Virus record (IMG/VR): IMGVR_UViG_3300028864_000016
Location: 1 to 64,000 of that record
DNA length: 64,000 nt
Direction: 5' to 3' (one strand)
Shown: positions 1-64,000 of the stretch, piece by piece
Position numbering within the stretch: the first letter of the stretch is position 1
Layout of the letters: each line of letters begins with the position of its first letter
Notes under the pieces: generated by a model
The model's input: only the letters and a program-made list of their open reading frames with translations
What the model was told of the DNA's origin: nothing
The model's database searches: none
Position numbers and translations under genes: made by a program

Positions 1-15
1 CCATCTTCTAATATA

Positions 16-987
16 TTATTTATCTTTATCGATTCTTGATTTATTAACTAATTTAAATTTTCTTAACCTCATTTTATCAATTTTATTATTCAACTTTTCT
101 ATTTCTAAATCTTTCTTATTACTTTCTTTGTTATATCCATCTTCCAATAATTTTAATTCTCTTCCTAAGACTTCTTTATTCTCTATCTTAATAGATATTA
201 TCTCATTATCTTTCTTTTCTTCTAAGGTCTTAATATCTGCCTTATATTCTTTAATAGATTGATTTTTATTTTCTATTTCAGCTTTATGAAATAGAATTCT
301 TTCAGTATCATTATTAATCTTATCCTGTAATTTTATAATTGTATTCTCTAAATTAATTTTATCTGTAGACAGTCTATTATTATCTTTCTTTACTTGCTCC
401 AATTCTTTTTCTATTACTTGGTACTGTTCTTTATACTCTTTATATTCTGCAAGATTGCTTAACAACATATCATTCTTTTGCTTATATTCTTCAACTATTA
501 ATGTTTTATCTTTCAAATTACTTTCTAATTGCTCCATTTGTTTATCATTTTTTAATCTAATATTAGCTAATTCTAGTTTATTACTATCATTTGTCTTTTG
601 TAACACATTTATTTTAGTGTAAACATCTTGTAATTCTTGTTTTTGTTCTGTAATAATATTATCTTTAATTAACAACATATTTTTATATTTTTCTTTTAGT
701 TCTTGTAATTCTGAATCTTTAGCACCTAGAAAACTATTGCCCTGTTCACATACATTAATAAATATATTATAGATTCTTTGTGTTATCTCTTGTAACTCAT
801 CTGTATTAACTGCAAATATATTATTTTTCTTTACATTTTCTAATTCCATAAGACTTACAACTTTTTTAAAATATTCTTCTTGTGTTAATCCCAAACTATC
901 TAATTGCCTTTTAATATCTGCTTTTGTATCCTCTTTAACCCTATAACTGGTTACTGTACTTTTATTTGGTTCATTTTCATTGCTCAT
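16..987 (-). CDS. Coiled-coil protein with short N-terminal putative DNA-binding region
   Basis: 323 aa ORF, GAGGTG RBS, long E/K/L heptad-rich region. Confidence 0.7.
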   Translation of the reverse strand: MSNENEPNKSTVTSYRVKEDTKADIKRQLDSLGLTQEEYFKKVVSLMELENVKKNNIFAVNTDELQEITQRIYNIFINVCEQGNSFLGAKDSELQELKEKYKNMLLIKDNIITEQKQELQDVYTKINVLQKTNDSNKLELANIRLKNDKQMEQLESNLKDKTLIVEEYKQKNDMLLSNLAEYKEYKEQYQVIEKELEQVKKDNNRLSTDKINLENTIIKLQDKINNDTERILFHKAEIENKNQSIKEYKADIKTLEEKKDNEIISIKIENKEVLGRELKLLEDGYNKESNKKDLEIEKLNNKIDKMRLRKFKLVNKSRIDKDK

Positions 988-1154
988 GGTATCACCTCAT
1001 AAATTAATTTTGTTTACGTTTTTATTTGAGTAAACATGTTGTAATTACTTTATTTAAGTGTATACTTTATCCAGTTTATAGTCAATATAATTTATAACAT
1101 AAAAATAAGACTAGAAATTCTAGTCTTAAAATAACTTCTGTTAACATTTAGATT

Positions 1155-1598
1155 TTAATAGGTTGCATGGTATAAATAAGTATAATTATTATTAACCATA
1201 TTTTCTAATTCCTTATCTAATATTTCTAATAACTTGTTTAATTCTTTTTCACGTGCCTCATATTGGCTTTTCGTATTCATTATATATTCATCATAATAAC
1301 CAAGTTTAATTGTTTTTTGTAATTTTCTTATTGCTAATTTTAAAGAATCTAAGTTAAATAAACTTGCACCTTCTTCACAATAATCATCTCCAGTAGTTTC
1401 TTTTATAGAGTCTATTATAATTTGATTAAATAAATAATCATCAGTGTAAAATAAACATTGCTCAAACTTTTTCCATTTTTCTTTATCATCATTTAACACA
1501 TAGCAATAGTAATGTTCCCTCCAATCTAAATAGTTTTCTCTATCTATTTTTGATACTTTTTCTACTTTATATTTGTTTAAGTCTGCATCTAATCCCAT
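1155..1598 (-). CDS. Hypothetical phage protein
   Basis: 147 aa ORF with AGGAGG RBS. Confidence 0.75.
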   Translation of the reverse strand: MGLDADLNKYKVEKVSKIDRENYLDWREHYYCYVLNDDKEKWKKFEQCLFYTDDYLFNQIIIDSIKETTGDDYCEEGASLFNLDSLKLAIRKLQKTIKLGYYDEYIMNTKSQYEAREKELNKLLEILDKELENMVNNNYTYLYHATY

Positions 1599-1702
1599 TT
1601 TTTATTCCTCCTTAATATTAATTGATAATCATTTTCGTTTTAAAATATAAGTTTTAAGTAAATAAAAAAGAACCCTATTAATTAGAGTTCTTAATCATAT
1701 TT

Positions 1703-2509
1703 TTATAATTTTTCTTCCAACATCTTTTTAACTTTTTCAATATGTTTTTCGTCCATTGGTTTACCAGTTGTATTCAATTTAATGAAATATCTTAATTTTT
1801 GTTCCTCAGTTAAATTTTCTGATTCTCCCCATGATATAGAATGGTTTTCTATATAGTCTTGGTCTCTAGCCGATAAGTCACTAAATTTACATCCTTTATA
1901 TTCAAACCTATCTTCATAATATTCTAATAATGTAGTAAGTCTTTGTTTCCCATCTAGTACTTCATATTTATCTAGTATATAATCAGGTTTAATAAAAGTA
2001 AATTTTCCTATATCCACATTATTAAATATGCTATCTATTAGTGTAACTTTATCTTCTAAATCCCAGACTAAACCTCTTTGATATACTGGCTCTAATTCAA
2101 ATCCAAAATGATATGCATGGTTAAGTAACGAACCAATAGTTCTTTGGCTGTAATTGATTCTAACGTCGTCCTTTTTGGCAAATAATATTTTATTATTATT
2201 GAATTTTCTTATTTCTGTCCACATCCATACACCTTTACAATGTTCAGTAGTTATAGGATTTCCATAATTATTATTTATACTTGTATAGTCTACAACATAA
2301 AATTTTCCATCATCAATAATTTTATCTATTGTTGCATCTTTTAAATTTCCTATATTAACTTTATCACCTATGTTATATCTATAAGTAGGTTCTGGAATAT
2401 ATTCAAAATCTTCTTGTAGTCTTTTTAAATCACGTTCTACTTTCTCTCTTTGTTGTTCTTCAAATGTTAATTCTATCTTTTTAGTTTTCGCTTTAGCCAT
2501 TGTATCCAC
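1703..2509 (-). CDS. DUF262 (ParB/Srx-like, GmrS-type) domain protein with N-terminal extension
   Basis: PVYQRGLVW...LIDSI...VLDGKQRLTT...F.KLN motifs. Confidence 0.85.
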   Translation of the reverse strand: MDTMAKAKTKKIELTFEEQQREKVERDLKRLQEDFEYIPEPTYRYNIGDKVNIGNLKDATIDKIIDDGKFYVVDYTSINNNYGNPITTEHCKGVWMWTEIRKFNNNKILFAKKDDVRINYSQRTIGSLLNHAYHFGFELEPVYQRGLVWDLEDKVTLIDSIFNNVDIGKFTFIKPDYILDKYEVLDGKQRLTTLLEYYEDRFEYKGCKFSDLSARDQDYIENHSISWGESENLTEEQKLRYFIKLNTTGKPMDEKHIEKVKKMLEEKL

Positions 2510-2631
2510 TCCATTCTTATTATTTAATTATACTAAAATTTTATGTATCTGTCATTTCTTTATAGTGTAATATATTATTTTAATTTATTGTTGTAAATAA
2601 TATCCAGTTAAAACAAGGATTTGATTGGAAT

Positions 2632-2994
2632 TTAATTACTCATTAATGCTACATCATTCATAACACGTTTACCAAAATCAGTATTTTCAAACCCAATTTT
2701 TTCAGTTCTTTTCAATTCCTTTTTAATTTTTTCTTTATTTATTCTAAGCATATCTTCAATTCCTGTTTCTTCTTTTAATTCAATCTTATCAATTCCATTA
2801 TACAAATACGCTCCACCTAAACAACTCTTATCTTTTATCATTTCTACATTATTGATTTTTAATTTTCCCATTCCATATTTTAAAAATTGTCTAAACACTA
2901 TTTGTATAGAACTTTTTTCAGATTTACTAAATTTTTTAACTGGTTTACCATTCAACCATGCGTAATAATATATTCTATCCATAACATTTACCAC
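2632..2994 (-). CDS. Hypothetical protein
   Basis: ORF preceded by TTGACA-17-TATACT promoter (3054-3082). Confidence 0.7.
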   Translation of the reverse strand: MVNVMDRIYYYAWLNGKPVKKFSKSEKSSIQIVFRQFLKYGMGKLKINNVEMIKDKSCLGGAYLYNGIDKIELKEETGIEDMLRINKEKIKKELKRTEKIGFENTDFGKRVMNDVALMSN

Positions 2995-3322
2995 CTTTTA
3001 ATTTATTTTAATTTATATTGATTATGTATTTTCTCAACGTTTATCTTAATATTAGTATATCAGTTATATAAGGTACTGTCAACAAATTAATGTAATTGTT
3101 TTTAATAAAATAAGTTTTTTAATTGGATATTATTTATTCTATTTATAGGCTCATAGCTGAATTTTACTTATATAGGTGTAATTGTATTCCTTCATCCCTA
3201 ATAGTGCCTTAGAATCCATTCTGACGTTATAATATTGCAGTAAAATTATTTTTTCTTGTAGTAGTTAAAATAATAATAAAAGGAACTATAAAAAATTTTA
3301 TTTATAGTCCCTAAATCTATAT

Positions 3323-4087
3323 TTAATTAAATGACCAATTAGAAATGAATGTACTAGCTGAACCGAAAACAAGTGGGTTTAAATCCTTATAAGAAGAAAC
3401 CTCAAATTTTTCCGAAACATTAAGCCAAAGGTTTTTAAAATATTTTCTTGATTCTGTTTTATATAATTTACTATGTGCTCCACCTAAAATTGTACTTACT
3501 CTTTCTCTAGCTTGTTTTAATAACTTACTAGCTTGATAACTATTTATAGTTGAAACATCAATAAATGAATCTAATTTATTTTGTGTACTTGTTAATTTTT
3601 CTGTATTGTTAGTTATTTCATTTTTTAATTGTGATACTTCATTTTCTAATTTAACTATTTGACCTTTTAAACCAAAATCCTCAGCAAATTGTTCTTTCTG
3701 TTCATCAGTTTCAAAAAATGCTTTATAAAGAACATCTTTGCACTTTAGCTGATAATTTACTAATCTTTCAACCGCTTCTGGGTTTTCTTCTTTCATAGTT
3801 GGAGTTAGCGAAATCTTGGCAAGCCACAAAGTAACATAATATTCATGAATCGCAAATACATTTTGTTGACCTCCATTTGTAGGGAACGTCATATTTGTCA
3901 TACCCTTTGATAAAACCACGTCATTTTTGATATTTTTTATTTGCCTATCTGCTTGACCTATTGTTAATCCAATATCCGTACAAGCTTTCTTTACTCCTAG
4001 CCACACTTCTCCTTTGTTGTCTTTAATTCCTAAAATTTGTCCGCCTTCAAAGTCAATTAATTTTTGTTGTAATTTTTCTTTTTCCAT
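3323..4087 (-). CDS. Phage antirepressor-type protein (P22 Ant N-terminal-like domain, coiled coil, ORF6C-like C-terminus)
   Basis: VWLGVKKAC..IGL; TNGG.Q; LWLAKI; YQLKCKDVL..AF; C-terminal F.VSSYKDL. Confidence 0.8.
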   Translation of the reverse strand: MEKEKLQQKLIDFEGGQILGIKDNKGEVWLGVKKACTDIGLTIGQADRQIKNIKNDVVLSKGMTNMTFPTNGGQQNVFAIHEYYVTLWLAKISLTPTMKEENPEAVERLVNYQLKCKDVLYKAFFETDEQKEQFAEDFGLKGQIVKLENEVSQLKNEITNNTEKLTSTQNKLDSFIDVSTINSYQASKLLKQARERVSTILGGAHSKLYKTESRKYFKNLWLNVSEKFEVSSYKDLNPLVFGSASTFISNWSFN

Positions 4088-4175
4088 TTTATCATTCTCC
4101 CTTTATGTATTAATTTGTTAGCATATAATATGCTTGTATATAAGTACCATTCATAGATACTCATACGCCTACATA

Positions 4176-4421
4176 TTATATTTGCTCTTTAGTTGCTTTG
4201 TATACTGTTTCGTCAGGCTCGAATAATGTTAATCCTGCATTTAAAATACTTATAGCATTTACGTTGTTTGTTTTATAAAAATCTAAATCTTGTTGCAATA
4301 TCTTCATATATAATGTGCCACCACTATAGAAACACTCTTTATCCTCTATTGTATCGAAACGAACTTTTAAACCTATCTTTTCATATTTAATTATTGTTTT
4401 TACTACTTTCATTTTATACAC
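4176..4421 (-). CDS. Hypothetical protein
   Basis: 81 aa ORF in early array. Confidence 0.55.
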   Translation of the reverse strand: MYKMKVVKTIIKYEKIGLKVRFDTIEDKECFYSGGTLYMKILQQDLDFYKTNNVNAISILNAGLTLFEPDETVYKATKEQI

Positions 4422-4427
4422 CTCTTT

Positions 4428-4580
4428 CTATTTGACCATAAATCTATTATTAATATAATTTTGTTTGTTTTCACCAGGTAAAGCAGTAATTCCATTATTC
4501 ATATGTTTAATTAATTTTTCTTTTTGTTCTTCTGTGATTTCTATCCAACCTCTAAATAAAGATTTATACATTATTTTCAT
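4428..4580 (-). CDS. Small hypothetical protein (50 aa, not in ORF track)
   Basis: MKIMYKSLFRGWIEIT..., AAGGGG RBS. Confidence 0.6.
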   Translation of the reverse strand: MKIMYKSLFRGWIEITEEQKEKLIKHMNNGITALPGENKQNYINNRFMVK

Positions 4581-4593
4581 AATTATTCCCCTT

Positions 4594-4752
4594 TTATTTA
4601 TTTTCTTCTAGTAATTTCAACACTTCTTCTAATCCTTCACCCTTACCTACATAAAACCCTTCATCATAACCACTTGAAGAAGTTTTAATATGTTTATTTA
4701 CTTCTTCAAGCATTTCTTGAATTTCATTTATTAACTTATCAATTTTTTTCAT
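4594..4752 (-). CDS. Small hypothetical protein (52 aa, not in ORF track)
   Basis: MKKIDKLINEIQE...GYDEGFYVGKGEG, GAGGTG RBS in end of upstream gene. Confidence 0.6.
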   Translation of the reverse strand: MKKIDKLINEIQEMLEEVNKHIKTSSSGYDEGFYVGKGEGLEEVLKLLEENK

Positions 4753-4753
4753 A

Positions 4754-4939
4754 TTAATTCACCTCAGTTATTTTTCTATTATACATATCAACTAATTCTG
4801 GTTTTAAAAATCCCTTACAAGCTCCAATTCCATTTAATGCTCTTTTAACCCATTCTTTCTCAGTTATTTTATGTGGTGTTTTTAATTCATCTAATCTATA
4901 AATTTCTATTGCTAATTCTTTTCTTGTCATCTTAATCAA
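4754..4939 (-). CDS. Hypothetical protein
   Basis: 61 aa ORF with AAGGAG RBS. Confidence 0.65.
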   Translation of the reverse strand: MIKMTRKELAIEIYRLDELKTPHKITEKEWVKRALNGIGACKGFLKPELVDMYNRKITEVN

Positions 4940-5213
4940 TCTCCTTCATTCTTTTAATTTGTTTCAATCTTGTTTATTATGTATTTTACTTTAAAAGTTC
5001 CTCAAGCATTGCACTAGATTTAGTTTTCTGTCTTTACTTGATTGCTTAGAATTGTTTGTTCCTTGTCTATGTATTAAGTATATAATAAATTAATAGAAAC
5101 ATCAAGAAAATTCATTCGACAAAATTCTATTAAAACTGAGTTTTTATCAAGAGTTGATAATTATTTTCAATTACTAAGCTGATAAACAAAAAAGAGCTGA
5201 ATCTCTTCAACTC

Positions 5214-5522
5214 TTACATTTTATAAGGTAGCAAACCAATTAACTCATTTTTGTTTATTTCTATTTTAACATTGGTTGTAACTGGTTTCCATTCATTATT
5301 AATTTTTTGCTTCATATCTTCTGTTTGTCCAATCTCAATAATTCCATTTGCAAGATTCTTAATATATATCTTTTGGAATTTATTTTGTTCGATTATTGTG
5401 TCCTTTGAACTATTTAATAATGATCTTAAATCTTTTCTATCCATTAAGATTCCTTCTTCATCATTTAACCATATTCCTACCATGTCATTACTTCTAGTAT
5501 ATTCAATTTCAATATTATTCAT
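5214..5522 (-). CDS. Hypothetical protein
   Basis: AGGAG RBS, own promoter TTGACA-17-TATACT (5573-5601), downstream terminator. Confidence 0.75.
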   Translation of the reverse strand: MNNIEIEYTRSNDMVGIWLNDEEGILMDRKDLRSLLNSSKDTIIEQNKFQKIYIKNLANGIIEIGQTEDMKQKINNEWKPVTTNVKIEINKNELIGLLPYKM

Positions 5523-5705
5523 TTAAAATCACTCCTAAATATTATTTTTAATTTGTTTAACTTCTTGATACTAGTATATCAAATGTACACTTCATTGTCA
5601 ATGAATTAATAGAAGAAAGTTTAAATAAAAGTTGACTTTTAATTGGTTTTCATTCTCATTCAGTTATGGTCAAAAAGAAAAGGAACTATTAATATTAGTT
5701 CCTTA

Positions 5706-6113
5706 CTACCTAGTTATTTTTCTTCTTTCTTTTATATCTTTACTATTTGAATTGCAATAATGAAAATGATTTAGCCAATATAATAAATCACATATTACTT
5801 TATCTTTAATATTTATATTATTATAAAATTCATATTCTTCAAGTGCTAGTTGTATGTATTCAGCTAAGTCTTTGTAATTAATATTTTTATCTATTTCTTT
5901 TTTAATTATTCCTTCTTCTAAATCTTCATATATTGCTAACTTATCTATTAATCTTTGAAAATACTCTCCATCTGGACAATTAACTTTTAAATAGGCTTTT
6001 CCATTTAATATATTTGTTAATCTCTTTATTTTTATTGTATTAATAGAGTTGTTTTGTACTTTCTTTATATCTTTAGTTATTGAATCAGTAATATCACTAA
6101 TATCTAAATCCAT
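5706..6113 (-). CDS. Hypothetical protein
   Basis: AGGAGG RBS, terminator at 5672-5704. Confidence 0.7.
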   Translation of the reverse strand: MDLDISDITDSITKDIKKVQNNSINTIKIKRLTNILNGKAYLKVNCPDGEYFQRLIDKLAIYEDLEEGIIKKEIDKNINYKDLAEYIQLALEEYEFYNNINIKDKVICDLLYWLNHFHYCNSNSKDIKERRKITR

Positions 6114-6267
6114 CTGAATAACCTCCTTTAAGCTCGTAATTTGTAGCTTCTAAATATCCATCTATGAATTGTATACAAGTATTACATGGTTTTTGATTAC
6201 CATTTTGCTCACAGTATTTGCAATCTTCGCACAAATTCTCTGATATACTAAAACCTCCTTTTTTAAT

Positions 6268-6471
6268 TTAATACATATTTATGTCTTTAATGTCACAAAA
6301 ATTTAACCATGTTCCATCGTATCCAACATCAATTAATATCCAGTCATCTTTAATAAAATCAATAGATACTTGTTCAAAATTTTTACCACTCAACATTTCA
6401 ATATTAACTATATTTTTCACTTCAAAATATTTATTTTTAACTCTTAGCACTTCAACTTTTTCTACTATCAT
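6268..6471 (-). CDS. Hypothetical protein
   Basis: AGGAGG RBS. Confidence 0.6.
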   Translation of the reverse strand: MIVEKVEVLRVKNKYFEVKNIVNIEMLSGKNFEQVSIDFIKDDWILIDVGYDGTWLNFCDIKDINMY

Positions 6472-6726
6472 TCTATTTTTCCCTCCTTTCTAATAGTTTT
6501 AATCTTTTATTAATTAAATTCAGCTCATCAGTAAAATATTTAATTTGTCCTATATTCTTTAATTCTAATATCTATAGATTCATCGTATCCCACATCTTTT
6601 CCTCTAACACTTACTTGTTTAGATGTAATATTATTTCTTTTTAATTCTGCTCTTATACTTTATGCCTTTTCTTTTAAAGTTAATCTTTCCATGTTAAAGT
6701 ACCACCTTTTGAATTATATTTTATTT

Positions 6727-7065
6727 TTATTCCTCCATTAAATCTTTCATATTTTTATTTTTCAAAAATTCATCATTTTTAATTACATTTCCCCAATATA
6801 AATTCTCTCCACAGTTTGGACAATAATTACTTTTATACACTATTCTATTGCATTTACAACTTTTACATTCAAACCAATGAATGTATTCATCATCACTGAA
6901 ATAATATTTAATATTTACTTCAGTTTCGAACTTAATAGGTTTACATTCTATATATTCACTACACAATTTTGCATCTTTACAATTATGACAATTAAATCCT
7001 CGCCCTCTGCAATGTAGTCCTGTATCTTTTAAATCTTTATTCATATTTAAATTCCTCACTTTCAT
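6727..7065 (-). CDS. Cys-rich zinc-ribbon protein
   Basis: CHNC, CKSC, YCPNCG motifs. Confidence 0.7.
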   Translation of the reverse strand: MKVRNLNMNKDLKDTGLHCRGRGFNCHNCKDAKLCSEYIECKPIKFETEVNIKYYFSDDEYIHWFECKSCKCNRIVYKSNYCPNCGENLYWGNVIKNDEFLKNKNMKDLMEE

Positions 7066-7130
7066 TTATTATCATTTATTTTATTTTCAGATATTCATAA
7101 GCCTACATGTAATTTTAAGTTATATTTTGT

Positions 7131-7430
7131 CTATATTAGCTTTTGTCTTTTCATAAAATTTTTCACTTCTGAAACGTCCCAAATTTCTTTTTCCCATTCT
7201 CCAATATTTTTACTTAATGAAGCTTCTACATAATCAAACTCAACTGTAACTCCTTCTTTAATTAATTTATCAAGATATGAACCCTGTCTATATAATTCCA
7301 TTTGATACATGTTATTTTGACTATCTATGATAAATGTACCTACTTTATTTTTTCTAAAACATAGTTTTAAACCTTTTGTTTCTAACTCTGATATTATATT
7401 GTTAAAATTTACTGTAATATTTTTTTTCAT
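7131..7430 (-). CDS. Hypothetical protein
   Basis: AGGAG RBS with leader hairpin at 7448-7473. Confidence 0.75.
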   Translation of the reverse strand: MKKNITVNFNNIISELETKGLKLCFRKNKVGTFIIDSQNNMYQMELYRQGSYLDKLIKEGVTVEFDYVEASLSKNIGEWEKEIWDVSEVKNFMKRQKLI

Positions 7431-7592
7431 TGTAAAAACTCCTTTTCACCTTAACCGCCTTTCGGTCGGTGGTTTTTATATTCTGTTAATTTGTTTATGT
7501 ATTTCTTAATATTATAATATCATACCTATATATCAATTGCAAGAATTATTTTAATAAATTAATATAATAAAACATTACTTAAAATTCTTATT

Positions 7593-7862
7593 TTATTTAC
7601 TCTTATGTTTGTTATGTCTTTTTGATTGCTTTGACCAATGTGGTTTGCTATAATCATGGATTCCACATTCTTTACATTCATCCCATAATAATATTGTGCC
7701 GTCTTCCATCCAATCACCAATATTTAAATACTTACAATATCCAGATAACTGTTTATGTTTTGTTTTATTAAAACTTAACCATTTACAGGTTTTAATATTT
7801 TTATTTTCATAACAATAACAAGTATCTTTAGGTATCCATTTTTTCATTGCTCTTTTTTTCAT
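7593..7862 (-). CDS. Small Cys-rich protein
   Basis: CYCY, CKWL, YCKY, CKECG. Confidence 0.7.
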   Translation of the reverse strand: MKKRAMKKWIPKDTCYCYENKNIKTCKWLSFNKTKHKQLSGYCKYLNIGDWMEDGTILLWDECKECGIHDYSKPHWSKQSKRHNKHKSK

Positions 7863-8129
7863 AATTGATACTCCTTTAAGTATAATTTAATTTCATTATT
7901 TAATATATCAGTAGTCTTTATAATTCTAATGTCTGTATTAAACCTATCTAAAGTGATCCACTGGTCAAATATACAGTACTGATTATCTTTAACAAATATA
8001 TTTGCGACTTTTCTTATATCATTGTAATAATTTATATTATTATTTCTAAAAACTTATTCCTAAACCTTGCTTAATCTTATTTCTTCTCTACGTTCTTTGA
8101 GTAGATGTTTAAAATCACCATTTCAATCA

Positions 8130-8474
8130 CTTTTAATGAGTTTGATTCATCAACATAAATATTTTCATAGAAATCAACCTCAGCTTTTAAATTATCTTGT
8201 AAAGGTACTATAAATCTAAATTTACTTATTAAACTATTAGGTTGTCTATTTTTATATAAATCTTCATATGTATCTTTTGATATTTCAACTTCATACTCTT
8301 CTCTAATCTTATCACCTTTACTTTAACAGTTAAATAATATTGCCAACTATTAATTTCTCATATTCTTACTTCTGGTGTGTAAGATAAATAACTTTGTTTT
8401 ATTAATTTACTTGGATACAATATCCACATGTTTTCAACGTTTCCATTGAATAAAAACTTTCTTTCTATTTCCAT
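8130..8474 (-). pseudogene. Frameshifted CYTH-domain (triphosphate tunnel metalloenzyme) gene remnant
   Basis: Fragments MEIEKK, YLSYTPEVRI, YYLTVK, KGDKIREEYEVEIS, SKFRFIVPL, AEVDFYE lie in shifting frames with stops; left end approximate. Confidence 0.7.
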
Positions 8475-8608
8475 ATTATATACTCTCCCTTATTTTTATT
8501 TAAATAATCCATTTTTAATTTTGTTTTTTATATTACAAAACATCTCCTTATATTATTTATTTTATTTACAAAGGGTATACTACTATTAAATAATATACCC
8601 TTATATTT

Positions 8609-9076
8609 CTACCTGTTTGCAAATTCTGCTGGAATTAATGCTTTAAAATTAATGTATGTTCCAAAAAATACATGCATAGCACTTTTAATTTCTGATAAAC
8701 TTGGTTTTGATATATTATAAATATTTTCAATTGTATCAGCATCTGAATTATTTACATCTTCAAGAGTGTTAAAACCAGCTCTTTTTAATGTATTAAATGT
8801 TCTTTGGCTAATATATCCATCACTTAATAAATATTCCACGTTGTGAACATCTGACAATGTATATAATTTTGTTGATTTTCTAAAAGTCTTAGCAACTCCA
8901 CCGTTTTCTTTCCAGTGGCTTTTAAAACTTGAGAAATCACTTGCTAAGCGTACTGTTATAGATTTTTCAGTTTCTTTTTCAATTTTTATAACTTCAAATA
9001 AAAATCCATCTGTTTCTGGAATTTCCATTCCTACCTTTAATTCACTTGCATTTATTGTTATTATCATTATAATCAT
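8609..9076 (-). CDS. Protein with C-terminal RNA polymerase alpha-CTD-like domain
   Basis: ISQRTFNTLKRAGFNTLEDV...IYNISKPSLSEIK resembles RpoA CTD LSVR.YNCLKRAGINT...NLG.KSLEE. Confidence 0.8.
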   Translation of the reverse strand: MIIMIITINASELKVGMEIPETDGFLFEVIKIEKETEKSITVRLASDFSSFKSHWKENGGVAKTFRKSTKLYTLSDVHNVEYLLSDGYISQRTFNTLKRAGFNTLEDVNNSDADTIENIYNISKPSLSEIKSAMHVFFGTYINFKALIPAEFANR

Positions 9077-9142
9077 TCTCCTTTTTCTGCTTTAACTCCG
9101 TGTAGGTGAGTAGCTATTACTTATTAATTTATTTATATATTA

Positions 9143-9436
9143 TTAATTTAATATTGTTGCTTTTCTAGCTACAAACCACATAGGCTCTATTCTGTCCATT
9201 ATCAAAGTTTCATCTAATGTCATTTGATAACGAGGATTGTTTTTATTGTATCTATCTAATGACTGTTTTCTTTCTTCTATTGTTTCTAAATCTATAACTT
9301 TTAATGTATATTGTGGTGTATCACATGCCTCTGAATATGGTTCAATTCCAATTACTTCATATGTAGTATTTCCCATTTTGCATTGAGTTCCTATTTTTAC
9401 AGTTTTAATTACATTTTCAATTTTCATATCAATCAA
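9143..9436 (-). CDS. Hypothetical protein
   Basis: ORF with RBS and own promoter. Confidence 0.7.
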   Translation of the reverse strand: MIDMKIENVIKTVKIGTQCKMGNTTYEVIGIEPYSEACDTPQYTLKVIDLETIEERKQSLDRYNKNNPRYQMTLDETLIMDRIEPMWFVARKATILN

Positions 9437-9628
9437 TCTCCTTTTATAGTCATTTAAGACTTTTTTATATTTATTAATTTATTTCCTTGAGATAATAATA
9501 CTACGTTTTGATATGTTTGTCTATAGTTTTTAAACAAATTAATAAAATTATTTTTATATAAAACTTATGTTTTATCACTTCTTTAAATTGTGCCAAAATT
9601 TATAATCTATTTAATTTTCTCCTTATCA

Positions 9629-9814
9629 TTACCCATATATTTCATCAACTCCATAAAAGTCAAATTCTATTTCTGATAATTTGCCATCATATTTATCATA
9701 TTGTTTTGTATTTTCTAATATCTTCTTGACTTCCTCTAAAGATTCTGCTCTAATTAATAATATTTTTATGTCCCAAACTTCAAAACCAGTCTCTATATAC
9801 TTAAATAATTTCAT
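9629..9814 (-). CDS. Hypothetical protein
   Basis: 61 aa ORF in array orientation. Confidence 0.55.
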   Translation of the reverse strand: MKLFKYIETGFEVWDIKILLIRAESLEEVKKILENTKQYDKYDGKLSEIEFDFYGVDEIYG

Positions 9815-9893
9815 AAAAAATTCACTTCCTTTACCTTTTTATCTCATTTATGAGCTTATTGTAATCTATAATTTATTTAAAATTATATGTTGT

Positions 9894-10097
9894 TTAATAA
9901 TGTCCAAATTCTTGTTCTGTATCATACTCAAACCAATCATTAAAATTTTGTTCTTCTTTTGGAACTCTTTCTATTAATGGTATGGCATGGTTTTTGTTAT
10001 ACTTTATTTTGGGATTCCCTTTTCTATATATGCTACCACTTACATGACAACATATCACTACATCTTTAAATTTCATAATTTTAATTCCCTCTTTCAT
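9894..10097 (-). CDS. Hypothetical protein
   Basis: ORF; true start probably the internal Met (MKFKD). Confidence 0.6.
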   Translation of the reverse strand: MKEGIKIMKFKDVVICCHVSGSIYRKGNPKIKYNKNHAIPLIERVPKEEQNFNDWFEYDTEQEFGHY

Positions 10098-10218
10098 TTA
10101 TTAATTTGTTTTACTTATTAATATAATTATATCAAATACGCTGAGAACTACAATGGTTTTTAAATAAATTAACAGAAAAACAATTCAACATATACTACTG
10201 AAATAATCATTTTATATA

Positions 10219-10515
10219 TTAAATTGCTAAAAGAGTACTTATGATTTCATCAATAACTGAGATAGGTGTTTTATTTTCCTTGTTTCCTGTATTGCCAATA
10301 TTAATATATTCATCTTCATCAATAAATACATTATAAATATAAACTTCTTCTCCATTGTCATCATCTTCATAACTTACGCCAATACTAATATCACTATTAT
10401 CTATATTTTCTATTGTATTAGTTTGAAAAATGCCCTCATTCTTTATTAATTCATTAAAAAATATTTCTTTATTAATAAATTCTAAAATCTCAGATGAATT
10501 TTTTGTAAATTTCAT
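10219..10515 (-). CDS. Acidic hypothetical protein
   Basis: GGGAG RBS, leader hairpin 10535-10563, own promoter. Confidence 0.75.
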   Translation of the reverse strand: MKFTKNSSEILEFINKEIFFNELIKNEGIFQTNTIENIDNSDISIGVSYEDDDNGEEVYIYNVFIDEDEYINIGNTGNKENKTPISVIDEIISTLLAI

Positions 10516-10677
10516 AATATCTACTCCCTTATGTACCTTAACTCCCTTATAAAGGTGAGTGGCTAATGTTTTAATTTGTTTCTATAATTACATTATACTC
10601 TCATTCTATGGTAAGTCAAGTATTATTTTAATAAATTAATATAATTATTTTCGATTAAAATACTAACTTTATAGTAA

Positions 10678-11589
10678 TTATTTAGCTTGAATTACTTCAT
10701 CATTCTGCGTAGTCACTGTTAAACTATCATCTACTTTATAACTGTCATTATCTGCATAGAATGAATATAAATTATTATCTATTTTAATTACAACTAAATT
10801 ATTTTGTTCTGGATAAGTAGCAACTACACTTGCTTTATATTCACCGTTTAACGCCTCATGTACGTCTTTAGATTCTAAGTCAAGTATTATTCTATCTCCT
10901 TTATTCCATTGCTCATGGTCTTCTATAGCACGTTCAAAATTATATACTTTATTATTATATTCTGCTTGGATAAAATACTTATCAGAATTAATTACAGTTG
11001 CATTTACGTCTTGTGCCATTACTGGATTAGATGTAGTTAATAATACTATAGTTGCTATTACAAATGATTTTACAAATGTCTTAACTTGTTTAACAGTATT
11101 ATTAGGTTTAGTTGTTTTTGTGGTAGCTTGGTTTAATTCTTCTAATTTGAATGATAACCAGTCAAAGTCTTCTCTGTTTTCTACTTCTTGTGATAATTCT
11201 GTAAAGATTCTATCTGCTTCAATTTCTTCTTGAGTTCCCTCTATTGCGTTTCTAAAGTTTGCTTTTGCTTCTTGATATTTAATGTATAGTTGTTCATTTG
11301 ATAAGGTTTTAATTGATTCTTCATTTGATTTATTATATTTTTTTAATAAATTTTCCACGAATTCTTTATTTGCTGGAGTATTTTCATTTATTTCTTCATT
11401 ATTAATCATATCATGAACATCTAATTTCATTTCACTTGCTTTTTTATCATCATATCCCATAATATTTTTCCATCTATCTATTTCTCTTTCAAAATTTAAT
11501 AATATATCTAATTTACTTATTGGATATTCGTTCCATGCATAAGATTTAACTTTAAAATATTTATTTATTGTTGTTTTCATTTTAATCAT
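10678..11589 (-). CDS. Hypothetical protein with internal hydrophobic/signal-like segment and beta-rich C-terminal domain
   Basis: KSFVIATIVLLTTSNPVMAQ segment mid-protein. Confidence 0.7.
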   Translation of the reverse strand: MIKMKTTINKYFKVKSYAWNEYPISKLDILLNFEREIDRWKNIMGYDDKKASEMKLDVHDMINNEEINENTPANKEFVENLLKKYNKSNEESIKTLSNEQLYIKYQEAKANFRNAIEGTQEEIEADRIFTELSQEVENREDFDWLSFKLEELNQATTKTTKPNNTVKQVKTFVKSFVIATIVLLTTSNPVMAQDVNATVINSDKYFIQAEYNNKVYNFERAIEDHEQWNKGDRIILDLESKDVHEALNGEYKASVVATYPEQNNLVVIKIDNNLYSFYADNDSYKVDDSLTVTTQNDEVIQAK

Positions 11590-11825
11590 ACTCCTTAATT
11601 TAATTATTAAATATTTTTTATTTGCTTTAATTTATTTAACTTGTCTGTTTTATATGTAAGTTACAACTTTTAACTATTTAAATTTTATACTTGAACTATC
11701 CTGCCACGCATTCTAGCTTGGAGACTTAAAAGGTTTTATTAAGTTGTAACCTTGTCTACATTTATAATTATAAAGGATTGTTTTGTATTTGTCAATAAAT
11801 TAATAGAAATACTTTGAATTGTTTT

Positions 11826-13544
11826 TCACACTGCAACTTGTTCTGATTTCTCTATTTCTGATAAATAATAATTTAATATTATTTTAGCATCTTTTAAAGT
11901 CGAACAACTACCCTTTTTAAAACTATTTCCATTTGCATCAACTGCAATAAAAGTTCCCCAAATATTTAATATATAATAATCTTGTGCATTTACTATAGTT
12001 ATATAAGCAGTTTTTTCAACCAAGTTACTACCTTGAAAATAATTATTTCCATTTGAAATTGATACATTAACTTGTTTTTTAATTCTCTTATATTCATATT
12101 CTTTTTTATTTGATAATACTGCATCAATAAACTTTTTATCTTTTTCTTTTATTATTTTACCTTTTATATCCCCTAGTTTGCTTTTATATTCACTCTCTAG
12201 TGCTATTAGCTCTCTCATTAAGTTATCGTGTCTAGAATTCATTTTAGCGTCTTTACGTGCATTTCTTCCGTCTCTACCTGTTGTCATCCAGCTTGGGTTG
12301 TCTGCATTATTTCTAAGTAGTTTATAATAATTTTCATAGTAACGTTTCTTATAACTATTTAACCATGATTTATATTTATTCTTAATTGAATTATCTTCTA
12401 ACTTATCTAATTCGATAATAAATTTATTTTGATAATTATTTAAATAATTTAATATTTCTTGTTGGTGGTCACGTTCTTTAGTTCTCATAACCCAATGACC
12501 ATCATTTTCTCTTTTGCTTATTTCTTTAGATATTAGAAAATTTTCAGCGTTTATATTATCAATGTTAATTTCTATTGGTTCAACTTCTTTTAACTCTGTT
12601 GTATTGATTGTATTATTTTCTTGTTGCCCTTCATTATTTAATAAACCTATTGATTGCAAAAATTGTTTCGCTTGCTCTGAGTCTTTAGTATACCAACATT
12701 TATTAAATTTTGCCCACCTGTAACCATTTGCTTTTAACTGATTTCTAATTTCTTCACTTGGTTTGTCATTGAAATATAATTCTATTCCGTTCTTTTCTGT
12801 ATTAAATTTAACTTCACAACCAATTTCATTGTTTATAGTTTGTTCTGTTGATTCTATTGTTATTTCTTGAATTGATTCAACTGCTGAAGTTTCTTTTGTT
12901 TCTGGTTCTGCAACAATTTCTATAACTTCAACTGGTTTAGATTCTTTTATTATATCACCTTTTTTAGTTTCTATTTTATTAAGAACTTCACAAACTTTTA
13001 TTATTTCTTGAGTTAATCCTATTGTGCAACTATATTCATTACCTGAAGAAATAGTTTGACCTTTTTTTCCTAATTCCTTGATATATATTGTTTTATTTTC
13101 TCTAAATTTAACTAACCATATAGTTCTATTTCCTATGTATTTTTCTCCAAAAGTTCCAAATTTAATTCCATTAGGAAATTTAATAATTGAACCATCTTTT
13201 ACTTCTTGATTTTCTGATTTTACAAATTCAATTACTACTTCTTCTGAGTTAATTCCATTTAAATACTCATTAACTTCCTTTTTAGCTTTCTTCAAATCAG
13301 TCACTATTTCTATATTCATATTTGGGTCATTTTTGATTGATTTTTCATTGTAAAAATAATATCTATATCCACCACTTTTTTCAGTTCCATCAAGTTTAAC
13401 TTTAATTAAGCAATATTCATTTTTTACTATTGAATATCTAGCATCTTTCTTTGTGTAATCGTGAGCTACAACATATATATCATTTTCGCCTTTAACTATA
13501 GTTCCTGTTAATTTAACAAATTGACCTTCTTGTAATTGTAACAT
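11826..13544 (-). CDS. Multidomain protein with polyvalent-protein-associated (LPD-like) domain
   Basis: NTEKNGIELYF.DKPSEEIR..LKANGYRW....KCWY motif common in phage/conjugative-element early proteins. Confidence 0.7.
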   Translation of the reverse strand: MLQLQEGQFVKLTGTIVKGENDIYVVAHDYTKKDARYSIVKNEYCLIKVKLDGTEKSGGYRYYFYNEKSIKNDPNMNIEIVTDLKKAKKEVNEYLNGINSEEVVIEFVKSENQEVKDGSIIKFPNGIKFGTFGEKYIGNRTIWLVKFRENKTIYIKELGKKGQTISSGNEYSCTIGLTQEIIKVCEVLNKIETKKGDIIKESKPVEVIEIVAEPETKETSAVESIQEITIESTEQTINNEIGCEVKFNTEKNGIELYFNDKPSEEIRNQLKANGYRWAKFNKCWYTKDSEQAKQFLQSIGLLNNEGQQENNTINTTELKEVEPIEINIDNINAENFLISKEISKRENDGHWVMRTKERDHQQEILNYLNNYQNKFIIELDKLEDNSIKNKYKSWLNSYKKRYYENYYKLLRNNADNPSWMTTGRDGRNARKDAKMNSRHDNLMRELIALESEYKSKLGDIKGKIIKEKDKKFIDAVLSNKKEYEYKRIKKQVNVSISNGNNYFQGSNLVEKTAYITIVNAQDYYILNIWGTFIAVDANGNSFKKGSCSTLKDAKIILNYYLSEIEKSEQVAV

Positions 13545-13601
13545 ATCAATCTACCTCACTTCAATTATTTTAATTTGTTTACTTGTTCCCTATGTATCTA
13601 T

Positions 13602-13619
13602 TATAAGTCACGACTTATA
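13602..13619. promoter_or_regulatory. Palindromic operator TATAAGTC-AC-GACTTATA overlapping -10 of minus-strand promoter
   Basis: Palindrome; second copy TAAGTCATGACTTA at 14492-14505 in the same register to its -10. Confidence 0.7.
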
Positions 13620-13678
13620 TATCTGTCAATAACTTTTTTAATAAATTAATAGGATTATTTAAATATATTTTTTATTGC

Positions 13679-13876
13679 TTATAGATTGTTATATTTACGT
13701 GCTTTAACTTCTTTTATTAATTCCTCAATATCCTGTATATCTTCAAATGTTGCTTTATTCTTAATAAAACTTTTACAAGCTGATTTACTTTTTGTATAAT
13801 TAACTTTATCCTTGTTCTTATCTTCCCATGCCTTAACTGCTTGTAATTGTGCCTTAGATGTTTTTATACCCTCCAT
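13679..13876 (-). CDS. Small basic putative DNA-binding regulator
   Basis: KTSKAQLQAVKAWEDKNK...ACKSFIK pattern typical of small phage regulators. Confidence 0.6.
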   Translation of the reverse strand: MEGIKTSKAQLQAVKAWEDKNKDKVNYTKSKSACKSFIKNKATFEDIQDIEELIKEVKARKYNNL

Positions 13877-13985
13877 TATTTAAACCTCCTTACATGGTCT
13901 TATATAGTCTTTATTTGCTTATATAATTATAATAGTATTGTTACATATTTGTAAAGAAAAAGAAGCTTCTCAGCCTCCTATCTTA

Positions 13986-14246
13986 TTAATCAATAAACCC
14001 TTCTAACATTAATATTATTCCATATAACGCTTTTCTTTTTTCCTCAATTGAATTTGTATCGTTTAAACCATTAAAACAACTTCTATAATATTCTAATACT
14101 TCTACTGCTTCATTATTGTTTATTTCATTTATTAAGTCGTTCTTAAATTCTTCAATATTACCTTTGTAATAAAATACTAACCCTTCTTTAAAATTGCTTT
14201 CATATTTTACTATTTCATTTACTACCGCCATATTATTTTTCTTCAT
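13986..14246 (-). CDS. Hypothetical protein
   Basis: AGGAG RBS. Confidence 0.65.
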   Translation of the reverse strand: MKKNNMAVVNEIVKYESNFKEGLVFYYKGNIEEFKNDLINEINNNEAVEVLEYYRSCFNGLNDTNSIEEKRKALYGIILMLEGFID

Positions 14247-14739
14247 TTTAATCGACTCCTTTAATATTAATTAATTTATTATGTAAGTAGGTTATATTCT
14301 ATTTAATATATAACCATGAAAATATTTTAGCTTTAGCAACTTGATCTTTTAACATTCTTTGTAACTCTTCTGCTTTAACTTCTTTGATTGTTCTATCCTT
14401 GTAGACTATAACTGCCATAAATATCATTCTCCTTTAAATTTATTAATTTGTTTTACTTGTTGCTAAGTTCCCTTAGCTGATAATATAATTATAAGTCATG
14501 ACTTAGATTTTGTAAAAGTTAATTTAAGGTTATTTGGGATTGTTTATAACAAATTAATAGAGTTATACTTTGTTTATCTCTTAATATCTCCGTTTTACTA
14601 TATTTTTAATTTTATTTTATCTTAATTTATTGATAAAAGAGTTGTTTTAAAGCAATATTGATTATTAGTATCATTTATAAAAATGCAAAAAAGAAAACTG
14701 GATTTTACTCCAGCTTCATCATATTTTTATTTAATTGTT

Positions 14740-15027
14740 TTATATTGCTTTTAAAAGTTTATTTTCTTCAATTTCATTTTTGAATTTCTCAATTATATCT
14801 GGATAATCTTTTAAAACTTCATTAGATACGTTTAACCCTGTCCATATTGCATCCATTATAGCAACTTTGTGTTTTGCTATCTCTGTTTGTATTCTTGTTC
14901 TTATCCATCCTTCTGGTTTTTCTATTTGGTCTAACCATATTTCTTTTTTATGTTCGCTTAAAGTATTATAAATACCATTTAAATATTCTTTCTTAGTAAC
15001 TTCAAATATATTTTTCATATTAATCAT
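14740..15027 (-). CDS. Hypothetical protein
   Basis: AGGAG RBS, terminator 14687-14717. Confidence 0.65.
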   Translation of the reverse strand: MINMKNIFEVTKKEYLNGIYNTLSEHKKEIWLDQIEKPEGWIRTRIQTEIAKHKVAIMDAIWTGLNVSNEVLKDYPDIIEKFKNEIEENKLLKAI

Positions 15028-15713
15028 TCTCCTTTTAATTTATTATTTATCTAATCCACCATTTTTAACACAATATTCTTTTATAATTTCCTGTGCCTTC
15101 TTATGAGCGTCTTCTAATTCTCCAGTATGTAATTGGTCTCCATTCTTTAGTGAAAACAGTACAAATTCTATTGTTTGCATTGCGTTTGTTAATTCTTTAA
15201 TATCCATATTTATAACCACCTTATCTTTTATTTTATATTAATTTGTTTTCTTGAATTAATAATACCACTTTTTAATATTCCTGTCTATAGTTTTTAACAA
15301 ATTAATATAAAAAGTTTTGATAAAAGGTGGTTTTTATTGGAAGTTAATATTTGTTAATTTATTAAAAATCCAATTATCTGACCGTAAGGGAAGAAAAGCG
15401 TAGCGGTAGCTACAAGACTGTTATCCACTAAATGTTGTATTATCACCTAACGCCCTAACGGTTGTTCTTTTGCTCGTCTTTCAGACTTCACAAATAGAAT
15501 TGATTTATTTAATTGAAAAAGTGCCTATTTTAGTTAATATATATTATTACTTTTATATATATTCTATTTAACAGACACCACCTTCAACCCTAGTCATAGA
15601 GCCATTCTTTTTTGATTTTATAACTTCTCACTCTTTTAATTTGTTTAATTGTATTTGTTTTAATATGTAAAATCCTTTTATTTCTTTATATTTTAATTTA
15701 TTTTATAACTTTT

Positions 15714-16955
15714 TTAAGAAAATAGGTTATAAAAATTTTCATCTTCAAGCCATAATGTTAATAAGTTTCTCATTCTCTTTGATGGAATATAAATTGTAAT
15801 AGGTTCATAACGTCTTATTCTGCTTCTCCATAGCCATTGTATTAATTCACTTAAAGCATATAAGTCTTGATTGATTGTAATGTCTTTAGACTTAAAGAAC
15901 TGGTCTATAAAAGGCTGATTAAATATATTAATGCAATAAGCTAAATTATATCTTTCTACATAATCATTAGTTGCTCTTAGGTTACAAGCAATAAATCCTT
16001 TTGTATATCCTTTTCCTTTTAACTTACTTTGTTGATCTTTAAAGGTTGTCCATAATACAGTATCACTTTTTGCTTTTAGTTTATTGATAAAGAAATTTGT
16101 TATATTGCTTTTTAATTGTTTAACGCTTTCTTTGTTAGTATCATTTCTAAACCAACTATGACTTAAATTATAATATTCTTCACCTACTGCATTAAGTTTT
16201 TCATCATCCATAAACGTTATATTTTCTTTTAACTTATCCTTTACTTCTTTTTCAATAAGTTTGTAGTTGTCATCTTTAGATTTAATTACATATGTATTCA
16301 ATTTATTTAGATTAGCATAATAGTATTCGTATTTGATACCATTCATTTGATAATAATAACATTGTTCCTGAGCTTCAAATAAGTAAGTCAATATGTAAGC
16401 ATCTTTAAAAGCTTTGAATATTTCAACTGGAAACATCCATATAAGTATTACATCTTTATAAACTATTATACTTTTGTTTATTGCTAAGTATTTAATATTT
16501 TCAAAAGCTCCGGTATATTCTTTTTGTTCATTCCATATTAGATAATCATTTTCAATTTTTGCATAACCATCATTTATTATCATGTTAACATCATTCTTAC
16601 TTATATTACATTGCTCTATAACGTTAAATACTTCATCAAGGATTAATATATAATCATTACTTTTTAATAGTTCTACAGTCTGCATATTAGCTTTATGAAA
16701 TAGTGCATGAGTACTTACAATATTTTTACCTTCTGATATTAATTTGTTTAAGTTGTCAAATTTGTTACCGTGTTGATTATATTTAGGTTCTTGGAATCTT
16801 CTTGACTTACAATTCTTTTTAACTCTTTCAACTTCACTTAAAAACGGTGTAATATAAATATACTTATTGTTTGTTGTGTCATGATTAATCATATTTATAA
16901 TTGCACTTGTTTTTCCACTTCCCGGTATTGAATCTACTATCTTAATTCTACACAT
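15714..16955 (-). CDS. Superfamily 2 helicase-like protein (SPbeta YonV-like)
   Basis: Walker A PGSGKTS, ITPFLSE, ILDEV, motif VI-like QWLWRSRIR. Confidence 0.75.
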   Translation of the reverse strand: MCRIKIVDSIPGSGKTSAIINMINHDTTNNKYIYITPFLSEVERVKKNCKSRRFQEPKYNQHGNKFDNLNKLISEGKNIVSTHALFHKANMQTVELLKSNDYILILDEVFNVIEQCNISKNDVNMIINDGYAKIENDYLIWNEQKEYTGAFENIKYLAINKSIIVYKDVILIWMFPVEIFKAFKDAYILTYLFEAQEQCYYYQMNGIKYEYYYANLNKLNTYVIKSKDDNYKLIEKEVKDKLKENITFMDDEKLNAVGEEYYNLSHSWFRNDTNKESVKQLKSNITNFFINKLKAKSDTVLWTTFKDQQSKLKGKGYTKGFIACNLRATNDYVERYNLAYCINIFNQPFIDQFFKSKDITINQDLYALSELIQWLWRSRIRRYEPITIYIPSKRMRNLLTLWLEDENFYNLFS

Positions 16956-17274
16956 TTGTTTTATTCTCCTTTTTAGTTATTATTAAATGATTCCAATTGT
17001 CGTTAGTAACTTTTTTATATTCCATATTATAGCCTTCTAAATGATTTATAACTTCATGTATTTTATTACGGTTTAACTCTTCCCATAGTTGAGATTGTTC
17101 CTCCTTATTGAGTTCTACATTTAAATACTTTTCTATAATTGGTATATATTTTTCATATGTTTTTAACTTTTCTAAAGCAATTATACATTGTATCTTAAAC
17201 CTTGTTCCTTCTAATGCTTTAATTTGTAATTCTAATAAGTTAACTTGTTCTTGTAATTCATTAATATTAATCAT
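16948..17274 (-). CDS. Hypothetical protein
   Basis: RBS, overlaps start of helicase gene. Confidence 0.65.
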   Translation of the reverse strand: MININELQEQVNLLELQIKALEGTRFKIQCIIALEKLKTYEKYIPIIEKYLNVELNKEEQSQLWEELNRNKIHEVINHLEGYNMEYKKVTNDNWNHLIITKKENKTNV

Positions 17275-17291
17275 TATATTTCTCCTTTCTT

Positions 17292-17681
17292 TTATATATT
17301 GAATGGTGTTTCTTTGTAATTATCTAGTACAATATTAATATATTTCTTATCTGCTGAATAAATAATGTCATAGTTTTCAAAATATAAGTTATTCATTTCA
17401 AATACATTCTTATAATCTAATAATCCATCCTTAGATATCATTGATCTAACTGGATATATTACTAATTTGTCTAATGTCCAATTTTGTGCTAACATGAATC
17501 TGAATCTTTTATTCTTCTTATCATAGTATAAAATATCTTGTGTCAATATATCTACTCCATATTGTAAAGGCATTTTGTCAGCAAATATAATATATTTTCC
17601 TTTCTTTAATTCACTAACTATATGTAATATACTTGTTAGTTGAGTCATTTTAATATTGTTGAATTCTTTAATTTTTATCAT
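17292..17681 (-). CDS. Hypothetical protein
   Basis: AGGAG RBS. Confidence 0.65.
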   Translation of the reverse strand: MIKIKEFNNIKMTQLTSILHIVSELKKGKYIIFADKMPLQYGVDILTQDILYYDKKNKRFRFMLAQNWTLDKLVIYPVRSMISKDGLLDYKNVFEMNNLYFENYDIIYSADKKYINIVLDNYKETPFNI

Positions 17682-17841
17682 TTTTCATTCTCCTTTTATT
17701 CTATTAATTTATTAATAATATTACTTTAAGAGTTACAACTCCAATATTTTTTGAAGCTATAACTCTTTATCTATATTAACCACTTAAAGTGGATTGTACT
17801 ATATTTATTTATATTAAATAGATTTTTAATTATTTAGCTGA

Positions 17842-18084
17842 TTAAAATTTAATTTCAATTGGTTTTAAGTCAGTTTCATTGAAAAAACCACCTGCTATTG
17901 AACCATCCTTAAATATAGTAAAATTCATCACACCTTTATGATATATACGTGGTATAGTCATAATTATATTGCCTATAGAATTAATTTTGTAAGTGATTTT
18001 ATTTAAGTCATACCCCTTATTTTCAGCTCTGTTTAATACTTTCTTAATTTGATTTTTAATTGATTCATTAATCATCTTAATCAA
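17842..18084 (-). CDS. Hypothetical protein
   Basis: RBS and leader hairpin 18097-18124. Confidence 0.65.
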   Translation of the reverse strand: MIKMINESIKNQIKKVLNRAENKGYDLNKITYKINSIGNIIMTIPRIYHKGVMNFTIFKDGSIAGGFFNETDLKPIEIKF

Positions 18085-18125
18085 TTCCTTTCAACTGCCT
18101 TAACCTCTAAAACTAGTAGGTAGCT

Positions 18126-18380
18126 TTATTTTATATTTTCTATTACTTCTAGTTTTAATTCACTATTTAATAAATATTTTACAGTCATTTCAAATGGATA
18201 TGGACTACTTGAATCTTGAAATTTGATTTTATCTTCATTAACTTCTAACACTAAAGCTAATTTCTTAGTTTCGTCTTCTTGTAAATCTTCTTCATCTTCA
18301 AATTTTAAAAGTTCTTTTGTATAGTCTATTAAAACATTATCACCTTTTTGGATTTTGCTAATTAATTCTTTTTTATTCAT
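18126..18380 (-). CDS. Hypothetical protein
   Basis: RBS and own promoter. Confidence 0.65.
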   Translation of the reverse strand: MNKKELISKIQKGDNVLIDYTKELLKFEDEEDLQEDETKKLALVLEVNEDKIKFQDSSSPYPFEMTVKYLLNSELKLEVIENIK

Positions 18381-18502
18381 TTTAAAAACTTCCTTTCATT
18401 CCGTTAATTTGTTTATGTACTTCTTATCTCTTATATTATACTATATGGATATTGAAGTCAAGCTATTTATTTTTAGTTCTTTTAATTTGTTTTAATTATA
18501 TA

Positions 18503-18754
18503 CTATTCACATACTCTATATAAAGTATTATCATTAAAGAATTCAATGTCCAATTCTTTTAATTCTTGTATTATAAAATACTTTATATCCTCATTAACAT
18601 TCCAGTTAAACAACTCACTAACATTATAATAGATTCCACCATTATAAGTTAATTGGTTTCTTATAGCTCTTGCAGTTGATTCAATATTGTTATTAAAGTT
18701 CTTATACTCTTCTTTAGTCATGTTATTATCTTTACAGTATTTTGCCATACTCAT
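18503..18754 (-). CDS. Hypothetical protein
   Basis: GAGG RBS; downstream of long structured leader. Confidence 0.65.
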   Translation of the reverse strand: MSMAKYCKDNNMTKEEYKNFNNNIESTARAIRNQLTYNGGIYYNVSELFNWNVNEDIKYFIIQELKELDIEFFNDNTLYRVCE

Positions 18755-18799
18755 ACCATATAACCTCTTTTACTTCATGTTAATTTGTTTTAAGTTTGG

Positions 18800-19104
18800 T
18801 ATTATTGTTAAGTTTCTAACCACTATCTTAACTGGCATTCGTATCTAATACCCTTGACACGCTTGTTTTATTTTATACTAGACTATATAAGTTCACGTCT
18901 CGGACTCACCTCATATAACTCATTTTTGTTCGGTCTAGTAGGATAGCTTATTCTGGTCTCCTGTCCAGAAATGGTTTTTTCAGTTAAAACCGTTATTCTA
19001 AAAACTATAGCTTTTTTGTTTAAGAAAGCCTAAAACTGCTATGTAACTCTTACACACTTGAGAGATTATTTTTTACAAGTGGTTAACTTATATCTTGTCT
19101 ACAT
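18800..19104 (-). ncRNA. Putative ~300 nt structured ncRNA or 5' leader
   Basis: Promoter TTGACG-17-TATAAT (19110-19138); ends pair (19078-19089 with 18810-18824); internal stems TACTAGAC/GTCTAGTA and TTCTGG/CCAGAA; locally GC-richer and ORF-free. Confidence 0.55.
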
Positions 19105-20846
19105 CTATTATTATATATTAATTTGTTTATATCGTCAATACCTTTTTTATAGTTTTCTTAATTTATTTAAAATATATTTTTGAACTTATTTAATATTTAT
19201 TATAGTTACATTTATATAGTTTATTTGTATTATCTTTTATAATAGCTCTAATGGATTATATAAGCCGTTAAACTGGTTTTATAATATAATTATATTAATA
19301 CTCTATTAGTTCCAATATAATATAGCTATTAGAGTTTATATGACGTTATACTACTTTAGTTATGCAATTGTATTGTTATATAGTTAGTTGGTTATATAAT
19401 CTTATTCTATACTTATATCATTTGTAGTTCTTATATATGTTAGTATAGATTATAGATATATAGTTTCATTATATAGTATTGCTATAAGTTCTATTGTATT
19501 GTATAGTAGTTTACTATGTTGATGCATAAGAGTTCTAAAATGGTTTTATAATTGATCCTGATATATTAGTTACTTACTTATAATATGTATTCATTCCAGT
19601 TAATATATATTAGACACTTATATAATATTGCATTGTTAGTTATTAATAAGTTATGCCTTATATAGTCTTTATGTTAGGTTATAACGTTGTTAGTAATGCA
19701 ATTATAAGTGTTAATATATAAGCGTTGTATGAGTTTGTTAGGATTGTTATAATAGATATTACTATAATACAATGGTATCATATTGTTATTACTGCTTTAT
19801 ATAGATAGTTATTCAATATAGTTTCTAGATGTTAGTTGCATTATGATATTCTTATTAGTTTATATAGTTTTATATGTGATATACTATTTAATTATATATG
19901 TTATACTAATAGATTGAATATCGTTAATATTGTATACTTTATGTTAGTTATGGTTTGTTTAGTGTATACTATTGTAGTTGTGTATGATATATTAATGGCA
20001 TTGTATTAGTGTTTATATTATACAGTTTGTTGTTGAATGTTTATATATGTTATACTTTATATGTATTGTGATATACTATAAGTGTTATAACAACCTCAGT
20101 TGCTTTAAAACGAAAAATAAACCAGTAAATTCAATAATAGTTCGTATTTTAAAAATCAGACCTTGACCAGTTCCCTATCGTATGAGTAGATAAAAGATTG
20201 ATTTTAAGAATAGATATGTAACATTTGATACAATATGAGCATGATAATATCTAACATAAATCAGTAATTATATGCAAACAAGTTATATATGTACTATATT
20301 AAATATACATTTAGTGAAGTTGGTTTGTAACCGTTTGTATGACTAGCTTTGCAGGTTTTAATGTGCTAAAAAGTGGTATTTTTATGGTTTAGTTGTGTGG
20401 TTTATTGGATATAATTGTGCTGGTTTGTATGCTTATAGGTATAGGGGGGCGTGTTTTACATTTTAGTGTTCATTTGCTGAACGTAATAGTGCCACATCAC
20501 ATTATGTCGGATATGGAGGTTGGATTTTGACGATAGCATAAAAACACGAACATTAACCATTTTTAACATCGTTAAAGCAATCGTCGAGGCTTGTCATACC
20601 AACATGTTGAACTATTTAAAAATTAAAAATTTGAACATATTATCTATTAGATAATCCTCGAACCAAGTCATACCAACCTATAGAACGATACATACTAACA
20701 AACTTATAAATATAAGTAATCTTAAATACGCATTAACTACCCTTAACCTATTGATATCACAAGCCTAAGACCAATTATTTACATACAATAAAAAGAGACG
20801 CACTACTTGTCCTTATCGTACATCTCTAATTTCCAATTTATATATT

Positions 20847-22529
20847 TTAATTTATTATAGAATCTAATTTTTTGTGCAATCCTTGAAACCCACATTTTAA
20901 ATCATATGGATATATGTATAAATGTTTATACCCTACTTTCATCAATTCTCCATATTTTATATATTTCTTTTTCATTTTATCCATATAATACTGAACTCCC
21001 GTAGATTTACTAATATCACTATTATTATACATTCCCCAGTACTCTACAAGATACGTACCTTTATTTAAGCAAACTATCCAATCTGGAGTCATTCCATTAA
21101 TGATTATAGTATCTGGTCTATTTCGTTCATTATGTATTATATTACCCAATTTACTTCTTATCTGTTCATCTACTTGAGCTTCTTCTAAACTATCAAAGTT
21201 ACTTCTATATGGATTTACATTAAAGTCCAATTCTATAAATTTATTAGGATAGCAATCATTAATCCAATCAAATAAAGTATTATAACTTTTTTTCTTATAT
21301 AAAGCGTAATATAAAGGGCTGGCATTTTGATGTAATGCTGACTTTGTAACATACAAAGGTATTTTATCTATCGGAATATTTAAATCTTTCTCTATATAAT
21401 ATTTCATATCAAAAATCATATTGCCTTTGTTTTTATAATAATTAGTTGACTTCAATATAAATTTATATCCTGCAAATTTATTATTATAATATTTAACAAT
21501 AAATTCTAAGGCTGTCCAATTACCACCAGTAAATTGAGCTAACTTTGCTCCCATTAGTAGTTTTTCATAATCTTTAAATGTTAATATATCATCAATATGT
21601 ACATTATTTTCTTTAATGTATCTCTCAAATATATCTTTCCCCTCATCAAATGATAACTTGTCAATTGTATAATTAGGATATGACCAAGGTCTATTTTTGC
21701 AATCATTATTGCTAATGAGTTTGTTCAATTTTATATTGTCAATTTTATAAAATTTAAAATTAAAGTAATTTGTTATATAATCTTTATGTAATTGTTCCTT
21801 ATTTATTAAATTATTATCATAATACCATTGTATTATTTTTAATTCATTATCAAGACTACCTTTAAATTCAAAAGATTTATTATGGCAATATGTATTATAA
21901 AATTTTATTATGTCTTGTTTATATATATTAAATCCATCATTACCAAACGCTTTATAGATATTTCTAACATATGAGTTATTACATATAATAGGATATGTAC
22001 TAGTTTTGCAATTCTTACATCTATGAGTATAACCATCATCTACCCTATCATCTGGAAGAAAGAATTTATTATCTAAGGGAAACTTTCTCTCACATTTAAC
22101 ACAAGTATACCATTTTATATCTTCATTAATATGTTCAGACATATATTCTTCAATACAGTATTTCATGTAATCATCATATTCAACTTTTCTAACTATATCA
22201 TATTTATTCTCGCATCCAATATAATCACAAAATATATTATGTCTTTTTAATTTGTTAATATCCTTATTCTTATTTAATTTACATTCACTCAAATATTTAA
22301 TCCAACCATCTTTATTCATACAATTAGTCTCTTGTGGGCTTGTACCTTTAAAAGTATAATCAATAATATATCTTTTCACATAATACTCGTGTTTATTTTT
22401 TAAAATAGTAGGATTATAACTTTTTAATAGAAATTGCTCTACTACATACTTAATCGGATACCATTTCTCACCTCCTTCCTCACAATAAGGAATAATAACA
22501 CCGTCTAACTCAATTTGCTTGTCCTTCAT
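20847..22529 (-). CDS. Putative endonuclease/DNA-binding protein (antirepressor-like N-terminus, Zn finger, C-terminal PD-(D/E)xK-like domain)
   Basis: CVKC..CKNC Zn finger; TPDWIV...LVEYWGM...KKK. Confidence 0.6.
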   Translation of the reverse strand: MKDKQIELDGVIIPYCEEGGEKWYPIKYVVEQFLLKSYNPTILKNKHEYYVKRYIIDYTFKGTSPQETNCMNKDGWIKYLSECKLNKNKDINKLKRHNIFCDYIGCENKYDIVRKVEYDDYMKYCIEEYMSEHINEDIKWYTCVKCERKFPLDNKFFLPDDRVDDGYTHRCKNCKTSTYPIICNNSYVRNIYKAFGNDGFNIYKQDIIKFYNTYCHNKSFEFKGSLDNELKIIQWYYDNNLINKEQLHKDYITNYFNFKFYKIDNIKLNKLISNNDCKNRPWSYPNYTIDKLSFDEGKDIFERYIKENNVHIDDILTFKDYEKLLMGAKLAQFTGGNWTALEFIVKYYNNKFAGYKFILKSTNYYKNKGNMIFDMKYYIEKDLNIPIDKIPLYVTKSALHQNASPLYYALYKKKSYNTLFDWINDCYPNKFIELDFNVNPYRSNFDSLEEAQVDEQIRSKLGNIIHNERNRPDTIIINGMTPDWIVCLNKGTYLVEYWGMYNNSDISKSTGVQYYMDKMKKKYIKYGELMKVGYKHLYIYPYDLKCGFQGLHKKLDSIIN

Positions 22530-23374
22530 TTAACCACTCTCTTTCTTTATTATTTATATTAATTTATTAAGTTGTAAAAACCTTTTTTGAACAAATAGAA
22601 ATCTTGTCCGTCTATTATATTACAACTTTTACCATAGTGTGTCAACTATTTATATTAATTTGTTTAAACGTACTAATTCATCTAACATAAATCCATAAAA
22701 ATTTCCAATATAAATTCTAATCACTCTCTCGTCAATTCTCCCACTTTAAATTTAAACGCAACTACTATTACCTAAAATTCAAAATACCCTACTTACATTC
22801 AATGTATAAGCCTGTCTAAATTCTATATTTCAAATAAATAATTCAAACAAAAAAGAAACCATCTCAAACTAATAAAAGTTAAAGACAGTTTCTTAATAAG
22901 GGTTAGTGGTTAATATATCTAAAATATTAAAAACAAAAAAGTAATTGAGAATAGTATAATCTACACACTTAAATTATATACAATAACTCCAAGTATTACT
23001 ATAAGAAAATAATACCATTTAGAATTAATATATGACGTATGACCGAGTCCAATATAGGGAGGGGTATATTTTAAAAATTAGAATCTAAGTACCTATATAT
23101 ACTACACTAGGTTATCATTTATTTAGTATAATTCTAGTACATGATATTCATTATCTATTTCATAATTTTGAGTATGATACAAATTTTCAATTACTTGATT
23201 CATTTTATCTACATCGTCAATTTTAAATTCTTCATTTGGATAAGCTTTTTGAAAATCTCTTTTAAAAGCATCAAACATTACTATACTACCACTCATATAA
23301 AAACCTTCTTTCGTTTATGATATTGTTATCTTGTGTAATAAATTAATGTAATATTCAAGTTATTAAAAACTATT

Positions 23375-25687
23375 TTATCCTATCTTTGATGGCAACTTAG
23401 TTATAAATTTAGCATATCCATCACTTGTCTTTATAAGATTTAAACTATGGTATCTTTTTAAACTCTCTAAATCTTCTAATTCATAAGGATCAAGCTCCTC
23501 TTTCATTTCATAATAATTTTCCTTAGTACATCCTGCAATTAGCATATAACTTGTATTTGCACTCTTTAATTCTGGTCTAATATATTTTATTTGCTCAAGT
23601 GAATGACAACTTATGATAGGTTTACATGTCTTCTTTGCTATTTGATTAAGCTTAGTTTTAAGGAATGTTTGAGTTGTAGGAACTTGATATAATTCATCAA
23701 AGAATAAATTTACCTTAATTCTGTCTTCTTCCTTTATGATAGAATGACGTTGTTGTAATGCTCCCCAAATTTTATTCATCCAATAATTACAATATACATC
23801 ACGCTCTTCATCAGTACTAAACATTGTCTCTGGCATTCTAAGACATATCAATTGTGGTTTTTGTATTTCTTTTATTAGATTAATATTATGACTACAATCC
23901 TGTTTTAACATTAATTCCATATAGGTATTGCTTTTAATAGTATCTAGTCGGTTTAATATGCCTTGAATAAATGAAATCTTAGTTCCAATTACTTCAGATG
24001 GATCAGCTTTAGTACCCCTACTTTTATCATCTAATTCTTGTAATGCCAAAATATATTCTTCTAAATTTTCTAATTGATTCTTTGGTATTTTGTTCACAAA
24101 ATGTTCTCTAATTTTATAGTTTTCTAACACATTAAATACATCTTTAATACTACCTTTTTGAATAAATACAATTAATGATGAAGCCTTCAAATATCTATTC
24201 ATTCTCGGTTCTAATTCACTATTAATATTAATAGAATTGATATAGCTTACCAATTGTGATGTTTGCATTTTAGCACTTTTATATATTTCAAATTTATCAT
24301 TACTATTAGTAAATAGTTCATTGAATCCTAAACCCTGTAGTTTATTGAAATCTGATAAATCAATATTTAAAATTTTATTTTTATCTATAATATTTGTAAC
24401 ATCCTGAGAAAATTCGCACTCTCCACAGAAATCAAATAATATAACGCATTCTCCTCCAATTATAGAATCTCTTGCTAAATTTTTTAATAAGTTAGTTTTT
24501 CCACTTCTAGTTGGTGCAATTATACATAAAGTTAAATTTCGGAAATCTTTATCCGTAGATATATAAGCTTTTTGAGGTATACCCTTACAAATATTATCTC
24601 CTATACACATTATACCTTGTCTTAATTCCAAAGGAACTTCGGTTTCTGTATTTTCTATATGGTCAATTTTATAATCTTTTAATAATGTATCTGCTGGTAT
24701 TTGAATAAAGTTTTGACATTCATCACTACTACACATAGATATATCTGTTTTAAAATCGTAGTCTTCTATGTTTATATTATTTTTAACTTTTTTGTATACT
24801 AATTCATTATCTTCATCTAACACATGAAATGCTTGATTTACACTTAAAGCATTATTCTCTTGTCTAGTTCTATCAATACTTTCAGAGATAACTGCAATTT
24901 GAGTATTGATAATAGTAGCTTCCTTTTTAGATTTAGTTGCTTTAGATGTAGTAGTTTGTTCAGATAGAATAGACATAACTGATTTATATAGACTTACATC
25001 TTTATCAGAAGTATTTCCTCCGGTAAAATCATTCAAGACATCTAGTACACAATCTAATGTGGTTAATACAGTTCCTATAAGTGTTTTTACTATAAATTCA
25101 AATGATGTAGCTTTTTTTTCTAATGGTTTACTATCTTTAACTTTTTGCTCCATATCTTCATATCGTTCTCTCCAACCAATTTGAGTTATGGGCATAAAAT
25201 TATAAGCTATTCTCACCTTGTCCTGTTCCTGCATTATATCCATAACATTAATAATAGAGTTTAAAGGTTCATTACTTTTTTTATCAACAGTTAAAGATAA
25301 ACAGTCATTTTTTTTGTAGCTAAGTGAGTAAGTGGAAGAATTTAATGAAAATGTTGGTATTTCTTCCACTTCTTTTACTGTAGATTTATTCCATATTTCT
25401 GTAATTTTTTCTAATATAATAGATTTATAAACCGTTGGTACTAGAAAATAAAAACTAGCATTATTTTTTACTATATCTACAATATAACTTATTTTGAAAT
25501 TAGTTTCTAAAAATATCTTTTTTTGTTCTCTATGCACTCTTTTATTTATTGCTTTGTAGGTATGGCTGATAGCTTTAGCTATATTAGAACTATTGTAATT
25601 TCTAATACTCCTATGTGGCATTATTTGAATGTATGTGTAAGTCGGATTTATTAATTGAAAATAATTACTTAATTTCAAAACTTCCAT
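23375..25687 (-). CDS. VirB4/HerA-FtsK-family P-loop ATPase
   Basis: Walker A APTRSGKT, LFDFCGE, Walker B LFFDELYQ, ISCHSLEQ. Confidence 0.75.
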   Translation of the reverse strand: MEVLKLSNYFQLINPTYTYIQIMPHRSIRNYNSSNIAKAISHTYKAINKRVHREQKKIFLETNFKISYIVDIVKNNASFYFLVPTVYKSIILEKITEIWNKSTVKEVEEIPTFSLNSSTYSLSYKKNDCLSLTVDKKSNEPLNSIINVMDIMQEQDKVRIAYNFMPITQIGWRERYEDMEQKVKDSKPLEKKATSFEFIVKTLIGTVLTTLDCVLDVLNDFTGGNTSDKDVSLYKSVMSILSEQTTTSKATKSKKEATIINTQIAVISESIDRTRQENNALSVNQAFHVLDEDNELVYKKVKNNINIEDYDFKTDISMCSSDECQNFIQIPADTLLKDYKIDHIENTETEVPLELRQGIMCIGDNICKGIPQKAYISTDKDFRNLTLCIIAPTRSGKTNLLKNLARDSIIGGECVILFDFCGECEFSQDVTNIIDKNKILNIDLSDFNKLQGLGFNELFTNSNDKFEIYKSAKMQTSQLVSYINSININSELEPRMNRYLKASSLIVFIQKGSIKDVFNVLENYKIREHFVNKIPKNQLENLEEYILALQELDDKSRGTKADPSEVIGTKISFIQGILNRLDTIKSNTYMELMLKQDCSHNINLIKEIQKPQLICLRMPETMFSTDEERDVYCNYWMNKIWGALQQRHSIIKEEDRIKVNLFFDELYQVPTTQTFLKTKLNQIAKKTCKPIISCHSLEQIKYIRPELKSANTSYMLIAGCTKENYYEMKEELDPYELEDLESLKRYHSLNLIKTSDGYAKFITKLPSKIG

Positions 25688-25884
25688 TATTTTATCCCCA
25701 TTTTAATCGCTTGAGATAGTACATAAACAATAAAACTTATACTTGCAGTTCTTCCTGCTTTTTTAGAACCTGCCATGTAGAAAATTATTGCTATCATACA
25801 GACAAATAAACATATCCAGTAAGATGAACCTATTAGTCCCAAGGCTATATCCTTAAAAGTTGCAATTATTAAATCCTTTATCAT
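25687..25884 (-). CDS. Small membrane protein
   Basis: 65 aa with two hydrophobic segments, coupled to ATPase gene. Confidence 0.75.
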   Translation of the reverse strand: MIKDLIIATFKDIALGLIGSSYWICLFVCMIAIIFYMAGSKKAGRTASISFIVYVLSQAIKMGIK

Positions 25885-25885
25885 A

Positions 25886-26290
25886 TTAAAACGCTCCTTT
25901 CACTAAATCAAATAAATAAGGCATAAGGTATAAACTTGCATAAATCAATAGATATTTCATTATTATTTTTCCTATTTCAGCCGTATTATTTCCACCACGC
26001 ATACCTGTTTTAATTATATCTGTTAACGCTGATATTAATGCTATCCAATAACCAACTTTTCTTATTATATTTAAAAATGTATTCCCCAATGCATCAATAG
26101 ATCCAAGGTCAACTGCAAAAACATAGGTTGGATTACTAATTATAAATAAAGTTGTTGCAATTCCAATTACTAATTGTTTTTCGAATTTTCTACTATCTTT
26201 TATTCCTAAGTTTTCTAATTTTATATCGATTGTAGTTTTGCCACCATACTTCCAATCTAAAAATTGAGTACGATTCATTACTACTTCCAT
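25886..26290 (-). CDS. Membrane protein, VirB2/TrbC pilin-like topology
   Basis: Signal-like segment ending YVFA followed by two TM helices. Confidence 0.6.
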   Translation of the reverse strand: MEVVMNRTQFLDWKYGGKTTIDIKLENLGIKDSRKFEKQLVIGIATTLFIISNPTYVFAVDLGSIDALGNTFLNIIRKVGYWIALISALTDIIKTGMRGGNNTAEIGKIIMKYLLIYASLYLMPYLFDLVKGAF

Positions 26291-26362
26291 TAATAAATTC
26301 CTCCTGAATAATTATTTTGAATTTGGTTAGACTATAAATATTAAATTATAGGAGTTGATTTT

Positions 26363-26440
26363 ATGACAATACCATTTGCAATTACATTAGGATATACTAT
26401 CGCATACGGAGTTGCTTGTTTTGCAGTTTATTTTGGATAA
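26363..26440 (+). CDS. 25 aa hydrophobic peptide (not in ORF track)
   Basis: AGGAG RBS at 26350; MTIPFAITLGYTIAYGVACFAVYFG. Confidence 0.55.
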   Translation: MTIPFAITLGYTIAYGVACFAVYFG

Positions 26441-26542
26441 TATTAAATTTTTGTAACAATTTACTTTTTATTTTCATATACTTAGAGTGTACACGTACAT
26501 TCGAAGTTATTTGGATAAAGTCTACTCATTGATGGGGTAGGC

Positions 26543-26707
26543 TTATTTTTGGGGATATTCAGGAGTTTTTAGTTCTTTTCCTTCAATTAAAACCTGATAT
26601 AATATAGTTTTTATTGTTTCAGATTTTTCTTCAAGATTCTTTATTGCTAGGTAAAGTTCTGTATCTTTTGTAGTATTTTTATACGAAAATGTTGTTTGTC
26701 TATTCAT
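26543..26707 (-). CDS. 54 aa putative ribbon-helix-helix DNA-binding protein (not in ORF track)
   Basis: MNRQTTFSYKNTTKDTELYLAIKNLEEKSETIKTILY; GAAAGG RBS. Confidence 0.55.
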   Translation of the reverse strand: MNRQTTFSYKNTTKDTELYLAIKNLEEKSETIKTILYQVLIEGKELKTPEYPQK

Positions 26708-26902
26708 ACTTAAATTTTCCTTTCATACTTCTTATACTAATATTTTATGTAATACTTAATAAAGTGTTACTAAATTTATCAATACTTTTACCAAAACTTA
26801 CTAAAAAACATTGAATTTTACATAATTATCAGTAGTTTTTATTAAAAAAGGTATAAAAATAGCACCTACTCTATTTTACTAAAGTAGGTGCTTGGACTTT
26901 AG

Positions 26903-27988
26903 TTATCTTTTGAAATCATTCATTGCTCTACTAAATAAATTATCTATATCATCATCATCTATAATATCTTCAAATTTAGTCTCTTCTATAGTTTCAGATT
27001 TTTCATTAGTTTTAGTGTTGTTAGTATGTTTGGATTTAAAAGAAAAACCACGATTTTTATTTTTTCCTTTTTTTAATTCTCTTTCTGTTAATTCTGATTC
27101 AATGTCTTCTATATCGTCATTTGGAGTTTCACAACCACCAAGACAAATTAAGTTACTTTTTCCATAAGTTTTAAACATTGTTTTATCAGCATTTATTAAT
27201 TCAAGTATATCTGCTATATTGTATTTTTCTGTAACATTTATAGCTCCATACTCACAGTCTAAATCATTTGGCAGTGCAAATACACTTTTTTCTTGAGCTT
27301 CACTTATTGCATCCTCTAATGAACTATAATTAGTTGGTAATTGCAATACAATTCCATATCCTTTAGACGTAGTAACATTAGTTAAATTATCCTCATCTAT
27401 ACTACCAATTGCATCATGTCCTAACATACTATAGGATTTATTTATTAATTTAATTGATTCAGTATTAATTTCTTCATATGTGTCACGTTTGTTATTATTA
27501 ATAAATTTTATATCATTAATTAAATTAGATATTTCTGATAATTCTTCACAACATTCTAAAGCATTTTTTAATTGTAAGTTGTCTTCCTTAAGACTTGGCA
27601 AAACTCCAACAACATTAATTATCATATTAGGAAATATCTTTTTAATAGTTCTTATAAATTCAGGTACAGTACCTGATCCAGTCCCTCCACCCATTGCCGT
27701 GAATATTAAAATATATTTAAACTGAGCATATTTTTTTAAAAAAGAAGCTAATCTAACTTGGTCATTTAATATAAATTTATTTGCTCTTTCTCTATTTCTT
27801 CCTGACCCGTCTGCTCCACCATAAATAAAAACATTACTATCAATATCAGCAAAACGAAGTCCTTTTATATCTCCTAAACTTGAATTAATATAAATACTTG
27901 TATATCTTTCATTTACTGTTCTCATTAAATCTGCTAATACATTACCACATTGCCCTAAACCAGCTATTAATAGATTATCACGTTTCAT
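26903..27988 (-). CDS. tubZ: Tubulin/FtsZ-family partition GTPase TubZ
   Basis: GLGQCGN, GADGSGRNR, tubulin signature GGGTGSG, T7-like IDEDN, basic/acidic tail; terminator 26858-26891. Confidence 0.88.
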   Translation of the reverse strand: MKRDNLLIAGLGQCGNVLADLMRTVNERYTSIYINSSLGDIKGLRFADIDSNVFIYGGADGSGRNRERANKFILNDQVRLASFLKKYAQFKYILIFTAMGGGTGSGTVPEFIRTIKKIFPNMIINVVGVLPSLKEDNLQLKNALECCEELSEISNLINDIKFINNNKRDTYEEINTESIKLINKSYSMLGHDAIGSIDEDNLTNVTTSKGYGIVLQLPTNYSSLEDAISEAQEKSVFALPNDLDCEYGAINVTEKYNIADILELINADKTMFKTYGKSNLICLGGCETPNDDIEDIESELTERELKKGKNKNRGFSFKSKHTNNTKTNEKSETIEETKFEDIIDDDDIDNLFSRAMNDFKR

Positions 27989-28266
27989 TATTTAACATCT
28001 CCCTTTTTACTATATATTTCTTTTAATCTTTCTACACCTTTAGGTAGGATATAATAAGTTTTTGTATTCACCAATTTTACACCTTCAGCTATTAGTTCAT
28101 ATTCCATTAAAGCATTTAATGCACGATTTACTGTGCTTGAACTTAAATTTATTTTTTTAGCTATCATATCTTTTGTCATTCCCCTAGCTTCACATAAACC
28201 TAAGTCGTCTTGCTTGTTCCTAACAGCACTTAATACTAAAAATGAGTTACTGTTTAAAATAGACAC
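27988..28266 (-). CDS. tubR: Winged-helix centromere-binding protein TubR
   Basis: HTH IAKKINLSSSTVNRALNAL with wing KTYYI; coupled upstream of tubZ. Confidence 0.75.
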   Translation of the reverse strand: MSILNSNSFLVLSAVRNKQDDLGLCEARGMTKDMIAKKINLSSSTVNRALNALMEYELIAEGVKLVNTKTYYILPKGVERLKEIYSKKGDVK

Positions 28267-28353
28267 TTGGTAATACCTCCTTCATATGTTCGTATTTCTA
28301 TTATATTCAAGTTATTATCAAAATGCAACCATAACTTTTTAAATATTATTATA

Positions 28354-28443
28354 TCTATTCATGTATTAGTCATTACTATTCATAAAATAGTCAAATTAAC
28401 CTATTAACTATTCATGTTTTGACTACTTTGTGAATAGTAATGA
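28354..28443. repeat. Candidate tubC centromere/TubR operator
   Basis: 26 bp inverted repeat 28370-28395/28418-28443 (2 mismatches) and repeated CTATTCA units upstream of tubR. Confidence 0.6.
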
Positions 28444-28552
28444 TATTTATTAGAATTTTTATAGTTTTATATAAAATTATTTGGATATTACAAGAATTTA
28501 TATGATTAATATATAGTTATTGTATAATTTATGTGATAATTATTTGAATAAT

Positions 28553-28745
28553 TAAATTAAACTAAACTAAAATTACCAATATATTAAATTAAACTAAATT
28601 AAATATTTAATAGTTATAATGTAAATTAAACTAATACATCTAAACTTTTAAACTAATGTAATGTTATAATTTTACTAAATTAAAGTCAATTAATTTCTTT
28701 ACTTTAATTTAATTATATGTTATTTTTATATTAATTTAGTTTAAT
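28553..28745 (+). repeat. TAAATTAAACTAA repeats upstream of tubY
   Basis: Copies at 28553, 28585, 28622 plus partial inverted copy 28734-28745. Confidence 0.6.
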
Positions 28746-28760
28746 AGGGAGGTATTATTA

Positions 28761-29459
28761 ATGAATTTTGATGATGTTTCTTATGTAGGTGTGCCAGATG
28801 ATTCTGAATGTATAAAAAATGCCGTTCAAATAGGTAAAGAATTAGATATACCACCTCATGTAATACGTTCATGGGCTGATGAATTTGAAGAGTTTTTATA
28901 TGTAAAGAAGATAAATGGTAGACTAACGTATACTCAAAAATCAGTAGATCAGTTTGAATGGATAAAAGCTATGCGTGATAAGGGATATGGTATAAAACAT
29001 ATTAGAGAACAATTAAAAGTAAAAGGTTTTACTGATAATAATGATTTAGGCTTAATAAATACCAATGATATTAGTTTAATGGAGTCAATACGAACAGATG
29101 TGGGAATCGAAGTTAAAAATCAATTGAAAGATTTTTTAATGGAATTTAAAAATTTACAAGAACAAATTGAATTGCAAAAAGAAGAAAGTAGAAAAATAGA
29201 ATTAGAATTGGTAATTGATGAGCATAATCAAATGTCTGAAGAAAATATGAAAAAACACATTGATGAAAAGATACTAAATCAAAGTAGCTTAATAAAAAAT
29301 GAGTTTGAAAAAATCAAAGAAAGAGATGTAACCTTAGTTGAAAACTTAAGAGAAACACTTAAAGATGAGAAGATTAAAGCTTTGGAATTTGAAATAGAAC
29401 AATTAAAAAATCAGCAACCAAAATCTTTTATATACAGAATATTCCATCTGAAGAAGTAA
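28761..29459 (+). CDS. tubY: MerR-like HTH/coiled-coil protein, TubY-like
   Basis: IGKELDIPPHVIRSWADEF HTH, coiled coil, C-terminal amphipathic KSFIYRIF; divergent from tubRZ. Confidence 0.7.
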   Translation: MNFDDVSYVGVPDDSECIKNAVQIGKELDIPPHVIRSWADEFEEFLYVKKINGRLTYTQKSVDQFEWIKAMRDKGYGIKHIREQLKVKGFTDNNDLGLINTNDISLMESIRTDVGIEVKNQLKDFLMEFKNLQEQIELQKEESRKIELELVIDEHNQMSEENMKKHIDEKILNQSSLIKNEFEKIKERDVTLVENLRETLKDEKIKALEFEIEQLKNQQPKSFIYRIFHLKK

Positions 29460-29629
29460 TTAAGTAACATAAATATAATATTGTCGATTAAGGAATTATA
29501 TTCTGACACTCTAACATGCTCTAGGAATAGAGATAGGAGTTTTAAGGTAATAGTTGTTGTCTTAAGATTTGAAGGCTTAGAAGTTACGATAAGGTGGTTT
29601 TAGTCAAAGGAATAATTATAAGCTATTTT

Positions 29630-30052
29630 AGTCGGTATTCAATCCAATTATTATTTAGATTTCTATTTTATAATGACTAAATACCGACTTACTATTTTAG
29701 GAACAGAAAAGAGAAGAGTTGTGTTGTTTTATTCCTTTTTAGTGAATAGTCTAAAGACTATTTTAAGAAGAGAATAGTTTAAATAGAATATAGGGGGCTG
29801 AAAACAATTGGTATAAGACACTTTGAAGTGCATTCGGTCGGTAATCAATCTACTATTGGTCGGTATTTTATCTGTTAGTAATGTGTTAGTAGTCGGTATT
29901 TTATCTATGTATAGTCGGTATTTTATCTATACAATGTCGGCATTTTATCATATAATATTACTTATAAACACCTAGATTCAACATAAACTGTGGAAAACTT
30001 ACGCAACATATTGATATTATCGTAATTTTATTGTGGATAAACTTGTGGAAAA
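29630..30052 (+). promoter_or_regulatory. Iteron-type replication origin with DnaA boxes
   Basis: 15 bp iterons RGTCGGTATTTTATC at 29836, 29858, 29891, 29913, 29935 (22/33 bp spacing) plus 29630 and inverted 29675; TGTGGATAA 30032-30040, TGTGGAAAA 29989 and 30044. Confidence 0.85.
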
Positions 30053-30062
30053 GGAGATTCTT

Positions 30063-31379
30063 ATGGGTAAATCTAGTAGCAAAAATAAAGAAGCATTTAA
30101 ATCAGTAATTGGAAAAACTAAAGTCATAAAATTAAGGAATGGTGAATCTATAATGGACGGAAACTCAGTTCAAACTCCATTTTTAGCACCATATCGAATT
30201 GCAAAAGATGATAAAGGAAAGCCTATGCCAATAACATTTGTTGAATATGAATGGACTGCTATTGAAGATGGTGTAGAAATAAAAAGGGGAATTGAAGTTA
30301 GTGGTCATGGTGCGTTAGGTGTACCTACCTTAAAAGACAAAGAGACTTTAAGAGCATTACAGGACATTTATGTATGGAGTAAAATAGATAAAGGTATACT
30401 AGAATTAGAAATAGATGAAAGCAAGGTTACTGAGTCTGACTTGATGATAGATTTTATTTCTATAGATAATATAGCGACCTCATTAGGATATAATAGTACT
30501 AGTGGGCAACAAAGAAGTGCTATCAAGGAATCTATTGAAAGATTGGTAGGTACAAAAATATCTAGCAAACACCATGGAGGATTATATGATCCAGTAAAAA
30601 AGAGATATATTACCGACTCAAAAAAAACTTTTAGTTATTTAGATAGTATGGAAAATTATATTGAATATGATTGTGATAATTGCTTATATTTTAATGGTTG
30701 TCATAGGAATACTGACAATTGTTTAAATGAAGAACATCAGAGAAAAGACGTTACTAAAATCAAAATGAGTATGTTTTTATATCTTAGTATAGCTAATAAT
30801 TATAGACTTTATTATAATAGAGATAAAGCTAATGAAATCAAAAATCTAATTTCTAAAAATATATATTTAATTTCTCGTAAATGGCTAGGAGACGGGTATA
30901 TATCTAGGGCTAATATACAAAAGTATATGGATAGAATACCTATGAATGCTAAACAGGAGAAACATAGAAAGCAAGCTATTAAAGAAGGTATAGATATTTT
31001 AAATGAATATGATTTTGTTGAATCTTCTATTGAAAAGGATATAATTAAGATTGTTCATTTGGATAAAAAACCGACTAAATTTAAAGAAGTCGCTTTGGAT
31101 AAAATGCCGACTAAAGATAGTAGTTATTTTAAAGATAGATACTGTACTTTTAGTGAACTAAGAGAAGGACTATTAGAAATAGGAATTACTGAATTGGAAT
31201 TTAGTAGTATTGTAGATGGTAATATTGAGAAAATAGAATATATCAAGGCTTTACTTAGATATGTGATGCTAAAAAATGCGTATAATAAAAATATAGATCC
31301 AAGGGAGTATTTTTTGAATTGTTGGTATAAAGAAGGTGGGATTACCATTGATAAGAAATATTATGATGAAATTAATTAA
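30063..31379 (+). CDS. Plasmid-type replication initiator protein
   Basis: Adjacent to iterons; GVPT..D...L.AL and IA..LGY...G...IKESIERL pattern of RepA-like winged helix; ATG 30063 has AAGGAG RBS. Confidence 0.75.
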   Translation: MGKSSSKNKEAFKSVIGKTKVIKLRNGESIMDGNSVQTPFLAPYRIAKDDKGKPMPITFVEYEWTAIEDGVEIKRGIEVSGHGALGVPTLKDKETLRALQDIYVWSKIDKGILELEIDESKVTESDLMIDFISIDNIATSLGYNSTSGQQRSAIKESIERLVGTKISSKHHGGLYDPVKKRYITDSKKTFSYLDSMENYIEYDCDNCLYFNGCHRNTDNCLNEEHQRKDVTKIKMSMFLYLSIANNYRLYYNRDKANEIKNLISKNIYLISRKWLGDGYISRANIQKYMDRIPMNAKQEKHRKQAIKEGIDILNEYDFVESSIEKDIIKIVHLDKKPTKFKEVALDKMPTKDSSYFKDRYCTFSELREGLLEIGITELEFSSIVDGNIEKIEYIKALLRYVMLKNAYNKNIDPREYFLNCWYKEGGITIDKKYYDEIN

Positions 31380-31543
31380 GTCGGTAATCAATCGGAATTT
31401 CATGTGTCGGTATTTAATCTAAGAAAAATATAAATAAAAGGACTAAATTTAATAGTCTTTTTATTTATAAAAAAAGAATTGATTTGAAATAAATTAAAGA
31501 AAATAATATTTGACATTTACATATAAAAGGAGTAATATATAAG

Positions 31544-31650
31544 TAAGGGATAGTTTAGACTGATCATCTAAATAAAAGACGTTTTAATCAACCTACGTTT
31601 TCCCTTATTCGTAAATAGGTTGATAATAAATTAAACAAGAAAGGTTGATT
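31544..31650 (+). promoter_or_regulatory. Three-way-junction leader with anti-RBS loop upstream of endonuclease gene
   Basis: Promoter TTGACA-17-TAATAT; stems P1-P3; loop AATCAACCT complementary to AGGTTGAT at 31617 and 31642 (RBS). Confidence 0.65.
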
Positions 31651-31655
31651 TAAAA

Positions 31656-33062
31656 ATGAAAGAAAAAACAGAAATAGTAAAAAAGGAATTATCATTAGAA
31701 TACCTACCACATAGAGGTAAGTTAATTAACTGGAAAGAATTAGTAGGTAAATTTGTACATTTTGTATATGGAGACATTGAGGGATTTATTGAGATTGTAG
31801 AATATTATATAGAAGAAAATAAAATTAAAACAAGATATAAAGACATAGAATATATAACAACAACTAGTAATTTTCAAAAAATAAAAATCTCGAATTGTTT
31901 AGGGATAAAAAGAAAAAACAGTAAAAAAGTAGGGTTTGAATATAATGTAGGGGATATTATAACCACCAATAATGGTAAAATTAAAATAATAAAACAAATT
32001 AGAGTTGGAGAAAAAAATATAAGAAGTTATGAGTATAAGTGCTTAATAGATGGAGATATAGATACCATAAGAGAATATGATTTAATTAAAGGTTGTGGTT
32101 GTAAAGTTTGTTCAAATCATAAAGTAGTGAAAGGTATAAATGACATTGCAACTACTCACCCATATTTAGTGAAGTATTTCAAAAACATAGAAGATACTTA
32201 TACTCATTCATACGGAAGTAAAGATAATTTTATATTCAAATGTCCAGACTGTGGTTGCGAAAAAGAAATGATAATAGTATTTTTTATTAAGCAAAATTAT
32301 TGTTGTCCTAAATGCAGTGATGGAATTTCTGTGGCACAAAAGATAATGTTTAATATTTTTGAACAGTTAAACGTAGATTTTATAACTGAATATAATCCTG
32401 ATTGGATTAAACCTAGAAGGTATGATTTTTACTTTAAAATACAAGATAAAAAATACATACTTGAAACAGATGGTGGTTGGCATATAAAAGATAATAATAG
32501 AAGTGGACAAACCAAGGAAAAATCTAAGTCAATAGATGATTATAAGGATGAGCAAGCTGTTTTAAATGGTATTGAAAAACCAATTAGAATAGATTGTAAT
32601 TATGGAAGTAAGGATAGATTTGAATATATCAGACAAAATATATTAAATAGTAAAAAACTAAATAAATTATTTGATTTAAGTAAAATTGATTGGAATAAAT
32701 GTTTTGATTTTTCATTATCATCAAGAATAAAAGAAGCTTGTGAATATAAGAAAAATAATCCTAATATGGCTACTGGTGATATAAGTAAAATAATGAAATT
32801 ATCACAAAGTAGTATAACAAATTTTCTCAAAGTGGGAAATGAAATGGGTTTATGTTATTATGACACTAAAGAAGAAATTAAAAAAAGTGGAAAGATAAAT
32901 AGTAAAAAAGTTATTTGTTTAGATGATGGATTGATTTTTGATTCAGCTAGAGAAGCAGGACGATTTTATAAATGTCATGGAAACAAAGTTTCAGCAGTAT
33001 GTCGTGGAGAAAGACAGTCTACTGGAGAGCGACATTTTTCATATAATAACATAACCAAATAA
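31656..33062 (+). CDS. Free-standing putative homing endonuclease (zinc ribbons, DUF559/PD-(D/E)xK-like nuclease, NUMOD1-like tail)
   Basis: CKVC, CPDC, CPKC; RYDFYF...ILETDGGWH...DDYKD; FDSAREA...VCRG. Confidence 0.75.
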   Translation: MKEKTEIVKKELSLEYLPHRGKLINWKELVGKFVHFVYGDIEGFIEIVEYYIEENKIKTRYKDIEYITTTSNFQKIKISNCLGIKRKNSKKVGFEYNVGDIITTNNGKIKIIKQIRVGEKNIRSYEYKCLIDGDIDTIREYDLIKGCGCKVCSNHKVVKGINDIATTHPYLVKYFKNIEDTYTHSYGSKDNFIFKCPDCGCEKEMIIVFFIKQNYCCPKCSDGISVAQKIMFNIFEQLNVDFITEYNPDWIKPRRYDFYFKIQDKKYILETDGGWHIKDNNRSGQTKEKSKSIDDYKDEQAVLNGIEKPIRIDCNYGSKDRFEYIRQNILNSKKLNKLFDLSKIDWNKCFDFSLSSRIKEACEYKKNNPNMATGDISKIMKLSQSSITNFLKVGNEMGLCYYDTKEEIKKSGKINSKKVICLDDGLIFDSAREAGRFYKCHGNKVSAVCRGERQSTGERHFSYNNITK

Positions 33063-33369
33063 CACCTTATATCAGATTCATTTACTTAAACATCAAAATA
33101 ACCCTCAATTTCAAGACTTGTCCCATCAAAGGTATTAGTTGTTGTCTAAAAATAGAACGCCTTAGAGAGCCAAATGAATGCGTTTAATCCCTATATATAA
33201 ATATATGCGAGATGTAGTAGAAATATTACATCTTTTTTATGTTTTTAATTATCTTTTAATAAAAGTAGTTTTGTGTAAGAAAAATCATAGATTAATAAAT
33301 TAATAGAAATAAGTATTGAATTAATTATAATAATATGGTAGTATAGGAATTAGGAAAGGAGGGTAAATA

Positions 33370-34236
33370 ATGAGCGAAAAATTTATAATGATACCTAATG
33401 ACTTTATAAATGGAGATAAAAAATTAGAATCTAATAAGTTATTATTATTAACTATATTACTGCAAGGTAGAAGTGGAAGTGATACTTGTTTATTTAGTGT
33501 GAGATACCTATGCCAAAGATTAAATACAACTACTGGCAATACTAATAGAACCAAATATATTATAGATACTTTAAAGTATTTTCAGGACAATGAAATATTA
33601 TTCTTTAGTGATAACATAGAATGTGATAATGAAATAAATATAGAAGAAACAACTAAACAAAATAAAACAGATATATTCTTTGCTGAATTAATAAATGATA
33701 TGGAGAATAATTTTACCATACTATATTATAAAGAGTTGAAAGCAATATTGGATTATTGTAATGATCATAAAATTGACAGATATTTAATTACACATTTATA
33801 TCTATACATAATGAGATTAATAGAAAATAATGAACAATCAGAAATATATAAATTAGCATTTCCATCAATAGAAGGAATAGCCGTATTATTAGATATAAGC
33901 GAGAATACAGTATTAAAATACATAAAGGCTTTAAAAGATGGAATGGGATTATTATATTATGATAATATAGGCTATAAAATAGTTAATGGAAAATATAAAG
34001 CAACTAAAACATATTATTGCAGAATGGTAGATAAAGAATTATTAGACAATAGAATATTAATTGAAAATAAAGATAAGTCTGTAATACCATTGAATAAGCA
34101 AGAGAAAAGTAAAATAAATAATAAAAGATCATTAAAACAAAAGATTAATATTTTAAATAAAAAGGTAGATAAGACAGAAAATGAAATAGAAATATTAAAA
34201 TCACTAGAAGACCAATACAAAAAACTAATAAAATAA
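33370..34236 (+). CDS. Winged-helix protein, replication-initiator/organizer-like
   Basis: FIMIPN N-terminus; AFPSIEGIA.LL.ISENTV.KYI..L HTH. Confidence 0.6.
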   Translation: MSEKFIMIPNDFINGDKKLESNKLLLLTILLQGRSGSDTCLFSVRYLCQRLNTTTGNTNRTKYIIDTLKYFQDNEILFFSDNIECDNEINIEETTKQNKTDIFFAELINDMENNFTILYYKELKAILDYCNDHKIDRYLITHLYLYIMRLIENNEQSEIYKLAFPSIEGIAVLLDISENTVLKYIKALKDGMGLLYYDNIGYKIVNGKYKATKTYYCRMVDKELLDNRILIENKDKSVIPLNKQEKSKINNKRSLKQKINILNKKVDKTENEIEILKSLEDQYKKLIK

Positions 34237-34606
34237 AAGACACAAAAAGAAAAACTAATGCGTCAGCAAGAAAATCTTATTAGTAAATTTAGTTATATTA
34301 GTATTTAGTATTATTAGTTAACTTCATTCTGAATGGGTCTCAGACAAAACGACTCAAGTCGGAGTTTGCTGATAACAATAAGGTCTTATAAAATAGATAT
34401 AGTCCTTTATGCTCTCAGACTAAAATGACGTTATTTGACTTGATAGTGTTAGCTAAAAAAGTGCAAATCAACATTTAAACAAATTAAAAGAAATAAGCTT
34501 GACAAAGTTAAATAATAGTAGTAGAATAAAGATATGGAAAAGATAGTAATTAAATCACTAAACTTCCATAGTAATCAATAAACAAATTAATGCGAACAGA
34601 AAGAAG

Positions 34607-34822
34607 GTGAGGATTATGAGTAATGTAATTCAATTTGCATCATTTAAATCAAGAAAGGAGGAATTAGACTTATATGAAAGGAATCAAGCTAGATTTGATG
34701 AATTGAAACCAAGGAGTTTTAGTCAAACTTTGAATTCTGAAGAAGAAATTGAGTTTGATGAATTATATAACTGGTTACAAATACATAATACAGACAAAAA
34801 TACAACAAAAGTGGCTTACTAG
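34607..34822 (+). CDS. Hypothetical protein
   Basis: ORF after TTGACA-17-TAGAAT promoter. Confidence 0.6.
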   Translation: MRIMSNVIQFASFKSRKEELDLYERNQARFDELKPRSFSQTLNSEEEIEFDELYNWLQIHNTDKNTTKVAY

Positions 34823-34861
34823 AATAAAATAAATTAATAGTATTAAAAAGGAGTGAATTAA

Positions 34862-35479
34862 TTGGTTATTGTTATAGATTTAGATAGTACAACCATAGAT
34901 ACTTGTAAATCAATAATTAACTTACATAACAAACTAAATGATAAAAAGATATTATATCAAGATAATTACACATGGAACTTCTCACCGATGATAAAAAACA
35001 AGGAAGAATTAAGTGAATTGTTTAAATTATTTGACCATGAGGATTTCTATGGAGATACATTAGTTGTATTTAATAAAGCTATAGAAATAATAAAGGAGTT
35101 ATCTAATGACAACATTGTAAAAATAGCAACAAAACATGATATGTTAAGACGACCAATAACACAAAGATGGATAAAAGAAACTTTTCCAAATGTAGAATTA
35201 ATATTTTTAGACAGTTTTGATAAATCAAGCGTAGGTAAATGTGATATATTCATTGATGATAAAATAGAAGCAATTGAGAGCATGAATGGTTTAGCTGATT
35301 ATAGAGTAGTATTTGGAGTTTATGACTGGAATAAACAATACAATGGTTTAAGATCAAGTGATTGGAGTGAATTATATAAAATGATTAAAAATATTGAGAA
35401 TACAATAAAAAATAACAAATTAATAGAAATAAGTAATAATAAGAAAGAAAAGGATGGTATAGAAAGATGGGAATTTTAA
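34862..35479 (+). CDS. HAD-family 5'(3')-deoxyribonucleotidase (NT5C-like)
   Basis: IDLDSTTID motif I, FIDDK motif IV, YDWN. Confidence 0.8.
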   Translation: MVIVIDLDSTTIDTCKSIINLHNKLNDKKILYQDNYTWNFSPMIKNKEELSELFKLFDHEDFYGDTLVVFNKAIEIIKELSNDNIVKIATKHDMLRRPITQRWIKETFPNVELIFLDSFDKSSVGKCDIFIDDKIEAIESMNGLADYRVVFGVYDWNKQYNGLRSSDWSELYKMIKNIENTIKNNKLIEISNNKKEKDGIERWEF

Positions 35480-35685
35480 AAGTAACAGAACAAAGGAAAA
35501 ATTTTAATAGAGAATGGAATCAATATTTAGGAGGGTTTTACGATGATTACAGTTATTTAGATGAATATAGTACGGGGAGTAAGTGTGATTGGATGACGGA
35601 GGCATATCTACTGGGTATAGATGTAACAGGGAAATTAAAACCATCAGACATACATAAAGTTAAGAGATATAATAAAGATAAGTAA
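35467..35685 (+). CDS. Hypothetical protein
   Basis: 72 aa ORF overlapping upstream stop. Confidence 0.6.
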   Translation: MGILKVTEQRKNFNREWNQYLGGFYDDYSYLDEYSTGSKCDWMTEAYLLGIDVTGKLKPSDIHKVKRYNKDK

Positions 35686-35724
35686 TACATATTAATAAAT
35701 TAATAGAAATAAGGAGGAAATATA

Positions 35725-36198
35725 ATGTTAAAGTATCGTAATACATATAGGGTGGTAGTTGAGTTCGATAGAAATACATTACAGCCAGCAAATAAAGAAG
35801 ACTTATACATATATTGTAGTAATAAAGGACAAGTTTATCGTTATAATGAGAATACGTTGGTATATTATAGGGATGGTGTTCTATCGAATAAACTAATAGA
35901 GAAACTAGATAGTTTAAAAATTAATTATAAAAATATGACTCAATCAGAAGTATTAATACATTTTGATGAAAAAGATTTAGATAAGTTAGTAGATGTATTT
36001 AATATAAGAACTAGTGGAGCAGGAATAAGTCCATTTAGTCAAAAGAATTTAAAGTTATTTAAATGGTTTAGAAATAATGAAGATACATATAGAAAAGCTG
36101 GATTGCTAAATGAAAATAAAAGAGAGTTGTCTGATGAAGAAAGAGAAGTATTAAGACAACGTATGATATTAGCTAGAGAGAAACGTAATAGGTGTTAA
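35725..36198 (+). CDS. Hypothetical phage protein
   Basis: AGGAGG RBS; C-terminal RELSDEEREVLRQRM. Confidence 0.7.
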   Translation: MLKYRNTYRVVVEFDRNTLQPANKEDLYIYCSNKGQVYRYNENTLVYYRDGVLSNKLIEKLDSLKINYKNMTQSEVLIHFDEKDLDKLVDVFNIRTSGAGISPFSQKNLKLFKWFRNNEDTYRKAGLLNENKRELSDEEREVLRQRMILAREKRNRC

Positions 36199-36559
36199 AA
36201 AGTATTTACTCAGATTAAAACATTTAGTCTATTTCAGGTTCTAGCATACGTAGTCGAATAAGTTGTTAAGTCAATATTTTTATATTAAATTCAGATAAAG
36301 TTTTGATTTAATTATATATGTTATTAAATTAAAAATATTTGGGTTTTAATTTTAAAAATTAGTTAGTAATATACTTTGTTGACTAAGTAATAAAAACGTC
36401 TTAGAATTAAAATCTTTTGGTTTCAGTAAATAAAAACTGATAAAGAATAGTGTATTGTATAATGATTAATAAATTAATATAAATAAAGTTTAAATCAAAT
36501 GCGTGTTTTTTTGGGAATTTAAAATAAATAAAGAATGAAAAATAAAGGAGAAATGTAAA

Positions 36560-37225
36560 ATGGAAATGAGTAGTAAAATAAAAGAAATATTATCATCAGT
36601 AGATAATTTGGTAAATGAAATTAAAAGAAACGGGTTTGATATACTAGATGAATATAAAGTATTAGATAATAAATTTGAAAATGGAATAATACAAGACATA
36701 TGCTTTGAATTGAAAGATAATCCATTAGATAGAGATTGGGATTACAACGGTTGTATAATTTTAATATTTGAGTATAAAGATGATAAAATTCAATGTCAAA
36801 TTCAATCAGAATCAGTAACAGATGATATAAATTATTCTAATTTTGCAAAATATAATAATTATTGTGATTCTGAAGAAGAATTGCCTGATTTCAAGAATGA
36901 AACTGATTTTGACAATAAATTTTATTGTAATTTTAATAACCATTATGATACAAAGTATTTTAAAACTATTAATATTTTTAAAAATATAACAAAATATGTA
37001 ATCAAAGCAGACTTAAATATTAAAGAATGTATTGAGACTCAAGAAAAAATTGATGAATTTGAATATAAATATTATGAAAAAATACTAGATTTAGATTCAG
37101 ATAATAAATATGGAAAAGCTTATGATGAATTGACAGAAGAAGAACAAGAAGAACTTGATGATGAAAGAGAGGGTATTGCAACTTATAACATGATGGTAAG
37201 AGAAGGTTGGATTGATGAAGATTAA
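36560..37225 (+). CDS. Acidic hypothetical protein
   Basis: AGGAG RBS, 221 aa. Confidence 0.7.
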   Translation: MEMSSKIKEILSSVDNLVNEIKRNGFDILDEYKVLDNKFENGIIQDICFELKDNPLDRDWDYNGCIILIFEYKDDKIQCQIQSESVTDDINYSNFAKYNNYCDSEEELPDFKNETDFDNKFYCNFNNHYDTKYFKTINIFKNITKYVIKADLNIKECIETQEKIDEFEYKYYEKILDLDSDNKYGKAYDELTEEEQEELDDEREGIATYNMMVREGWIDED

Positions 37226-37265
37226 TCATAAAAAAATTAATTTATAATAAAGGGAGAGTGACAGA

Positions 37266-40046
37266 ATGTCTAAGCAATTGTATAGTCAAAGATTTATATT
37301 AAAAATCCATTCATCAAGATTAAAGTTAAGCAAATGGAGCTTGGATATAAATTTAAAAGAAGCTAGAGACAATGAAGAATTAATATCATTAGGGGATGGT
37401 CAGTTATTAAGATTCATAAGAGAAATACGAAATATTAACAACACAGAAAAACAAATTAAAGAAATCAAAAAGGAAATTAAAGATGTAAAAAATGATAAGA
37501 ATAGTAAAAAAAATAAAGAAAAAATAATGGAATTATATAATGAATTGGATAAAATGTTATATATCAAAGATTATATAGCAATTGTATTTGATAAAAAATC
37601 AGATTTTGATAGAGCAACTGGAAAGAAAGGTGTATTTATAAATGGGAAGAGATATAAAAGATTAATTGGTACTACTGGAGGTGTAAAAGGAAATACAGTA
37701 ATGTTTTGTACTGAGGAAATACATAAAGAATTAAATGATAGATTAGAAAATGGAAGAAAAAAAGACGTTCCAATAATACCAGCAAAGTTTGAAGCTTATA
37801 AATCATTATCTGCAAGTGTATCTACTCCAGTAACTCAAACAGATAGAATATTAGTTATTAAAGATGGAACTACTCACATAAAAGATAAAGTTATTAGAGT
37901 GTATGATAATGATAAAGGTGGATTTAAAGTAGACCATAATGTTGAATATGAAGCTGACAAAGACTTTACAGATGGCGGAGGAATGGTAAGACCTTCAATT
38001 ATGGAACAATGGGCTATTGACTTGGGATTAACTAAAGGAGACGATAATGGGGATATAGTTGCTGATTATATCCCAAGTGGAGTAAACTCAAGATGGTCAT
38101 ATGAAAAAGGAATGCTAGTGACTTATGATTTTGAAATGTTTGCAAAAGAAATAGCTGGTACATATGAAGTTATAGATGCTTGGGGAAATAAACATGACAT
38201 TAGAAACATTGATATTATATTAACTACTAATATGCTAAAACTATGGAACGCTTATGATGATATAGACGATTACTTGAACAATTGTAAAAAGAATAATTTT
38301 TTACTAAGTGTTACAAAAGTTACTCCTAAAGAATTAGAAATAAAAAGAAATATGAATTATCAATACTTACAAAGTTATAACTTATCAGATGAAGATATTA
38401 CTGAATTAACATCCGAAACAGTAAATAATATAAAAGATGTTATAAGTGGTGATTATATAAAATCAATTCTATTTTCAAAAGGAATACATATAACAAAAGG
38501 CAATATTCTGAAATCAGATTATGATTATATAAGAGCTTTAACAATAGATAAAAGAGTGTTACAAGATTCATATGTTAAAAGTAAAATATATAAAATGATT
38601 GAAAAAACAATAAAGGAAGCTAAGAAAGGTGTAATTCAAACTAATGGTTCGTACTCAATAATTATAGGCGATATGTATGCACTCTGTCAGTCAATGTTTG
38701 GATTACCAATTACGGGTTTATTGAAAAAAGGAGAATTCTATAGTAGGACTTGGTCAGATAGGGGGAAAAAAGAAATAGTAGGATTCCGTTCACCTATGAC
38801 TTCTCACAATAATGTTAGAAAACATAAATTAGTTGATAATGAAGAATTAAGAAAATGGTTTAAATACATAAGAACTATGACAGTGTTTAATGCTTGGGAT
38901 ACTACAACAGATGCTATGAACGGGGCAGATTTTGATTCAGATGCAGAAATAGAAATAGATGATGATGTCATTACTAGAAATACTAGAAATGAATTAGCTA
39001 TTATTTGTGAACAAAAGTCAGCAAGTAAAGTAAAAGTTACTGAAAGCTTATTAAAAAAATCAAATAAAAATGGTTTTGGTGATGATATTGGAACTATTAC
39101 TAATAGAGTTACTGCAATGTTCGATGTATTAGCTTCATTAAAAGAAGGAACATTAGAATATAAAGAATTAATGGATAGAATAATATGTGGACAAGCATAT
39201 CAACAAGAAAGTATAGATAAAATAAAAGGAATTCAAGCTAAGCAAATGCCTAAACATTGGTATGATTATAAATGTAATAAGGTTAAACTTGAAGATAGTA
39301 AAGAAATAAGCGAAGAAAAAAATAAGAATATTAAATTAATGGTAAACAAAAAGCCTTATTTCTTTATTTATAACTATGACAATTTATTTAATAAATATAG
39401 AACATTTATTAAAAATGTTAAAAATAACTCATTAATTAAATTTGGATTGACTTTAGATGAATTAAAAAATAAGGAAAATAAAACTGAAGATGAGATAAAG
39501 TTTTTAAATTCAATACAATATAAAAGTCCAGTATTTTCAAATCCATGTACTATGAATAAAATATGTTGGAAAATTGAAGATGAATTCAAAGATATTAAAC
39601 TAAAAGTTAATAACTCTGATGGGTTTGACAAAGAGATATTAAAGACTAAGGTAAAATATGATAAAAATACATACTTAGAAATTGAAAATCTATATAGAGA
39701 ATATTTAAGACAACAAAAGCAATTTGGGCAAACTGCAAGATATAAATTAACAAAGGAAGAAAAAGATAGTCAAAGACAAATATTTGTTGAAAATTTTAAA
39801 ACTAAAGCCATTGAGATGTGCTCAAATAGTGAAATATTATGTAATATTGTCATTGATATAACTTATAAGGGCAAGAACCACAGGCAATTTGCATGGGATA
39901 TTTGTGGGGAACAAATCATTGAAAACTTATTAAATAAGAATGACAGGAAATATAAATATCCATTACAAGATAAAAACGGAGATATTGAATGGCAAGGGTT
40001 AAAATTTAAAGTAATAGAATTGGAGGACAAAGTATGCGAGGAGTAA
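37266..40046 (+). CDS. YonO-like single-subunit (RdRP-fold) DNA-dependent RNA polymerase
   Basis: FTDGGG, KGML, FRSP, catalytic-loop NGADFDSD, IGTITN, QESIDK.K; upstream of HU and head genes as in SPbeta. Confidence 0.85.
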   Translation: MSKQLYSQRFILKIHSSRLKLSKWSLDINLKEARDNEELISLGDGQLLRFIREIRNINNTEKQIKEIKKEIKDVKNDKNSKKNKEKIMELYNELDKMLYIKDYIAIVFDKKSDFDRATGKKGVFINGKRYKRLIGTTGGVKGNTVMFCTEEIHKELNDRLENGRKKDVPIIPAKFEAYKSLSASVSTPVTQTDRILVIKDGTTHIKDKVIRVYDNDKGGFKVDHNVEYEADKDFTDGGGMVRPSIMEQWAIDLGLTKGDDNGDIVADYIPSGVNSRWSYEKGMLVTYDFEMFAKEIAGTYEVIDAWGNKHDIRNIDIILTTNMLKLWNAYDDIDDYLNNCKKNNFLLSVTKVTPKELEIKRNMNYQYLQSYNLSDEDITELTSETVNNIKDVISGDYIKSILFSKGIHITKGNILKSDYDYIRALTIDKRVLQDSYVKSKIYKMIEKTIKEAKKGVIQTNGSYSIIIGDMYALCQSMFGLPITGLLKKGEFYSRTWSDRGKKEIVGFRSPMTSHNNVRKHKLVDNEELRKWFKYIRTMTVFNAWDTTTDAMNGADFDSDAEIEIDDDVITRNTRNELAIICEQKSASKVKVTESLLKKSNKNGFGDDIGTITNRVTAMFDVLASLKEGTLEYKELMDRIICGQAYQQESIDKIKGIQAKQMPKHWYDYKCNKVKLEDSKEISEEKNKNIKLMVNKKPYFFIYNYDNLFNKYRTFIKNVKNNSLIKFGLTLDELKNKENKTEDEIKFLNSIQYKSPVFSNPCTMNKICWKIEDEFKDIKLKVNNSDGFDKEILKTKVKYDKNTYLEIENLYREYLRQQKQFGQTARYKLTKEEKDSQRQIFVENFKTKAIEMCSNSEILCNIVIDITYKGKNHRQFAWDICGEQIIENLLNKNDRKYKYPLQDKNGDIEWQGLKFKVIELEDKVCEE

Positions 40047-40804
40047 TATTAAATGAATTGGAAATATATAATAAAGCTATTGATAAAAATGAGATATCAG
40101 ATAAACCATTAGAAACGCTAAGAATATTAACAAAGAATTATTTCAAGGATGGTATGGATAAAGAACAAATAGTTGAAACATTACATAGATTTATGGCTGG
40201 AAATTATATAGGTTATAAACAAACTAAGTGGCAACCTGTATTGGAACAAATGATAAAAAGCGTATCAAAATATGATTCTTATGAATTATTAAATATTAAA
40301 AGAATCTCAATAACTAAAGAAGAATGGAATAATATATTAACATTAAATAATGACATATTAGAAAGAATATCATTTATAATGTTAATATATCAAAAGATAA
40401 ATATTATAAAAAATCCAAAAAGCAATGGATGGATAAATAATTGTATCTCTGATATTTTTAGGGAAGCAAAAGTTGGATATACAGGAGACGAACAAAAGAA
40501 GTTTTTATACAACCTATATGAGAATGAATATATATTAATGAAAAATACATGTGATTCAAGTTCTCTAAAAATAAATTATATAAATGTAGAGAGTGAAGAA
40601 TTCATATATATTGATAACTTTGAAAATGTTATTAGCTACTATTATGAATATAAGAATAGTGAAGTTTGGAAAGAATGTGAATGTTGTAAGAAAAGATTTA
40701 AACTAAAGACTAAAAATAGTAATCAAAAATACTGTAATAAATGTGCAAAACAAATAAAAAACGAACAAAATAAAAAGTATTATTATAAAAATAATAAATT
40801 TTAG
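40034..40804 (+). CDS. Protein coupled to RNAP gene with C-terminal Zn finger
   Basis: CECC...YCNKC; overlaps RNAP stop. Confidence 0.7.
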   Translation: MRGVILNELEIYNKAIDKNEISDKPLETLRILTKNYFKDGMDKEQIVETLHRFMAGNYIGYKQTKWQPVLEQMIKSVSKYDSYELLNIKRISITKEEWNNILTLNNDILERISFIMLIYQKINIIKNPKSNGWINNCISDIFREAKVGYTGDEQKKFLYNLYENEYILMKNTCDSSSLKINYINVESEEFIYIDNFENVISYYYEYKNSEVWKECECCKKRFKLKTKNSNQKYCNKCAKQIKNEQNKKYYYKNNKF

Positions 40805-41200
40805 GAAAACGTAAAACTACAACAAACGTGATAACCATGCGTGTTTGAATGGTGTGAAAATCAAGAATTCCGATAATCTAATATGGTAGGTAATAGTATA
40901 ATTTTCTAAACCTACAAGTCACTATATGTAGTCATAAATGTGGCGATATACTTTTTAATTTTTTCATAACATTTCATTTTACCCCTTTATTTATTTAACT
41001 TTTCTCTCTCCTAAATGGACGTTCGGTTATATAACAGATAACTGGCGTTCATTAGAGAGAAAGAGTAAAAAATAAATGTGAACGAAATAAATTAATAGAA
41101 GAATAAAAACCAATAAACTTACAGTTTTAATGTCTAATTCAACTGAAAAGTTGTTTTAAAATATATAAGGGTAGTGACCAAGCACTAAAGGAGAATAGAT

Positions 41201-41668
41201 ATGAATAATAAGCAACAATTAGAACTAATTAAAATTAAAGAAGATGCTATTATGGATGAAATTGAAGAACTAAAAAGACTTTATGATTTAGATATTATAG
41301 AAGAGTATAGAAACTTTAATAATGTATTTATATCGTCTGTAAAAACACTATCACAAATAATGAGAAGTACAATAATATCTAGATATCACAGTAATGACAT
41401 CATATCTACTGGCAAGTTTTGTGTAAATGGAGAAGTTGTTGAAGAAGAAATGAAAAATACACTTACAAAAATAAATCCTATTATAGTTGATTTTATTAAT
41501 GATATGATTAATAAGTTTACAAATAAGTCAAAAAATTTATTGAAATTAAGACAGAATGCAACAAGTGAAGATTTTGATTTAGATGGTATTATGTATCCAA
41601 AGTATGCAAAAGGTTATAAATATACTCAACAAATAATAGATGATTATATGAGACTATTAATGGATTAG
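41201..41668 (+). CDS. Hypothetical protein
   Basis: AAGGAG RBS. Confidence 0.65.
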   Translation: MNNKQQLELIKIKEDAIMDEIEELKRLYDLDIIEEYRNFNNVFISSVKTLSQIMRSTIISRYHSNDIISTGKFCVNGEVVEEEMKNTLTKINPIIVDFINDMINKFTNKSKNLLKLRQNATSEDFDLDGIMYPKYAKGYKYTQQIIDDYMRLLMD

Positions 41669-41720
41669 TAATTAAAACAAATTAATGTTTTAAAATATAT
41701 TTAAAAAGAAGGAATGTTGT

Positions 41721-42275
41721 ATGTTAGATAATAAAGAACAAGAATACTTAAACAGATATGCTTATTTAGATTGTGGAGGTATTAAATTTTCTAAATTTGA
41801 TAAAGAAGAATTTAAAATCACTTGGCAGAATAAAGTTATGATTGATAAAAACTGGAATTCAACAATTATATTAGTCAAAACTGTTACTACAAATGATGAT
41901 TTAGAAAAAATAAATATTGGTGATATATTTGATTTAGAATTAAAATTTGCAATAAAAAATACAATTAATAATAAATTAGACATTAGATATAATAAGTATA
42001 AATTAATGTATTTTGTAAAAGAATTAAGAATACATACTGGTGATACTTTGATAGATACAGTAAGGATATTTACTGATAACAAAGACGATTTAGATGGTAT
42101 AGATTCAATTATTACAAGAGAAGAAAATCAACAATTAAGAAATACTATGTATAAATTAAGACCTAACAATGTTACATATAATGTAAATTGCGATTTTAAT
42201 GATTTAAATACTAATGCCGAAAAATTTATAGAAGAAATTAGTAAAATCACAGAGAGACAAATTAAATATAGATAA
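41721..42275 (+). CDS. Hypothetical protein
   Basis: AAGGA RBS. Confidence 0.65.
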   Translation: MLDNKEQEYLNRYAYLDCGGIKFSKFDKEEFKITWQNKVMIDKNWNSTIILVKTVTTNDDLEKINIGDIFDLELKFAIKNTINNKLDIRYNKYKLMYFVKELRIHTGDTLIDTVRIFTDNKDDLDGIDSIITREENQQLRNTMYKLRPNNVTYNVNCDFNDLNTNAEKFIEEISKITERQIKYR

Positions 42276-42378
42276 AATATAACTTTTAAGTTAATAAATT
42301 AATAGAACGATAATTAGTAAATATCCCTATCAAGGGTTATAAATAAAAAATTAGAGAGAAGAAAGAGGAGATTTTAAA

Positions 42379-42684
42379 ATGAACAAAGAAGGATTATTAG
42401 AATTAACAAAAAATGCATTAGGACTAGAAACAAAAAAAGAAGCTGAGGGTTTTCTAAAAGAAGTAGATGCTCTAATGGAAGCATTATCTAATGGATTAGA
42501 AGTAGGACAAAAAGTTAAGGCTGGTAAATACATAGAAGTAGAAAAGAAACATGTTGAAGCTAAACATTCGGATGCTAGAGTAGGAAGAAATCCTAGTACC
42601 GGAGAACCAATAAATATTGATGCTAAGGATTATCCAGCATATGATAAAGTTACAATTAAAGCAACTAAAGCTTTAAATAAGTAA
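42379..42684 (+). CDS. HU-family DNA-binding protein (YonN-like)
   Basis: MNK..L...; ARVGRNPSTGEPINI.A; K.LK. Confidence 0.88.
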   Translation: MNKEGLLELTKNALGLETKKEAEGFLKEVDALMEALSNGLEVGQKVKAGKYIEVEKKHVEAKHSDARVGRNPSTGEPINIDAKDYPAYDKVTIKATKALNK

Positions 42685-42830
42685 TAAGACATTTGAGAAG
42701 GATTAGATTAGAAATGATTTAGTTCTTCTTTTTTATTAAAACAAATTAATAAAATATTGATAACTATACTATTATATGTTATTATAGTTATATAAGTTCT
42801 AAGAGGTATCTTTAAAAGCCCCTTTCAAAT

Positions 42831-42942
42831 ATAGAGACACATTGAGGAGTCATGACCTTAATTAAATAGCTTATCTCAATCGGCTATGTCTCTATTTTTA
42901 TTAATGATTGAGAAATAAATTATAGAAAGAAGATTGAGAAAT
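42831..42942 (+). promoter_or_regulatory. Three-way-junction leader with loop complementary to the initiation region of the endonuclease gene
   Basis: P1 ATAGAGACA/TGTCTCTAT; loop TCTCAATC complementary to GATTGAGA at 42906 and 42932. Confidence 0.65.
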
Positions 42943-43947
42943 ATGAAAAAGACAATAGTAGATTATGATGAAACTTTATGGATGATACCATACTTTCAAG
43001 GTGGGTATGACGAAGCTAAAAAGTATACTCCACATACTTCAAAGAGAGTTAATTTTAAATGTCCTATTTGCGGAAGAGTAAAAGAGAAATCCACTACAAT
43101 AAATAGTTTATGTAATACTCATTCAATAGGCTGTATTTGTAATGATGGAATCCCATATACTGAAAAAGTAATATTTAACATTTTGGAGCAATTAAAAACT
43201 GATTTTATATATCAATTCAAAAAAATAAATGATTTATGGTGTGAAAACAAAATATATGATTTTTGTTTTGGACTAGATGGAGAAAGATATATTATAGAAA
43301 CTCATGGAATTCAACATTACGTACAAACTAATAGAAAAAATGCAAAAACATTAGAGGAAGAGCAAGAAAATGACATAATTAAAAAAGAACTTGCTCTAGC
43401 AAACGGAATTAAAAAAGAAAATTATATAGTAATTGATTGTAGATACTCAGATTTAGAGTTTATAAAACGCAATGTATTAGACAGTAATTTGGCTACTATT
43501 TTTGATTTAAGTAAGATTGATTGGAATAAAGTAGAAGAGTTTGCATTATCAAATCTAGTAAAAGAAATATGTGTTTATTGGAATGATAATGGTATTACAA
43601 TGAATGAAATTGCAGTAATGTTTAATTTATGTCCAACTACGGTGTCTAGATATATAAGTAAAGGAATAAAATTGAATTGGGTGAATAAAATAGAATTCAT
43701 AAATAATAAAGATTATTCAATGAAATTAGCACAGAAATATGCAAAACAATGTAATTCTAAGCAATTAAAAGTGTTCAAAGATGGAGTATATTTAGGTAAA
43801 TTTAACTCAACTAGGGAACTAGAAAGAATATCATTAGAAAAATTCGGTGTTAATTTTAATCATAGTGAAGTATCTAAAGTATGTAAAGGTAAATATAGAC
43901 AATATAAAGGCTATACATTTGAGTATGTAGAAAAAGAAGCATGTTAA
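42943..43947 (+). CDS. Free-standing putative homing endonuclease, paralog of 31656-33062
   Basis: CPICG, YDFCF...IIETHGIQHY...NDIIKK, IDCR, FDLSKIDWNK, NUMOD1-like tail; ATG 42943 preferred over TTG 42934. Confidence 0.75.
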   Translation: MKKTIVDYDETLWMIPYFQGGYDEAKKYTPHTSKRVNFKCPICGRVKEKSTTINSLCNTHSIGCICNDGIPYTEKVIFNILEQLKTDFIYQFKKINDLWCENKIYDFCFGLDGERYIIETHGIQHYVQTNRKNAKTLEEEQENDIIKKELALANGIKKENYIVIDCRYSDLEFIKRNVLDSNLATIFDLSKIDWNKVEEFALSNLVKEICVYWNDNGITMNEIAVMFNLCPTTVSRYISKGIKLNWVNKIEFINNKDYSMKLAQKYAKQCNSKQLKVFKDGVYLGKFNSTRELERISLEKFGVNFNHSEVSKVCKGKYRQYKGYTFEYVEKEAC

Positions 43948-44016
43948 GATATGCTTCTTTTTTGATATAAAAAATAATATACCGTAAGACGGTGGTAGGG
44001 AAAGTGGGTAAAAATT

Positions 44017-45258
44017 ATGGAAAAGGTTAAATTTTATGATACAAATGAATTATTACATAGCATAGATGAAATAGAAGGAAAGATATTTTTAAGTTCAATA
44101 ACCCTTCAAGAATTAGAACATATTAAAACTTCAAAAAATAAAGATGAAGATGTTAGATTTGAAGCTAGAAAAGTAACTAGATTTTTAAGAGAAAATCAAG
44201 ATAGTTATGAATGTATAGTTGTTGAAAAGAAACATTATAAACTATTAGATAAAATGAATTTAGAACCTGATAATGATAATTTAATAATTGCTTGTGCTAA
44301 ATTATTAGAGAAATGTTATGATGTAGAATTTTTTACAGATGATATTTGTTGTTATAACATAGCTAAGAATATATTTGATTTAAAATGTAGTGGAATTAAA
44401 TCTAATACAAAAATCGAAACATATAAAGGTTATGTTGAAATCATTATGACAGATGAAGAATTAGCAAAATTTTATGAAAAAGAAAATAAAGAAAACATTT
44501 ATGGATTAGAAATAAATGAGTACTTAATTATAAAAGATACATTAAATCAACCAATTGATGCATGGAAATATATTGGTGATAGATTTGGATTTGTACAAGT
44601 GGACGTAAAGCCTATACAAAGTAAAATGTTAGGTAAGTTGAAAGCCAAAGACTTTTATCAACAATGTGTTCTAGATAGTTTTCAAAACAATACTATAACA
44701 GTAATTAAAGGTAAAGCAGGTAGTGGAAAATCTCATCTAGCTATGAATTTCTTATTTAGTCAAATGGATAAGGGTAAGATTGATAAGATTATAATGTTTG
44801 TTAATCCAGTTGCTACAAGGGGTGCTGTTAAACTAGGTTACTATAAAGGAACTAAAGACGAGAAGCTTTTAGATTCAACTATAGGTGCATTTTTACAAGG
44901 GAAATTGGCTGATAGTCTTAATGTCCAAACACTTATTGGAACAGGAAAGTTATTATTACTTCCTATGAGTGATGTTAGGGGATTTGATACAAGTGGTATG
45001 AATGCAGGTATCTATATTACTGAGGCACAAAATATGAGTATTGACTTAATGAAATTAGCGTTACAAAGAATAGGAGACGATTGTATTGCTATTATTGATG
45101 GTGATGTTGATACACAAGTAGATGATAAGCTATACGAAGGTTCAAATAATGGAATGAGAAGACTTTCAGAAGTGTTTAGAGGACAAGACTTATATGGTGA
45201 AGTTGAGTTAACTGAATGTTATAGAAGTAGAATTGCTAAAATAGCAGAAGAATTATAA
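44017..45258 (+). CDS. phoH: PIN-PhoH fusion protein (PhoH2-like)
   Basis: PIN YDTN..., QELE, DNLII, TDD; PhoH GKAGSGKS, LGYYKG...EK, RGFD, EAQN, DGD..Q.D. Confidence 0.88.
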   Translation: MEKVKFYDTNELLHSIDEIEGKIFLSSITLQELEHIKTSKNKDEDVRFEARKVTRFLRENQDSYECIVVEKKHYKLLDKMNLEPDNDNLIIACAKLLEKCYDVEFFTDDICCYNIAKNIFDLKCSGIKSNTKIETYKGYVEIIMTDEELAKFYEKENKENIYGLEINEYLIIKDTLNQPIDAWKYIGDRFGFVQVDVKPIQSKMLGKLKAKDFYQQCVLDSFQNNTITVIKGKAGSGKSHLAMNFLFSQMDKGKIDKIIMFVNPVATRGAVKLGYYKGTKDEKLLDSTIGAFLQGKLADSLNVQTLIGTGKLLLLPMSDVRGFDTSGMNAGIYITEAQNMSIDLMKLALQRIGDDCIAIIDGDVDTQVDDKLYEGSNNGMRRLSEVFRGQDLYGEVELTECYRSRIAKIAEEL

Positions 45259-45293
45259 AAAATAAATTAATATAATAAAAGGAGAGAAAAATA

Positions 45294-45518
45294 ATGGCAA
45301 AAGCTAAAAAGATACAAGAAAAAATAGTAACTGATCACCAATTTAAAGCAGAAGGAATTTTAAATGTAGATAATTTACAAGAAGGTATGTTTATTTTAGA
45401 AGTTGAGGACATTGGAGAAGTTGATTTAGTAAAATACTTTAAAAAGTTTAATGAATCTAATATTAAATTATCTATTTCTGATAAAGATGAGTCAGAAGCT
45501 AAGGAAGAACAAGAGTAA
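45294..45518 (+). CDS. YonK-like small protein
   Basis: Size, KAEGIL...F.KFN...I.LSI pattern and position before phosphoesterase. Confidence 0.6.
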   Translation: MAKAKKIQEKIVTDHQFKAEGILNVDNLQEGMFILEVEDIGEVDLVKYFKKFNESNIKLSISDKDESEAKEEQE

Positions 45519-45519
45519 A

Positions 45520-45890
45520 ACATTGCAGACACTCATGTGAGGTTTGACAATTTATTAATTTTATAACGAATATTAAACGTGTAACGAGAATTGCATAGAA
45601 GTAGAAAATGGTTCTCTACAGACTCGAAAGAGTATCTCAGATGATGGATACACCGACCATCCTATGCAATTTAATAAAACAACTATTTTAGAAGGTATTT
45701 AAGTGAGGGCTAACACTCATTCCCCAGAGTAATTTTTATTTACTCGTCACTCCTTGAGGGGACGTTAAAATAATATTCAAGGCAAGGTTAGAATAGGGCG
45801 TGAAAACCTAACAAAGTGTTGAATTGAGTTATGATGACTTTAACAAAAAAGTAGGCGATTTGATAATGTGAAGTTATCCATCGCCTATAT
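45520..45890 (+). ncRNA. Cluster of stem-loops, putative ncRNA(s)
   Basis: AATTGCATAG/CTATGCAATT (45589-45671) enclosing three hairpins; further stems to 45888; ORF-free. Confidence 0.45.
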
Positions 45891-45939
45891 TTCTAAATAA
45901 ATATTTATAATAGAGTCTGAACGTTGAAAAACATGCAGA

Positions 45940-46176
45940 TTGTTAATGAATATTAAAGTAAAGAGTAAAGGAAGATATAAAATGGTGATGAAATTTGATG
46001 GACGTGAGAGTAATAAATCTAAGAGAAAAAGACATAAGACACAAAAGTGTTCAAGTTGTAAAAATACGCTAGATATAGATACCTATATTGATAGAAATGA
46101 CTTTGATAGAATAAGTGAAGACACTATTATTATATATTGTGAGAAATGTGGAAATGAAGAATTAATTAAATTATAA
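45940..46176 (+). CDS. Small zinc-ribbon protein
   Basis: CSSC...CEKCG; true start probably internal. Confidence 0.55.
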   Translation: MLMNIKVKSKGRYKMVMKFDGRESNKSKRKRHKTQKCSSCKNTLDIDTYIDRNDFDRISEDTIIIYCEKCGNEELIKL

Positions 46177-46203
46177 CAAATTAAATAAAGGTGAGGGAAT
46201 AAT

Positions 46204-47427
46204 ATGGAGGAAAAGTTTAGAAAGTTAGAAAGTGAGTCAAGAGAAAAGTATATACATAGAATGTATTCTAATAAAATACAATTTAATATGATTAATAGAG
46301 AAATTGCAGAAGTAATTAATCAAGAACTTGGAACAGACTTCCAAGAGAGTTATTTCCGTGGTATATATAAAATTTATGAAATTGCATGTTCTGAATGTTT
46401 GGAATCTTTAAAAGGTGACAAAGAAGTAAAAAACAAAATTGATGAAATTGCTGAGTTAATTGGTGAATTAGATGTAAAGAAAATGCTAGTTAGAAATGAT
46501 ACCACTAAACTTAATAAGATAAAAAGAGATTTTGTTAAGACAATTGAAATAGCTAATGATTTAAAAGAATGTATGCTAGAAAATTATACAGACTTTCCTA
46601 AGTTTGAATATGAAATAATAACAGATGTATCAAATAATAAATTAATAGTTCAAGTCAGCGATTGGCACGTGGGTTATGTTATTAATGGATATAAAGGGAA
46701 TTATTACAACTATGAAATTGCAAAGAAAAGACTTAATAAATTGCTAATTGAAATAGACAAAACTTGTATTTTATATAATATTAATTCAGTGGTAGTTGTA
46801 AATTGTGGAGATGCTATAGAAAATCTATATATGCGTAAAAATCAAAGTTATGAATGTGAATTTGATTTATCTCATCAAATAGCATATGCATCAAAATTAT
46901 TATATAGCTTTATAACTCAAATATCATCAAAGAAAAGAAATGTTGAAGTATATTCAGTGGGTGGTAATCATAGCCGATTGAGTGAAAAAGATGCAAATGT
47001 TGAAGGCGATAATGCTAATGTAATTATTAATGAAAACTTAAAAACGTTTGTTGAGATATCTGAAAATAAAAGAATACATATAAATGATATTGATTATGTT
47101 GATGATAGTGCTTATTTTAAAATTAATGGAATGAATGTAAAAGTTATTCATGGAGATAATAGAATTTCAGATAAAAAGAAATTATTTGATTCAGAATCTA
47201 CAATGGACAACACAGAATATAAACTTATTCTAAGGGGGCATGACCATAATTTCAATATAACTTCTCAAAATAATGGGGGATATGTTGTTACAAGTGGTTC
47301 ATTATTTGGATATAATCCTTATTCTGTTAAGAAAATGAGTTGTACTACAAATGCTAGTCAAACATTAATAGTTATTAATGAAAATGATATAGAATGTATC
47401 AAGGATATAAATTTGCAAATAAATTAA
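46204..47427 (+). CDS. Calcineurin-like metallophosphoesterase (YonJ-like)
   Basis: SDWH.G, CGD, GGNH, IHGD, GHDH. Confidence 0.85.
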   Translation: MEEKFRKLESESREKYIHRMYSNKIQFNMINREIAEVINQELGTDFQESYFRGIYKIYEIACSECLESLKGDKEVKNKIDEIAELIGELDVKKMLVRNDTTKLNKIKRDFVKTIEIANDLKECMLENYTDFPKFEYEIITDVSNNKLIVQVSDWHVGYVINGYKGNYYNYEIAKKRLNKLLIEIDKTCILYNINSVVVVNCGDAIENLYMRKNQSYECEFDLSHQIAYASKLLYSFITQISSKKRNVEVYSVGGNHSRLSEKDANVEGDNANVIINENLKTFVEISENKRIHINDIDYVDDSAYFKINGMNVKVIHGDNRISDKKKLFDSESTMDNTEYKLILRGHDHNFNITSQNNGGYVVTSGSLFGYNPYSVKKMSCTTNASQTLIVINENDIECIKDINLQIN

Positions 47428-47447
47428 TTAAAATAACGAGGTGTAAT

Positions 47448-47612
47448 ATGAATACAAAAATCATAGTAAATCCAACTATAGCAAGACAACTTTTACACAA
47501 AGGACATGCTATAGTAGATATTAAACCTAAAAAAGAAAATAAAAAAGAAACTGTTTTTGTATTTGAAAATACAGAGCAATTTAAGAATGATTTGACTTCT
47601 ATTAGTAAATAG
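47448..47612 (+). CDS. DUF5659-like small protein
   Basis: ARQLL.KG..IVDIKP...TVFVFENT; GAGGTG RBS before ATG 47448. Confidence 0.7.
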   Translation: MNTKIIVNPTIARQLLHKGHAIVDIKPKKENKKETVFVFENTEQFKNDLTSISK

Positions 47613-47650
47613 GAGTCTTTTTATTATAAAAAATTCATAGAAAGAAGGAA

Positions 47651-48667
47651 TTGATAACAATGAAAATAGGAAATTTAGAAGTGTATGGTATCATATATAA
47701 AATAGAAAATTTTGTCAATGGTAAAGTTTATATTGGACAAACTATAAATGGGTTTGATAAGAGATATCCTTATAATGGAGTTGATATTGAAAGAGTTTAT
47801 AATTATTCTATTTATAATAAAAATAATTACAGAAATTATAATGACCATTTATTTAAATCAATTAAAAAATATGGATTTGATTCTTTTCAGATTAATAAAG
47901 TGTTTGATATGGCATTTTCACAAGACGAACTAAATATTAAAGAACAGTGTTGGATAAAATATTACAATTCTGCAAATGGAAATTATGGTTATAATAATGA
48001 TGAAGGTGGAAATAGTGGGATTCCTAACAATGAAGCAAGAGAAAATATGAGAAATGCACAAATTAAAATTCCAATTATTCAATTAGATTTAAAAGGAAAT
48101 CTAATAAATGAATGGTCTGGAGCAAGAGAAGTTTCTAAAAAATTAAATATTAATCAATCTTGTATATGGGAATGTTTAAACAAAGGAAGGAAAACTTATA
48201 AGGGATATATTTGGATATATAAAACTGAATATTATGAATTAAATAAGAAAGTAGATTTAGATTTTTATACTTTTAATAAAGGACAAAAGATAGAAATTGT
48301 ACAATTTGATTTTCAAAGAAATATAATTAAAGTATGGGATAGTGCATTATCCATAGAAAAAGAAACTAATGGATGTTTTGATGCAAGCACAATAATAAAA
48401 GTATGTAAACATAAATTATTATCTAGTAAAGAATATATATTTTTATATAATAAAGGCAATATTAATGAAGAATTTATAAATCATATAAATATATATAATA
48501 AGTCACACAAGAAAAAAGTAGTTTTTCAATTATATGATAATAAACTAATTAAGATATGGAAGAGTGTAAAAGAAATGGTTATAAATTTTAATGATACGTC
48601 TATATATAATAAATTAAATGAAAATAAAGAAATATTAAAGGATAATATCTTTACATATGAAATTTAA
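47651..48667 (+). CDS. GIY-YIG homing endonuclease with NUMOD1-like repeats
   Basis: GIIYKIEN..NGKVYIGQT, KYG...F, E..WI..Y.S...GYN...GG. Confidence 0.9.
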   Translation: MITMKIGNLEVYGIIYKIENFVNGKVYIGQTINGFDKRYPYNGVDIERVYNYSIYNKNNYRNYNDHLFKSIKKYGFDSFQINKVFDMAFSQDELNIKEQCWIKYYNSANGNYGYNNDEGGNSGIPNNEARENMRNAQIKIPIIQLDLKGNLINEWSGAREVSKKLNINQSCIWECLNKGRKTYKGYIWIYKTEYYELNKKVDLDFYTFNKGQKIEIVQFDFQRNIIKVWDSALSIEKETNGCFDASTIIKVCKHKLLSSKEYIFLYNKGNINEEFINHINIYNKSHKKKVVFQLYDNKLIKIWKSVKEMVINFNDTSIYNKLNENKEILKDNIFTYEI

Positions 48668-48775
48668 CATAGTGTAGATAAACTTCAATGTACAACACAT
48701 GCAAGTCAAACTCTAATTGTAGTTAATTATGATGGAGTTGAATATATAAGAGATATAAATTTACAGATAAATTAA
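48668..48775 (+). pseudogene. Orphan duplicate of the last 35 codons of the metallophosphoesterase gene
   Basis: HSVDKLQCTTHASQTLIVVNYDGVEYIRDINLQIN* vs YSVKKMSCTTNASQTLIVINENDIECIKDINLQIN* (47320-47427). Confidence 0.85.
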
Positions 48776-48797
48776 AATAAATAGTAAAGGGTTAAAG

Positions 48798-49403
48798 GTG
48801 AATTATATGGGAGAGTATCAAATAGTAAATAGATTGCTAGAAGAAATGAAAAGATTAGATTATCTTAATGATAATACTATATACCTTGATTGTGAAATAG
48901 ATAGGGAATCCCAAGTAATGTTTTGTAGGCAGTTAAGAAAATTAGCAGTTCAGGAATTAAATAAACCAGAAAAAGATAGAAAACATATAAAAGTTAGAAT
49001 ATCAAGTTTTGGTGGTTGGGTATGTGCGGTTTTCGCAATGATATCTGATATGGAATATTGGCAAGAACAAGGTATAATAGTTGAAACTTATTGTGATGGA
49101 TATACAGCAAGTGGAGGTAGTAAAATACTTATGGCAGGAAGTAAAGGGTATAGATTTATAACTAGATATGCAACAGTATTAATTCATCAATCTAATAGCT
49201 ATAAACAAGGTCAATCAACATTACAGGAAGACATCGTAGAAGTTAGAGAATCTTTAAAAGATTGGGATACAATTTGTAATATATTTAGAAAACATACCAA
49301 ATTAACTGAAGAAGATATTTTTAATTATACTGATAAGAATGTTAATTTTACTTACAGACCACAAGAATGTCTTGATAAAGGCATAGTGGATAAAATAATA
49401 TAA
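48798..49403 (+). CDS. ClpP-like protease subunit
   Basis: ISSFGG.V, TASGGS (Ser), RF...ATVLIHQ (His), E.L..GIVDKI; catalytic Asp position unclear. Confidence 0.8.
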   Translation: MNYMGEYQIVNRLLEEMKRLDYLNDNTIYLDCEIDRESQVMFCRQLRKLAVQELNKPEKDRKHIKVRISSFGGWVCAVFAMISDMEYWQEQGIIVETYCDGYTASGGSKILMAGSKGYRFITRYATVLIHQSNSYKQGQSTLQEDIVEVRESLKDWDTICNIFRKHTKLTEEDIFNYTDKNVNFTYRPQECLDKGIVDKII

Positions 49404-49411
49404 GGATATAG

Positions 49412-49756
49412 GTGAGAAATATGAATGAAGAATTAAATCAAGAACAAGAAGTGATGGAAGATGACTATATTGGTTATGAAGAACAAATGGGATTAGTTTC
49501 TGTAGATGAAGAGTTAAAAAGAATAGTTATTCAAGATAATCCTACATCTGAAACAAGTGAATATACCACGAACAGTGATTTCTACCAAGAAAATATGATT
49601 TATATAGAAACTATAGGTGAATGTTTTCAAAAATTAATTGGGTATGGTATTGATTATAATAATGCAGTTAGTATTTCTAATAATGTATATCAAAATTCAG
49701 TTAATGAAAAGTTAGCAAAGATTCAACAAATTGTAGTAGAACAGAATCAACCATAA
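49412..49756 (+). CDS. Acidic hypothetical protein
   Basis: ORF in operon. Confidence 0.65.
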   Translation: MRNMNEELNQEQEVMEDDYIGYEEQMGLVSVDEELKRIVIQDNPTSETSEYTTNSDFYQENMIYIETIGECFQKLIGYGIDYNNAVSISNNVYQNSVNEKLAKIQQIVVEQNQP

Positions 49757-49776
49757 AATAAAGTGAGGTAAAAATA

Positions 49777-50352
49777 ATGAATAATAAAAATATAAACACA
49801 GAAAAAGTATATGAAGATTATTTAGATGCATTGATGAAAATTTTAAAGGATTTTGATAATATTTCATTCATACTGTCAAATGATAAGGCTTTAGAATTAG
49901 TTGAAAGAATGGAAACTTTAGGTTATAAATTCAATGAATATGATACTTTTAGTTTTAAAGAATTTGAAGAATTATATAATACTGATATATTATTAATTTC
50001 TAAATCATATTGGGACGATGAAGAACATTATAGTTTAGAAAGTGCTTATGGATACGACCATTTAAAAACTATTGAGGGACAAGATGTAGTATTTGTTGAA
50101 GAAGACTTAATTGATTCTGATGAATTAAAAGAATATATTAATTGTCCAATAGTAACTTTAACTGAAAAGGAATATTCTGAAGACGAAGAAGATGAGTTAG
50201 ATAATTTATTTGAGGAGTTAACACAAGAAGTTTTTGATGATATTATAGAAAATCAAGATGATGAAGAATTTTGTCTACATTGTTCAATTAAAGATGCTAT
50301 CATTAAGGCTTATGAAATTGGTTTGATAGATGGAGTAAGTAACAAAGAATAA
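49777..50352 (+). CDS. Acidic hypothetical protein
   Basis: GAGGT RBS; C-terminal CLHC. Confidence 0.7.
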   Translation: MNNKNINTEKVYEDYLDALMKILKDFDNISFILSNDKALELVERMETLGYKFNEYDTFSFKEFEELYNTDILLISKSYWDDEEHYSLESAYGYDHLKTIEGQDVVFVEEDLIDSDELKEYINCPIVTLTEKEYSEDEEDELDNLFEELTQEVFDDIIENQDDEEFCLHCSIKDAIIKAYEIGLIDGVSNKE

Positions 50353-50592
50353 TAAATTAATGTAAATAGAATAAAAGTAATGTTTTAAAGGCTTTTACTC
50401 TACGAGGTGTTTCAGCTAAAGCTGATTTGTTGTGGCGTAATCAAAGATTACTTACAACATAGAATTAATTAAATATGGTTTAAATGGCTAGATGATTGAG
50501 GTTGTCTAGTCTCTTTTATTGTTTTCTAATATCTATCTAGATGGTAGGTAGTTTAAATAATAAAATAATGTTTAATTAGGAGGAATGTAATT

Positions 50593-51495
50593 ATGGCAGG
50601 AGAATATACTGCAAAGATTAGAGATTATAAAAATATAATCAAAAGTAATGGAATTGTAACAGAATATGGTGAGGTAATAGAAAATATAAGCGATAGGTCT
50701 TTGGAATTAATTGCAATGGATTTTATTACTATGGAGGAACAAGGTAAAGAAAAGAAATTAGATATAATACAAATGAAAGAAGAGCAAACTGAATTTCAAC
50801 AATATTTATTAAATTGTTATGGTAGTTTTTATTTTAACTTTTATAAACGATTTGGAAATATTGAAAAACAATTCTTATTCAGATTTATATATTTGGCAAC
50901 TTTTATGAATTATGATAATCTATTATCAGATGGAAAGAAATTAATAAAAGAAGAAAAATTAATAGATATATTTAATTTAGGGAAAACTGAGTTCTATAAG
51001 ACTAAAAAGTATTTAATTGAAAATAAATTTATAACTATACAAGATAATAAAACAATATTAATTAATGATAAATATTGTAAAAAAGGTAAAATAAATAAAA
51101 CTAAATCAATTGAGGTGGTAAGAATGTTTAATGACGCAATTAGAGAGTTGTATGAAAAGTCTACTCCAAAAGAACATAAAAAATTAGCTTTATTAATAGA
51201 AATATTACCTTTGATAAATCTTAAATTTAATGTGATATGTCACAACCCAAAGTGTGAATATGAAGAAAATATAGAACCATATGCAATGTCTGATTTGTGT
51301 AGTGAATTAGGATATGATAAAACACATGCAAGTAGACTAAAGAAAGATTTATTAAAATTAAAAGTAAATAATGAATTAGTTATTGGAATATTCGAAAAAG
51401 ATAATGGAAAAGCAATTTATGTAAATCCATCTATATATTATAAAGGAATTAAAATGGAGGATATTAAAAACCTACAATCAATGTTTAGGATATAA
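50593..51495 (+). CDS. Putative winged-helix DNA-binding protein
   Basis: AGGAGG RBS; two HTH-like segments; YVNPSIYY C-terminus; followed by direct repeats. Confidence 0.6.
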   Translation: MAGEYTAKIRDYKNIIKSNGIVTEYGEVIENISDRSLELIAMDFITMEEQGKEKKLDIIQMKEEQTEFQQYLLNCYGSFYFNFYKRFGNIEKQFLFRFIYLATFMNYDNLLSDGKKLIKEEKLIDIFNLGKTEFYKTKKYLIENKFITIQDNKTILINDKYCKKGKINKTKSIEVVRMFNDAIRELYEKSTPKEHKKLALLIEILPLINLKFNVICHNPKCEYEENIEPYAMSDLCSELGYDKTHASRLKKDLLKLKVNNELVIGIFEKDNGKAIYVNPSIYYKGIKMEDIKNLQSMFRI

Positions 51496-51560
51496 AAGAA
51501 GACCAAGAATAGCTAAATGTTGTGAGTGTGTTGATATGACAAGTCTAAGCTAATTTTCAT

Positions 51561-51606
51561 GTTCATAAAAAGGCTAGTTCGATTTATATAGTTCACAAAA
51601 AGGCTA
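51561..51606 (+). repeat. Direct repeat GTTCAYAAAAAGGCTA x2 (30 bp period)
   Basis: 51561-51576 and 51591-51606. Confidence 0.7.
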
Positions 51607-51705
51607 ATTAGCGAATAAATTAATGGAATTAGTATTGAAATGTATACCTATTTATGGTAGTATAAGTATAGAAACAAATTAATAAATAAATAGGAGTGAA
51701 TTAAT

Positions 51706-51894
51706 ATGGAAAAGAAATATTTCAAGGTAGATTCTTTAAGTTTGGCAAGAGCTATGAATTATTTATGTTATAATTTTATGAAATTTGAGTTAGATGGGAA
51801 GACGGTTTATAGTTTTGAAGATACCGAAGAATTTAGAAAAGATTTAAAAATATTAAATGGATTAAGAAAGAAAAATAATAAATATAATAAATAG
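51706..51894 (+). CDS. DUF5659-like small protein
   Basis: SL.LA.A..YL...TVYSFEDTEEF; own promoter. Confidence 0.65.
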   Translation: MEKKYFKVDSLSLARAMNYLCYNFMKFELDGKTVYSFEDTEEFRKDLKILNGLRKKNNKYNK

Positions 51895-51951
51895 TGAAAT
51901 AAAATAAGTAATATTAGATAAGAGAATTTTAGATGAAAGAAGGAATTAATT

Positions 51952-53031
51952 ATGGGAAAAGGACAACCGTGGTTGACAGAAGATGAAGAATTTTTAAGAG
52001 AAAATTACATAGAATTATCCAAAGAAGAATTAATGAAGAGATTCAATACAAGAACTTGGAAGGGAATAAAACATAAAGCCAATGATATGGGAATAAAGAA
52101 ACAAAATAATTATGAAGATATTCCATTTGATGAATTATATGAAATAGAAAATGGAATAAAATATAAAAAGTGCAAATGTTGTAGACGATATTTGCCATTT
52201 GAAATGACATATTTTCCAAAGGATAATGCTTGTATTGATGGTTTCAGACATATTTGTAAAGAATGTAAGGGAGAAAATTTTGGATTGTCTAATGCTATTG
52301 ATTGGACGGATAAAGATGTAAAATTATTAAAAGAAATTTATTCTGATATGATTAATGAAGATATTATAAAAGAATATTTTCCAAATAGAAAATTAAAACA
52401 TTTAACTGATAAAGCATGGAAATTAGATTTAAAGAAAACCAAAGATATCTTACAACAAAGTAGATTGATGAGTGATGAAGGTAGAATTAAGGTGTCAAAT
52501 GCTAGAAAATCAGAAGGGTACTTTAATGGCGAAAATAATCCAATGTTTGGGTCTGCTAGGTTTGGAAGTCTAAACCCTAATTATAAGGGTGGTATTAGTA
52601 ATATAGAAAATGAGTTAAGAAGAAATTTAAATCAATGGAAAATAGATAGTATGAAAGATTGTAATTTCAAATGTATTTTCACAGGAGAAAGATTTGACCA
52701 TATTCATCATTTATATAGTTTTGATAGTATAGTTATAGATACTTTACAAGAATTAAATATTCCAATATATGAAAATATAAGTAATTATACAGATGTAGAA
52801 TTAAAACAGATTATAAATAGATGTATAGAAATCCACTATAGATATCCATTAGGAAAATGTATGAAAGAAGAATATCATAAAATATTTCATCAAAATTATG
52901 GATATGGAACAAATACACCTAGTCAATTTGATGAATTTTTAATTAGATTCTTTAATGGAGAATTCGATGAGCAATTAGAAGAAGAATATAGAAGTAATAA
53001 AATATTAGAAAATTTAAAAGTCGCTAATTAA
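51952..53031 (+). CDS. HNH-type putative homing endonuclease with Myb-like repeats, Zn finger and NUMOD3-like motif
   Basis: W..E...L..Y repeats; CKCC..CKEC; GENNPM/NPNYKGG; HIHHL...H..FH..YG. Confidence 0.75.
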   Translation: MGKGQPWLTEDEEFLRENYIELSKEELMKRFNTRTWKGIKHKANDMGIKKQNNYEDIPFDELYEIENGIKYKKCKCCRRYLPFEMTYFPKDNACIDGFRHICKECKGENFGLSNAIDWTDKDVKLLKEIYSDMINEDIIKEYFPNRKLKHLTDKAWKLDLKKTKDILQQSRLMSDEGRIKVSNARKSEGYFNGENNPMFGSARFGSLNPNYKGGISNIENELRRNLNQWKIDSMKDCNFKCIFTGERFDHIHHLYSFDSIVIDTLQELNIPIYENISNYTDVELKQIINRCIEIHYRYPLGKCMKEEYHKIFHQNYGYGTNTPSQFDEFLIRFFNGEFDEQLEEEYRSNKILENLKVAN

Positions 53032-53070
53032 TCTTAGTGGCTTTTTATTGTGTAAAAATAAAAAAAGTAG

Positions 53071-54441
53071 GTGAAAAATATAATGGCAGATTTCAAGACG
53101 AAAGATTTAGAAGAGCAAATGAAGGGAAAGACTAGATGCACTAAATGTGGAAAGATACTTGCTGATGGTAATTTTTATACTTCTAATTCTAAATTGAATA
53201 GACATACAGGAAGATTATCATTATGTAAAGATTGCTTAACTAATTTTTATATATCATTTTTAGAAGAAACAAATGATATTAGAATATCTATATATAAATT
53301 GTGTGAAATAGTTGATTTTGTATATTTAGAAAATATATATGAGAGTTCACTAACTGAAGCAGGATGGAATAAGAATTTTACTGTGGTTGAGAATGGACTT
53401 GAGGTATGGAAAAAATATATAAAAACTATCAACTCTTTAAAAAACTATAAGGGTTATGCTTTTGAACATGGGGATAAAATTTATAATAATTGTGAAAGTA
53501 ATTTACCATCAATAGAAGTTATAGAAGAAAATGATACAAGTCTTAAAAAAATTAAAGAATTATCTGACGATGATATAGAACAAAAAGTTAGAGATAAACA
53601 GAATAAAGAAGACATAATTAGAATAATTGGTTATAATCCATTTGAAAACGAAATAGAAGAAGATAAATCAAAAATGTATGCTAAATTAATTAATATGCTT
53701 AATGAAGATACTCAAGAGGATGAATTAAAACTAGGTGCAATCATTAGTATTATAAAAGGTCAAAATCAAGAAAATAAAATAAATGATGTTATTACAAGTT
53801 TGAGTTCAGATATAAAAAGTATAAAAGATAATATAGGAACTATTAAAAGTTTAACAGATACTAAAGAGAAACTTAACAAAAGTTTACTAGCTTTGGCAAA
53901 AGATAATAAAATAAGTGATTTGTATAGTGGTCACAAAACTGTAGGTGCTAATACTTTGTCAGGTATACTAAAAAAACTAAAAGAAATAGATTTACAAGAA
54001 GCGCAGGTAAATTTATTTGATATTCAAACATCAATGGGAATGTTGCAAGTTGCCAGACTATCTGCTCAAGCTATGGTAGAGAATTTAAACTTTGGAGATG
54101 ATGATTTAATAGATATTGGTAAATTTCAAAGGTCAAAAATTGATTTCTATGAAAGTGAATATAGTAAATTAAGAGAAGAAAATAGAAAATTAAAAGTTCT
54201 TTGCAATTTTAATGATGTAGATTATTCTCAAGAAATTGAAGAAACTGAATACGCAGATGTACTTCAATATACAGAAATAGAAATAAAAAAACAAGAAGAA
54301 GATTTAATGGCTTTTAATAAAATGGTAGAAGAAGTATTGCCAATAGATACTGAGGATTATGCAAGTTTTGTTATTGAAGAAAAGGGAAAAAAAGAAAAGG
54401 AAAAGATACTGGAAAGTGTAAAAAATGGAGAATTAATTTAA
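53071..54441 (+). CDS. Putative terminase small subunit / YonG-like protein with N-terminal Zn finger
   Basis: CTKC..NFY...CKDC; directly upstream of large terminase. Confidence 0.55.
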   Translation: MKNIMADFKTKDLEEQMKGKTRCTKCGKILADGNFYTSNSKLNRHTGRLSLCKDCLTNFYISFLEETNDIRISIYKLCEIVDFVYLENIYESSLTEAGWNKNFTVVENGLEVWKKYIKTINSLKNYKGYAFEHGDKIYNNCESNLPSIEVIEENDTSLKKIKELSDDDIEQKVRDKQNKEDIIRIIGYNPFENEIEEDKSKMYAKLINMLNEDTQEDELKLGAIISIIKGQNQENKINDVITSLSSDIKSIKDNIGTIKSLTDTKEKLNKSLLALAKDNKISDLYSGHKTVGANTLSGILKKLKEIDLQEAQVNLFDIQTSMGMLQVARLSAQAMVENLNFGDDDLIDIGKFQRSKIDFYESEYSKLREENRKLKVLCNFNDVDYSQEIEETEYADVLQYTEIEIKKQEEDLMAFNKMVEEVLPIDTEDYASFVIEEKGKKEKEKILESVKNGELI

Positions 54442-54529
54442 TAAATAAGCTTAGATAATTGAAGGCACAGTAATGTGTCTTTTGTTGCATTTGCAAACTT
54501 TATCTATATAAAAAAGGAGGTGGTCTTAA

Positions 54530-56994
54530 ATGTCCATCACAGTTATAAACAAAAGTAACTTAACTCAAAAGAAATTAGAGGGTTATTTAAAATACAGTCA
54601 AATAATAAACTGGGGACGTCGAACGAAATCCTGTTAAATTTGCGGAGTACGCATTTGGGTTAGAACTAATGGATTATCAAAAATATGTATTTCAAATGTC
54701 TTGGGAAAAACAATTTGCATTATGGTTAATGGGGAGAAATTCTGGAAAGTCTACTTTATCATCTCCATTTATTATGACAAAAATGATGCTATTCCCAAAT
54801 TTTCAAAGTTATATTCTTTCATTAACCGCATCTCAAAGTCAGGATACTTTTTTAAAATTAGAAGCTATTGCAAAACAACAGATTGAGTCATTCTGTGGAT
54901 TAACAGATATATTTTTAGGAGAAGTATCAGCTAGTGCAAATCATGATGGATTTGTACACTCTCCACAGGGATTCCGTTGTAAATTGTATAATAATAGTCA
55001 AGTGACAACCGTATCAGGAGAAGAAGATAATATTAGAGGTAAGAGATTAAGTTTGGTCTCCTATGTAAGTAATTACATAGATAAAAGCTTTAAATTGCTG
55101 GAACACCCTTAGAGACTTATAAACTACAACGTAACTAGAAATGGTATGCGTGAATGTTTGAAAATTATAAGTATTGGGCAATCAGCATCGAAACTCCTTA
55201 AATGGAGGACGTTCAACGACTATAATAAGCTATCCTAAATAGGATAAAGGTATAGTCTACTCCGACTCTTAATTGAGTGTTAAAGTATTAGGAAACTAAC
55301 GGTATATATGCAAATTTAAACCTCTATGATGAAAGTGGATTCATAAGTGAAAATTATATTTCTACTACAAAAGCATTTACAACACAAAATTCAAGTTTCA
55401 AAATTTCCAAAGGGTTTGATGCTTCATTATTTCCAGATAATATACCTAATCAGTTATTGTTTTGTTCTTCTGCTAGTAGTACGGATTCTGCTTTTTATAC
55501 ATTATATAAAGACTGGGCTAAGTTAATGTTTGCAGGAAGTAAAGAACATTTTGTTGCTGATTTGAACTGTGAAGTTGTTATTGGTGCAACAATGAATGGA
55601 AAGAAAATGTCTGTACCATTATTGTCACGTTCAAAAGTTGATGATGATTTAAGATCGAATGCTGAAAAAGGAAATCGAGAATATTTTAACCGTTTTGATA
55701 GTGATGGAGGAAATCAACAGAAAATCAAACGGGCAGTAATTATGAAAAATTCAAAAGTAAGAAAACCTTTGTTAATAAATGAAGGAGATATAAACAGACA
55801 TATCGTACTAGCATATGACCCTAGACTTGTGGGGCTATAAGTAGTAATACTTGTAGATAAAAACTCTGTTAAAAGGGCGAAGTTTAATATAAAGAATAAA
55901 CTGATAAGAAATTCTAAGTCCATATTATGGATAGTGATAACCCCTTGCTAAATTCTATGAAAACATAGATAAAAGCCTAACGACTATCGAAAGGATAGCT
56001 ATTAACTTAATAATAGTGAATAACCAAGTAGAGTACACTTAAATGTGGAAAAGCAGAGTATCTAAATATAGTTATTTAGATAATGATATAGTCTAAACCC
56101 CTTAATAAAATATCGGGAAACCGAGGGTATTAATAATTGGCACATGATTACGATAATTCGGCAGTCTCAGCCGGAGAATATGTCTATGATGAACAGGTAG
56201 GTTGGAAATTAATAATTCAGAATTGTGTTACTTTAGTAGATTTAGGGAAAAAGAAAAAAACTCCTATGAGAACACCAGAACAGATAAAAGAAATAAAACA
56301 AATGTTATTAAATTATAATGGAAAAGGATTTGCAGATTATGAAAATATAGATGGATTAATGATAGATGCTGGTTCTGGTGGAGGTGGAGCACTTATAAGT
56401 GATTATTTTATGGAGGATTGGAAAGATGAACAAGGAATACAACATAGGGGATTAATTGATAAAGAAGTTTGTGCTGAACATGTTAATCAGTATCCCAATG
56501 CTGTTGATAAATTAAAATTAATATCACCTAAAAAGTACAGAACAGAAATGTATGATGATTTTATAGAATTATTAAATTTAGGATTAATTGAATTCACAGA
56601 TACTTATGATATGAAAGGGTATTTAAACTTACCACAAGAAGGAAAAGAAATAGAAGAAATCGACGAAGAAACTGGTGAAAAGAAAAAGGTTAAATCTATT
56701 GATTTCAAGGAATACAACCTTTCTTGGGATGAAGAATTAGCATTAAAGCAAATAGATATTGCAAAAGAAGAGCTAATTGCAACTAGAAGGTTAGGAGATA
56801 ATATAAATTATAAGTATGACTTATCACCTGATAAAAAAAGTAAAATGCATGATGATAGAGCTTATACTTTTGTAATGTTAGCATGGCATTTGAAAAATTT
56901 AAGAAGAGATGGAATAGTTAATAAAAAGGTAGAACAAACAGATTGGTCAACAGCCCCAACATTTGTATCCTCGATAAACTTTGACCGAATATGA
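54530..56994 (+). CDS. terL: Terminase large subunit; exons 54530-55047, 55311-55822, 56140-56994; 4-bp duplication frameshift at 54620-54627
   Basis: Walker A GRNSGKS; splicing restores IRGKRSNLNLYDESG and nuclease AYDPAHDYDNS; IDAGSGGG; HDDRAY; removing both introns and 4 bp gives 1881 nt = 626 aa. Confidence 0.85.
55048..55310 (+). ncRNA. Group I intron 1 in terL (263 nt, no ORF)
   Basis: Exon ends GAGAU, pairs with IGS GUCUC (U-G); P AAATTGCTGGAA, Q AATCAGCA, R TTCAACGACTA, S AGGTATAGTCTA; terminal G; frame restored. Confidence 0.9.
55823..56139 (+). ncRNA. Group I intron 2 in terL (317 nt, no ORF)
   Basis: Exon ends CCCU pairing with GGGG; ACTCTG/CAGAGT stem; R CTAACGACTA, S ATGATATAGTCTA; GAAA-capped P9-like hairpin; terminal G; frame restored. 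Confidence 0.88.
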
Positions 56995-57038
56995 ACAAAT
57001 TAAAAAAATCAAAATAAAGCAAGAAAGGAGGAATCCAC

Positions 57039-58766
57039 TTGACAAAAAAACAATCCACAGAAACTCCCCTCCCACAACCACAAAAAATTGATTTAACAAT
57101 ACCTATATTAGCAGAAGGAGAAGCTAAACAAGTATCTAATATTGGTGGAAATTATATCTTGTCAGATATAGAAACATCTACTAGTAAAGATTATTTTGAT
57201 GCTAATTATATACAACAAGCTACATATGATGCACAAAGATTAAGTCATATATATAGTACTGTATTAGATAAAAATACATCATCTTATGTTACAACTATGG
57301 ATGAATTATCTTCATTAGCACAGAATACTCAAACTAGTATAGATAAAATAAAAAAAATAAATGGGATAGTTAAATATTACATAAATAAAGAAGATTTAAT
57401 TGGTAGAGTAGTTGAGACTATAGAAAATAATATAAATACGAATTATAAAATTGATTATCCATCTCCTAACGGTAAAAAAGGAACTAAACTTAAAAAAGAA
57501 CAAAAGATGGAAGATGAATTAAAAGTAGTAATAGAAAAATTCAATAAGCAAATAAATATACCTAAATTAATAGCTGATAATGCAGTCATTACATATACAG
57601 AAGGTAATTTTATATTCTATTTAATGGGGGATAGTGAGAATGGATATTCTATAGTAAATTATCCTATGGATATTACTGAAATCACACCTATGAAAATAGA
57701 TGATGATAATGTTGTATCTTTTAATGTAACTGAATTATCTGTAAGATTACAAGAAAGTAGAACTAAATACGGTAGATTAAAAACTAATAAACTTATTGAT
57801 ATTGAGAAAACAATAGAAGATGAAGTTAAAAGAAGTTATCCTACTGAAATATATGATGCATATAAAGGAAAAGACCAATACGCCTTATTAAATCCACAGA
57901 AAGTAGGATTGAATAGAATAAATTACTTAAAGGGATTATACGGATTAACACCTATTTTTAAAGCATTGTGTCCTCAATTAATGTTGGAAACAGTTGATAA
58001 AAGTGATCAAAAAGTATTAATACAAAAGACTAAAAAGATTTATTTACAATTAACTGAAAAAGAATTAATGGAAAAACCAAATGCTATTAATATGATAGGT
58101 CATGCACATGTGAGCTTACTTGAAGCCATGTCTAAAGATACTATTATATATACTGCTGATCCACAAGTTCAGGATTTGAAATTAATAGAACCTAAAACAG
58201 AATTAACAGATGAAAAAACTAAATCAGGCTATAAATTGAGAATACTTGAAGCATTGGGTATATCATTTATTAGTTCAGAAGGTTCTAAATCTATAACCAC
58301 TACTAAAATAAATTATGATGAGTTATTAAAAATGGTCAATAGAATGACTAAGAATTTAGAGCCAATACTCAATAAATATTATCAATTAATATGTGAAGAA
58401 AATGGATTTCCTATAGAATACGCACCGACTATTACAATACAATCTACAAAATTATTAGACTTAGATAATATTTTGAAAGTTGCAGATATTATGTTTTCAA
58501 AAATTGGTTTGAGTTATTCTACTGTATTAAATACATTAGGATTAGATTATGAAGTAGAAAAAAAAAATAGAATAAAAGAAAATGATGAAGGTGCAGATAC
58601 AGAAGTATTTATCCCACATGCAAATTCATATACTTCAAATTCCAACGATTTAATAAATGATAGTAAAAACACCGATTCAACTACTAATAAGAACAATAGT
58701 AAAAAAAATGAAAATGTAGATAAGCAAGAATCAGACCAATCACGTAAAGAAGCACTAAAGGTATAA
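57039..58766 (+). CDS. Portal protein (YonE-like)
   Basis: Position after terL, size, EGNFIFY and YGLTPI motifs. Confidence 0.7.
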   Translation: MTKKQSTETPLPQPQKIDLTIPILAEGEAKQVSNIGGNYILSDIETSTSKDYFDANYIQQATYDAQRLSHIYSTVLDKNTSSYVTTMDELSSLAQNTQTSIDKIKKINGIVKYYINKEDLIGRVVETIENNINTNYKIDYPSPNGKKGTKLKKEQKMEDELKVVIEKFNKQINIPKLIADNAVITYTEGNFIFYLMGDSENGYSIVNYPMDITEITPMKIDDDNVVSFNVTELSVRLQESRTKYGRLKTNKLIDIEKTIEDEVKRSYPTEIYDAYKGKDQYALLNPQKVGLNRINYLKGLYGLTPIFKALCPQLMLETVDKSDQKVLIQKTKKIYLQLTEKELMEKPNAINMIGHAHVSLLEAMSKDTIIYTADPQVQDLKLIEPKTELTDEKTKSGYKLRILEALGISFISSEGSKSITTTKINYDELLKMVNRMTKNLEPILNKYYQLICEENGFPIEYAPTITIQSTKLLDLDNILKVADIMFSKIGLSYSTVLNTLGLDYEVEKKNRIKENDEGADTEVFIPHANSYTSNSNDLINDSKNTDSTTNKNNSKKNENVDKQESDQSRKEALKV

Positions 58767-58789
58767 TTTGAAAGGTGGTGATATAGAAA

Positions 58790-60382
58790 ATGAGTAATGA
58801 AAATTTATTTAAAATAAATGGTACTTTAATTTCAGTTGCAGAACAAGAATCTGACCCTTCTAGAAAGGTAGCTAAGTTCTTATTGTGTCCTTTGGATGAA
58901 GCAAATGTGAATGGAAAAGGAATAAAAGAGTCTGATTTGAGTGAAGAAGAAATGAATACATTAATGGGACAACCATTAGTTACAAAAGTAATCTTTGATG
59001 AAAAAACAAAAGAATATAATTTCTCAGGACATTTAATGACAAAGAAATGGAAGTATGATAAAGATGGTAACTTAGTAAAATTTAGTGATTTTACATCTAC
59101 AAGTCCAATTGGATATCATACTTCAGTTTCCATAGAAGACATTGAATTTGGAGATATAACAAAAAGATGTTTGGTTGCAGAAGTTATATTATGGACTCGT
59201 TATTATAGGGCAATGGAGGTCATAGAACGACTAGGAACAGAATTGCATACTAGTTGGGAATTATCTTATAGTGAAACATATAAAGAAGATGGAACAGATT
59301 GGTTAAAAGGAATACTATTTTTAGCTAACTGTGTTTTAGGTTCTAATGTGAATCCTGCATATAAAAATGCTGGATTATTGGAATGTGCTGAAGAAGTATT
59401 AATAGAAGAACAGGAAAATGAGTTCACAGAAGCATTTATAAATGACCTAAATGAAATAAGTCAATCAGAGAGACAAGAAAACATAGAAATAAGCATTCAG
59501 TCTGATGAAAATTCAGTTGAAAATAAATTAAATCAAAACATAGAAGAAAAAGGAGGAATTGTCGATATGGCAGAAAATAAAAACAAAACAGAAGTGTCAT
59601 CTGTAACTTCAAATGACCTATATAGCAAATTAAGAGTTGCTATCAATTCTATAGATTCTAATAGATGGATTTGTATATCAAGAGTATATCCATATGAATT
59701 TAGAGCAATAGGATATGATTGGAATGCTGAATGTGAGGACGATTATATAGAATTCTCTTATACAGTAGATTCAAATGAGGTAGTTTCAATTGTGAGCGAG
59801 ACACCAACAAAAATGGTATTTGTTCCAAAAACACAAAATGATGAAATACTTGCAGAACTACAGTCTCAATTAGACAATGCAAATACGTCTTTATCAGATA
59901 AGGAAACAGAACTTTCAGCCAAAGTTGATGAGATAGTAAAATTAGGAGAATCATTGAACTCGCAAAAAGATATTATTTCAGAAAAAGAAGCTATAATTTC
60001 AGAATTAGAACCATTAAAATTACAAATGGAACAAGCTGAAGCAGAAAAGAAAGAAGCTGAAATTGCAGAACAAAAAGAAAACCTAAAGAAAATGGCTTTA
60101 TCAAGCAAATATTTTACTGAAGAAGAAATTGAAACTTGTGAAGCACTTAAAGAAGCAATAGAAAAACTTGACGATAAACAAATTAAATGCTTAATAGCCG
60201 AAAGAGTTGTTGAACAAGCTTCAAAGATAGAAACACCTATAAAAGAGGTAGAAATAAGCGAATTTGAAAAGAAAACTATTTCTGAGATAGAGATGTCAAC
60301 AGATATTAATACAAACAACTATGAATACAAAGACGCTAGTTCTGCATTATTAAATTATGCCAGAAGAAACATTAAAAGATAA
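58790..60382 (+). CDS. Prohead protease/scaffold fusion (YonD-like)
   Basis: N.NG, GH, TSWE, F...C.LG..V.PAY protease-like N-terminus; coiled-coil C-terminus. Confidence 0.7.
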   Translation: MSNENLFKINGTLISVAEQESDPSRKVAKFLLCPLDEANVNGKGIKESDLSEEEMNTLMGQPLVTKVIFDEKTKEYNFSGHLMTKKWKYDKDGNLVKFSDFTSTSPIGYHTSVSIEDIEFGDITKRCLVAEVILWTRYYRAMEVIERLGTELHTSWELSYSETYKEDGTDWLKGILFLANCVLGSNVNPAYKNAGLLECAEEVLIEEQENEFTEAFINDLNEISQSERQENIEISIQSDENSVENKLNQNIEEKGGIVDMAENKNKTEVSSVTSNDLYSKLRVAINSIDSNRWICISRVYPYEFRAIGYDWNAECEDDYIEFSYTVDSNEVVSIVSETPTKMVFVPKTQNDEILAELQSQLDNANTSLSDKETELSAKVDEIVKLGESLNSQKDIISEKEAIISELEPLKLQMEQAEAEKKEAEIAEQKENLKKMALSSKYFTEEEIETCEALKEAIEKLDDKQIKCLIAERVVEQASKIETPIKEVEISEFEKKTISEIEMSTDINTNNYEYKDASSALLNYARRNIKR

Positions 60383-60401
60383 TTAATAAATATTAATTAT
60401 A

Positions 60402-60933
60402 TAATAAATTAAAATAATAAAAGAAAGAAGGAATATTAATATGTATAGAAGATTACAAGTAAACGCAGGTAAAGTATTTAATGCTCAAAACACAGTAAAG
60501 GTTGATATGAAAAGGGGGACTTTTGTAAACGAGAGTTACGATTCCGCTAACAAAATTACTACATTAATAAAAGCAGTTGCAGATGCAAATGTTTTAGGAA
60601 TTTTAACAAGAGATGTAGTTGTTGATGTTGATGTAGCAATGGGTGTTCCAGTTTCAAATTATGCTACAACTCAAGACCTTATCAAAGCTGGTGAATTTGC
60701 TGGTGTTGAAACAATTCAAAAAGGGGAAAGATATGCTACAGAAATTTTTGCTTCTGCTTTAGTTGATGCCGATGTAGTTGAAGGTTCTCTATTAACTGTA
60801 GTAAATGGAGAATTAGCAAAAGGAACAACTGGTTCTGCTTTTTATAGCCTTGGTTGGGTTTATGACGCAGGACACAAATTATTAGGATTCAGATTAGTTT
60901 AATAAATTAAAATAATAAAAGAAAGAAGGAATA
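60402..60933 (+). repeat. Identical 34 bp direct repeat at 60402-60435 and 60900-60933
   Basis: TAATAAATTAAAATAATAAAAGAAAGAAGGAATA before decoration and capsid genes. Confidence 0.9.
60441..60902 (+). CDS. Putative capsid decoration/cement protein
   Basis: 153 aa G/A/V-rich, between scaffold and capsid genes. Confidence 0.6.
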   Translation: MYRRLQVNAGKVFNAQNTVKVDMKRGTFVNESYDSANKITTLIKAVADANVLGILTRDVVVDVDVAMGVPVSNYATTQDLIKAGEFAGVETIQKGERYATEIFASALVDADVVEGSLLTVVNGELAKGTTGSAFYSLGWVYDAGHKLLGFRLV

Positions 60934-60938
60934 AAAAA

Positions 60939-61976
60939 ATGAACAGAAATATAGAATTAAGCGAACAAGAAATAGAAAGAAAATATAAAAGTGGTGAAGC
61001 ATATCAATGGGCTAAAAATGTATATGCTAAAAATGTATTACATGAAAAAGATATAGTATTATCAGAAGACGAAGAAGCATTTTCTCAAGTAATCAACAAC
61101 ACTGTTAATGATGCTTGGAAATATGGAAACACACAAGCTAGAGAGATGATATCTCAAGTAATTGTAGATATCATTGAACCAGTTGTATTTGGCGTACCAA
61201 ATGAAGTATTAACTCAATTCTTAACAGATAAGGGTTCTTATGGCGAATTTGATATGGTTAGAATCAGAAAATCACCAAAGAACACATTAGTTGCTAGACA
61301 AGTTGCTAACAGAACAGGTAACGTAGACAAATCTTATTTAGATATTGCAGAAGGTAATACAATGGAAACAGTTTTACAAATTGAAACTGAAATCCCAATG
61401 TCTAATTTAAGAAGAGATGGTGCTACCGGAGTTGCTACTTTAGCTATGTATGCTATTGAAGAATTCGATAGACAAAAATTCAAATCAATACTATCTTATG
61501 TTGATAAGTTAATAGTTGGTGGAAGTCAAGTATTTGGTGTTACTGGAACTTGGACGGCAGGTGCTTCTCAAAGTTTAACTGATTATACATATGATAATGC
61601 AGTTTCAGGAAAAGAACCATTAATTGTTGGACTTTCTAACAGAATAAGAGAAATGTGTAGAGCCGTTGGTTCTGATTTTTACTCTGAAACAATGAAAGGA
61701 ACATTAAATGACTTATCAATGTTACAAACATTAGGTGGTTGTAGATTAGTTCCAGTTTTAAAAGGAAAGAAAACAGGAGATGACAAGACACTGTTACCAG
61801 AAGATAGAGTATTCGGTTTCTCTGGAACAATTGGAGAAATGTACACTAAAGGACAAATGATTACTAGAACAACTGAAGAAAACAATGGAGAAAAGATTTC
61901 ATTCAAATTCTCTGGTGTTGAATTTGGTATCTGTGTAACTGATACTCAATATGTTTCTAAAATAACTATTTCTTAG
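60939..61976 (+). CDS. Major capsid protein (YonB-like)
   Basis: 345 aa, high-expression codon bias, position, terminator at 61987-62012. Confidence 0.75.
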   Translation: MNRNIELSEQEIERKYKSGEAYQWAKNVYAKNVLHEKDIVLSEDEEAFSQVINNTVNDAWKYGNTQAREMISQVIVDIIEPVVFGVPNEVLTQFLTDKGSYGEFDMVRIRKSPKNTLVARQVANRTGNVDKSYLDIAEGNTMETVLQIETEIPMSNLRRDGATGVATLAMYAIEEFDRQKFKSILSYVDKLIVGGSQVFGVTGTWTAGASQSLTDYTYDNAVSGKEPLIVGLSNRIREMCRAVGSDFYSETMKGTLNDLSMLQTLGGCRLVPVLKGKKTGDDKTLLPEDRVFGFSGTIGEMYTKGQMITRTTEENNGEKISFKFSGVEFGICVTDTQYVSKITIS

Positions 61977-62055
61977 TTATAACATTAGGGCATGTATTAA
62001 TTTACATGCCCTTCTAAATAAAATAAATAAATTAAAATTCAAGGAGAGATAAAAT

Positions 62056-62676
62056 ATGGAAATGATAAAAGATACTGATTATGTTGAAGTATACCACGAT
62101 TATGATTATAAAACATACATAGCAAGTGAAAACCCATTAGATGCAGGATATGAATTGCCACCTAAGATTGATGGTGAACCTTATTATGTATCTGTATTAT
62201 GGAAAGATATTATGAAAGCTAATATGAAATCAGACAATTTTAAAAATCAAGCTATTAGATTTTCACCAAGTATTGAAGAACAAGTCTATAAACAATTAAG
62301 AATAGACGTTAATAAAGACAAGAACTCTTATTCAAGAGATGAAATAGAAAGAATGATATTACAACCAAACGATACAATTTTAAAGAAAATAACACAAATA
62401 GATAAATTAGCAACAATTGATGCTTTCTTATCTCTATTAGTATATTTGAAAAATACTAATAAATATCTTATTGCTGAAAAAGTAGAACTATATATAAGAG
62501 CAAGAAAAGAAGAAATAGAAGAAGGTATAAGAAAGTCAGAATTAGAAGTTGACGAAACTGAAAATATTGAATTAGCAGTAGTTCCAGAAAGCGAAAATGT
62601 TGAATTAGTAGAAGCGTCTAATGAAGAAGTAAAGGAAGCTAAAATAGCTAAAAAGACTACTACACCTAAAAAATAA
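62056..62676 (+). CDS. Hypothetical morphogenesis protein (YonA-like position)
   Basis: AAGGAG RBS, follows capsid gene. Confidence 0.6.
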   Translation: MEMIKDTDYVEVYHDYDYKTYIASENPLDAGYELPPKIDGEPYYVSVLWKDIMKANMKSDNFKNQAIRFSPSIEEQVYKQLRIDVNKDKNSYSRDEIERMILQPNDTILKKITQIDKLATIDAFLSLLVYLKNTNKYLIAEKVELYIRARKEEIEEGIRKSELEVDETENIELAVVPESENVELVEASNEEVKEAKIAKKTTTPKK

Positions 62677-62720
62677 TAAGGGAGATATATAAATCTTCCT
62701 TTAATAAATTATAGAAAGGA

Positions 62721-63200
62721 ATGATTATCTTGACCCCTTATTCAAAAGTAATAGATAGATTTGAACGTAAAATAAAAGAATATAAAGAATTTTTTTGTTA
62801 TGAAAATGTTACTGACGAACAATTTATAGAGATTACAAATAGAAGAGAAATGGGATTATTAGAAGATGCAATAAGTGAATTACAGTTGGTTGTATCTATT
62901 TCTCAGAATGTAAATTTTTTAGACAAAGATGATAATTTAGAAGCATTTAATTTTGATTTAGTACCAATCGAAGAAGATTTAATTAGTGATTATATGGTTG
63001 TAAAGATGTTCGATGAAGGAATAGTAAGACTAAAACAATATCAGAAATATTTTGGTGATGATATAAAAATGCCCAATTCTAATACAGAAAGGACTACTTA
63101 TTTAAAAGTTGCTGAATATAGACAAGCACAAATTGATAAAAAAGTTGCTAGTTATAACAGTAAGGACAGAAAAACTGGTAGTCATTTAATGGCATATTGA
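62721..63200 (+). CDS. Putative head-tail adaptor
   Basis: Position and size; TPYSKVIDRF N-terminus. Confidence 0.5.
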   Translation: MIILTPYSKVIDRFERKIKEYKEFFCYENVTDEQFIEITNRREMGLLEDAISELQLVVSISQNVNFLDKDDNLEAFNFDLVPIEEDLISDYMVVKMFDEGIVRLKQYQKYFGDDIKMPNSNTERTTYLKVAEYRQAQIDKKVASYNSKDRKTGSHLMAY

Positions 63201-63201
63201 T

Positions 63202-64000
63202 ATGAAGAAAGAAGATTTACAATATTATAGAATAATAAATAAAATTTCTGAAAATCAATCTTGTAAAGAATCATATATTTCTGAAATGTCTCAAGACTAC
63301 AACAAGGCAAGAGAAAATGCTATATATAGATTTGATGTATTAATAAATTCAATTGATGCAAAAGATGTATTTATAAATGAATTAGAAACTTCAATCAAAG
63401 GAGTTATCGACATCTCAAGGAAACAAACTGCTGATACTGAAATGGAAGAAAGATTGCAAGTATATCCTAATCTAATTAAGCGAGGCGATTATGTTAAGTT
63501 CAAAGTCAATGATACTGATACTCTTAGAACATATCTTATTAAATCTAAAATAGATAAGAAAAATGGATATGATGAAGGAATATTTGAGGAATGTAATTAT
63601 AATGTGAAGTTTATTTCAAGTAATGAATTAAATAAAATTATGGCAATTGTATCTAATAATACAAAATATACATTAGGGATTAAATCTTTAGTTTCAGGTA
63701 TTATTGAAGCAAATGGAATGTTTGGATTAATAATGTCAGATAATTCAATATCACAAAAAATAAGTTTAGGACAAAGATTTATAATTAACAAACAGGCTTG
63801 GAAGGCGACTCAAACGGACAGAGTGACGGTACCGGGAATATTAATAGTTTTATTAGGTGAGTCTAATATTAATGTAGAGACAGATGATGTAGTAAATGAA
63901 ATAGCAGATGCTCTTACGCATAATTATACAATTGCATTAAATTCAACATCACAATCAATAGTTGAAAACGGCACATATGAAATCAATCCAATAGTTAAAG
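63202..64000 (+). CDS. Partial head-completion/tail-associated protein running off the window
   Basis: ATG 63202 MKKEDLQYYRIINK..., reads open toward window end (IKRGDYV, EECNY, GQRFII...AWK). Confidence 0.65.
   Translation, partial: MKKEDLQYYRIINKISENQSCKESYISEMSQDYNKARENAIYRFDVLINSIDAKDVFINELETSIKGVIDISRKQTADTEMEERLQVYPNLIKRGDYVKFKVNDTDTLRTYLIKSKIDKKNGYDEGIFEECNYNVKFISSNELNKIMAIVSNNTKYTLGIKSLVSGIIEANGMFGLIMSDNSISQKISLGQRFIINKQAWKATQTDRVTVPGILIVLLGESNINVETDDVVNEIADALTHNYTIALNSTSQSIVENGTYEINPIVK

Follow-up and report, generated by a model that had tools for sequence, protein, structure and literature searches.

A spaced palindrome at the seams of early transcription units in a Clostridium-type phage: preferred crossover point and possible operator

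In the phage SPbeta the repressor MrpR, a catalytically dead protein with recombinase fold, acts on ten SPBRE sites scattered among promoter regions (PMC10516654), and many sites across the genome have been described for SroF (bioRxiv 10.1101/2025.11.27.690993). As read in the SPbeta sequence, SPBRE is an inverted repeat ATACA-N7-TGTAT, which lies just before ribosome-binding sites or against the -35 element. Inverted arms are also found in operators of dimeric regulators, such as TGTGA-N6-TCACA of CRP and the ComK box AAAA-N5-TTTT, as well as in core sites of tyrosine recombinases, the known examples of which have arms of 9-13 bp (loxP 13-8-13, dif 11-6-11) and serve for cassette exchange with heterospecific spacers. 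In T4-type phages, shuffling is mediated by PeSLs, in which a promoter is joined to a terminator (PMC2839356, PMC4122927).

In the present study a window of 64,000 nt was analysed, which belongs to a 218-kb Clostridium-type phage, temperate or plasmid-like; the phage has TubZ. A sequence-only reading had listed nine perfect copies of the palindrome TAAAA-N6-TTTTA in the left arm, where there is about one per junction, and further copies in the right arm, and had proposed an integron-like system of gene cassettes, with the binding site of a dimeric repressor as the alternative. As a whole this interpretation is partly supported.

Distribution and composition of the palindrome

The nine left-arm copies and those at 42273, 45675 and 50372 in the right arm are all present, and with one further copy at 24368 the window holds 13 perfect palindromes, while every other spacing from 0 to 15 gives one to five (Table 1). 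Shuffled versions of the window were expected to contain 3.47 copies (sd 1.77), and 13 or more were reached in 0 of 100 shuffles, which bears out the proposed enrichment specific to N6. Eleven of the 13 are intergenic, the non-coding part making up 23% of the window, and other spacings occur there zero to three times. The same preference was observed in 90 kb of contiguous sequence from this phage (21 copies; one to six at other spacings) and in about 150 kb of related sequence from the phage group (42 copies; two to nine). Copies with one mismatch do exist, at 2609, 10199, 10656, 13659, 14582 and 41114, but the class of matches with at most one mismatch shows no enrichment (49 observed versus 61±8 expected), and single copies are backed by context only, namely a position 9-26 nt downstream of AAYAAATTAAT in inverted orientation. 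The extension of the arm by ATTGG is likewise real, but present on one side of the palindrome only.

The outer T and A of the arms are strictly required, and the arms AAAAA, CAAAA and GAAAA are depleted at N6. Since no compensated arm variants occur, base identity and not pairing is under selection; hairpin folding is weak (-0.5 to -3.9 kcal/mol). All spacers of this phage genome differ (21 of 21), which is the chance outcome, as about 0.4 collisions would be expected. Unlike between sites, the spacer sequence is kept at orthologous sites, and identical 16-mers recur in different phages in unrelated contexts. Two placements are found, directly before ribosome-binding sites or by the -35 of a promoter, and the stop codon of the upstream ORF is often the TAA of the palindrome. 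None of the RNA runs searched for the phage sequence contains it.

Cassettes and mosaic junctions

In the early region of the phage, small transcription units that work autonomously form an array, each with its own promoter and terminator, and ten intrinsic terminators were predicted versus 2.2 expected. In the left arm the palindrome follows a terminator or stop codon, six perfect copies being located 12-160 nt past a predicted terminator, and stands 14-17 nt from an inverted AAYAAATTAAT, with a strong sigma-A-like promoter immediately next to it. Of the 11 strongest promoters in the left arm, nine or ten are preceded by a palindrome, perfect or nearly so, 11-65 nt upstream of the -35, in agreement with the earlier count of about one per junction. 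On the same strand the distance from AAATTAA to the palindrome is fixed at 13-19 nt in about 20 of 41 sites, and a palindrome follows AAYAAATTAAT in nine of 15 antisense versus seven of 70 sense copies (Fisher P=8e-5); within left-arm promoter modules nine of ten antisense copies have one, and sense copies precede ribosome-binding sites instead. Upstream of many palindromes the motif is missing. A conserved non-coding element, too, has the motif in front of it.

Mosaic junctions were scored between near-identical environmental variants of the phage. At seven of the 13 sharp junction loci a palindrome edge is no more than 4 nt away, where 4% would be expected (P=2.5e-7), and several of these carry two to four alleles. 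The junction falls exactly on the outer edge, and inheritance of the spacer is linked to one flank or to the other; the remaining junctions occur at other short conserved blocks, i.e., edges of AAYAAATTAAT and first codons of genes. The palindromes are preferred crossover points for cassette exchange between co-circulating relatives, as had been anticipated from the sequence.

Resemblance to the PeSL phages extends to hyperplastic early regions made of small ORFan genes, to a composite of terminator stem-loop and strong host-type early promoter before each gene, and to insertion or replacement junctions between close relatives inside cassettes. Phage lineage and host are different, however, and here a strict 16-bp palindrome is combined with AAYAAATTAAT and junctions cluster at block edges instead of falling anywhere in the cassette.

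With integrons (attC/attI and IntI) the locus shares a gene array of one orientation parted by palindromic sites, a site that sometimes overlaps the stop codon of the ORF before it, and a tyrosine recombinase in the genome. The integron-like label was nevertheless rejected, as its defining features fail: every unit has a promoter and a terminator of its own, the palindromes are 16 bp long with 5-bp arms and weak hairpins instead of imperfect hairpins of 57-141 bp, and no integrase with attI/Pc platform adjoins the array, the integrase being of XerC/D type and about 7 kb from the nearest site of the window. Junctions at other conserved blocks also speak against the label.

Table 1. Palindromes and associated features in the window (spacers in gene sense)
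Feature	Position	Strand	Context
Perfect palindrome	1641..1656		12 nt after terminator 1692-1668; 42 nt before ATG of ORF 1155-1598
Perfect palindrome	3106..3121		spacer AACTTA; CCAAT flank on upstream side; identical 16-mer in L002 and L016
Perfect palindrome	5131..5146		46 nt after terminator 5215-5192; downstream module has homologue in L016 with different spacer
Perfect palindrome	5626..5641		spacer GTCAAC; 39 nt after terminator 5704-5680; 24 nt before -35 at 5601
Perfect palindrome	7580..7595		spacer TAAGAA; same 16-mer and homologous promoter module at L002 10154
Perfect palindrome	9559..9574		spacer CATAAG; -35 at 9523 is 35 nt on
Perfect palindrome	14634..14649		spacer CAACTC; gene-sense 5' edge is sharp mosaic junction, 2 upstream alleles
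Perfect palindrome	15321..15336		spacer ACCACC; 63 nt after terminator 15414-15399; same 16-mer in L002 and L122
Perfect palindrome	20191..20206		within ORF-poor 2-kb stretch; role uncertain
Perfect match	24368..24383		inside 770-aa ORF; probably a chance match
Perfect palindrome	42273..42288		TAA is stop of ORF 41721-42275; 7 nt after sense AAATTAA motif
Perfect palindrome	45675..45690		6 nt after skipping-rope RNA (45591-45669)
Perfect palindrome	50372..50387		between sense AATAAATTAAT and conserved non-coding element; missing at orthologous place in L004; L078 homology stops at 3' edge
One-mismatch copy	1142..1157		gene-sense TAAAATCTAAATGTTA; 5' edge is sharp junction, 3 upstream alleles; TAA is stop codon of ORF 1155-1598
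One-mismatch copy	2609..2624		-35 at 2597 is 11 nt downstream
One-mismatch copy	10199..10214		26 nt after inverted motif at 10164
One-mismatch copy	10656..10671		gene-sense TAAAGTTAGTATTTTA; gene-sense 3' edge is sharp junction, 3-4 downstream alleles
One-mismatch copy	13659..13674		9 nt after inverted motif at 13641; upstream of consensus promoter 13629
One-mismatch copy	14582..14597		24 nt after inverted motif at 14549
One-mismatch copy	41114..41129		18 nt after sense motif at 41087
AAYAAATTAAT motif	3082..3091	+	points away from downstream gene; 15 nt before palindrome; abuts other-strand -35
Equivalent motif copies	5085, 7554, 9534, 10164, 10631, 13641, 14549, 15297
Sigma-A-like early promoter	3054..3082	-	TTGACA-17-TATACT with TG; by consensus match only
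Equivalent promoters	5601-5573, 9523-9495, 10619-10592, 11795-11767, 13629-13600, 14516-14488, 15287-15259, 19138-19110		by consensus only
Predicted intrinsic terminator	3281..3312	-	of upstream unit
Other predicted terminators	1692-1668, 5215-5192, 5704-5680, 14717-14694, 15414-15399, 1128-1106
Antirepressor-like gene	3323..4087	-	P22_AR_N and ORF6C
RNA polymerase alpha C-terminal domain protein gene	8609..9076	-	155 aa

The palindrome as a possible operator

The best reading, to which we give about an even chance, is that the palindrome, a favoured crossover point as in T4 PeSLs, also acts like an operator at the seam of a regulatory cassette that occurs repeatedly. It would be a sequence-specific protein-recognition site at the upstream seam of a cassette ordered as terminator or stop codon, palindrome, 14-17 nt, inverted AAYAAATTAAT, sigma-A-like promoter, sense AAACAAATTAA leader and ribosome-binding site; every early transcription unit carries its own copy, and the operator would let one phage protein control all units together. 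The leading candidate for this protein would be a repressor of the MrpR/YopR/SroF type with tyrosine-recombinase fold, analogous to the reader of SPBRE in SPbeta. Such a protein (MrpR_N_CB) is encoded in the same genome about 15 kb left of the window, and its homologues carry MrpR_C_cat. Its top structural matches are SroF-DNA, YopR and MrpR, with active recombinases ranking below, and the position of the nucleophilic tyrosine, which appears to be absent, aligns with a near-invariant Phe. At the loci of this gene in seven related phages an N6-specific excess was found at every one. The allele of the sibling phage L184, however, is only 34% identical and the palindrome there is the same, which makes it less certain that this protein in particular is the binder.

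The site of a dimeric repressor, formerly the alternative, gains strong support by analogy: this phage encodes an MrpR/SroF-like protein, and in SPbeta such a protein has about ten scattered inverted repeats as its targets, with the two placements that are found here (PMC10516654). Both are large temperate Firmicute phages with a protein of tyrosine-recombinase fold, many dispersed inverted repeats in promoter regions, a conserved order of integrase, YopQ-position gene and MrpR-like gene with a MazF link, and an antirepressor-like gene, which is consistent with a repressor/antirepressor circuit. Unlike SPBRE, which lies in an asymmetric box of 15-26 bp, the palindrome is symmetric with a free spacer, and compared with ten sites in SPbeta there are at least 21 in 90 kb; the MrpR-like protein, a putative binder, shares only 12-18% identity with the repressors of the SPbeta family. 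An association with mosaic junctions, as present here, is undescribed in the SPBRE literature cited. Half-sites of 4-5 bp one helical turn apart, upstream of promoters and with a symmetric reader, are also reminiscent of CRP and ComK operators, but the sequence is another one, N6 differs from the N5 of ComK, and no protein of either family was identified in this phage.

Some observations fit the operator less well. SroF is a monomer on an asymmetric box of 24-26 bp, whereas the site here is a symmetric 5-N6-5; a simple repressor of these promoters would not usually stand at distances that vary from 11 to 65 nt from the -35; spacers kept at orthologous sites are not predicted by an operator blind to its spacer; and edge-exact junctions recurring with up to three to four alleles are sharper than ordinary homologous recombination along modules of 100 nt.

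Alternative readings and cassette exchange

It is unlikely, but deserves consideration, that the palindromes are site-specific recombination sites, with a tyrosine recombinase on the inverted arms and strand exchange at the spacer boundaries. Co-infecting relatives would then swap cassettes at matching or tolerated spacers, a cassette exchange and not an integron, by means of a XerC/D-type integrase or of the MrpR-like protein, if still active, although the latter appears to lack the nucleophile. Inverted arms around 6 bp are a fitting geometry, as in loxP and dif cores, where the spacer likewise varies between sites and is constant at a given site; the clustering of junctions at palindromes, the outer-edge positions and the one-sided inheritance of spacers agree with strand exchange at a single spacer boundary, all arms being identical, and the TAA that often ends the upstream ORF fits as well. 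However, only 5 bp per arm are conserved, junctions occur also at the other conserved blocks, the uniqueness of spacers is at chance level, and hybrid sites, circles or deletion joints were not seen among the assembled contigs. The tyrosine recombinase sought elsewhere in the genome was found just outside the window, about 7 kb to the left, as a canonical XerC/D-type integrase (L178:1830-2774; Pfam PF00589 at 1.9e-32), which is conserved in every relative that carries the palindrome; given TubZ and a temperate or plasmid-like way of life, such an enzyme would be expected regardless, for integration or dimer resolution.

Very unlikely is a phage-specific transcription element other than an operator, i.e., an initially transcribed or a pause/termination signal located 14-17 nt past promoters of the AAYAAATTAAT type, which would block antisense transcription out of the early-promoter modules. 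The fixed same-strand distance, the bias towards antisense motif copies and the promoter-like behaviour of the motif before the non-coding element point in this direction, and AACAAATTAATA matches the late-promoter pattern of phage AR9, AACA-N6-TA (PMC5312081). But the scanned sequence yielded neither an RNA polymerase nor a sigma factor of the phage, perfect DNA symmetry without pairing covariation argues for a dimeric DNA binder, many palindromes lack the motif, and the junctions are left unexplained.

Least probable is that the palindrome boosts sigma-A early promoters from upstream, as an A-tract bend or a UP-like element read by the alpha-CTD of the host or by the phage protein of this type, a candidate secondary binder of the A-tract arms. 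Strong promoters do have A4 and T4 tracts upstream, spaced by one helical turn, and the phage protein keeps the equivalents of R265 and N268. But it has lost those of G296 and K298, the arms depend strictly on their flanking T and A, the -35 lies at a long and variable distance, and some palindromes stand right before a ribosome-binding site or follow a non-coding RNA.

If the palindrome is an operator-like seam element, exchange would proceed, as in PeSL cassettes, by recombination at short identical islands common to unrelated cassettes, the 16-mer or, more rarely, AAYAAATTAAT, and selection would then retain only units carrying their own operator.

Abundance and strictness of the palindrome

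The palindrome TAAAA-N6-TTTTA occurs 13 times in the window, compared with one to five copies at every other spacing from 0 to 15. Dinucleotide shuffles of the window contained 3.47±1.77 copies and none of 100 reached 13, so that the enrichment specific to the six-base spacer (N6), as proposed in the sequence-only reading, was borne out. Non-coding DNA, which accounts for 23% of the window, holds 11 of the 13 copies. A contiguous 90-kb stretch of this phage yielded 21 perfect copies at N6 and one to six at other spacings, and about 150 kb of sequence from members of the phage group yielded 42 copies at N6 and two to nine at other spacings. In the latter set the arms AAAAA, CAAAA and GAAAA were depleted at N6, and a search for compensated symmetric arm variants found none. 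Folded as single strands, the palindrome hairpins reach -0.5 to -3.9 kcal/mol. A sequence this strict, symmetric, specific in spacing and independent of pairing indicates a DNA-reading protein.

Matches with at most one mismatch were not enriched (49 observed, 61±8 expected); hence the one-mismatch copies formerly listed beside the perfect ones do not stand as a class and count through their context alone. The extended arms described earlier were retained in part: ATTGG is present on a single side, and longer conserved arms were not found. The flanks beyond TAAAA/TTTTA vary, except that some of the sites have CCAAT (ATTGG inverted) on one side. Identical 16-mers including the spacer recur in diverged or unrelated contexts across different phages, and different spacers may stand before homologous downstream modules.

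Gene content and anatomy of the predicted cassettes

The viral contig IMGVR_UViG_3300028864_000016 comes from peat and is 218,173 bp long, and the window covers its first 64 kb. The G+C content of the window is 25.5%; its genes are on the minus strand as far as about 28 kb and then change to the plus strand. Another assembly of this phage, 219 kb in length (L141 and L178), links the two contig ends, and relatives are present in Clostridium beijerinckii assemblies. Encoded in the window are a TubZ-like tubulin, an antirepressor-like protein, a MerR-type HTH protein, several homing-endonuclease-like proteins and a protein with an RNA-polymerase alpha-CTD domain. The tubulin and the MerR-type gene at the divergence of the two arms suggest a plasmid-like or segregating prophage lifestyle. 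In the PDB, the alpha-CTD-like protein matched alpha-CTD structures from Bacillus subtilis best; it keeps the counterparts of R265 and N268 but not those of G296 and K298, and the called gene is 152 aa. A 572-aa primase-like gene (11826-13544, minus strand) is called at 601 aa in the variants L159 and L161-L164, with an alternative C-terminus and a shorter intergenic gap. Past the window start, the phage variant L140 carries a TnpB (OrfB_IS605/Cas12f-like) gene at 20470-20765, where the variant L141 has other genes.

In gene sense, 12-160 nt separate the left-arm sites from the stop codon, or the predicted terminator, of the unit before them, and an ATTAATTTRTT block follows the sites at 14-17 nt. 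This block touches the -35 of a predicted sigma-A-type promoter close to consensus, or stands some 10 nt away from it; the distance from palindrome to -35 varies from 11 to 65 nt. About 10-20 nt past the predicted -10 follows AAACAAATTAA and then the ribosome-binding site. Promoters and terminators are consensus predictions. The earlier description of self-contained units with sites at their junctions agrees with this arrangement. The most over-represented word in the window is AAYAAATTAA(T), with 85 copies, found in sense orientation 19-31 nt upstream of most start codons in both arms. Upstream of the -35, the block is an inverted copy of this motif, and its strand reads motif, 13-19 nt, palindrome and often (A/T)TTGG, an order seen in about 20 of 41 non-redundant sites. 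The palindrome follows 9 of 15 antisense copies of the motif, as against 7 of 70 sense copies (P=8e-5). In the right arm, in the relative L079 and in the sequence past the window start, the same composite occurs in gene sense between motif and ribosome-binding site. The C-variant of the motif is fitted by the late-promoter pattern AACA-N6-TA of phage AR9 (PMC5312081); a phage RNA polymerase or sigma factor was sought in the scanned parts of the genome and none was found. Several unrelated upstream ORFs, one of them an integrase gene, use the first three palindrome bases (TAA) as their stop codon.

Some sites adjoin non-coding elements. Palindrome 50372 lies between an AAYAAATTAAT motif and a conserved non-coding element, and the relative L004 has the same element and motif without the palindrome. 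The candidate RNA of this element is 87% conserved in L004, with a compensatory stem change from CAGC/GCTG to CATGC/GCATG, and had no Rfam match at the gathering threshold. Palindrome 45675 is directly 3' of a skipping-rope RNA, within a 420-nt intergenic region with G+C-rich stems. Palindrome 20191 is situated in about 2 kb (18850-20850) of coding strand without an ORF of at least 50 aa; TCTACT follows it, as it follows the palindrome at 9666 of the relative L016.

Coordinates of features in the window and in sequences of the same phage and its relatives (window positions unless a sequence handle is given)
Feature	Position	Strand	Details
TubZ-like tubulin	26903-27988	-	at divergence point of the two arms
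MerR-type HTH gene	28761-29459	+	at divergence point of the two arms
Three free-standing homing-endonuclease-like ORFs	31656-33062, 42934-43947, 47651-48667	+	HNH, NUMOD1 and intron-encoded-nuclease PHROGs
Alpha-CTD-domain early protein, 155 aa	8609-9076	-	RNA polymerase alpha C-terminal domain
Skipping-rope RNA	45591-45669	+	Rfam RF02924, 61.6 bits
Candidate structured non-coding RNA ending in terminator	50395-50530	+	relative L004 ~7100-7290 (reverse strand)
AAYAAATTAA(T) examples	4962, 5556, 10109, 18412	-	word count
AAYAAATTAA(T) examples	34582, 35695, 51674, 60404	+	word count
Stop-codon TAA inside palindrome or near-palindrome	1155-1157, 42273-42275; L002 13112-13114; L177 4908-4910
Modules common to abundant relatives	13600-13870, ~10157, ~14493		Logan contigs from peat runs
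Canonical XerC/D-type tyrosine recombinase	L178:1830-2774 (~6.8-7.7 kb left of window start)		PF00589 (1.9e-32) and SAM-like N-terminal domain
MrpR-like protein, 385 aa	L178:10001-11155 (~15 kb left of window start)		PF22822 (MrpR core-binding) 6.8e-8, above cut-off

Palindromes are enriched at mosaic junctions between relatives

Variants and relatives were gathered by exact-protein look-ups and collection scans, which together yielded many near-identical variants from different peat samples and several moderately diverged phages. A viral-collection scan for AAATTAAT-N10-18-palindrome returned mostly single chance matches among the matches listed, which also comprised L004, L016, L039, L078, L079 and L080. 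With the helicase, a genome-collection scan retrieved no relatives and a metagenome scan one relative only, 41% identical and without the motif; RNA runs contained no sequence of the phage.

The relative L002 and the window have only two blocks in common, corresponding to window 14650-10654 in the orientation of L002 (99.9% identity) and 1157-1 (91% identity). Between the blocks, no gene of one phage is related to a gene of the other, although the promoter modules are 73-85% similar, as they are among themselves in the window. The three observable block ends are at the 5' edge of palindrome 14634 (two alleles across samples), 0-2 nt past near-palindrome 10656 (three to four alleles) and at the 5' edge of near-palindrome 1142-1157 (three alleles), and left and right alleles at these three junctions assort independently. 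An independent comparison left of the window, between L178 and the sibling phage L184, revealed six further block ends: two coincide with the 5' edge of a perfect palindrome, two are 1 and 4 nt beyond near-palindromes, one is at the edge of AATAAATTAAT and one falls within the first codons of a gene. Other junctions follow ATTAATTTATT or a leader motif, or are located in a gene N-terminus or a hairpin region.

Altogether, seven of 13 junction loci, a small set derived partly from one population, lie at most 4 nt from the edge of a palindrome with no more than one mismatch, where 4% is expected for junction-eligible sequence (binomial P=2.5e-7). Palindromes are thus enriched at mosaic junctions, and the sequence-only proposal that breakpoints between relatives fall at these sites was upheld. 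When the AAYAAATTAAT/ATTAATTT motif is counted as well, 10 of the 13 loci are covered; one of the others is an intergenic hairpin and two are gene N-termini. In more distant relatives the loose ends of contigs fall at many conserved blocks and not chiefly at palindromes. Assembled Logan contigs of four DNA runs contained many joints between repeated promoter modules, which are matches of repeats, and a search of them for excision or circles gave no clean evidence. Some Logan contigs join halves of different promoter modules, and in peat contigs relatives sharing promoter modules only are 10-30 times more abundant than this phage. The three homing-endonuclease-like ORFs of the window could also cause local gene conversion.

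Recombinase-fold proteins and the possible role of the palindromes

Elsewhere in the genome, a canonical tyrosine recombinase of the kind that the sequence-only reading had not seen in the window was found to its left, with ordinary genes occupying the approximately 7 kb up to the window edge. Farther left a protein related to the SPbeta repressor MrpR is encoded, homologues of which carry the MrpR C-terminal domain (PF22823) and are annotated at source as integrase or XerC/D. Its AlphaFold model (pLDDT 77.8) matched best, at E 6e-8 to 9e-7, DNA-bound phi3T SroF, the SroF-Sar complex, YopR and MrpR, with active recombinases ranking lower, from E 4e-4; the top Foldseek hits were 9rd5, 9rgl, 8bj6 and 8a0a. 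BLASTP against SPbeta YopR was not significant; the link to MrpR rests on Pfam and structure. In hhalign the family was colinear with YopR at a weak E-value of 0.019 and showed no relation to the canonical integrase. As to a possible loss of the recombinase active site, Y304 of YopR stands opposite the near-invariant F358 in the former alignment, and the Arg-I position is seemingly unconserved, as read from the A2 consensus. The order integrase, YopQ-position gene, MrpR-like gene and MazF-like gene, the last a MazF/PemK-like toxin gene 3' of the integrase/MrpR-like pair, is kept in seven related phages, including a Clostridium beijerinckii assembly, and all seven display the N6-specific excess at these loci (4-9 copies vs 0-3). 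In L184 the MrpR-like allele is 34% identical and the palindrome unchanged, which calls for caution with the MrpR-like protein as putative binder.

SPbeta-like phages have MrpR/YopR/SroF as their master repressor, a protein with a recombinase fold but no recombinase activity, which binds ten operators (SPBRE) dispersed over promoter regions (PMC10516654; bioRxiv 10.1101/2025.11.27.690993). In the SPbeta sequence itself (..ACAAATACAAAWAATATGTATA..), SPBRE contains the inverted repeat ATACA-N7-TGTAT and is placed just 5' of ribosome-binding sites or against the -35. The present phage likewise encodes a protein of the family (PF22822, Foldseek) and has multiple dispersed, intergenic sites, 21 in 90 kb, by predicted promoters or ribosome-binding sites. 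The position of the palindrome, which heads almost all early units, and the presence of a repressor module of SPbeta type fit an operator for joint cassette control, and we infer that the palindrome may serve as such an operator for many autonomous cassettes, as in SPbeta. As to their exchange, every junction lies at a short island (the 16-mer, the 11-mer motif or the opening codons of a gene) that otherwise unrelated cassettes have in common. This favours transfer through these islands, as in the promoter and terminator stem-loop cassettes (PeSLs) of T4-type phages (PMC2839356, PMC4122927), and selection would then keep those cassettes that retain their own operator. Shared with PeSLs are the composite of predicted host-type early promoter and terminator, the hyperplastic region of small genes and the insertion or replacement junctions between close relatives in cassettes (10 of 13 loci).

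Alternatively, the palindromes would be spacer-addressed recombination sites, at which the phage tyrosine recombinase, or a recombinase-fold 'repressor' that is still active, exchanges strands at one spacer boundary, so that co-infecting relatives trade promoter-gene-terminator cassettes at fixed addresses; in the prophage state, this pair of protein and site might also silence the cassettes. Single-nucleotide precision of junctions, recurrence at the same palindrome edge, spacer conservation and the canonical integrase speak for this reading, which we nevertheless consider rather unlikely. As the arms are identical, exchange at one spacer boundary would be indistinguishable from a junction at the outer edge, and the edge junctions are compatible with strand exchange by a recombinase at spacer boundaries, short of proof. 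Core sites of tyrosine recombinases consist of two inverted arms, long enough for specific binding (typically 9-13 bp), around a crossover region of 6-8 bp; the geometry is matched here (5-N6-5, strictly N6), but the arms are too short, TAAAA/TTTTA alone being conserved. If true, spacer-addressed exchange would be a natural, phage-borne recombinase-mediated cassette exchange. The alpha-CTD-like protein is a minor candidate for binding the palindrome.

The label integron-like, given to the array beforehand, was abandoned. Integron attC sites are imperfect inverted repeats of about 57-141 bp with R''/L''-L'/R' boxes in a single-stranded hairpin, and integron cassettes are promoterless and expressed from a common Pc next to intI/attI, whereas here weakly folding 16-bp sites accompany units with their own predicted promoters and terminators, and the integrase, about 7 kb outside the window edge, does not adjoin the array. 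Identity with Xer/dif sites or Tn916 targets was rejected, for the outer arms are unconserved and the Tn916 target (T-run, N6, A-run) has the opposite polarity. Weak folds and zero compensated arm variants dismiss a hairpin or RNA structure, and a restriction-modification target was rejected by reasoning, the site being over-represented and not avoided.

In large phages small accessory genes form long arrays and turn over very fast; what keeps this turnover in order is poorly understood. Here one strict 16-bp site marks the seams, and natural variants out of many peat samples have swapped genes there at single-nucleotide precision. If it is the operator of a recombinase-fold master repressor, control of SPbeta type would reach into Clostridium jumbo phages, and the need of each cassette for its own site would be explained by silencing in the lysogen. 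Should the sites be places of catalysed recombination, they would represent a novel system of cassette exchange and might provide a useful set of orthogonal sites. On either reading, gene regulation and the modular evolution of phages are linked in a concrete way that can be tested.

What the first reader, a model, noticed from the sequence alone, without database searches (positions are those of the whole stretch)
7448..18124. Four copies of a covarying RNA motif just upstream of Shine-Dalgarno sequences
Seen on the minus strand: 7448-7473 ACC-A-CCG-A-CC(GAAA)GG-CGG-UUAA-GGU; 9089-9114 GCU-A-CUC-(ACCUACACG)-GAG-UUAA-AGC; 10535-10563 GCC-A-CUC-A-CCUU(UAU)AAGG-GAG-UUAA-GGU; 18097-18124 GCU-A-CCU-A-CUA(GUUU)UAG-AGG-UUAA-GGC. 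The stems differ in sequence but keep pairing (CCG/CGG, CUC/GAG, CCU/AGG), while the A/UUAA internal loop and the second A are invariant. Each ends 4-7 nt before the RBS of an unrelated gene. Inference: a protein-binding or RNase-processing element that co-regulates a subset of early genes, including the alpha-CTD mimic. I do not recognise it as a named family.
Basis: partly seen in the sequence, partly recalled or inferred. Interest (0 to 1): 0.75.

Follow-up and report, generated by a model that had tools for sequence, protein, structure and literature searches.

The report
Conserved bulged hairpin before phage start sites
Four copies of a small, precisely conserved RNA hairpin sit just upstream of the ribosome-binding sites of unrelated genes in an uncultured 218-kb peat phage. 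The same hairpin recurs in about 30 sequence versions in other phages and prophages and matches no described RNA family, so it is probably a new control element for a subset of phage messages.

Summary
All four copies are at the stated minus-strand coordinates. A covariance model finds exactly these four in the whole 218,173-bp genome, at 30-35 bits against 16 bits for the next hit.

The consensus is GCY | ACnn | A | C-[variable hairpin]-G | n'n'GU | UAA | RGC. That is three stacked helices, an invariant bulged A and an invariant 3-nt UAA bulge.

I found 31 distinct versions in related and unrelated phage contigs, one provirus and MAG contigs, at 22-48% GC. Each lies 3-15 nt before a Shine-Dalgarno sequence (4-9 nt in most) and 17-26 nt before a start codon. 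Nineteen copies with a callable downstream ORF precede 17 unrelated gene families.

The middle pairs of P2 and all of P3 covary, and orthologous leaders show double compensatory swaps. Rfam 15 has no match.

The Shine-Dalgarno sequence is not sequestered. No terminators follow the motif inside its operons. One copy is intercistronic, so the function is tied to the ribosome-binding site rather than the transcription start.

Best reading, at about 0.4: a translational operator or enhancer recognised through its bulged lower helix by an unidentified protein or by the 30S subunit. RNase processing or 5' stabilisation is the main rival. The function is inferred; no RNA data exist for this phage.

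The parts
7448..7473 (-). Motif copy m1: P1 ACC/GGU, P2 ACCG/CGGU, bulged A, P3 CC(GAAA)GG, UAA bulge.
   Evidence: 33.5 bits. Ends 4 nt before the SD and 17 nt before ATG 7430.
9089..9114 (-). Motif copy m2: P1 GCU/AGC, P2 ACUC/GAGU, bulged A, P3 C(CUACAC)G, UAA bulge.
   Evidence: 35 bits. Precedes the alpha-CTD-domain gene.
10535..10563 (-). Motif copy m3: P1 GCC/GGU, P2 ACUC/GAGU, bulged A, P3 CCUU(UAU)AAGG, UAA bulge.
   Evidence: 31.4 bits.
18097..18124 (-). Motif copy m4: P1 GCU/GGC, P2 ACCU/AGGU, bulged A, P3 CUA(GUUU)UAG, UAA bulge. Intercistronic: it begins 2 nt after the stop of ORF 18126-18380.
   Evidence: 29.8 bits.
7131..7430 (-). Gene downstream of m1, 99 aa, no family match. 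SD AAGGAG at 7444-7439.
8609..9067 (-). Gene downstream of m2, 152 aa (155 aa if started at 9076), with a C-terminal RNA polymerase alpha-CTD domain. SD AGGAG at 9082-9078.
   Evidence: PF03118, 35.7 bits; P0001, 152 aa.
10219..10515 (-). Gene downstream of m3, 98 aa, no family match. SD GGGAG at 10528-10524.
17842..18075 (-). Gene downstream of m4, 77 aa, with only a sub-threshold CdiA_C hit. SD AAGGA at 18090-18086.
10592..10619 (-). Sigma-70-like promoter TTGACT-16-TATAAT, 28 nt upstream of m3.
   Evidence: 11 of 12 matches.
7514..7542 (-). Sigma-70-like promoter candidate TTGCAA-17-TATTAT, about 40 nt upstream of m1.
   Evidence: Read. Consensus match only.
10571..10581 (-). Leader box AAACAAATTAA between the promoter and m3.
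7486..7496 (-). Leader box AAACAAATTAA between the promoter and m1.

Best explanation
The element is a structured RNA in the 5' leader, or intercistronic spacer, of a subset of phage messages. It is a 26-33-nt hairpin of three stacked helices.
- P1: 3 bp, GCY/RGC.
- P2: 4 bp, ACnn/n'n'GU.
- P3: 1-4 bp, always closed by C-G, with a free loop.
- P1 and P2 are separated by an invariant 3-nt UAA bulge on the 3' strand.
- P2 and P3 are separated by an invariant bulged A on the 5' strand.

Shown: the structure, its conservation, and its fixed position 3-15 nt upstream of the Shine-Dalgarno sequence.

Inferred: the conserved lower half (P1, UAA bulge, the A-U and C-G pairs of P2, the bulged A and the C-G pair) is the recognition surface for a trans-acting factor. 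That factor is either an unidentified RNA-binding protein or the platform side of the 30S subunit itself. When bound at the foot of the ribosome-binding site it would set the rate or timing of translation initiation of the gene immediately downstream. This is the operator/enhancer logic of the T4 gp43 and coat-protein operators.

Because the hairpin does not itself mask the SD, regulation would need the bound factor to occlude or recruit the ribosome.

The factor is more likely host-encoded or ribosomal than phage-encoded. Motif-bearing phages of very different lineages share no obvious specific protein.
For: 1. Structure.
- On 24 distinct sequences, 97.9% of cells are paired. The covariation score is 0.353 against 0.167 in shuffles (0 of 500 reach it). 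Slid registers collapse to 20-55% paired.
- Pair 6/21 is UA:15, CG:8. Pair 7/20 is CG:14, UA:6, GC:3. Pair 3/27 is CG:13, UA:5, UG:3.
- P3 has more than 20 different sequences that still pair: 2.65 bp on average against 1.53 when the interior is shuffled.
- Orthologous leaders swap two adjacent P2 pairs while everything else is unchanged. G001:72069 has ACUC/GAGU and G005:50208 has ACCU/AGGU, in front of 40%-identical genes.

2. Specific recognition. The bulged A, the UAA bulge (29 of 31), the A-U and C-G pairs of P2, the C-G pair of P3 and the GC of P1 are invariant from 22% to 48% GC contexts. Loops and middle pairs are free.

3. Tie to the RBS.
- The start codon is 17-26 nt after the motif in all 31 versions.
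- m4 is intercistronic while the others follow promoters.
- GC-richer lineages add an outer helix P0 whose 3' strand abuts the SD.

4. No intrinsic switch. The SD is predicted mostly unpaired, 0.6-0.97 in most copies.

5. Independence of gene identity. Nineteen copies with a callable downstream ORF precede 17 unrelated protein families.

6. Modularity. Metagenomic variants of the same promoter region go straight to an SD without the hairpin (loose end at 9122).

7. No shared phage factor among those tested. Alpha-CTD, NusG, S21 and S1 domains are absent from the motif-bearing records tested. No ORF is shared by all motif-bearing records and absent from the motif-less relative G006.
Against: - No binding partner is identified.
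- No listed RNA-seq run holds this phage, so neither transcript ends nor expression could be examined.
- The attempted uL18-RNA complex prediction was not folded by the tool and says nothing either way.
- Part of the data set was retrieved with sequence patterns and a model that presuppose the conserved letters and the fold, which inflates the apparent invariance.
- The near-constant distance to the SD could partly reflect common descent of whole leader modules, for example the recurrent UACAUAAAGGAG.
- Only 1-4 copies occur per genome, and many equally strong promoters lack the motif. No coherent regulon can be defined.
Confidence: 0.4

Rival explanations
1. RNA processing or stability element. 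A host endoribonuclease (RNase Y- or E-like) cuts in the A-rich single strand just 5' of the hairpin, or in the UAA bulge. The hairpin then sits at the new 5' end and shields the downstream message from 5'-to-3' decay (RNase J1). This would uncouple the expression of that gene from the rest of the transcript.
For: - The hairpin is GC-rich in a 24-26% GC genome and is preceded by an A-rich unstructured leader.
- It occurs both after promoters and between cistrons.
- m1-m3 lie in one terminator-free stretch from 10563 to 5704 that could be a single long transcript needing internal processing.
- 5'-proximal hairpins are established stabilisers in Firmicutes (general knowledge).
Against: - A simple stabiliser needs only a stable stem. 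It does not explain the invariant bulged A, the UAA bulge and the closing pairs across 22-48% GC lineages.
- The helices total only 8-11 bp, too short for a classical RNase III site (established knowledge).
- No 5'-end data exist.
Confidence: 0.2
2. Protein-independent translational enhancer. The folded hairpin docks directly on the 30S platform, or stacks on the SD/anti-SD helix, and raises initiation on selected messages.
For: - The distance to the SD is constrained, and the SD sits at the very foot of the extended helix in GC-rich lineages.
- The SD is left accessible.
- The motif spreads across phage lineages that share no candidate protein.
Against: - No complementarity of the conserved unpaired bases (A, UAA) to the 16S 3' tail was seen.
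- There is no precedent with this anatomy.
- It cannot be distinguished computationally from the protein-operator model.
Confidence: 0.12
3. Promoter-proximal antitermination or RNAP-modifying RNA of the nut/boxB or put type, which makes host RNA polymerase read through terminators in early operons.
For: - Most copies lie 20-40 nt downstream of sigma-70-like promoters, with a few copies per genome, as for nutL/nutR.
- One downstream protein (L262) has an arginine-rich N-terminus.
Against: - No intrinsic terminators lie between the motifs and the ends of their operons in the window.
- m4 is intercistronic.
- Spacing is fixed relative to the SD, not the promoter. The -10 to motif distance varies from 24 to 40 nt.
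- Loops are not conserved, unlike boxB.
- No NusG-like gene is present.
Confidence: 0.07
4. Small riboswitch whose pocket is formed by the two bulges.
For: Invariant unpaired nucleotides are flanked by invariant pairs, and the motif lies in a 5' UTR next to the SD.
Against: - There is no expression platform. No terminator follows, and the SD is unpaired in the predicted ensembles.
- The downstream genes are unrelated small hypothetical proteins rather than a metabolic set.
- There is no Rfam match.
Confidence: 0.05
5. Mimic of the 5S rRNA loop B / helix II-III region, used to bind ribosomal protein uL18 or a neighbouring 5S-binding protein.
For: The Rfam 5S consensus contains a 2-bp helix ac/gu followed on the 3' strand by unpaired UAAG and then helix II. 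That is the same AC...GUUAAG arrangement and strand topology as P2, the bulge and P1 of the motif.
Against: - The motif model scores a real 5S gene at only 4.1 bits, E=3.7.
- The 5S loop has 3 unpaired nt on the 5' side, and an AC/AA internal loop where the motif has Watson-Crick pairs.
- Loop C is absent.
- A 6-nt match (GUUAAG) somewhere in about 4.5 kb of rRNA is expected by chance.
- The complex prediction was not run by the tool.
Confidence: 0.04
6. DNA-level or antisense feature: an operator, a hairpin in single-stranded DNA, or a terminator for antisense transcription.
For: The reverse complement of m1 is called terminator-like on the + strand.
Against: - Only 1 of the 4 copies is called terminator-like.
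- The T-run is absent in GC-rich lineages.
- The element is asymmetric and variable in length (26-33 nt), which is unsuited to a dimeric DNA binder.
- Its orientation always follows the downstream gene.
Confidence: 0.03

Closest known systems
Phage T4/RB69 gene 43 (DNA polymerase) translational operator, and MS2/PP7 coat-protein operators
   Same: Each is a small hairpin in a phage mRNA at the 5' edge of the ribosome-binding site. Each is recognised by a protein to control initiation. MS2 and PP7 operators also use a bulged A on the 5' strand.
   Different: Those operators are recognised largely through conserved loop bases, serve one gene, and overlap the SD or start codon. Here the loop is free, the conserved features are a UAA bulge plus a bulged A in the lower stem, the SD lies outside the structure, and the element precedes many unrelated genes. 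No binding protein is known.
Lambda/P22 nut boxB hairpins
   Same: These are short hairpins present in a few copies in the leaders of early phage operons, downstream of host-type promoters, with stems that differ between copies.
   Different: boxB is defined by a conserved GNRA-like pentaloop and a companion boxA, and it acts on terminators. Here the loops vary (3-9 nt, GAAA in only a few copies), no terminators follow, and spacing is fixed to the SD.
RAT (ribonucleic antiterminator) sites of the BglG/LicT family
   Same: They are a similar size (about 29 nt) and follow the same design: a hairpin whose asymmetric internal loops or bulges are bound by a protein, rather than its loop.
   Different: The sequence consensus is different. 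RAT overlaps an intrinsic terminator and precedes sugar-utilisation genes, and neither applies here. This comparison rests on memory and was not tested.
5S rRNA loop B region (Rfam RF00001)
   Same: It shares AC paired to GU, followed by unpaired UAA(G) and a G/C helix.
   Different: It fails at the model level (4.1 bits), and the neighbouring loops differ. This is a lead only.
Unnamed candidate structured RNAs catalogued from IMG/VR (Fremin, Bhatt and Kyrpides 2023, PMC10690425)
   Same: That screen predicted 10,006 candidate structured RNAs in viral contigs, including cis-regulatory ones consistently upstream of genes, from the same kind of data.
   Different: Its lists are not held as text, so I could not check whether this motif is among them. 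No name or function would come with it.

Membership tests
Any Rfam 15 family | Covariance-model score at or above the family's gathering threshold. | tested here: not met
   The whole window at gathering thresholds gives only skipping-rope at 45591-45669. Permissive E<=10 scans around m1 and m3 give only chance hits to unrelated families.
Kink-turn | A 3-nt bulge followed on the bulged strand by tandem sheared G.A / A.G pairs. | tested here: not met
   After the UAA bulge come R-G-C, Watson-Crick paired with G-C-Y (pairs 1/29, 2/28 and 3/27 are 97% standard pairs). There is no G.A tandem.
Lambda-type boxB / nut | A conserved GNRA-like pentaloop on a 5-bp stem, an adjacent boxA, and downstream terminators to be overridden. 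| tested here: not met
   Loops are 3-9 nt with more than 20 different sequences. No terminators lie within the operons.
Intrinsic terminator / attenuator | A GC-rich hairpin followed directly by a U-run on the sense strand. | tested here: not met
   The sense strand continues with purine-rich SD sequence. Only the antisense strand of m1 is terminator-like.
Translational riboswitch | An aptamer plus an expression platform that alternately masks the SD. | tested here: not met
   The probability that the SD is unpaired is 0.6-0.97 in most copies, and there is no conserved alternative pairing. Ligand binding is not testable here.
RNase III processing site | About two turns of double-stranded RNA (roughly 20 bp), as in T7 R1.1 or SP82 sites. 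| tested here: not met
   P1+P2+P3 total 8-11 bp. The size requirement comes from established knowledge. Cleavage itself is not testable here.
5S rRNA loop B mimic (uL18 site) | The same internal-loop architecture and sequence as 5S helix II / loop B / helix III. | tested here: inconclusive
   The AC/GUUAAG signature is shared, but the motif model scores 5S at 4.1 bits, E=3.7. The 5'-side loop and the AC/AA loop are missing. Binding was not tested (one search was not folded).
Protein-bound translational operator (generic class) | A specific trans-acting protein binds the element and changes initiation. | not testable with these tools
   Only the position, the conservation pattern and the free SD are consistent with it. 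No partner is identified.

The most novel reading that the evidence does not exclude
The hairpin is a portable 'tag' read by a conserved host component: the 30S platform or a ribosomal or RNA-binding protein of Clostridia-type hosts, possibly through partial mimicry of the 5S rRNA loop B surface. Unrelated phages have acquired it independently to give chosen messages privileged or timed translation. That would make it a new class of phage translational control element that needs no phage-encoded regulator.
Probability: 0.12. Interest if true: 0.8.

Novelty: new variant of a known kind. Interest (0 to 1): 0.5.

Why it matters
If the inferred function holds, this is a compact (under 30 nt), modular and transferable control element that phages of AT-rich anaerobes place in front of arbitrary genes. 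Finding its reader would show how such phages single out a few messages during takeover.

It would also give a small orthogonal regulatory part for Gram-positive or clostridial synthetic biology.

One carrier is a provirus from an isolate genome (IMG/VR record 2860493848_000002). That makes the question experimentally tractable even though the window's own phage is uncultured.

As it stands, this is a well-supported new RNA motif with limited distribution and unknown function. [quoted passage not shown]

Tried and rejected
- Alpha-CTD link. PF03118 is absent from five other motif-bearing records. In relatives that carry the gene, the motif precedes other genes. Rejected.
- Shared phage-encoded reader. 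All ORFs of G000 were compared by BLAST with G001, G003, G004, G005, G006, G007 and G008. No protein is shared by all motif-bearing records and absent from motif-less G006. NusG, S21 and S1 domains are absent.
- Cellular counterpart. Model R2 on 151 Clostridia-class genomes gave only rare prophage-like hits and no conserved chromosomal locus.
- Cultured relatives. SPbeta, Clostridioides phage pCD1602_4, Fusobacterium phage Fnu1, Staphylococcus phage PT1-1 and Alicyclobacillus phage MMB025 have no copy. Record G006, which shares a 79%-identical helicase, has none either.
- SD sequestration or thermometer. Rejected by the ensemble folds.
- K-turn, S8-site mimic (the bulge topology differs, by my own comparison from memory), bulge-helix-bulge (opposite stagger), CsrA site (no conserved GGA in a loop) and IS200/IS605 end hairpins (single, gene-oriented copies). 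All rejected on anatomy.
- Pairing with the skipping-rope RNA of the same phage. No complementarity.
- RNA evidence. No listed RNA run holds the phage. Read laying on four DNA runs gave only mosaicism information.
- uL18-RNA complex prediction. Not folded by the tool.

Full report
**Source**

The window is the first 64 kb of a 218,173-bp IMG/VR virus record (25.8% GC, CheckV completeness 88%). The record comes from peat metagenomes.

Its nearest cultured relatives are only distant. A YonV-like helicase is 47% identical to that of SPbeta, 45% to Clostridioides phages and 33% to Fusobacterium phage Fnu1.

The region 1-28 kb is transcribed on the minus strand. It consists mostly of small ORFs without family matches, plus a primase-like protein, the helicase, a P22 antirepressor-like protein and a tubulin/FtsZ-like protein.

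**Checking the observation**

ViennaRNA folds each as an independent hairpin in which the first A pairs with the first U of 'UUAA'.

The anatomy is:
- P1: 3 bp, GCY/RGC.
- A 3-nt UAA bulge on the 3' strand.
- P2: 4 bp, ACnn/n'n'GU.
- A single bulged A on the 5' strand.
- P3: a variable hairpin that always opens with a C-G pair.

A covariance model built from the four copies (R1) finds only these four in the entire genome, at 30-35 bits. The next hit scores 16 bits.

The consensus with pairing occurs 4 times, against 0 in 300 Markov random windows. A letter-free structural pattern is not enriched. So the finding is sequence plus structure.

Rfam 15 has nothing at these sites, at gathering thresholds or at permissive thresholds.

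**Relatives**

Homologues of the alpha-CTD protein led to metagenomic contigs L002-L014. R1 found seven further copies there. None lies in front of the alpha-CTD gene. Each lies about 20 nt before the start of some other small ORF.

Pattern scans of IMG/VR, GTDB genomes and JGI metagenomes, and model searches of whole records, added more copies. In total there are 31 distinct sequences. They come from:
- AT-rich relatives (G001, G002, G005, G008);
- unrelated phage records at 35-36% GC (G003, 97% complete, and G004);
- one provirus from an isolate genome (G007);
- contigs of a Eubacteriales MAG and a 'Bacteroidales' MAG;
- metagenome contigs up to 48% GC.

In a scan that left the two middle pairs of P2 free but required an SD, 18 sites matched and 7 had both pairs. 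Six of those 7 were evidently real, with an AT-rich leader, a P3 helix and an ATG at the right distance. The 11 unpaired matches were in GC-rich coding sequence.

All 14 metagenome matches to the CUC/GAG-specific pattern had a P3 helix, an SD and a start codon in place. None of these was imposed by the pattern.

Cultured SPbeta-like, Clostridioides, Fusobacterium, Staphylococcus and Alicyclobacillus phages lack the motif. A sample of 151 Clostridia-class genomes gave only a handful of prophage-like hits and no conserved cellular locus.

**Structure evidence**

On 24 distinct sequences, 97.9% of cells form standard pairs. No shuffle reaches the covariation score, and slid registers collapse.
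- Pair 6/21 alternates U-A and C-G.
- Pair 7/20 alternates C-G, U-A and G-C.
- Pair 3/27 alternates C-G, U-A and U-G.

P3 is different in almost every copy but still pairs.

The cleanest cases are orthologous leaders. G001:72069 and G005:50208 precede 40%-identical genes. They differ in the motif only by a double compensatory swap, ACUC/GAGU to ACCU/AGGU. L007:4602 and G005:41877 precede 82%-identical genes and differ in P1 (U-A against C-G) and in P3.

In contrast, the bulged A, the UAA bulge (29 of 31; the two exceptions are weak hits in bacterial genomes), the A-U and C-G pairs of P2, the C-G pair of P3 and the G-C and C-G pairs of P1 never change.

Caveat: many copies were retrieved with patterns or models that presuppose these letters, so their invariance is partly imposed. 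The copies found through protein homology and whole-record model searches show the same picture.

**Context**

Most copies lie 24-40 nt downstream of a good sigma-70-type -10 box, for example TTGACT-16-TATAAT before m3. m4 instead starts 2 nt after the stop codon of the preceding ORF.

What is constant is the distance to the ribosome-binding site. The SD begins 3-15 nt after the motif, 4-9 nt in most copies, and the start codon follows at 17-26 nt.

In GC-richer lineages an additional outer helix P0 encloses the motif. It is 3-8 bp with a different sequence each time, and its 3' strand ends 0-5 nt before the SD.

Ensemble folding of whole leaders leaves the SD mostly unpaired, so the element is not a self-contained switch.

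No intrinsic terminator lies between any window copy and the end of its operon. The first minus-strand terminators are at 5704 and 15414.

Nineteen copies with a callable downstream ORF precede 17 unrelated protein families.

Metagenomic contigs laid on the region show that promoter and leader modules are shared among co-occurring phages. One variant of the m2 promoter region runs straight into an SD without the hairpin. The motif is therefore an optional, modular insert between leader and SD.

**Mechanism**

The pattern is free loop and middle pairs, invariant bulges and flanking pairs, a fixed position at the foot of the RBS, and independence from gene identity and from the transcription start. 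This is what is expected of a recognition site for a trans-acting factor that acts on translation initiation.

Motif-bearing phages of unrelated lineages share no specific protein, and the obvious candidates are absent. A host factor or the 30S subunit itself is therefore somewhat more likely than a phage repressor. I put this operator/enhancer reading at about 0.4, plus a separate 0.12 for the protein-free version.

The main rival is processing or stabilisation, at 0.2. It explains the GC-rich hairpin and the intercistronic copy but not the invariant bulges.

Antitermination, riboswitch, 5S rRNA mimicry and DNA-level readings each fail at least one test, listed under the rival explanations and the membership tests.

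The 5S resemblance is real at the level of eight nucleotides: AC paired to GU, then UAAG, then a G/C helix. The motif model does not recognise 5S (4.1 bits). It remains a lead only.

**What could not be done**

- No listed RNA run holds the phage.
- The protein-RNA complex prediction was not folded.
- The supplementary lists of the large IMG/VR structured-RNA catalogue (PMC10690425) are not available as text. An unnamed prior prediction of this motif cannot be excluded.

**Verdict**

The element is a new, unnamed cis-acting RNA motif of phages of AT-rich (probably clostridial) hosts. Interest is moderate.

Noticed in passing
Whole genome; in the window for example 10581-10571, 7496-7486, 13580, 14453, 5558, 18414 (-) and 34477, 34580 (+): An 11-mer box, AAACAAATTAA, occurs 47 times in the 218-kb genome against about 2.9 expected. 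Its strand follows the local gene orientation. It lies either 10-25 nt downstream of sigma-70-like -10 boxes, before the SD or before the hairpin motif, or 10-20 nt upstream of -35 boxes. Relatives G001 and G005 have it too. It could be a UP-like or operator DNA site or a leader RNA element. The phage's alpha-CTD-domain protein makes a UP-element connection worth testing.
   Followed up: partly
window 45591-45669 (+): A clear skipping-rope RNA (RF02924, 61.6 bits), an orphan sRNA family. It has no complementarity to the hairpin motif.
   Followed up: partly
window 26903-27988 (-): A tubulin/FtsZ-family GTPase gene (PF00091, E=4e-14), like the TubZ/PhuZ proteins of large phages. Homologues at about 26% identity are present in G005 and G006.
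   Followed up: no
window 8609-9076 (-): The alpha-CTD-domain protein has homologues at 53-84% identity on many peat and other metagenome contigs (P0002-P0013). Its first ATG (9076) is too close to the SD, so the likely start is 9067.
   Followed up: partly
window 7463-7583, 9036-9156, 10004-10245, 10609-10700: Metagenome contig depth spikes 3- to 10-fold at promoter and leader segments, and many contigs diverge at their edges. Promoter/leader cassettes are shared among several co-occurring phages, which points to a mosaic early region.
   Followed up: partly
L261, L334, L251, L262, L332, L335, L287, L327 (flanks of the motif): In GC-richer lineages an extra outer helix (P0, 3-8 bp, a different sequence each time) encloses the motif and ends at the SD. 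It is absent from the AT-rich relatives of the window.
   Followed up: partly
3' flank of many copies (m3, L002, L003, L007, L009, L010, L254, L253, L336): The spacer between hairpin and SD is often UACAUA. It contains UACAU, the recognition pentamer of Bacillus, Staphylococcus and Clostridioides MazF (from memory). It is not conserved outside the AT-rich lineage, so it probably reflects shared descent of the leaders.
   Followed up: no
G001 (IMGVR_UViG_3300028649_000004) against G000: Long stretches are 100% identical at the protein level, including window 10678-14246, interleaved with divergent segments. This points to very recent recombination or an alternative assembly of one population.
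   Followed up: no
window 7453-7474 (+): The reverse complement of m1 followed by TTTTATATT is called terminator-like on the + strand. This holds for m1 only and is probably incidental.
   Followed up: yes
L002 10688-end; L009 3691-4902: TnpB/Cas12f-like (OrfB_IS605) genes sit within a few kb of the motif in two related contigs. No link to the motif was found.
   Followed up: no

What the first reader, a model, noticed from the sequence alone, without database searches (positions are those of the whole stretch)
8609..9076. Phage-encoded RNA polymerase alpha-CTD mimic
The C-terminal ~60 aa follow the RpoA CTD pattern, including the residues equivalent to DNA-contacting R265/N268 (QRTFN) and a variant of the GKKS loop (SKPS), fused to an unrelated N-terminal domain. 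Inference: it could titrate host activators or Spx, or occupy UP elements, to redirect early transcription in a phage that also encodes its own RNAP.
Basis: partly seen in the sequence, partly recalled or inferred. Interest (0 to 1): 0.6.

Follow-up and report, generated by a model that had tools for sequence, protein, structure and literature searches.

The report
Phage protein carrying RNA polymerase alpha-CTD domain
A large phage from peat encodes a small protein whose back half is a true copy of the DNA- and regulator-docking end domain of the bacterial RNA polymerase alpha subunit, joined to an unrelated small barrel domain. It is probably a free-floating competitor or adaptor in transcription control, but no function has been tested.

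Summary
Window 8609-9076 (minus strand) is a 155-aa ORF. The likely start is the ATG at 9067, giving 152 aa. Residues about 80-140 are homologous to the bacterial RNA polymerase alpha C-terminal domain (alpha-CTD), Bacillota type, by sequence and by predicted fold. QRTFN carries the equivalents of E. coli R265 and N268. SKPS replaces GKKS.

The N-terminal 75 residues are a separate small beta-barrel. It belongs to an orphan family of phage and mobile-element proteins, and its fold resembles EF-P domain I without detectable sequence similarity.

The 218-kb genome is related to Clostridium phage c-st. It does encode its own RNA polymerase, a single-subunit YonO-like enzyme.

The protein has no alpha N-terminal domain, so it is not a polymerase subunit. 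Helix 1, which in B. subtilis docks Spx and ComA and carries the DNA-reading arginine, is invariant in the phage family. The second hairpin has lost the glycine and two basic residues that all 18 sampled Bacillota RpoA proteins keep. This fits a decoy for alpha-CTD partners better than canonical UP-element binding. Both readings remain inference, because the Spx complex prediction gave no verdict.

Alpha-CTD domains outside RpoA are common in databases, so this is a new variant of a known kind. Interest is moderate.

The parts
8609..9076 (-). ORF of the two-domain protein (155 aa from the ATG at 9076; stop codon 8609-8611). The probable true start is the ATG at 9067, giving 152 aa.
   Evidence: database record P0002 of 152 aa; the Atlas record starts at residue 4
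9077..9082 (-). Shine-Dalgarno-like AGGAGA. It directly abuts the first ATG and lies 9 nt upstream of the ATG at 9067.
   Evidence: read from the sequence
8852..9067 (-). N-terminal small beta-barrel domain (residues 4-75). It belongs to an orphan phage and mobile-element family with conserved DGFLF, ITVRL.SDFS and GG(V/I)xKTFRKSTK motifs.
   Evidence: six strands in the AF2 model, pLDDT 83-96; fold like EF-P domain I, Z 8.9, rmsd 1.4 over 59 residues; 69 family representatives; alignments A2 and A5
8657..8839 (-). Alpha-CTD-homologous (HhH)2 domain, residues about 80-140.
8792..8806 (-). QRTFN (residues 91-95) in helix 1. R92 is E. coli R265 / B. subtilis R261. F94 is B. subtilis Y263. N95 is E. 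coli N268 / B. subtilis N264. It is followed by T-L-K98-R99-A-G, matching B. subtilis K267 and R268.
   Evidence: residue roles taken from PMC8501982
8699..8710 (-). SKPS (residues 123-126), the degenerate second hairpin that replaces G296-K297-K298-S299 of E. coli.
8612..8656 (-). C-terminal aromatic tail (residues 141-155). It is present in the four proteins most similar to this one (P0003-P0005, P0088) and truncated in the shorter subfamily; confidence in the model is lower here.
8567..8605 (-). Stable hairpin starting 4 nt after the stop codon (-16.3 kcal/mol, z -3.7). It may be a terminator or RNA-stability element, but no U-tract follows it.

Best explanation
Shown: the gene encodes a small two-domain accessory protein of a c-st-like jumbo phage. 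The C-terminal domain is a true, diverged homologue (33-41% identity) of the Bacillota RNA polymerase alpha-CTD. The N-terminal domain is a small SH3/KOW-like barrel from an orphan family that elsewhere stands alone in temperate Clostridia phages or is fused to ArdC-like proteins of conjugative elements. The protein lacks the alpha N-terminal domain, so it cannot enter RNA polymerase as a subunit. Inferred: it acts as a free alpha-CTD that competes with the polymerase's own alpha-CTDs for their partners. The most likely partners are proteins that dock on helix 1 (Spx-type and ComA-type regulators, or a phage factor), because that face is invariant. Canonical UP-element DNA is less likely, because the second DNA-contacting hairpin is degenerate. 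The effect would be to dampen regulator-dependent host transcription while the phage's YonO-like polymerase, which has no alpha subunit, is unaffected. The barrel domain would supply a second contact, either to nucleic acid through its conserved basic hairpin or to another protein. Its partner is unknown.
For: The alpha-CTD homology is specific by sequence and by fold. Helix 1, Q-R-T-[FY]-N-T-[LF]-K-[RK]-[AD]-G, is near-invariant across the 13 phage family members. It matches Bacillota RpoA R-S-[YF]-N-C-L-K-R-A-G. In B. subtilis R261, Y263, N264, K267 and R268 are the Spx contacts, and C265 and K267 serve ComA (PMC8501982; PMC2801614). The aromatic residue at the Y263 position is a low-GC Gram-positive feature and is kept as F or Y. 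There is no alpha-NTD: the full-length RpoA models reach only 27-33 bits against cut-offs of 228-277. Second hairpin: all 18 Bacillota RpoA proteins that aligned have V-R-N-L-G-[KR]-K-S, while the phage family has I-Y-N-[IM]-S-K-x-S. The phage has its own YonO-like polymerase. The gene lies in a minus-strand block of small orphan genes together with an Ant-like anti-repressor and a primase-like gene, opposite the block that holds the polymerase and the structural genes. It is identical in contigs from two further peat samples, and both domains are conserved across homologues down to 53% identity.
Against: No binding data exist. The Spx plus CTD complex prediction gave no verdict. Some Spx-contact positions are not conserved (V260 to Q; L256 and E254 vary). 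The conserved helix 1 also contains the core of the first HhH motif and the DNA-reading Arg and Asn, so its invariance may reflect fold or DNA binding and not protein docking. Alpha-CTD domains are used widely outside RpoA, apparently as generic modules. The host, and whether it has Spx, is unknown. The closest named relative, c-st, gave no match to this protein at E 0.01 or better, so it is not essential to the YonO-type life style. Expression timing is not known, and the metatranscriptome contigs did not cover the gene.
Confidence: 0.4

Rival explanations
1. It is a generic DNA-binding accessory protein. The alpha-CTD-type (HhH)2 domain serves only as a minor-groove, AT-rich DNA binder on a genome that is 75% A+T. 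The barrel domain is the real effector, for example in DNA entry, anti-restriction, replication or plasmid-prophage maintenance. No mimicry of RNA polymerase is involved.
For: R92, N95, N121, K124 and S126, which are equivalents of the E. coli DNA-binding determinant, are invariant or nearly so. PF03118 domains occur in many unrelated architectures: fused to ribosomal protein L4 or sigma region 4, and as short proteins. They also occur as tandem repeats in large proteins, in 8 of 61 Bacillota genomes sampled. An alpha-CTD-like domain sits in the nucleic-acid-binding part of PglW (PMC12839542). The barrel domain is fused to ArdC-N/metalloprotease proteins next to SSB and conjugation genes. A recurrent AT-rich intergenic motif is present, including just upstream of this gene.
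Against: The second hairpin has lost the Gly and two basic residues that every sampled RpoA keeps. From established E. coli mutagenesis of G296 and K298 (my knowledge, Gaal et al. and Murakami et al. 1996), this should weaken the canonical DNA contact. The CTD is net acidic. The Firmicute-specific surface aromatic residue is kept although it has no DNA role.
Confidence: 0.3
2. It is an adaptor that lends an alpha-CTD to a polymerase in trans. The barrel domain would dock on host RNA polymerase or on the phage's YonO-like polymerase, and the CTD would then read upstream AT-rich DNA or recruit activators, boosting phage promoters.
For: The architecture of a small barrel followed by a DNA-binding helical domain is reminiscent of RNA-polymerase-binding Tudor/KOW barrels. 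The UvrD/PcrA Tudor domains that bind the beta lobe appear among the fold matches, at Z 5.5 and 5.1. YonO-like enzymes have no alpha subunit (PMC7824862). Phage intergenic regions carry a recurrent AT-rich motif.
Against: Five phage records that carry the barrel domain alone, four of them complete, have no YonO-like polymerase. The c-st record gave no match to this protein at E 0.01 or better. The Tudor matches are much weaker than the EF-P match and lie within the generic range. There is no evidence that the barrel binds a polymerase.
Confidence: 0.12
3. It bridges translation and transcription. The EF-P-domain-I-like barrel would contact the ribosome or tRNA, and the alpha-CTD would contact NusA or RNA polymerase.
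For: The best fold match of the N-domain is EF-P/EfpL/eIF5A domain I (Z 8.9-7.4, rmsd 1.4-2.4). Fusions of ribosomal protein L4 with alpha-CTD exist in Chloroflexota.
Against: There is no sequence relationship to EF-P (hhalign probability below 1%; aIF5A E 1.1). The fold is a very common small barrel, and many orphan 60-80-aa phage proteins share it.
Confidence: 0.05
4. It is a decaying captured fragment of host rpoA with no function.
For: The gene immediately downstream, a CYTH-like gene, is broken, so decay does occur in this region.
Against: The frame is intact with a good ribosome-binding site. Both domains are conserved in about 13 homologues down to 53% identity, with invariant motifs. 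The sequence is identical in two further peat samples.
Confidence: 0.03

Closest known systems
Alpha-CTD of bacterial RNA polymerase subunit alpha (RpoA), Bacillota type (B. subtilis 1Z3E/3GFK chain B; Pfam PF03118)
   Same: The same (HhH)2 fold (Z 9.6, rmsd 2.2 over 67 residues). It is 33-41% identical to RpoA CTDs of Bacillota. Helix 1 keeps R, [FY], N, L, K, R, A and G, and the N..K.SL..IK of the second hairpin and helix is also retained.
   Different: It is not joined to the alpha N-terminal dimerisation and assembly domains. V260 is Q and C265 is T. R-N-L-G-K-K-S has become Y-N-I-S-K-x-S. It has an extra aromatic C-terminal tail. It is encoded by a phage.
Non-RpoA proteins with a PF03118 domain: short stand-alone proteins partly from viruses, L4 and sigma-r4 fusions, and tandem-repeat proteins of Bacillota
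   Same: An alpha-CTD domain used outside the polymerase subunit. Some Atlas clusters of 82-188 aa have half of their taxon-assigned members viral. Extra copies occur in 8 of 61 Bacillota genomes.
   Different: None of those seen carries this N-terminal barrel. The fusion was found in only about 13 metagenomic proteins. I found no functional study of any of them in the paper library.
Phage factors that disable alpha-CTD function: T4 Alt/ModA (ADP-ribosylation of R265), S. aureus phage G1 gp67 (blocks UP-dependent promoters), Pseudomonas phage Rac (alpha cleavage)
   Same: If the decoy reading is right, it attacks the same regulatory node, the alpha-CTD-dependent promoters. Knowledge of T4 and gp67 is from memory. 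Rac is cited in PMC7824862.
   Different: Those proteins are enzymes or sigma binders with no similarity to alpha-CTD. Here the phage carries a copy of the domain itself.
EF-P / EfpL / eIF5A domain I (KOW-like SH3 barrel)
   Same: The fold of the N-terminal domain (Z 8.9, rmsd 1.4 over 59 residues).
   Different: There is no detectable sequence similarity. EF-P domains II and III are absent. It has a family-specific basic hairpin, GGVxKTFRKSTK.
YonO of B. subtilis prophage SPbeta and the c-st homologue (context only)
   Same: The phage's 926-aa polymerase is 50% identical to the c-st protein and 25% identical to the SPbeta-group YonO region, and carries GADFDSD.
   Different: This is a different gene from the finding. 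No link between it and the alpha-CTD protein was found.

Membership tests
RNA_pol_A_CTD domain family (Pfam PF03118) | Significant sequence match to the family model | tested here: met
   Precomputed PF03118 hits on P0002-P0005, P0007-P0014 and P0016. Local matches to seven RpoA models, best E 2.3e-8. PDB RpoA chains at E 1.3e-5. A profile of the family CTDs (with one E. coli RpoA row) retrieves 1768 proteins at E 0.001 or better; all 120 listed carry PF03118.
RNA_pol_A_CTD domain family (Pfam PF03118) | Compact helical fold with two helix-hairpin-helix motifs | tested here: met
   AF2 model with pLDDT about 90 and helices at 80-85, 91-99, 105-109, 113-117 and 124-138. 1z3e_B Z 9.6, 2max Z 8.2, 4mex_A Z 7.6, 1doq Z 7.3, all above RAD51-N and SAM domains.
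RNA_pol_A_CTD domain family (Pfam PF03118) | DNA-binding '265 determinant' (E. coli R265, N268, C269, G296, K298, S299) | tested here: inconclusive
   R, N and S are invariant. C269 is T, G296 is S, and K298 is P/L/V/I/S. DNA binding itself cannot be tested with these tools.
RNA polymerase subunit alpha (RpoA, TIGR02027 / NF0035xx equivalogs) | Full-length score above the curated cut-off, with the N-terminal dimerisation and beta/beta' assembly domains present | tested here: not met
   27-33 bits against cut-offs of 228-523, and only model positions about 230-308 match. The N-terminal half is an unrelated barrel.
Spx/activator-binding alpha-CTD of low-GC Gram-positives | Helix-1 contact residues (B. 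subtilis V260, R261, Y263, N264, K267, R268; PMC8501982) | tested here: inconclusive
   R, N, K and R are identical, Y is F or Y, and V is Q. The complex prediction with SPX_BACSU gave no verdict.
EF-P / eIF5A N-terminal domain (PF08207 / PF21485) | Sequence membership in the family | tested here: not met
   hhalign probability 0.4-0.7% against E. coli EF-P domain I. A profile search of the PDB finds aIF5A only at E 1.1. No Pfam hit is recorded for N-domain-only relatives.
EF-P / eIF5A N-terminal domain (PF08207 / PF21485) | KOW-like SH3 barrel fold | tested here: met
   5wxk_B Z 8.9 with rmsd 1.4 over 59 residues; 8s8u_B Z 8.0. Atlas rows with EFP_N have TM 0.71-0.73 normalised by the target.
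YonO-like single-subunit RNA polymerase (context claim 'phage encodes its own RNAP') | Two-barrel RdRP-family enzyme with a DxDxD metal motif | tested here: met
   Window 37266-40046: Atlas clusters with PF05183 at score 0.98 and structure TM 0.93. GADFDSD lies at residues 553-559 (D555, D557, D559). It is 50% identical to c-st over 99% of its length, and matches SPbeta-group phages.

The most novel reading that the evidence does not exclude
A phage carries a detached copy of the host polymerase's alpha-CTD as a molecular decoy. By soaking up helix-1-docking regulators, and perhaps upstream promoter DNA, it would uncouple host RNA polymerase from its activators, while the phage's alpha-less YonO-like polymerase transcribes the phage genome untouched. 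That would be a host-takeover strategy based on mimicry of a polymerase domain, which I did not find described in the paper library.
Probability: 0.25. Interest if true: 0.75.

Novelty: new variant of a known kind. Interest (0 to 1): 0.5.

Why it matters
Alpha-CTD is the hub through which many bacterial activators, Spx-type regulators and UP elements act. Phages are known to modify it or block it. They are not known to copy it. If this protein competes for alpha-CTD partners, it would be a simple, genetically encoded probe of alpha-CTD-dependent regulation in Clostridia and Bacilli, and an example of domain mimicry in host takeover. Even if it is only a DNA-binding module, the finding defines a new orphan barrel domain family (about 69 cluster representatives) shared by temperate Clostridia phages, conjugative elements and this jumbo phage. 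It also shows that auto-annotation of such proteins as 'DNA-directed RNA polymerase alpha subunit' is misleading.

Tried and rejected
- Complex prediction of B. subtilis Spx with residues 76-155 gave no verdict (score 0.00, controls not run). It is not evidence either way.
- PHROGs has no family for the protein (best E 0.06). PADLOC has none.
- DNA of the region has no match in the GenBank phage collection. tblastn of the protein there finds only six weak CTD-only matches in unannotated records, several of them short.
- The N-domain was compared with E. coli EF-P domain I, with the PDB by profile, and with the upstream 97-aa neighbour. No sequence relationship was found.
- The idea that the barrel docks on the YonO-like polymerase was weakened. 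None of five phage records that carry the barrel alone, four of them complete, has such a polymerase.
- A first search for a multisubunit beta' DFDGD motif found nothing. The polymerase turned out to be of the YonO type.
- A CTD-only word search found two proteins. A profile that included the E. coli row was swamped by truncated gammaproteobacterial RpoA fragments and said nothing about stand-alone phage CTDs.
- tblastn against extra alpha-CTD-like domains of Bacillota showed the phage CTD is no closer to them than to RpoA.
- In the laid contigs, the RNA contigs of one wetland metatranscriptome lie at 10547-10746 and 11783-11959 and not on the gene, so there is no expression evidence.
- Four literature searches found no paper on phage alpha-CTD-domain proteins. 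One further call was malformed.
- The immediate neighbours have no recognised function, and they are not syntenic with those of the homologues.

Full report
**1. What is at the coordinates**

Window 8609-9076 holds one 155-aa ORF on the minus strand. The window is the first 64 kb of a 218,173-bp IMG/VR virus record with about 25% G+C. An AGGAGA at 9082-9077 abuts the first ATG and lies 9 nt before the ATG at 9067. The database record of the same protein has 152 aa, and the Atlas record starts at residue 4. The product is therefore most likely 152 aa. A stable hairpin (8567-8605, -16.3 kcal/mol, z -3.7) follows the stop codon.

**2. The C-terminal domain is a real alpha-CTD homologue**

- The seven best NCBIfam matches are all RpoA models. 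The best is E 2.3e-8, covering protein residues 88-135 and model positions 261-308 of 320. The next families have E of 0.009 or more; the generic helix-hairpin-helix families among them (L32e, RadA, NusA C-terminal repeat) have E of 0.03 or more.
- All 15 PDB sequence matches are RpoA chains, led by the B. subtilis alpha-CTD of the Spx complex at E 1.3e-5.
- Thirteen family proteins in that search, P0002 being this window's own, carry a precomputed Pfam PF03118 hit. JGI names them 'DNA-directed RNA polymerase alpha subunit'.
- An AlphaFold2 model built on 17 sequences has mean pLDDT 89.6.
- Alpha-CTD structures are the top fold matches for residues about 76-143: 1z3e_B Z 9.6 with rmsd 2.2 over 67 residues, H. 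pylori Z 8.2, E. coli Z 7.6. These lie above RAD51-N (6.9) and SAM domains (5.8 or less).
- Against RpoA of 33 Bacillota genomes the domain is 33-41% identical over 46-56 residues in the 18 that aligned. Pairwise BLAST to E. coli RpoA is not significant.

**3. Residue mapping**

An alignment with E. coli RpoA 249-329 gives these pairs:

| Phage residue | E. coli residue | State |
|---|---|---|
| R92 | R265 | invariant |
| N95 | N268 | invariant |
| K98 | K271 | invariant |
| K124 | K297 | invariant |
| S126 | S299 | invariant |
| L127 | L300 | invariant |
| I130 | I303 | invariant |
| S123 | G296 | replaced |
| position 125 | K298 | P, L, V, I or S in the phage family |

QRTFN is nt 8792-8806 and SKPS is nt 8699-8710, both checked on the sequence.

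- Eighteen Bacillota RpoA proteins all read L-S-V-R-S-[YF]-N-C-L-K-R-A-[GAN]-[IV]-N-T ... V-R-N-L-G-[KR]-K-S-L.
- The phage family reads I-[ST]-Q-R-T-[FY]-N-T-[LF]-K-R-A-G-[FY]-N-T ... I-Y-N-[IM]-S-K-x-S-L.
- Helix 1 is therefore kept almost letter for letter. This includes the aromatic residue at B. subtilis Y263, which is typical of low-GC Gram-positives, and K267 and R268.
- The second hairpin has lost its glycine and two basic residues.
- In B. subtilis, R261, Y263, N264, K267 and R268 (with V260, L258, L256 and E254) make the Spx interface, and C265 and K267 serve ComA (PMC8501982; PMC2801614).
- The equivalents of the E. coli 287 and 261 determinants vary within the phage family.

**4. 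The N-terminal domain**

- Residues 4-75 form a six-stranded small barrel.
- Its best fold matches are EF-P, EfpL and eIF5A domain I: Z 8.9 with rmsd 1.4 over 59 residues, and Z 8.0.
- Profile comparisons find no sequence relationship to EF-P or to any solved structure.
- Many orphan 60-80-aa phage proteins share the fold.
- An exhaustive profile search finds 69 cluster representatives. Most are stand-alone proteins of 70-90 aa. Some have other extensions.
- Two relatives (530 and 620 aa) combine the domain with ArdC-N and metalloprotease regions. One of them lies beside SSB and conjugation-type genes.
- In genomes, the domain sits in prophages of Roseburia, other Lachnospiraceae and other Clostridia, and in 50-62-kb viral contigs.
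- The family keeps DGFLF, ITVRL.SDFS and a basic hairpin GG(V/I)xKTFRKSTK.
- The fusion to alpha-CTD was found in only about 13 metagenomic proteins.

**5. Genome context**

- The 926-aa protein at 37266-40046 is a YonO-like single-subunit RNA polymerase of the RdRP family. The Atlas feature score is 0.98 and the structure TM is 0.93. It carries the motif GADFDSD. It is 50% identical to Clostridium phage c-st and 25% to the SPbeta group. PMC7824862 places c-st among the jumbo phages with YonO-like enzymes.
- No multisubunit polymerase motif was found.
- Other recognised genes are a Pol III-alpha-type DNA polymerase, RecJ, DnaB, NAD ligase, NrdD, methyltransferases, tape-measure and tail proteins, many homing-endonuclease paralogues and a PhuZ/TubZ-like tubulin.
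- The alpha-CTD gene lies in the minus-strand block (1-28 kb) among small orphan genes, an Ant-like anti-repressor and a primase-like gene.
- Neighbours differ in the homologues' contigs, so the gene moves as a single unit.
- TIGR02027 finds only this one alpha-CTD in the genome.
- The stretch is present in at least 19 peat metagenome runs. The gene is identical in contigs of two further samples. Metatranscriptome contigs touch neighbouring genes but not this one.

**6. How common alpha-CTD is outside RpoA**

- ESM Atlas clusters of 82-97, 188, 257, 312, 653 and 809 aa carry PF03118. In two of them half of the taxon-assigned members are viral. Others are fused to ribosomal protein L4 or sigma region 4.
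- In 61 Bacillota genomes, 8 have extra alpha-CTD-like domains, often as 2-5 tandem copies in large proteins.
- PglW of BREX has a similar domain.
- I found no paper on phage alpha-CTD-domain proteins.

**7. Interpretation**

*Shown.* This is a two-domain phage accessory protein with a true alpha-CTD homologue and no alpha-NTD, so it is not a polymerase subunit.

*Inferred.* It most likely acts as a free alpha-CTD. Invariance of helix 1, together with decay of the second hairpin, favours competition for helix-1-docking proteins over canonical UP-element binding. The barrel would add a second, unknown contact.

*Rivals.*
- A plain AT-rich DNA binder whose functional part is the barrel.
- An adaptor that lends an alpha-CTD to a polymerase. 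This is weakened because barrel-only phages lack YonO and c-st gave no match to the protein.
- A bridge to the translation machinery, which rests on fold alone.
- A decaying fragment, which the conservation disfavours.

The Spx complex prediction returned no verdict and is not used as evidence.

**8. Verdict**

This is a new variant of a known kind, namely non-RpoA alpha-CTD-domain proteins. Interest is moderate and would rise if a helix-1-dependent partner were found.

Noticed in passing
window 37266-40046 (+): A 926-aa YonO-like single-subunit RNA polymerase of the RdRP family (PF05183), with GADFDSD at residues 553-559 (D555, D557, D559). It is 50% identical to the Clostridium phage c-st homologue and about 25% identical to SPbeta-group YonO. 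PHROGs lists its families as 'unknown function'.
   Followed up: yes
window 7900-8474 (-): A broken CYTH-like gene lies directly downstream of the alpha-CTD gene. The frame starts MEIERKFL..., meets a stop at 8358-8360, and then continues in another frame (…REEYEVEI…KAEVDFYE…). Variant contigs in other peat samples carry indels at 8321 and 8342-8353, so intact versions may exist.
   Followed up: partly
window, 22 sites, e.g. 7550-7568, 10627-10645, 33291-33309, 35691-35709, 36465-36483, 60898-60916; related copy at 9117-9138: A recurrent AT-rich intergenic motif, TTTAATAAATTAATATAAT (core AATAAATTAATA). There are 22 matches with up to 3 mismatches, against 4.2 +/- 2.2 expected. In the plus-strand block it lies 16-77 nt upstream of genes. 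It is a candidate promoter or operator, possibly for the YonO-like polymerase.
   Followed up: partly
window 45591-45669 (+): A skipping-rope RNA (Rfam RF02924) at 61.6 bits, against a gathering score of 36.7.
   Followed up: no
window 26903-27988 (-): A PhuZ/TubZ-like tubulin (phrog_17961; phrog_4733 at E 2.8e-8). Phage c-st is, from my knowledge, a plasmid prophage with TubZ, so this phage may also be maintained as a plasmid.
   Followed up: no
window 31656-33062 (+); genome 73683-75521, 129942-131456, 188371-190311, 190356-191933: At least five paralogues of phrog_4538 with embedded homing-endonuclease or HNH regions are scattered over the genome.
   Followed up: no
L091 (G066:C35), L092 (G015:C23), L094-L098: Large Bacillota proteins (open frames of 584-1182 aa) contain alpha-CTD-like domains, several with 2-5 in tandem. 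They occur in 8 of 61 genomes sampled, and their function is unknown.
   Followed up: partly
BFVD hits A0A7D0NGU0 (Escherichia phage vB_EcoM_4HA13, 177 aa), A0A7U0J5P3, A0A2U8UWV3 (Erwinia phage Faunus): Uncharacterised phage proteins of 141-177 aa align over 142-148 columns with the whole two-domain model (rmsd 12-14, so the domain orientation differs). They may have a similar architecture of barrel plus helical domain in Gram-negative phages. The sequences could not be fetched here.
   Followed up: no
window 10547-10746 and 11783-11959: Exact 200-nt and 177-nt contigs from a wetland metatranscriptome run lie on neighbouring genes of the same strand block. This may reflect transcription, or DNA carried over into the RNA library.
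   Followed up: no

What the first reader, a model, noticed from the sequence alone, without database searches (positions are those of the whole stretch)
18800..19104. ~300 nt highly structured RNA heading the early arm
ORF-free, GC-richer segment behind a consensus promoter. Its 5' and 3' ends pair and enclose several stems (TACTAGAC/GTCTAGTA around a branched domain, TTCTGG/CCAGAA, GGTTTT/AAAACC). I cannot match it to tRNA, tmRNA, 6S or a known riboswitch. Inference: a phage ncRNA, antiterminator or decoy.
Basis: partly seen in the sequence, partly recalled or inferred. Interest (0 to 1): 0.6.

Follow-up and report, generated by a model that had tools for sequence, protein, structure and literature searches.

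The report
Orphan hairpin-rich leader beside phage origin
A roughly 310-base non-coding, GC-richer, hairpin-rich stretch sits between a strong promoter and the first gene next to the likely replication origin of a 218 kb peat phage related to Clostridium phage c-st; it is probably transcribed, but it matches no known RNA family, none of the phage's relatives has it, and its working strand and function remain open.

Summary
The segment is real. It has no ORF and is 33-39% GC against a background of about 22-25%. It lies directly behind a near-consensus sigma-70-type promoter, but that promoter is on the minus strand (19138-19110). "Highly structured" holds only for the plus strand: z is -2.8 for the whole segment and -3.7 for a three-way junction at 18939-19000. 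The promoter-driven minus strand folds no better than shuffled sequence (z -0.9). Each short stem alone is at chance level.

Rfam and ARAGORN find nothing. No copy or relative was found anywhere I searched, except identical copies of this phage. Relatives keep the flanking modules, an origin-like region and the 83-aa gene, but join them with short leaders or in other arrangements.

One exact 179-nt contig from a metatranscriptome covers 18861-19039. It carries no strand information.

My best reading (confidence 0.4) is a lineage-specific insert that forms a ~350-nt 5' leader of the first replication-side transcription unit and acts in cis. The rivals are a plus-strand antisense RNA, a non-functional mosaic junction, and a DNA-level origin accessory. 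The antiterminator and decoy readings have no support. Interest is modest.

The parts
19110..19138 (-). Sigma-70/sigma-A-type promoter TTGACG-17-TATAAT. The predicted start is near 19103, reading leftwards through the element.
   Evidence: The scan gives 11 of 12 matches. Relatives carry consensus promoters at the same position: L010 9150-9178 TTGACA-17-TATAAT and D-1873 TTGATA-17-TATAAT.
18755..19103 (-). Predicted 5' leader of about 350 nt for the 83-aa gene (18503-18754) and the genes behind it. The orphan insert is about 18790-19100.
   Evidence: Inferred from the promoter and the ORF map. Homology with loci of relatives of the 83-aa gene stops at 18764-18786.
18780..18790 (-). Copy of the genome-wide motif AAACAAATTAA just ahead of the SD of the 83-aa gene. 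It marks the left edge of the orphan insert.
19118..19128 (-). Second copy of the motif, inside the promoter spacer. It marks the right edge of the insert. A 28-nt direct repeat, 18763-18790 and 19101-19128 (79% identical), brackets the element.
18876..18940 (.). Hairpin closed by TACTAGAC/GTCTAGTA (8 bp) around an imperfect upper stem.
   Evidence: Folds: z -2.0 on the minus strand and -1.1 on the plus strand.
18906..18912 (-). SD-like box GAGGUGA in the leader, followed after 9 nt by GUG and a 7-codon frame.
   Evidence: Read from the sequence. Its function is inferred only.
18939..19000 (+). Three-way junction. A 9-bp closing stem (18939-18947 with 18992-19000, two G-U pairs) holds hairpins 18951-18970 and 18973-18991.
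   Evidence: -19.6 kcal/mol, z -3.68, 0 of 200 shuffles as stable, and the MFE fold makes up 38% of the ensemble. The minus strand gives z -0.99.
18951..18980 (+). Terminator-like hairpin TTCTGG-8-CCAGAA followed by a run of six T at 18975-18980.
   Evidence: this is the only such site in 18300-21200, where 0.3 is expected, so one by chance is not rare.
19010..19029 (+). Hairpin GCTTTTTT-GTTT-AAGAAAGC with one G-U pair, which becomes a C-A mismatch on the minus strand.
19034..19084 (+). Compound hairpin that includes CACTTG 19055-19060 with CAAGTG 19076-19081.
18854..18859 (+). Perfect TTGACA without a -10 box at 16-18 nt. It is the only candidate plus-strand promoter element inside the segment.
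   Evidence: Read from the sequence. It is not listed by the scan.
18861..19039 (.). Stretch covered by an exact 179-nt contig from a metatranscriptome library (run X19).
   Evidence: table 8, record 9. The contig carries no strand, and DNA carry-over is not excluded.

Best explanation
The segment is a lineage-specific non-coding insert of about 310 nt. It makes up most of an unusually long 5' leader of about 350 nt.

The leader belongs to the first transcription unit to the left of the phage's putative replication origin. That unit holds an 83-aa winged-helix-like protein, four small proteins, and a DEAD/ResIII-like helicase.

The leader is transcribed on the minus strand by the host RNA polymerase from the near-consensus promoter at 19138-19110.

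I propose that it acts in cis on its own mRNA. Its hairpins, and the SD-like GAGGUGA box far from any real gene start, would set the stability or processing of the leader. They would thereby set the output of the genes behind it. This would work like the 5' stabilisers and STAB-SD leaders known in Firmicutes.

The motif AAACAAATTAA at its 3' edge marks the point where the usual short leader of this phage's genes begins.

What is shown: the promoter, the absence of coding, the composition, the hairpins, the absence from relatives, and one RNA-library contig. What is inferred: the strand, the leader role and the stabilising action.
For: - **Promoter.** It matches 11 of 12 positions on the minus strand, directly ahead of the segment.
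- **Relatives' promoters.** Relatives have a consensus promoter at the same end of the same origin-like region, followed by short leaders of about 20-110 nt. Transcription in this direction is therefore the conserved arrangement, and the 300 nt are an addition to it.
- **RNA contig.** The exact RNA-library contig 18861-19039 spans the plus-strand terminator-like site and starts upstream of any plausible plus-strand start. This fits a through-going leader transcript better than a short plus-strand RNA.
- **Cassette-like layout.** Two co-oriented copies of the gene-linked motif bracket the element, as if it were a gene cassette without an ORF.
- **Composition.** GC is 0.33-0.39, above both coding (about 0.25) and non-coding (about 0.22) DNA of this genome. 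The Rfam-confirmed skipping-rope RNA locus shows the same enrichment.
- **First gene.** It looks like a small winged-helix protein, and helicase and primase genes follow. This is a setting where dosage control is expected.
Against: - On the minus strand the fold is no better than shuffled sequence: z -0.92 for the whole segment and -0.99 over the three-way junction. Only the left hairpin reaches z -2.0.
- The best-defined fold and the only terminator-like hairpin are on the plus strand.
- No homologue exists, so there is no covariation support.
- There is one low-depth contig from one of three RNA runs. It has no strand, and DNA carry-over is not excluded.
- The stabiliser role rests on sequence resemblance recalled from the literature and was not tested.
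Confidence: 0.4

Rival explanations
1. The segment encodes a plus-strand structured small RNA, a countertranscript. It would be transcribed rightwards from within or just left of the segment. It would fold into the three-way junction and further hairpins, and partly end at the 18951-18980 terminator-like hairpin. By pairing with the complementary early leader it would tune expression of the replication-side genes, in the manner of plasmid copy-control antisense RNAs.
For: - The plus-strand folds are significant: z -3.68 for 18930-19005 with the MFE at 38% of the ensemble, and z -3.5 for 18936-19090. The minus strand gives about -0.9 to -1.0.
- As DNA the two strands are alike (z -1.9 and -1.6), so the asymmetry comes from G-U pairs.
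- The only terminator-like hairpin lies on the plus strand.
- The phage is a relative of plasmid-prophages. It has a TubZ-like tubulin, and the element sits between the origin-like region and the helicase and primase genes.
Against: - There is no plus-strand promoter with normal spacing.
- The sense leader has no hairpin with a U-run that could serve as an attenuator, and the complementary stretch ends more than 100 nt from the RBS.
- One terminator-like site against 0.3 expected is weak evidence.
- The control RNA in the same genome scores better on its wrong strand (z -3.13 against -2.77), so z does not assign strand.
- The RNA contig overruns both predicted ends of a short plus-strand RNA.
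Confidence: 0.2
2. The segment is a non-functional filler at a mosaic junction. It would be DNA left where two shuffled modules, the origin region and the 83-aa gene cassette, were joined. It is transcribed passively because it lies behind a promoter, and its stems are chance.
For: - The element is absent from every relative, while both flanking modules occur elsewhere in other arrangements.
- Homology breaks exactly at the repeated motif.
- The individual stems are at chance level, and the transcribed strand has an unremarkable fold.
Against: - GC well above both coding and non-coding background is unexpected for drifting DNA in a 26% GC genome.
- The plus-strand junction fold beat 200 of 200 shuffles.
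- One of only two exact pieces seen in RNA run X19 falls on this segment.
Confidence: 0.25
3. The segment is a DNA-level accessory of the replication origin, such as a single-strand initiation or primosome-assembly signal, or a set of protein-binding palindromes.
For: It adjoins the largest non-coding region of the genome. That region has iteron-like repeats, a conserved 25-nt box and an AT-rich, strand-skewed stretch, and it is conserved in four relatives.
Against: - With DNA parameters neither strand stands out (z -1.9 and -1.6).
- The four palindromes differ in sequence, so they are not repeated sites for one protein.
- Relatives with the same origin-like module lack the element.
- The CS-6 motif TAGCGT, recalled from memory as typical of ssoA-type signals, is absent.
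Confidence: 0.08
4. The segment would be a processive antiterminator RNA, like put of HK022, or a decoy RNA at the head of the early arm.
For: It lies directly behind a strong promoter at the head of a run of co-oriented genes.
Against: - The arm has many consensus promoters of its own and eight terminator-like sites. It is a chain of short units, not one long operon.
- Relatives lack the element.
- There is no Rfam match.
- The sense-strand fold is not above chance.
- Nothing points to a bound partner.
Confidence: 0.07

Closest known systems
Long 5' leaders with stabilising elements in Firmicutes (SD-like 'STAB-SD' of cryIIIA; phage SP82 5' stabiliser). Recalled from the literature, not checked here.
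   Same: Both are long untranslated leaders behind a sigma-A-type promoter. Both have a strong SD-like box (here GAGGUGA at 18912-18906) far from the real start codon, and hairpins near the 5' end.
   Different: No sequence relation was tested or expected. No processing site or half-life data exist. The box is followed by a 7-codon frame.
Countertranscript control of replication genes in plasmids (pT181 and pIP501 RNAIII; ColE1 RNAI/RNAII). Recalled from the literature.
   Same: In both, a leader of about 330-350 nt precedes replication-side genes next to an origin, and the opposite strand carries multiple stem-loops and a terminator-like hairpin. The host replicon is a relative of plasmid-like prophages.
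   Different: Here there is no properly spaced antisense promoter, no attenuator terminator in the sense leader, and no overlap with the RBS.
Leader-derived immunity RNAs of phage-plasmids (P4 CI, P1/P7 C4, N15). Recalled from the literature.
   Same: In both, a small structured RNA lies in the leader of an early operon of a plasmid-like prophage. Short repeats could pair alternatively: UAGAC at 19101-19097 and 18939-18935 against GUCUA at 18883-18879 on the minus strand.
   Different: Rfam gives no match to any family. The known systems are from Proteobacteria. No processed RNA is shown, and the complementarity is only 5-8 nt.
skipping-rope RNA (RF02924) in the same window, 45591-45669
   Same: Both are GC-richer ORF-free islands in this phage with comparable fold scores (z about -2.8 to -3.7).
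   Different: There is no sequence or model similarity, and the finding matches no Rfam model.

Membership tests
Any Rfam 15 family (riboswitches, 6S, C4, T-box, IS605-orfB and the rest) | Score at or above the family's gathering threshold | tested here: not met
   The best hit is 17.7 bits against a threshold of 98 (SodB thermometer, E 0.71 in a 346-nt search).
tRNA / tmRNA | Cloverleaf or tmRNA recognised by ARAGORN | tested here: not met
   One search finds none in the window. The three-way junction lacks a D arm and a T-loop A58 (read from the sequence).
Terminator-attenuator leader (riboswitch-like) | Intrinsic terminator on the sense (minus) strand between promoter and gene | tested here: not met
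   One search lists no minus-strand terminator-like site in 18755-19103. The minus-strand sequence has no hairpin directly followed by a U-run.
Countertranscript (antisense RNA) control | Antisense promoter inside the leader | tested here: inconclusive
   TTGACA at 18854-18859 is followed by a -10-like box only at 14 nt (TATACT) or 19 nt (TAGACT). Neither is listed by the scan.
Countertranscript (antisense RNA) control | Antisense terminator and stem-loops | tested here: met
   A hairpin at 18951-18970 is followed by six T. The plus-strand three-way junction has z -3.68.
Countertranscript (antisense RNA) control | The target overlaps the RBS, or an attenuator lies in the sense leader | tested here: not met
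   The complementary stretch ends more than 100 nt from the SD at about 18765, and there is no sense-strand terminator.
Processive antitermination RNA (put-like) | Downstream terminators within one long operon that must be read through | tested here: inconclusive
   The first minus-strand terminator-like site is at 15414. The arm also carries many consensus promoters of its own.
Processive antitermination RNA (put-like) | Conserved paired stem-loop structure among related phages | tested here: not met
   The element is absent from all relatives found.
STAB-SD / 5' stabiliser leader | SD-like box in the leader that does not serve a real gene | tested here: met
   GAGGUGA at 18912-18906 is followed by GUG and only 7 codons.
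STAB-SD / 5' stabiliser leader | The box lengthens mRNA half-life | not testable with these tools
   This needs half-life measurements with and without the box.
Single-strand origin / ssi signal | Strand-specific stable fold of single-stranded DNA, with conserved motifs | tested here: not met
   DNA folds give z -1.88 and -1.64 on the two strands. TAGCGT is absent.

The most novel reading that the evidence does not exclude
The element is a new, lineage-restricted regulatory RNA pair of a c-st-like plasmid-prophage. A long sense leader and a structured plus-strand countertranscript built around the three-way junction would sit at the junction of origin and replication genes. Together they would set copy number or the switch between maintenance and lytic growth.
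Probability: 0.15. Interest if true: 0.5.

Novelty: new member of a known kind. Interest (0 to 1): 0.3.

Why it matters
If the element is functional, it would be a first handle on how this little-studied group of large Clostridium-type plasmid-prophages controls the genes next to its origin. The group includes environmental relatives of c-st and D-1873.

It would also show that such control elements can be gained as ORF-less cassettes between repeated intergenic motifs.

If it is filler, it is a clean example of a mosaic junction. It is also a caution that GC-rich hairpin clusters behind promoters are not necessarily RNA genes.

In either case the surrounding 2.1-kb region and the genome-wide motif are the more reusable observations.

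Tried and rejected
**Searches and tests that found nothing**
- Rfam at gathering score and at E<=10, on 64 kb, 2.6 kb and 346 nt, gave nothing.
- ARAGORN found nothing.
- A hidden gene under recoded stops was rejected.
- blastn of the element found only chance-level short matches. Targets were the phage's own genome, the records of three relatives, the phage collection and the plasmid collection.
- An exact 25-mer and a stem-aware pattern found only an identical contig from the same sample in IMG/VR, and nothing in GTDB genomes.
- A covariance model of 18936-19090 matched nothing at E<=10 in the phage's own genome and four relatives' records, other than the element itself. In the eight held loci of relatives the best hit was 12.3 bits at E 0.44, which is noise.

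**Searches by neighbouring genes**
- The 560-aa neighbour found only the phage itself and one relative at 74% identity in IMG/VR and JGI metagenomes, and nothing in GTDB genomes.
- The helicase found one relative.
- The 83-aa gene found ten homologues at 52-72% identity. Five contigs were fetched, and none has the element.

**Ideas rejected**
- A trans target at 55218-55237 (18 of 20 complementary) was rejected as chance (E 0.22).
- The right half as a leftover 3' end of a plus-strand gene, as placed in L025, was rejected. L025 has no such hairpins there.
- Promoter similarity to the skipping-rope locus is not informative.

**Not completed or not available**
- Strand assignment from reads was not possible.

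Full report
**Setting**

The window is the first 64 kb of a 218,173-bp IMG/VR virus record. The record is 26% GC and is found in many peat metagenomes.

- A 926-aa protein at 37266-40046 is 50% identical to a protein of Clostridium phage c-st. It belongs to the YonO-like single-chain RNA polymerases (YonO function from PMC5467207).
- The 560-aa protein next to the finding has its only match in the phage collection in Clostridium phage D-1873, at 34% identity.
- A TubZ/PhuZ-like tubulin lies at 26903-27988.

The phage is therefore an environmental relative of the large plasmid-like prophages of Clostridium. I did not look for or examine any toxin genes.

**The observation**

The finding lies at the left edge of the largest ORF-free gap of the whole genome, 18755-20846.

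- No stop-codon recoding opens a frame there.
- GC rises to 0.33-0.35 (200-nt windows), and up to 0.39 in 120-nt windows, over 18800-19100. The left flank is 0.20-0.27 and the right flank 0.15-0.22.

The "consensus promoter" is real but lies on the minus strand: TTGACG-17-TATAAT at 19138-19110, 11 of 12. It reads leftwards through the segment into the 83-aa gene (start 18754). The plus-strand TTGACA at 18854-18859 has no -10 box at a workable distance.

**Is the fold more than chance?**

| Stretch | Plus strand | Minus strand |
|---|---|---|
| Whole 305 nt | z -2.76 (0 of 100 shuffles) | z -0.92 |
| 18936-19090 | z -3.5 (0 of 200) | z -0.89 |
| 18930-19005 (three-way junction) | z -3.68 | z -0.99 |
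| 18873-18944 (left hairpin, 18876-18940) | z -1.1 | z -2.0 |

- The best-defined piece is a three-way junction at 18939-19000. A 9-bp closing stem with two G-U pairs encloses the TTCTGG/CCAGAA and GGTTTT/AAAACC hairpins. Its MFE fold makes up 38% of the ensemble.
- The left hairpin is slightly better on the minus strand.
- Folded as DNA, the two strands are alike and unremarkable: z -1.9 and -1.6.
- As a control, the Rfam-confirmed skipping-rope RNA of this window scores z -2.77 on its true strand and -3.13 on the wrong one.

The size of the plus-strand score is therefore typical of a real small RNA in this genome. The score cannot decide the strand. Single 6-8-bp stems are expected by chance in 305 AT-rich bases (my arithmetic).

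**Known families**

Rfam gives nothing at gathering score or at E<=10, even when only 346 nt are searched. ARAGORN finds no tRNA or tmRNA.

**Relatives**

The element has no copy elsewhere in its own genome. It has no match in:

- three related IMG/VR records and the D-1873 contig, by blastn or covariance model;
- the phage and plasmid collections;
- IMG/VR or GTDB genomes, by pattern scans.

An identical contig from the same sample is the only other copy.

Both flanking modules do occur elsewhere.

- The origin-like region recurs in L010, L012, D-1873 and L025. In L010 and D-1873 it ends in a consensus promoter. In L010, L012 and D-1873 it is followed by a short leader of about 20-110 nt.
- The 83-aa gene has ten homologues at 52-72% identity. 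In five fetched contigs it follows another gene directly. Nucleotide homology with the window stops at 18764-18786, which is at the motif AAACAAATTAA.
- In L025 the origin-like region lies downstream of the gene, in another orientation and without the element.

The roughly 310 nt at 18790-19100 are thus an orphan insert at a junction of shuffled modules. They are bracketed by a 28-nt direct repeat that contains the motif. Covariation cannot be tested.

**Transcription**

Three wetland metatranscriptome runs hold small parts of 17500-21500. When laid on the stretch, run X19 gives only two exact pieces.

- One is a 179-nt contig at 18861-19039, which lies wholly inside the finding.
- The other is at 20293-20437, in the second GC-richer island.

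Runs X18 and X20 add pieces at 18277-18406, 19766-19976 and 20180-20731. None lies in the 560-aa gene. All are unstranded, low-depth contigs, and DNA carry-over was not controlled. This is suggestive evidence that the element is present in RNA, not proof. It says nothing about strand or ends.

The contig crosses the plus-strand terminator-like site and starts upstream of any plausible plus-strand start. A through-going minus-strand leader explains this most simply.

**What it most likely is**

Transcription from the minus-strand promoter is the conserved arrangement in relatives, so the element is at least part of a ~350-nt leader.

I rank first (0.4) a cis-acting leader. In this reading the hairpins and an SD-like GAGGUGA box (18912-18906, followed by only seven codons) influence mRNA stability or processing. 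This would be in the manner of STAB-SD and 5'-stabiliser leaders of Firmicutes, a resemblance recalled from the literature and not tested.

The genes behind the leader fit a need for dosage control.

- The first gene product resembles a winged-helix domain in the Atlas model.
- A DEAD/ResIII-like helicase follows at 15714-16955.
- A primase-like protein lies further on, at 11826-13544, behind intervening promoters and terminator-like sites, so outside this unit.

**Rivals**

- **A plus-strand countertranscript (0.2).** It explains the plus-strand fold and the terminator-like hairpin at 18951-18980. It lacks a credible promoter, an attenuator in the sense leader and overlap with the RBS. One terminator-like site where 0.3 are expected is also weak evidence.
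- **A non-functional mosaic junction (0.25).** It fits the orphan status and the chance-level single stems. It does not fit the GC enrichment, the junction fold or the RNA contig.
- **A DNA-level origin accessory (0.08).** The DNA folds do not support it, and relatives with the same origin-like module lack the element.
The left arm carries at least ten strong minus-strand promoters and eight minus-strand terminator-like sites, so it is a chain of short units. Nothing indicates a binding partner.

**Context worth recording**

The rest of the gap looks like a replication origin.

- There are iteron-like 37-nt repeats at 20579-20615 and 20653-20689.
- A ~25-nt box at 20439-20464 is 88-91% identical in L012 and D-1873, despite only 34% protein identity of the neighbouring gene in D-1873.
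- An AT-rich stretch of about 0.9 kb is G-poor on the gene-sense strand in the window, L010, L012 and L025.
- A long hairpin lies at 19600-19719, with z -5.7.

The motif AAACAAATTAA occurs 23 times in the window against 0.9 expected, and 47 times in the genome. It is always co-oriented with the genes. In about half the copies an SD-like box and start codon follow within 28 nt, and in several copies a -10 box lies just upstream.

**Verdict**

The feature is real and its description partly correct. It is probably transcribed. It is an orphan, and its function is not established. It is best filed as a new, lineage-specific member of the broad class of phage leader or antisense non-coding elements. 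Interest is modest unless stranded expression data or diverged homologues appear.

Noticed in passing
window, 23 sites (e.g. 18404-18414, 18780-18790, 19118-19128, 41675-41685); 47 in the whole genome: The motif AAACAAATTAA occurs 23 times in the window against 0.9 expected. It is always co-oriented with the local genes. In about half the copies an SD-like box and start codon follow within 28 nt, and in several copies a -10 box lies just upstream. It also occurs in the D-1873 non-coding region. It may be a phage-wide promoter-proximal or 5'-UTR signal of unknown function.
   Followed up: partly
window 19104-20846: This is the largest ORF-free region of the genome and looks like a replication origin. 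It has 37-nt iteron-like repeats at 20579-20615 and 20653-20689. A ~25-nt box at 20439-20464 is conserved at 88-91% in L012 and D-1873. An AT-rich stretch of about 0.9 kb is G-poor on the gene-sense strand. The architecture recurs in L010, L012, L019 and L025.
   Followed up: partly
window 20180-20731: This second GC-richer non-coding island is covered by contigs in all three RNA libraries laid (X18, X19, X20). It is 69-75% identical to L010. It could be an RNA, or the iteron part of the origin.
   Followed up: partly
window 19600-19719: A long hairpin or inverted repeat has z -5.7 on the plus strand and -4.2 on the minus strand. The overlapping stretch 19632-19759 is 74% identical to L010.
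   Followed up: no
window 20790-20829 (minus strand): A probable intrinsic terminator follows the 560-aa gene (z -3.9). The same hairpin, with changed stem bases, is present in L010 at 7700-7740.
   Followed up: no
window 45591-45669 (+): skipping-rope RNA (RF02924) scores 61.6 bits. The GC-richer, hairpin-rich 270 nt after it (45670-45940) are also ORF-free.
   Followed up: no
window 37266-40046 (+); 26903-27988 (-) and 27988-28266 (-): A YonO-like single-chain RNA polymerase is 50% identical to a protein of phage c-st. A TubZ/PhuZ-like tubulin has a small upstream gene and an AT-rich (16% GC) divergent region at 28267-28760, which may be a partition locus.
   Followed up: partly
window 18503-18754 (-): The first gene behind the element has no Pfam or PHROG hit. 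Its Atlas model resembles winged-helix domains (RecQ, MCM or ScpA type), with TM 0.56-0.72.
   Followed up: partly
L020 (IMGVR_UViG_3300030114_000007) and L010 (IMGVR_UViG_3300030114_000018): One sample holds a contig with an identical RNA polymerase gene. By my coordinate arithmetic that contig ends near window position 23.1 kb. The same sample holds a contig whose 560-aa gene is only 74% identical. A mosaic relative with a swapped origin-side module is likely.
   Followed up: no
window 31656-33062 (+): A 468-aa ORF has PHROG hits to homing or intron-encoded endonucleases.
   Followed up: no
window 15028-15713: Another ORF-free gap has a GC peak of 0.38 near 15378 and a terminator-like hairpin at 15414-15399 on the minus strand. 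There is no Rfam match.
   Followed up: no
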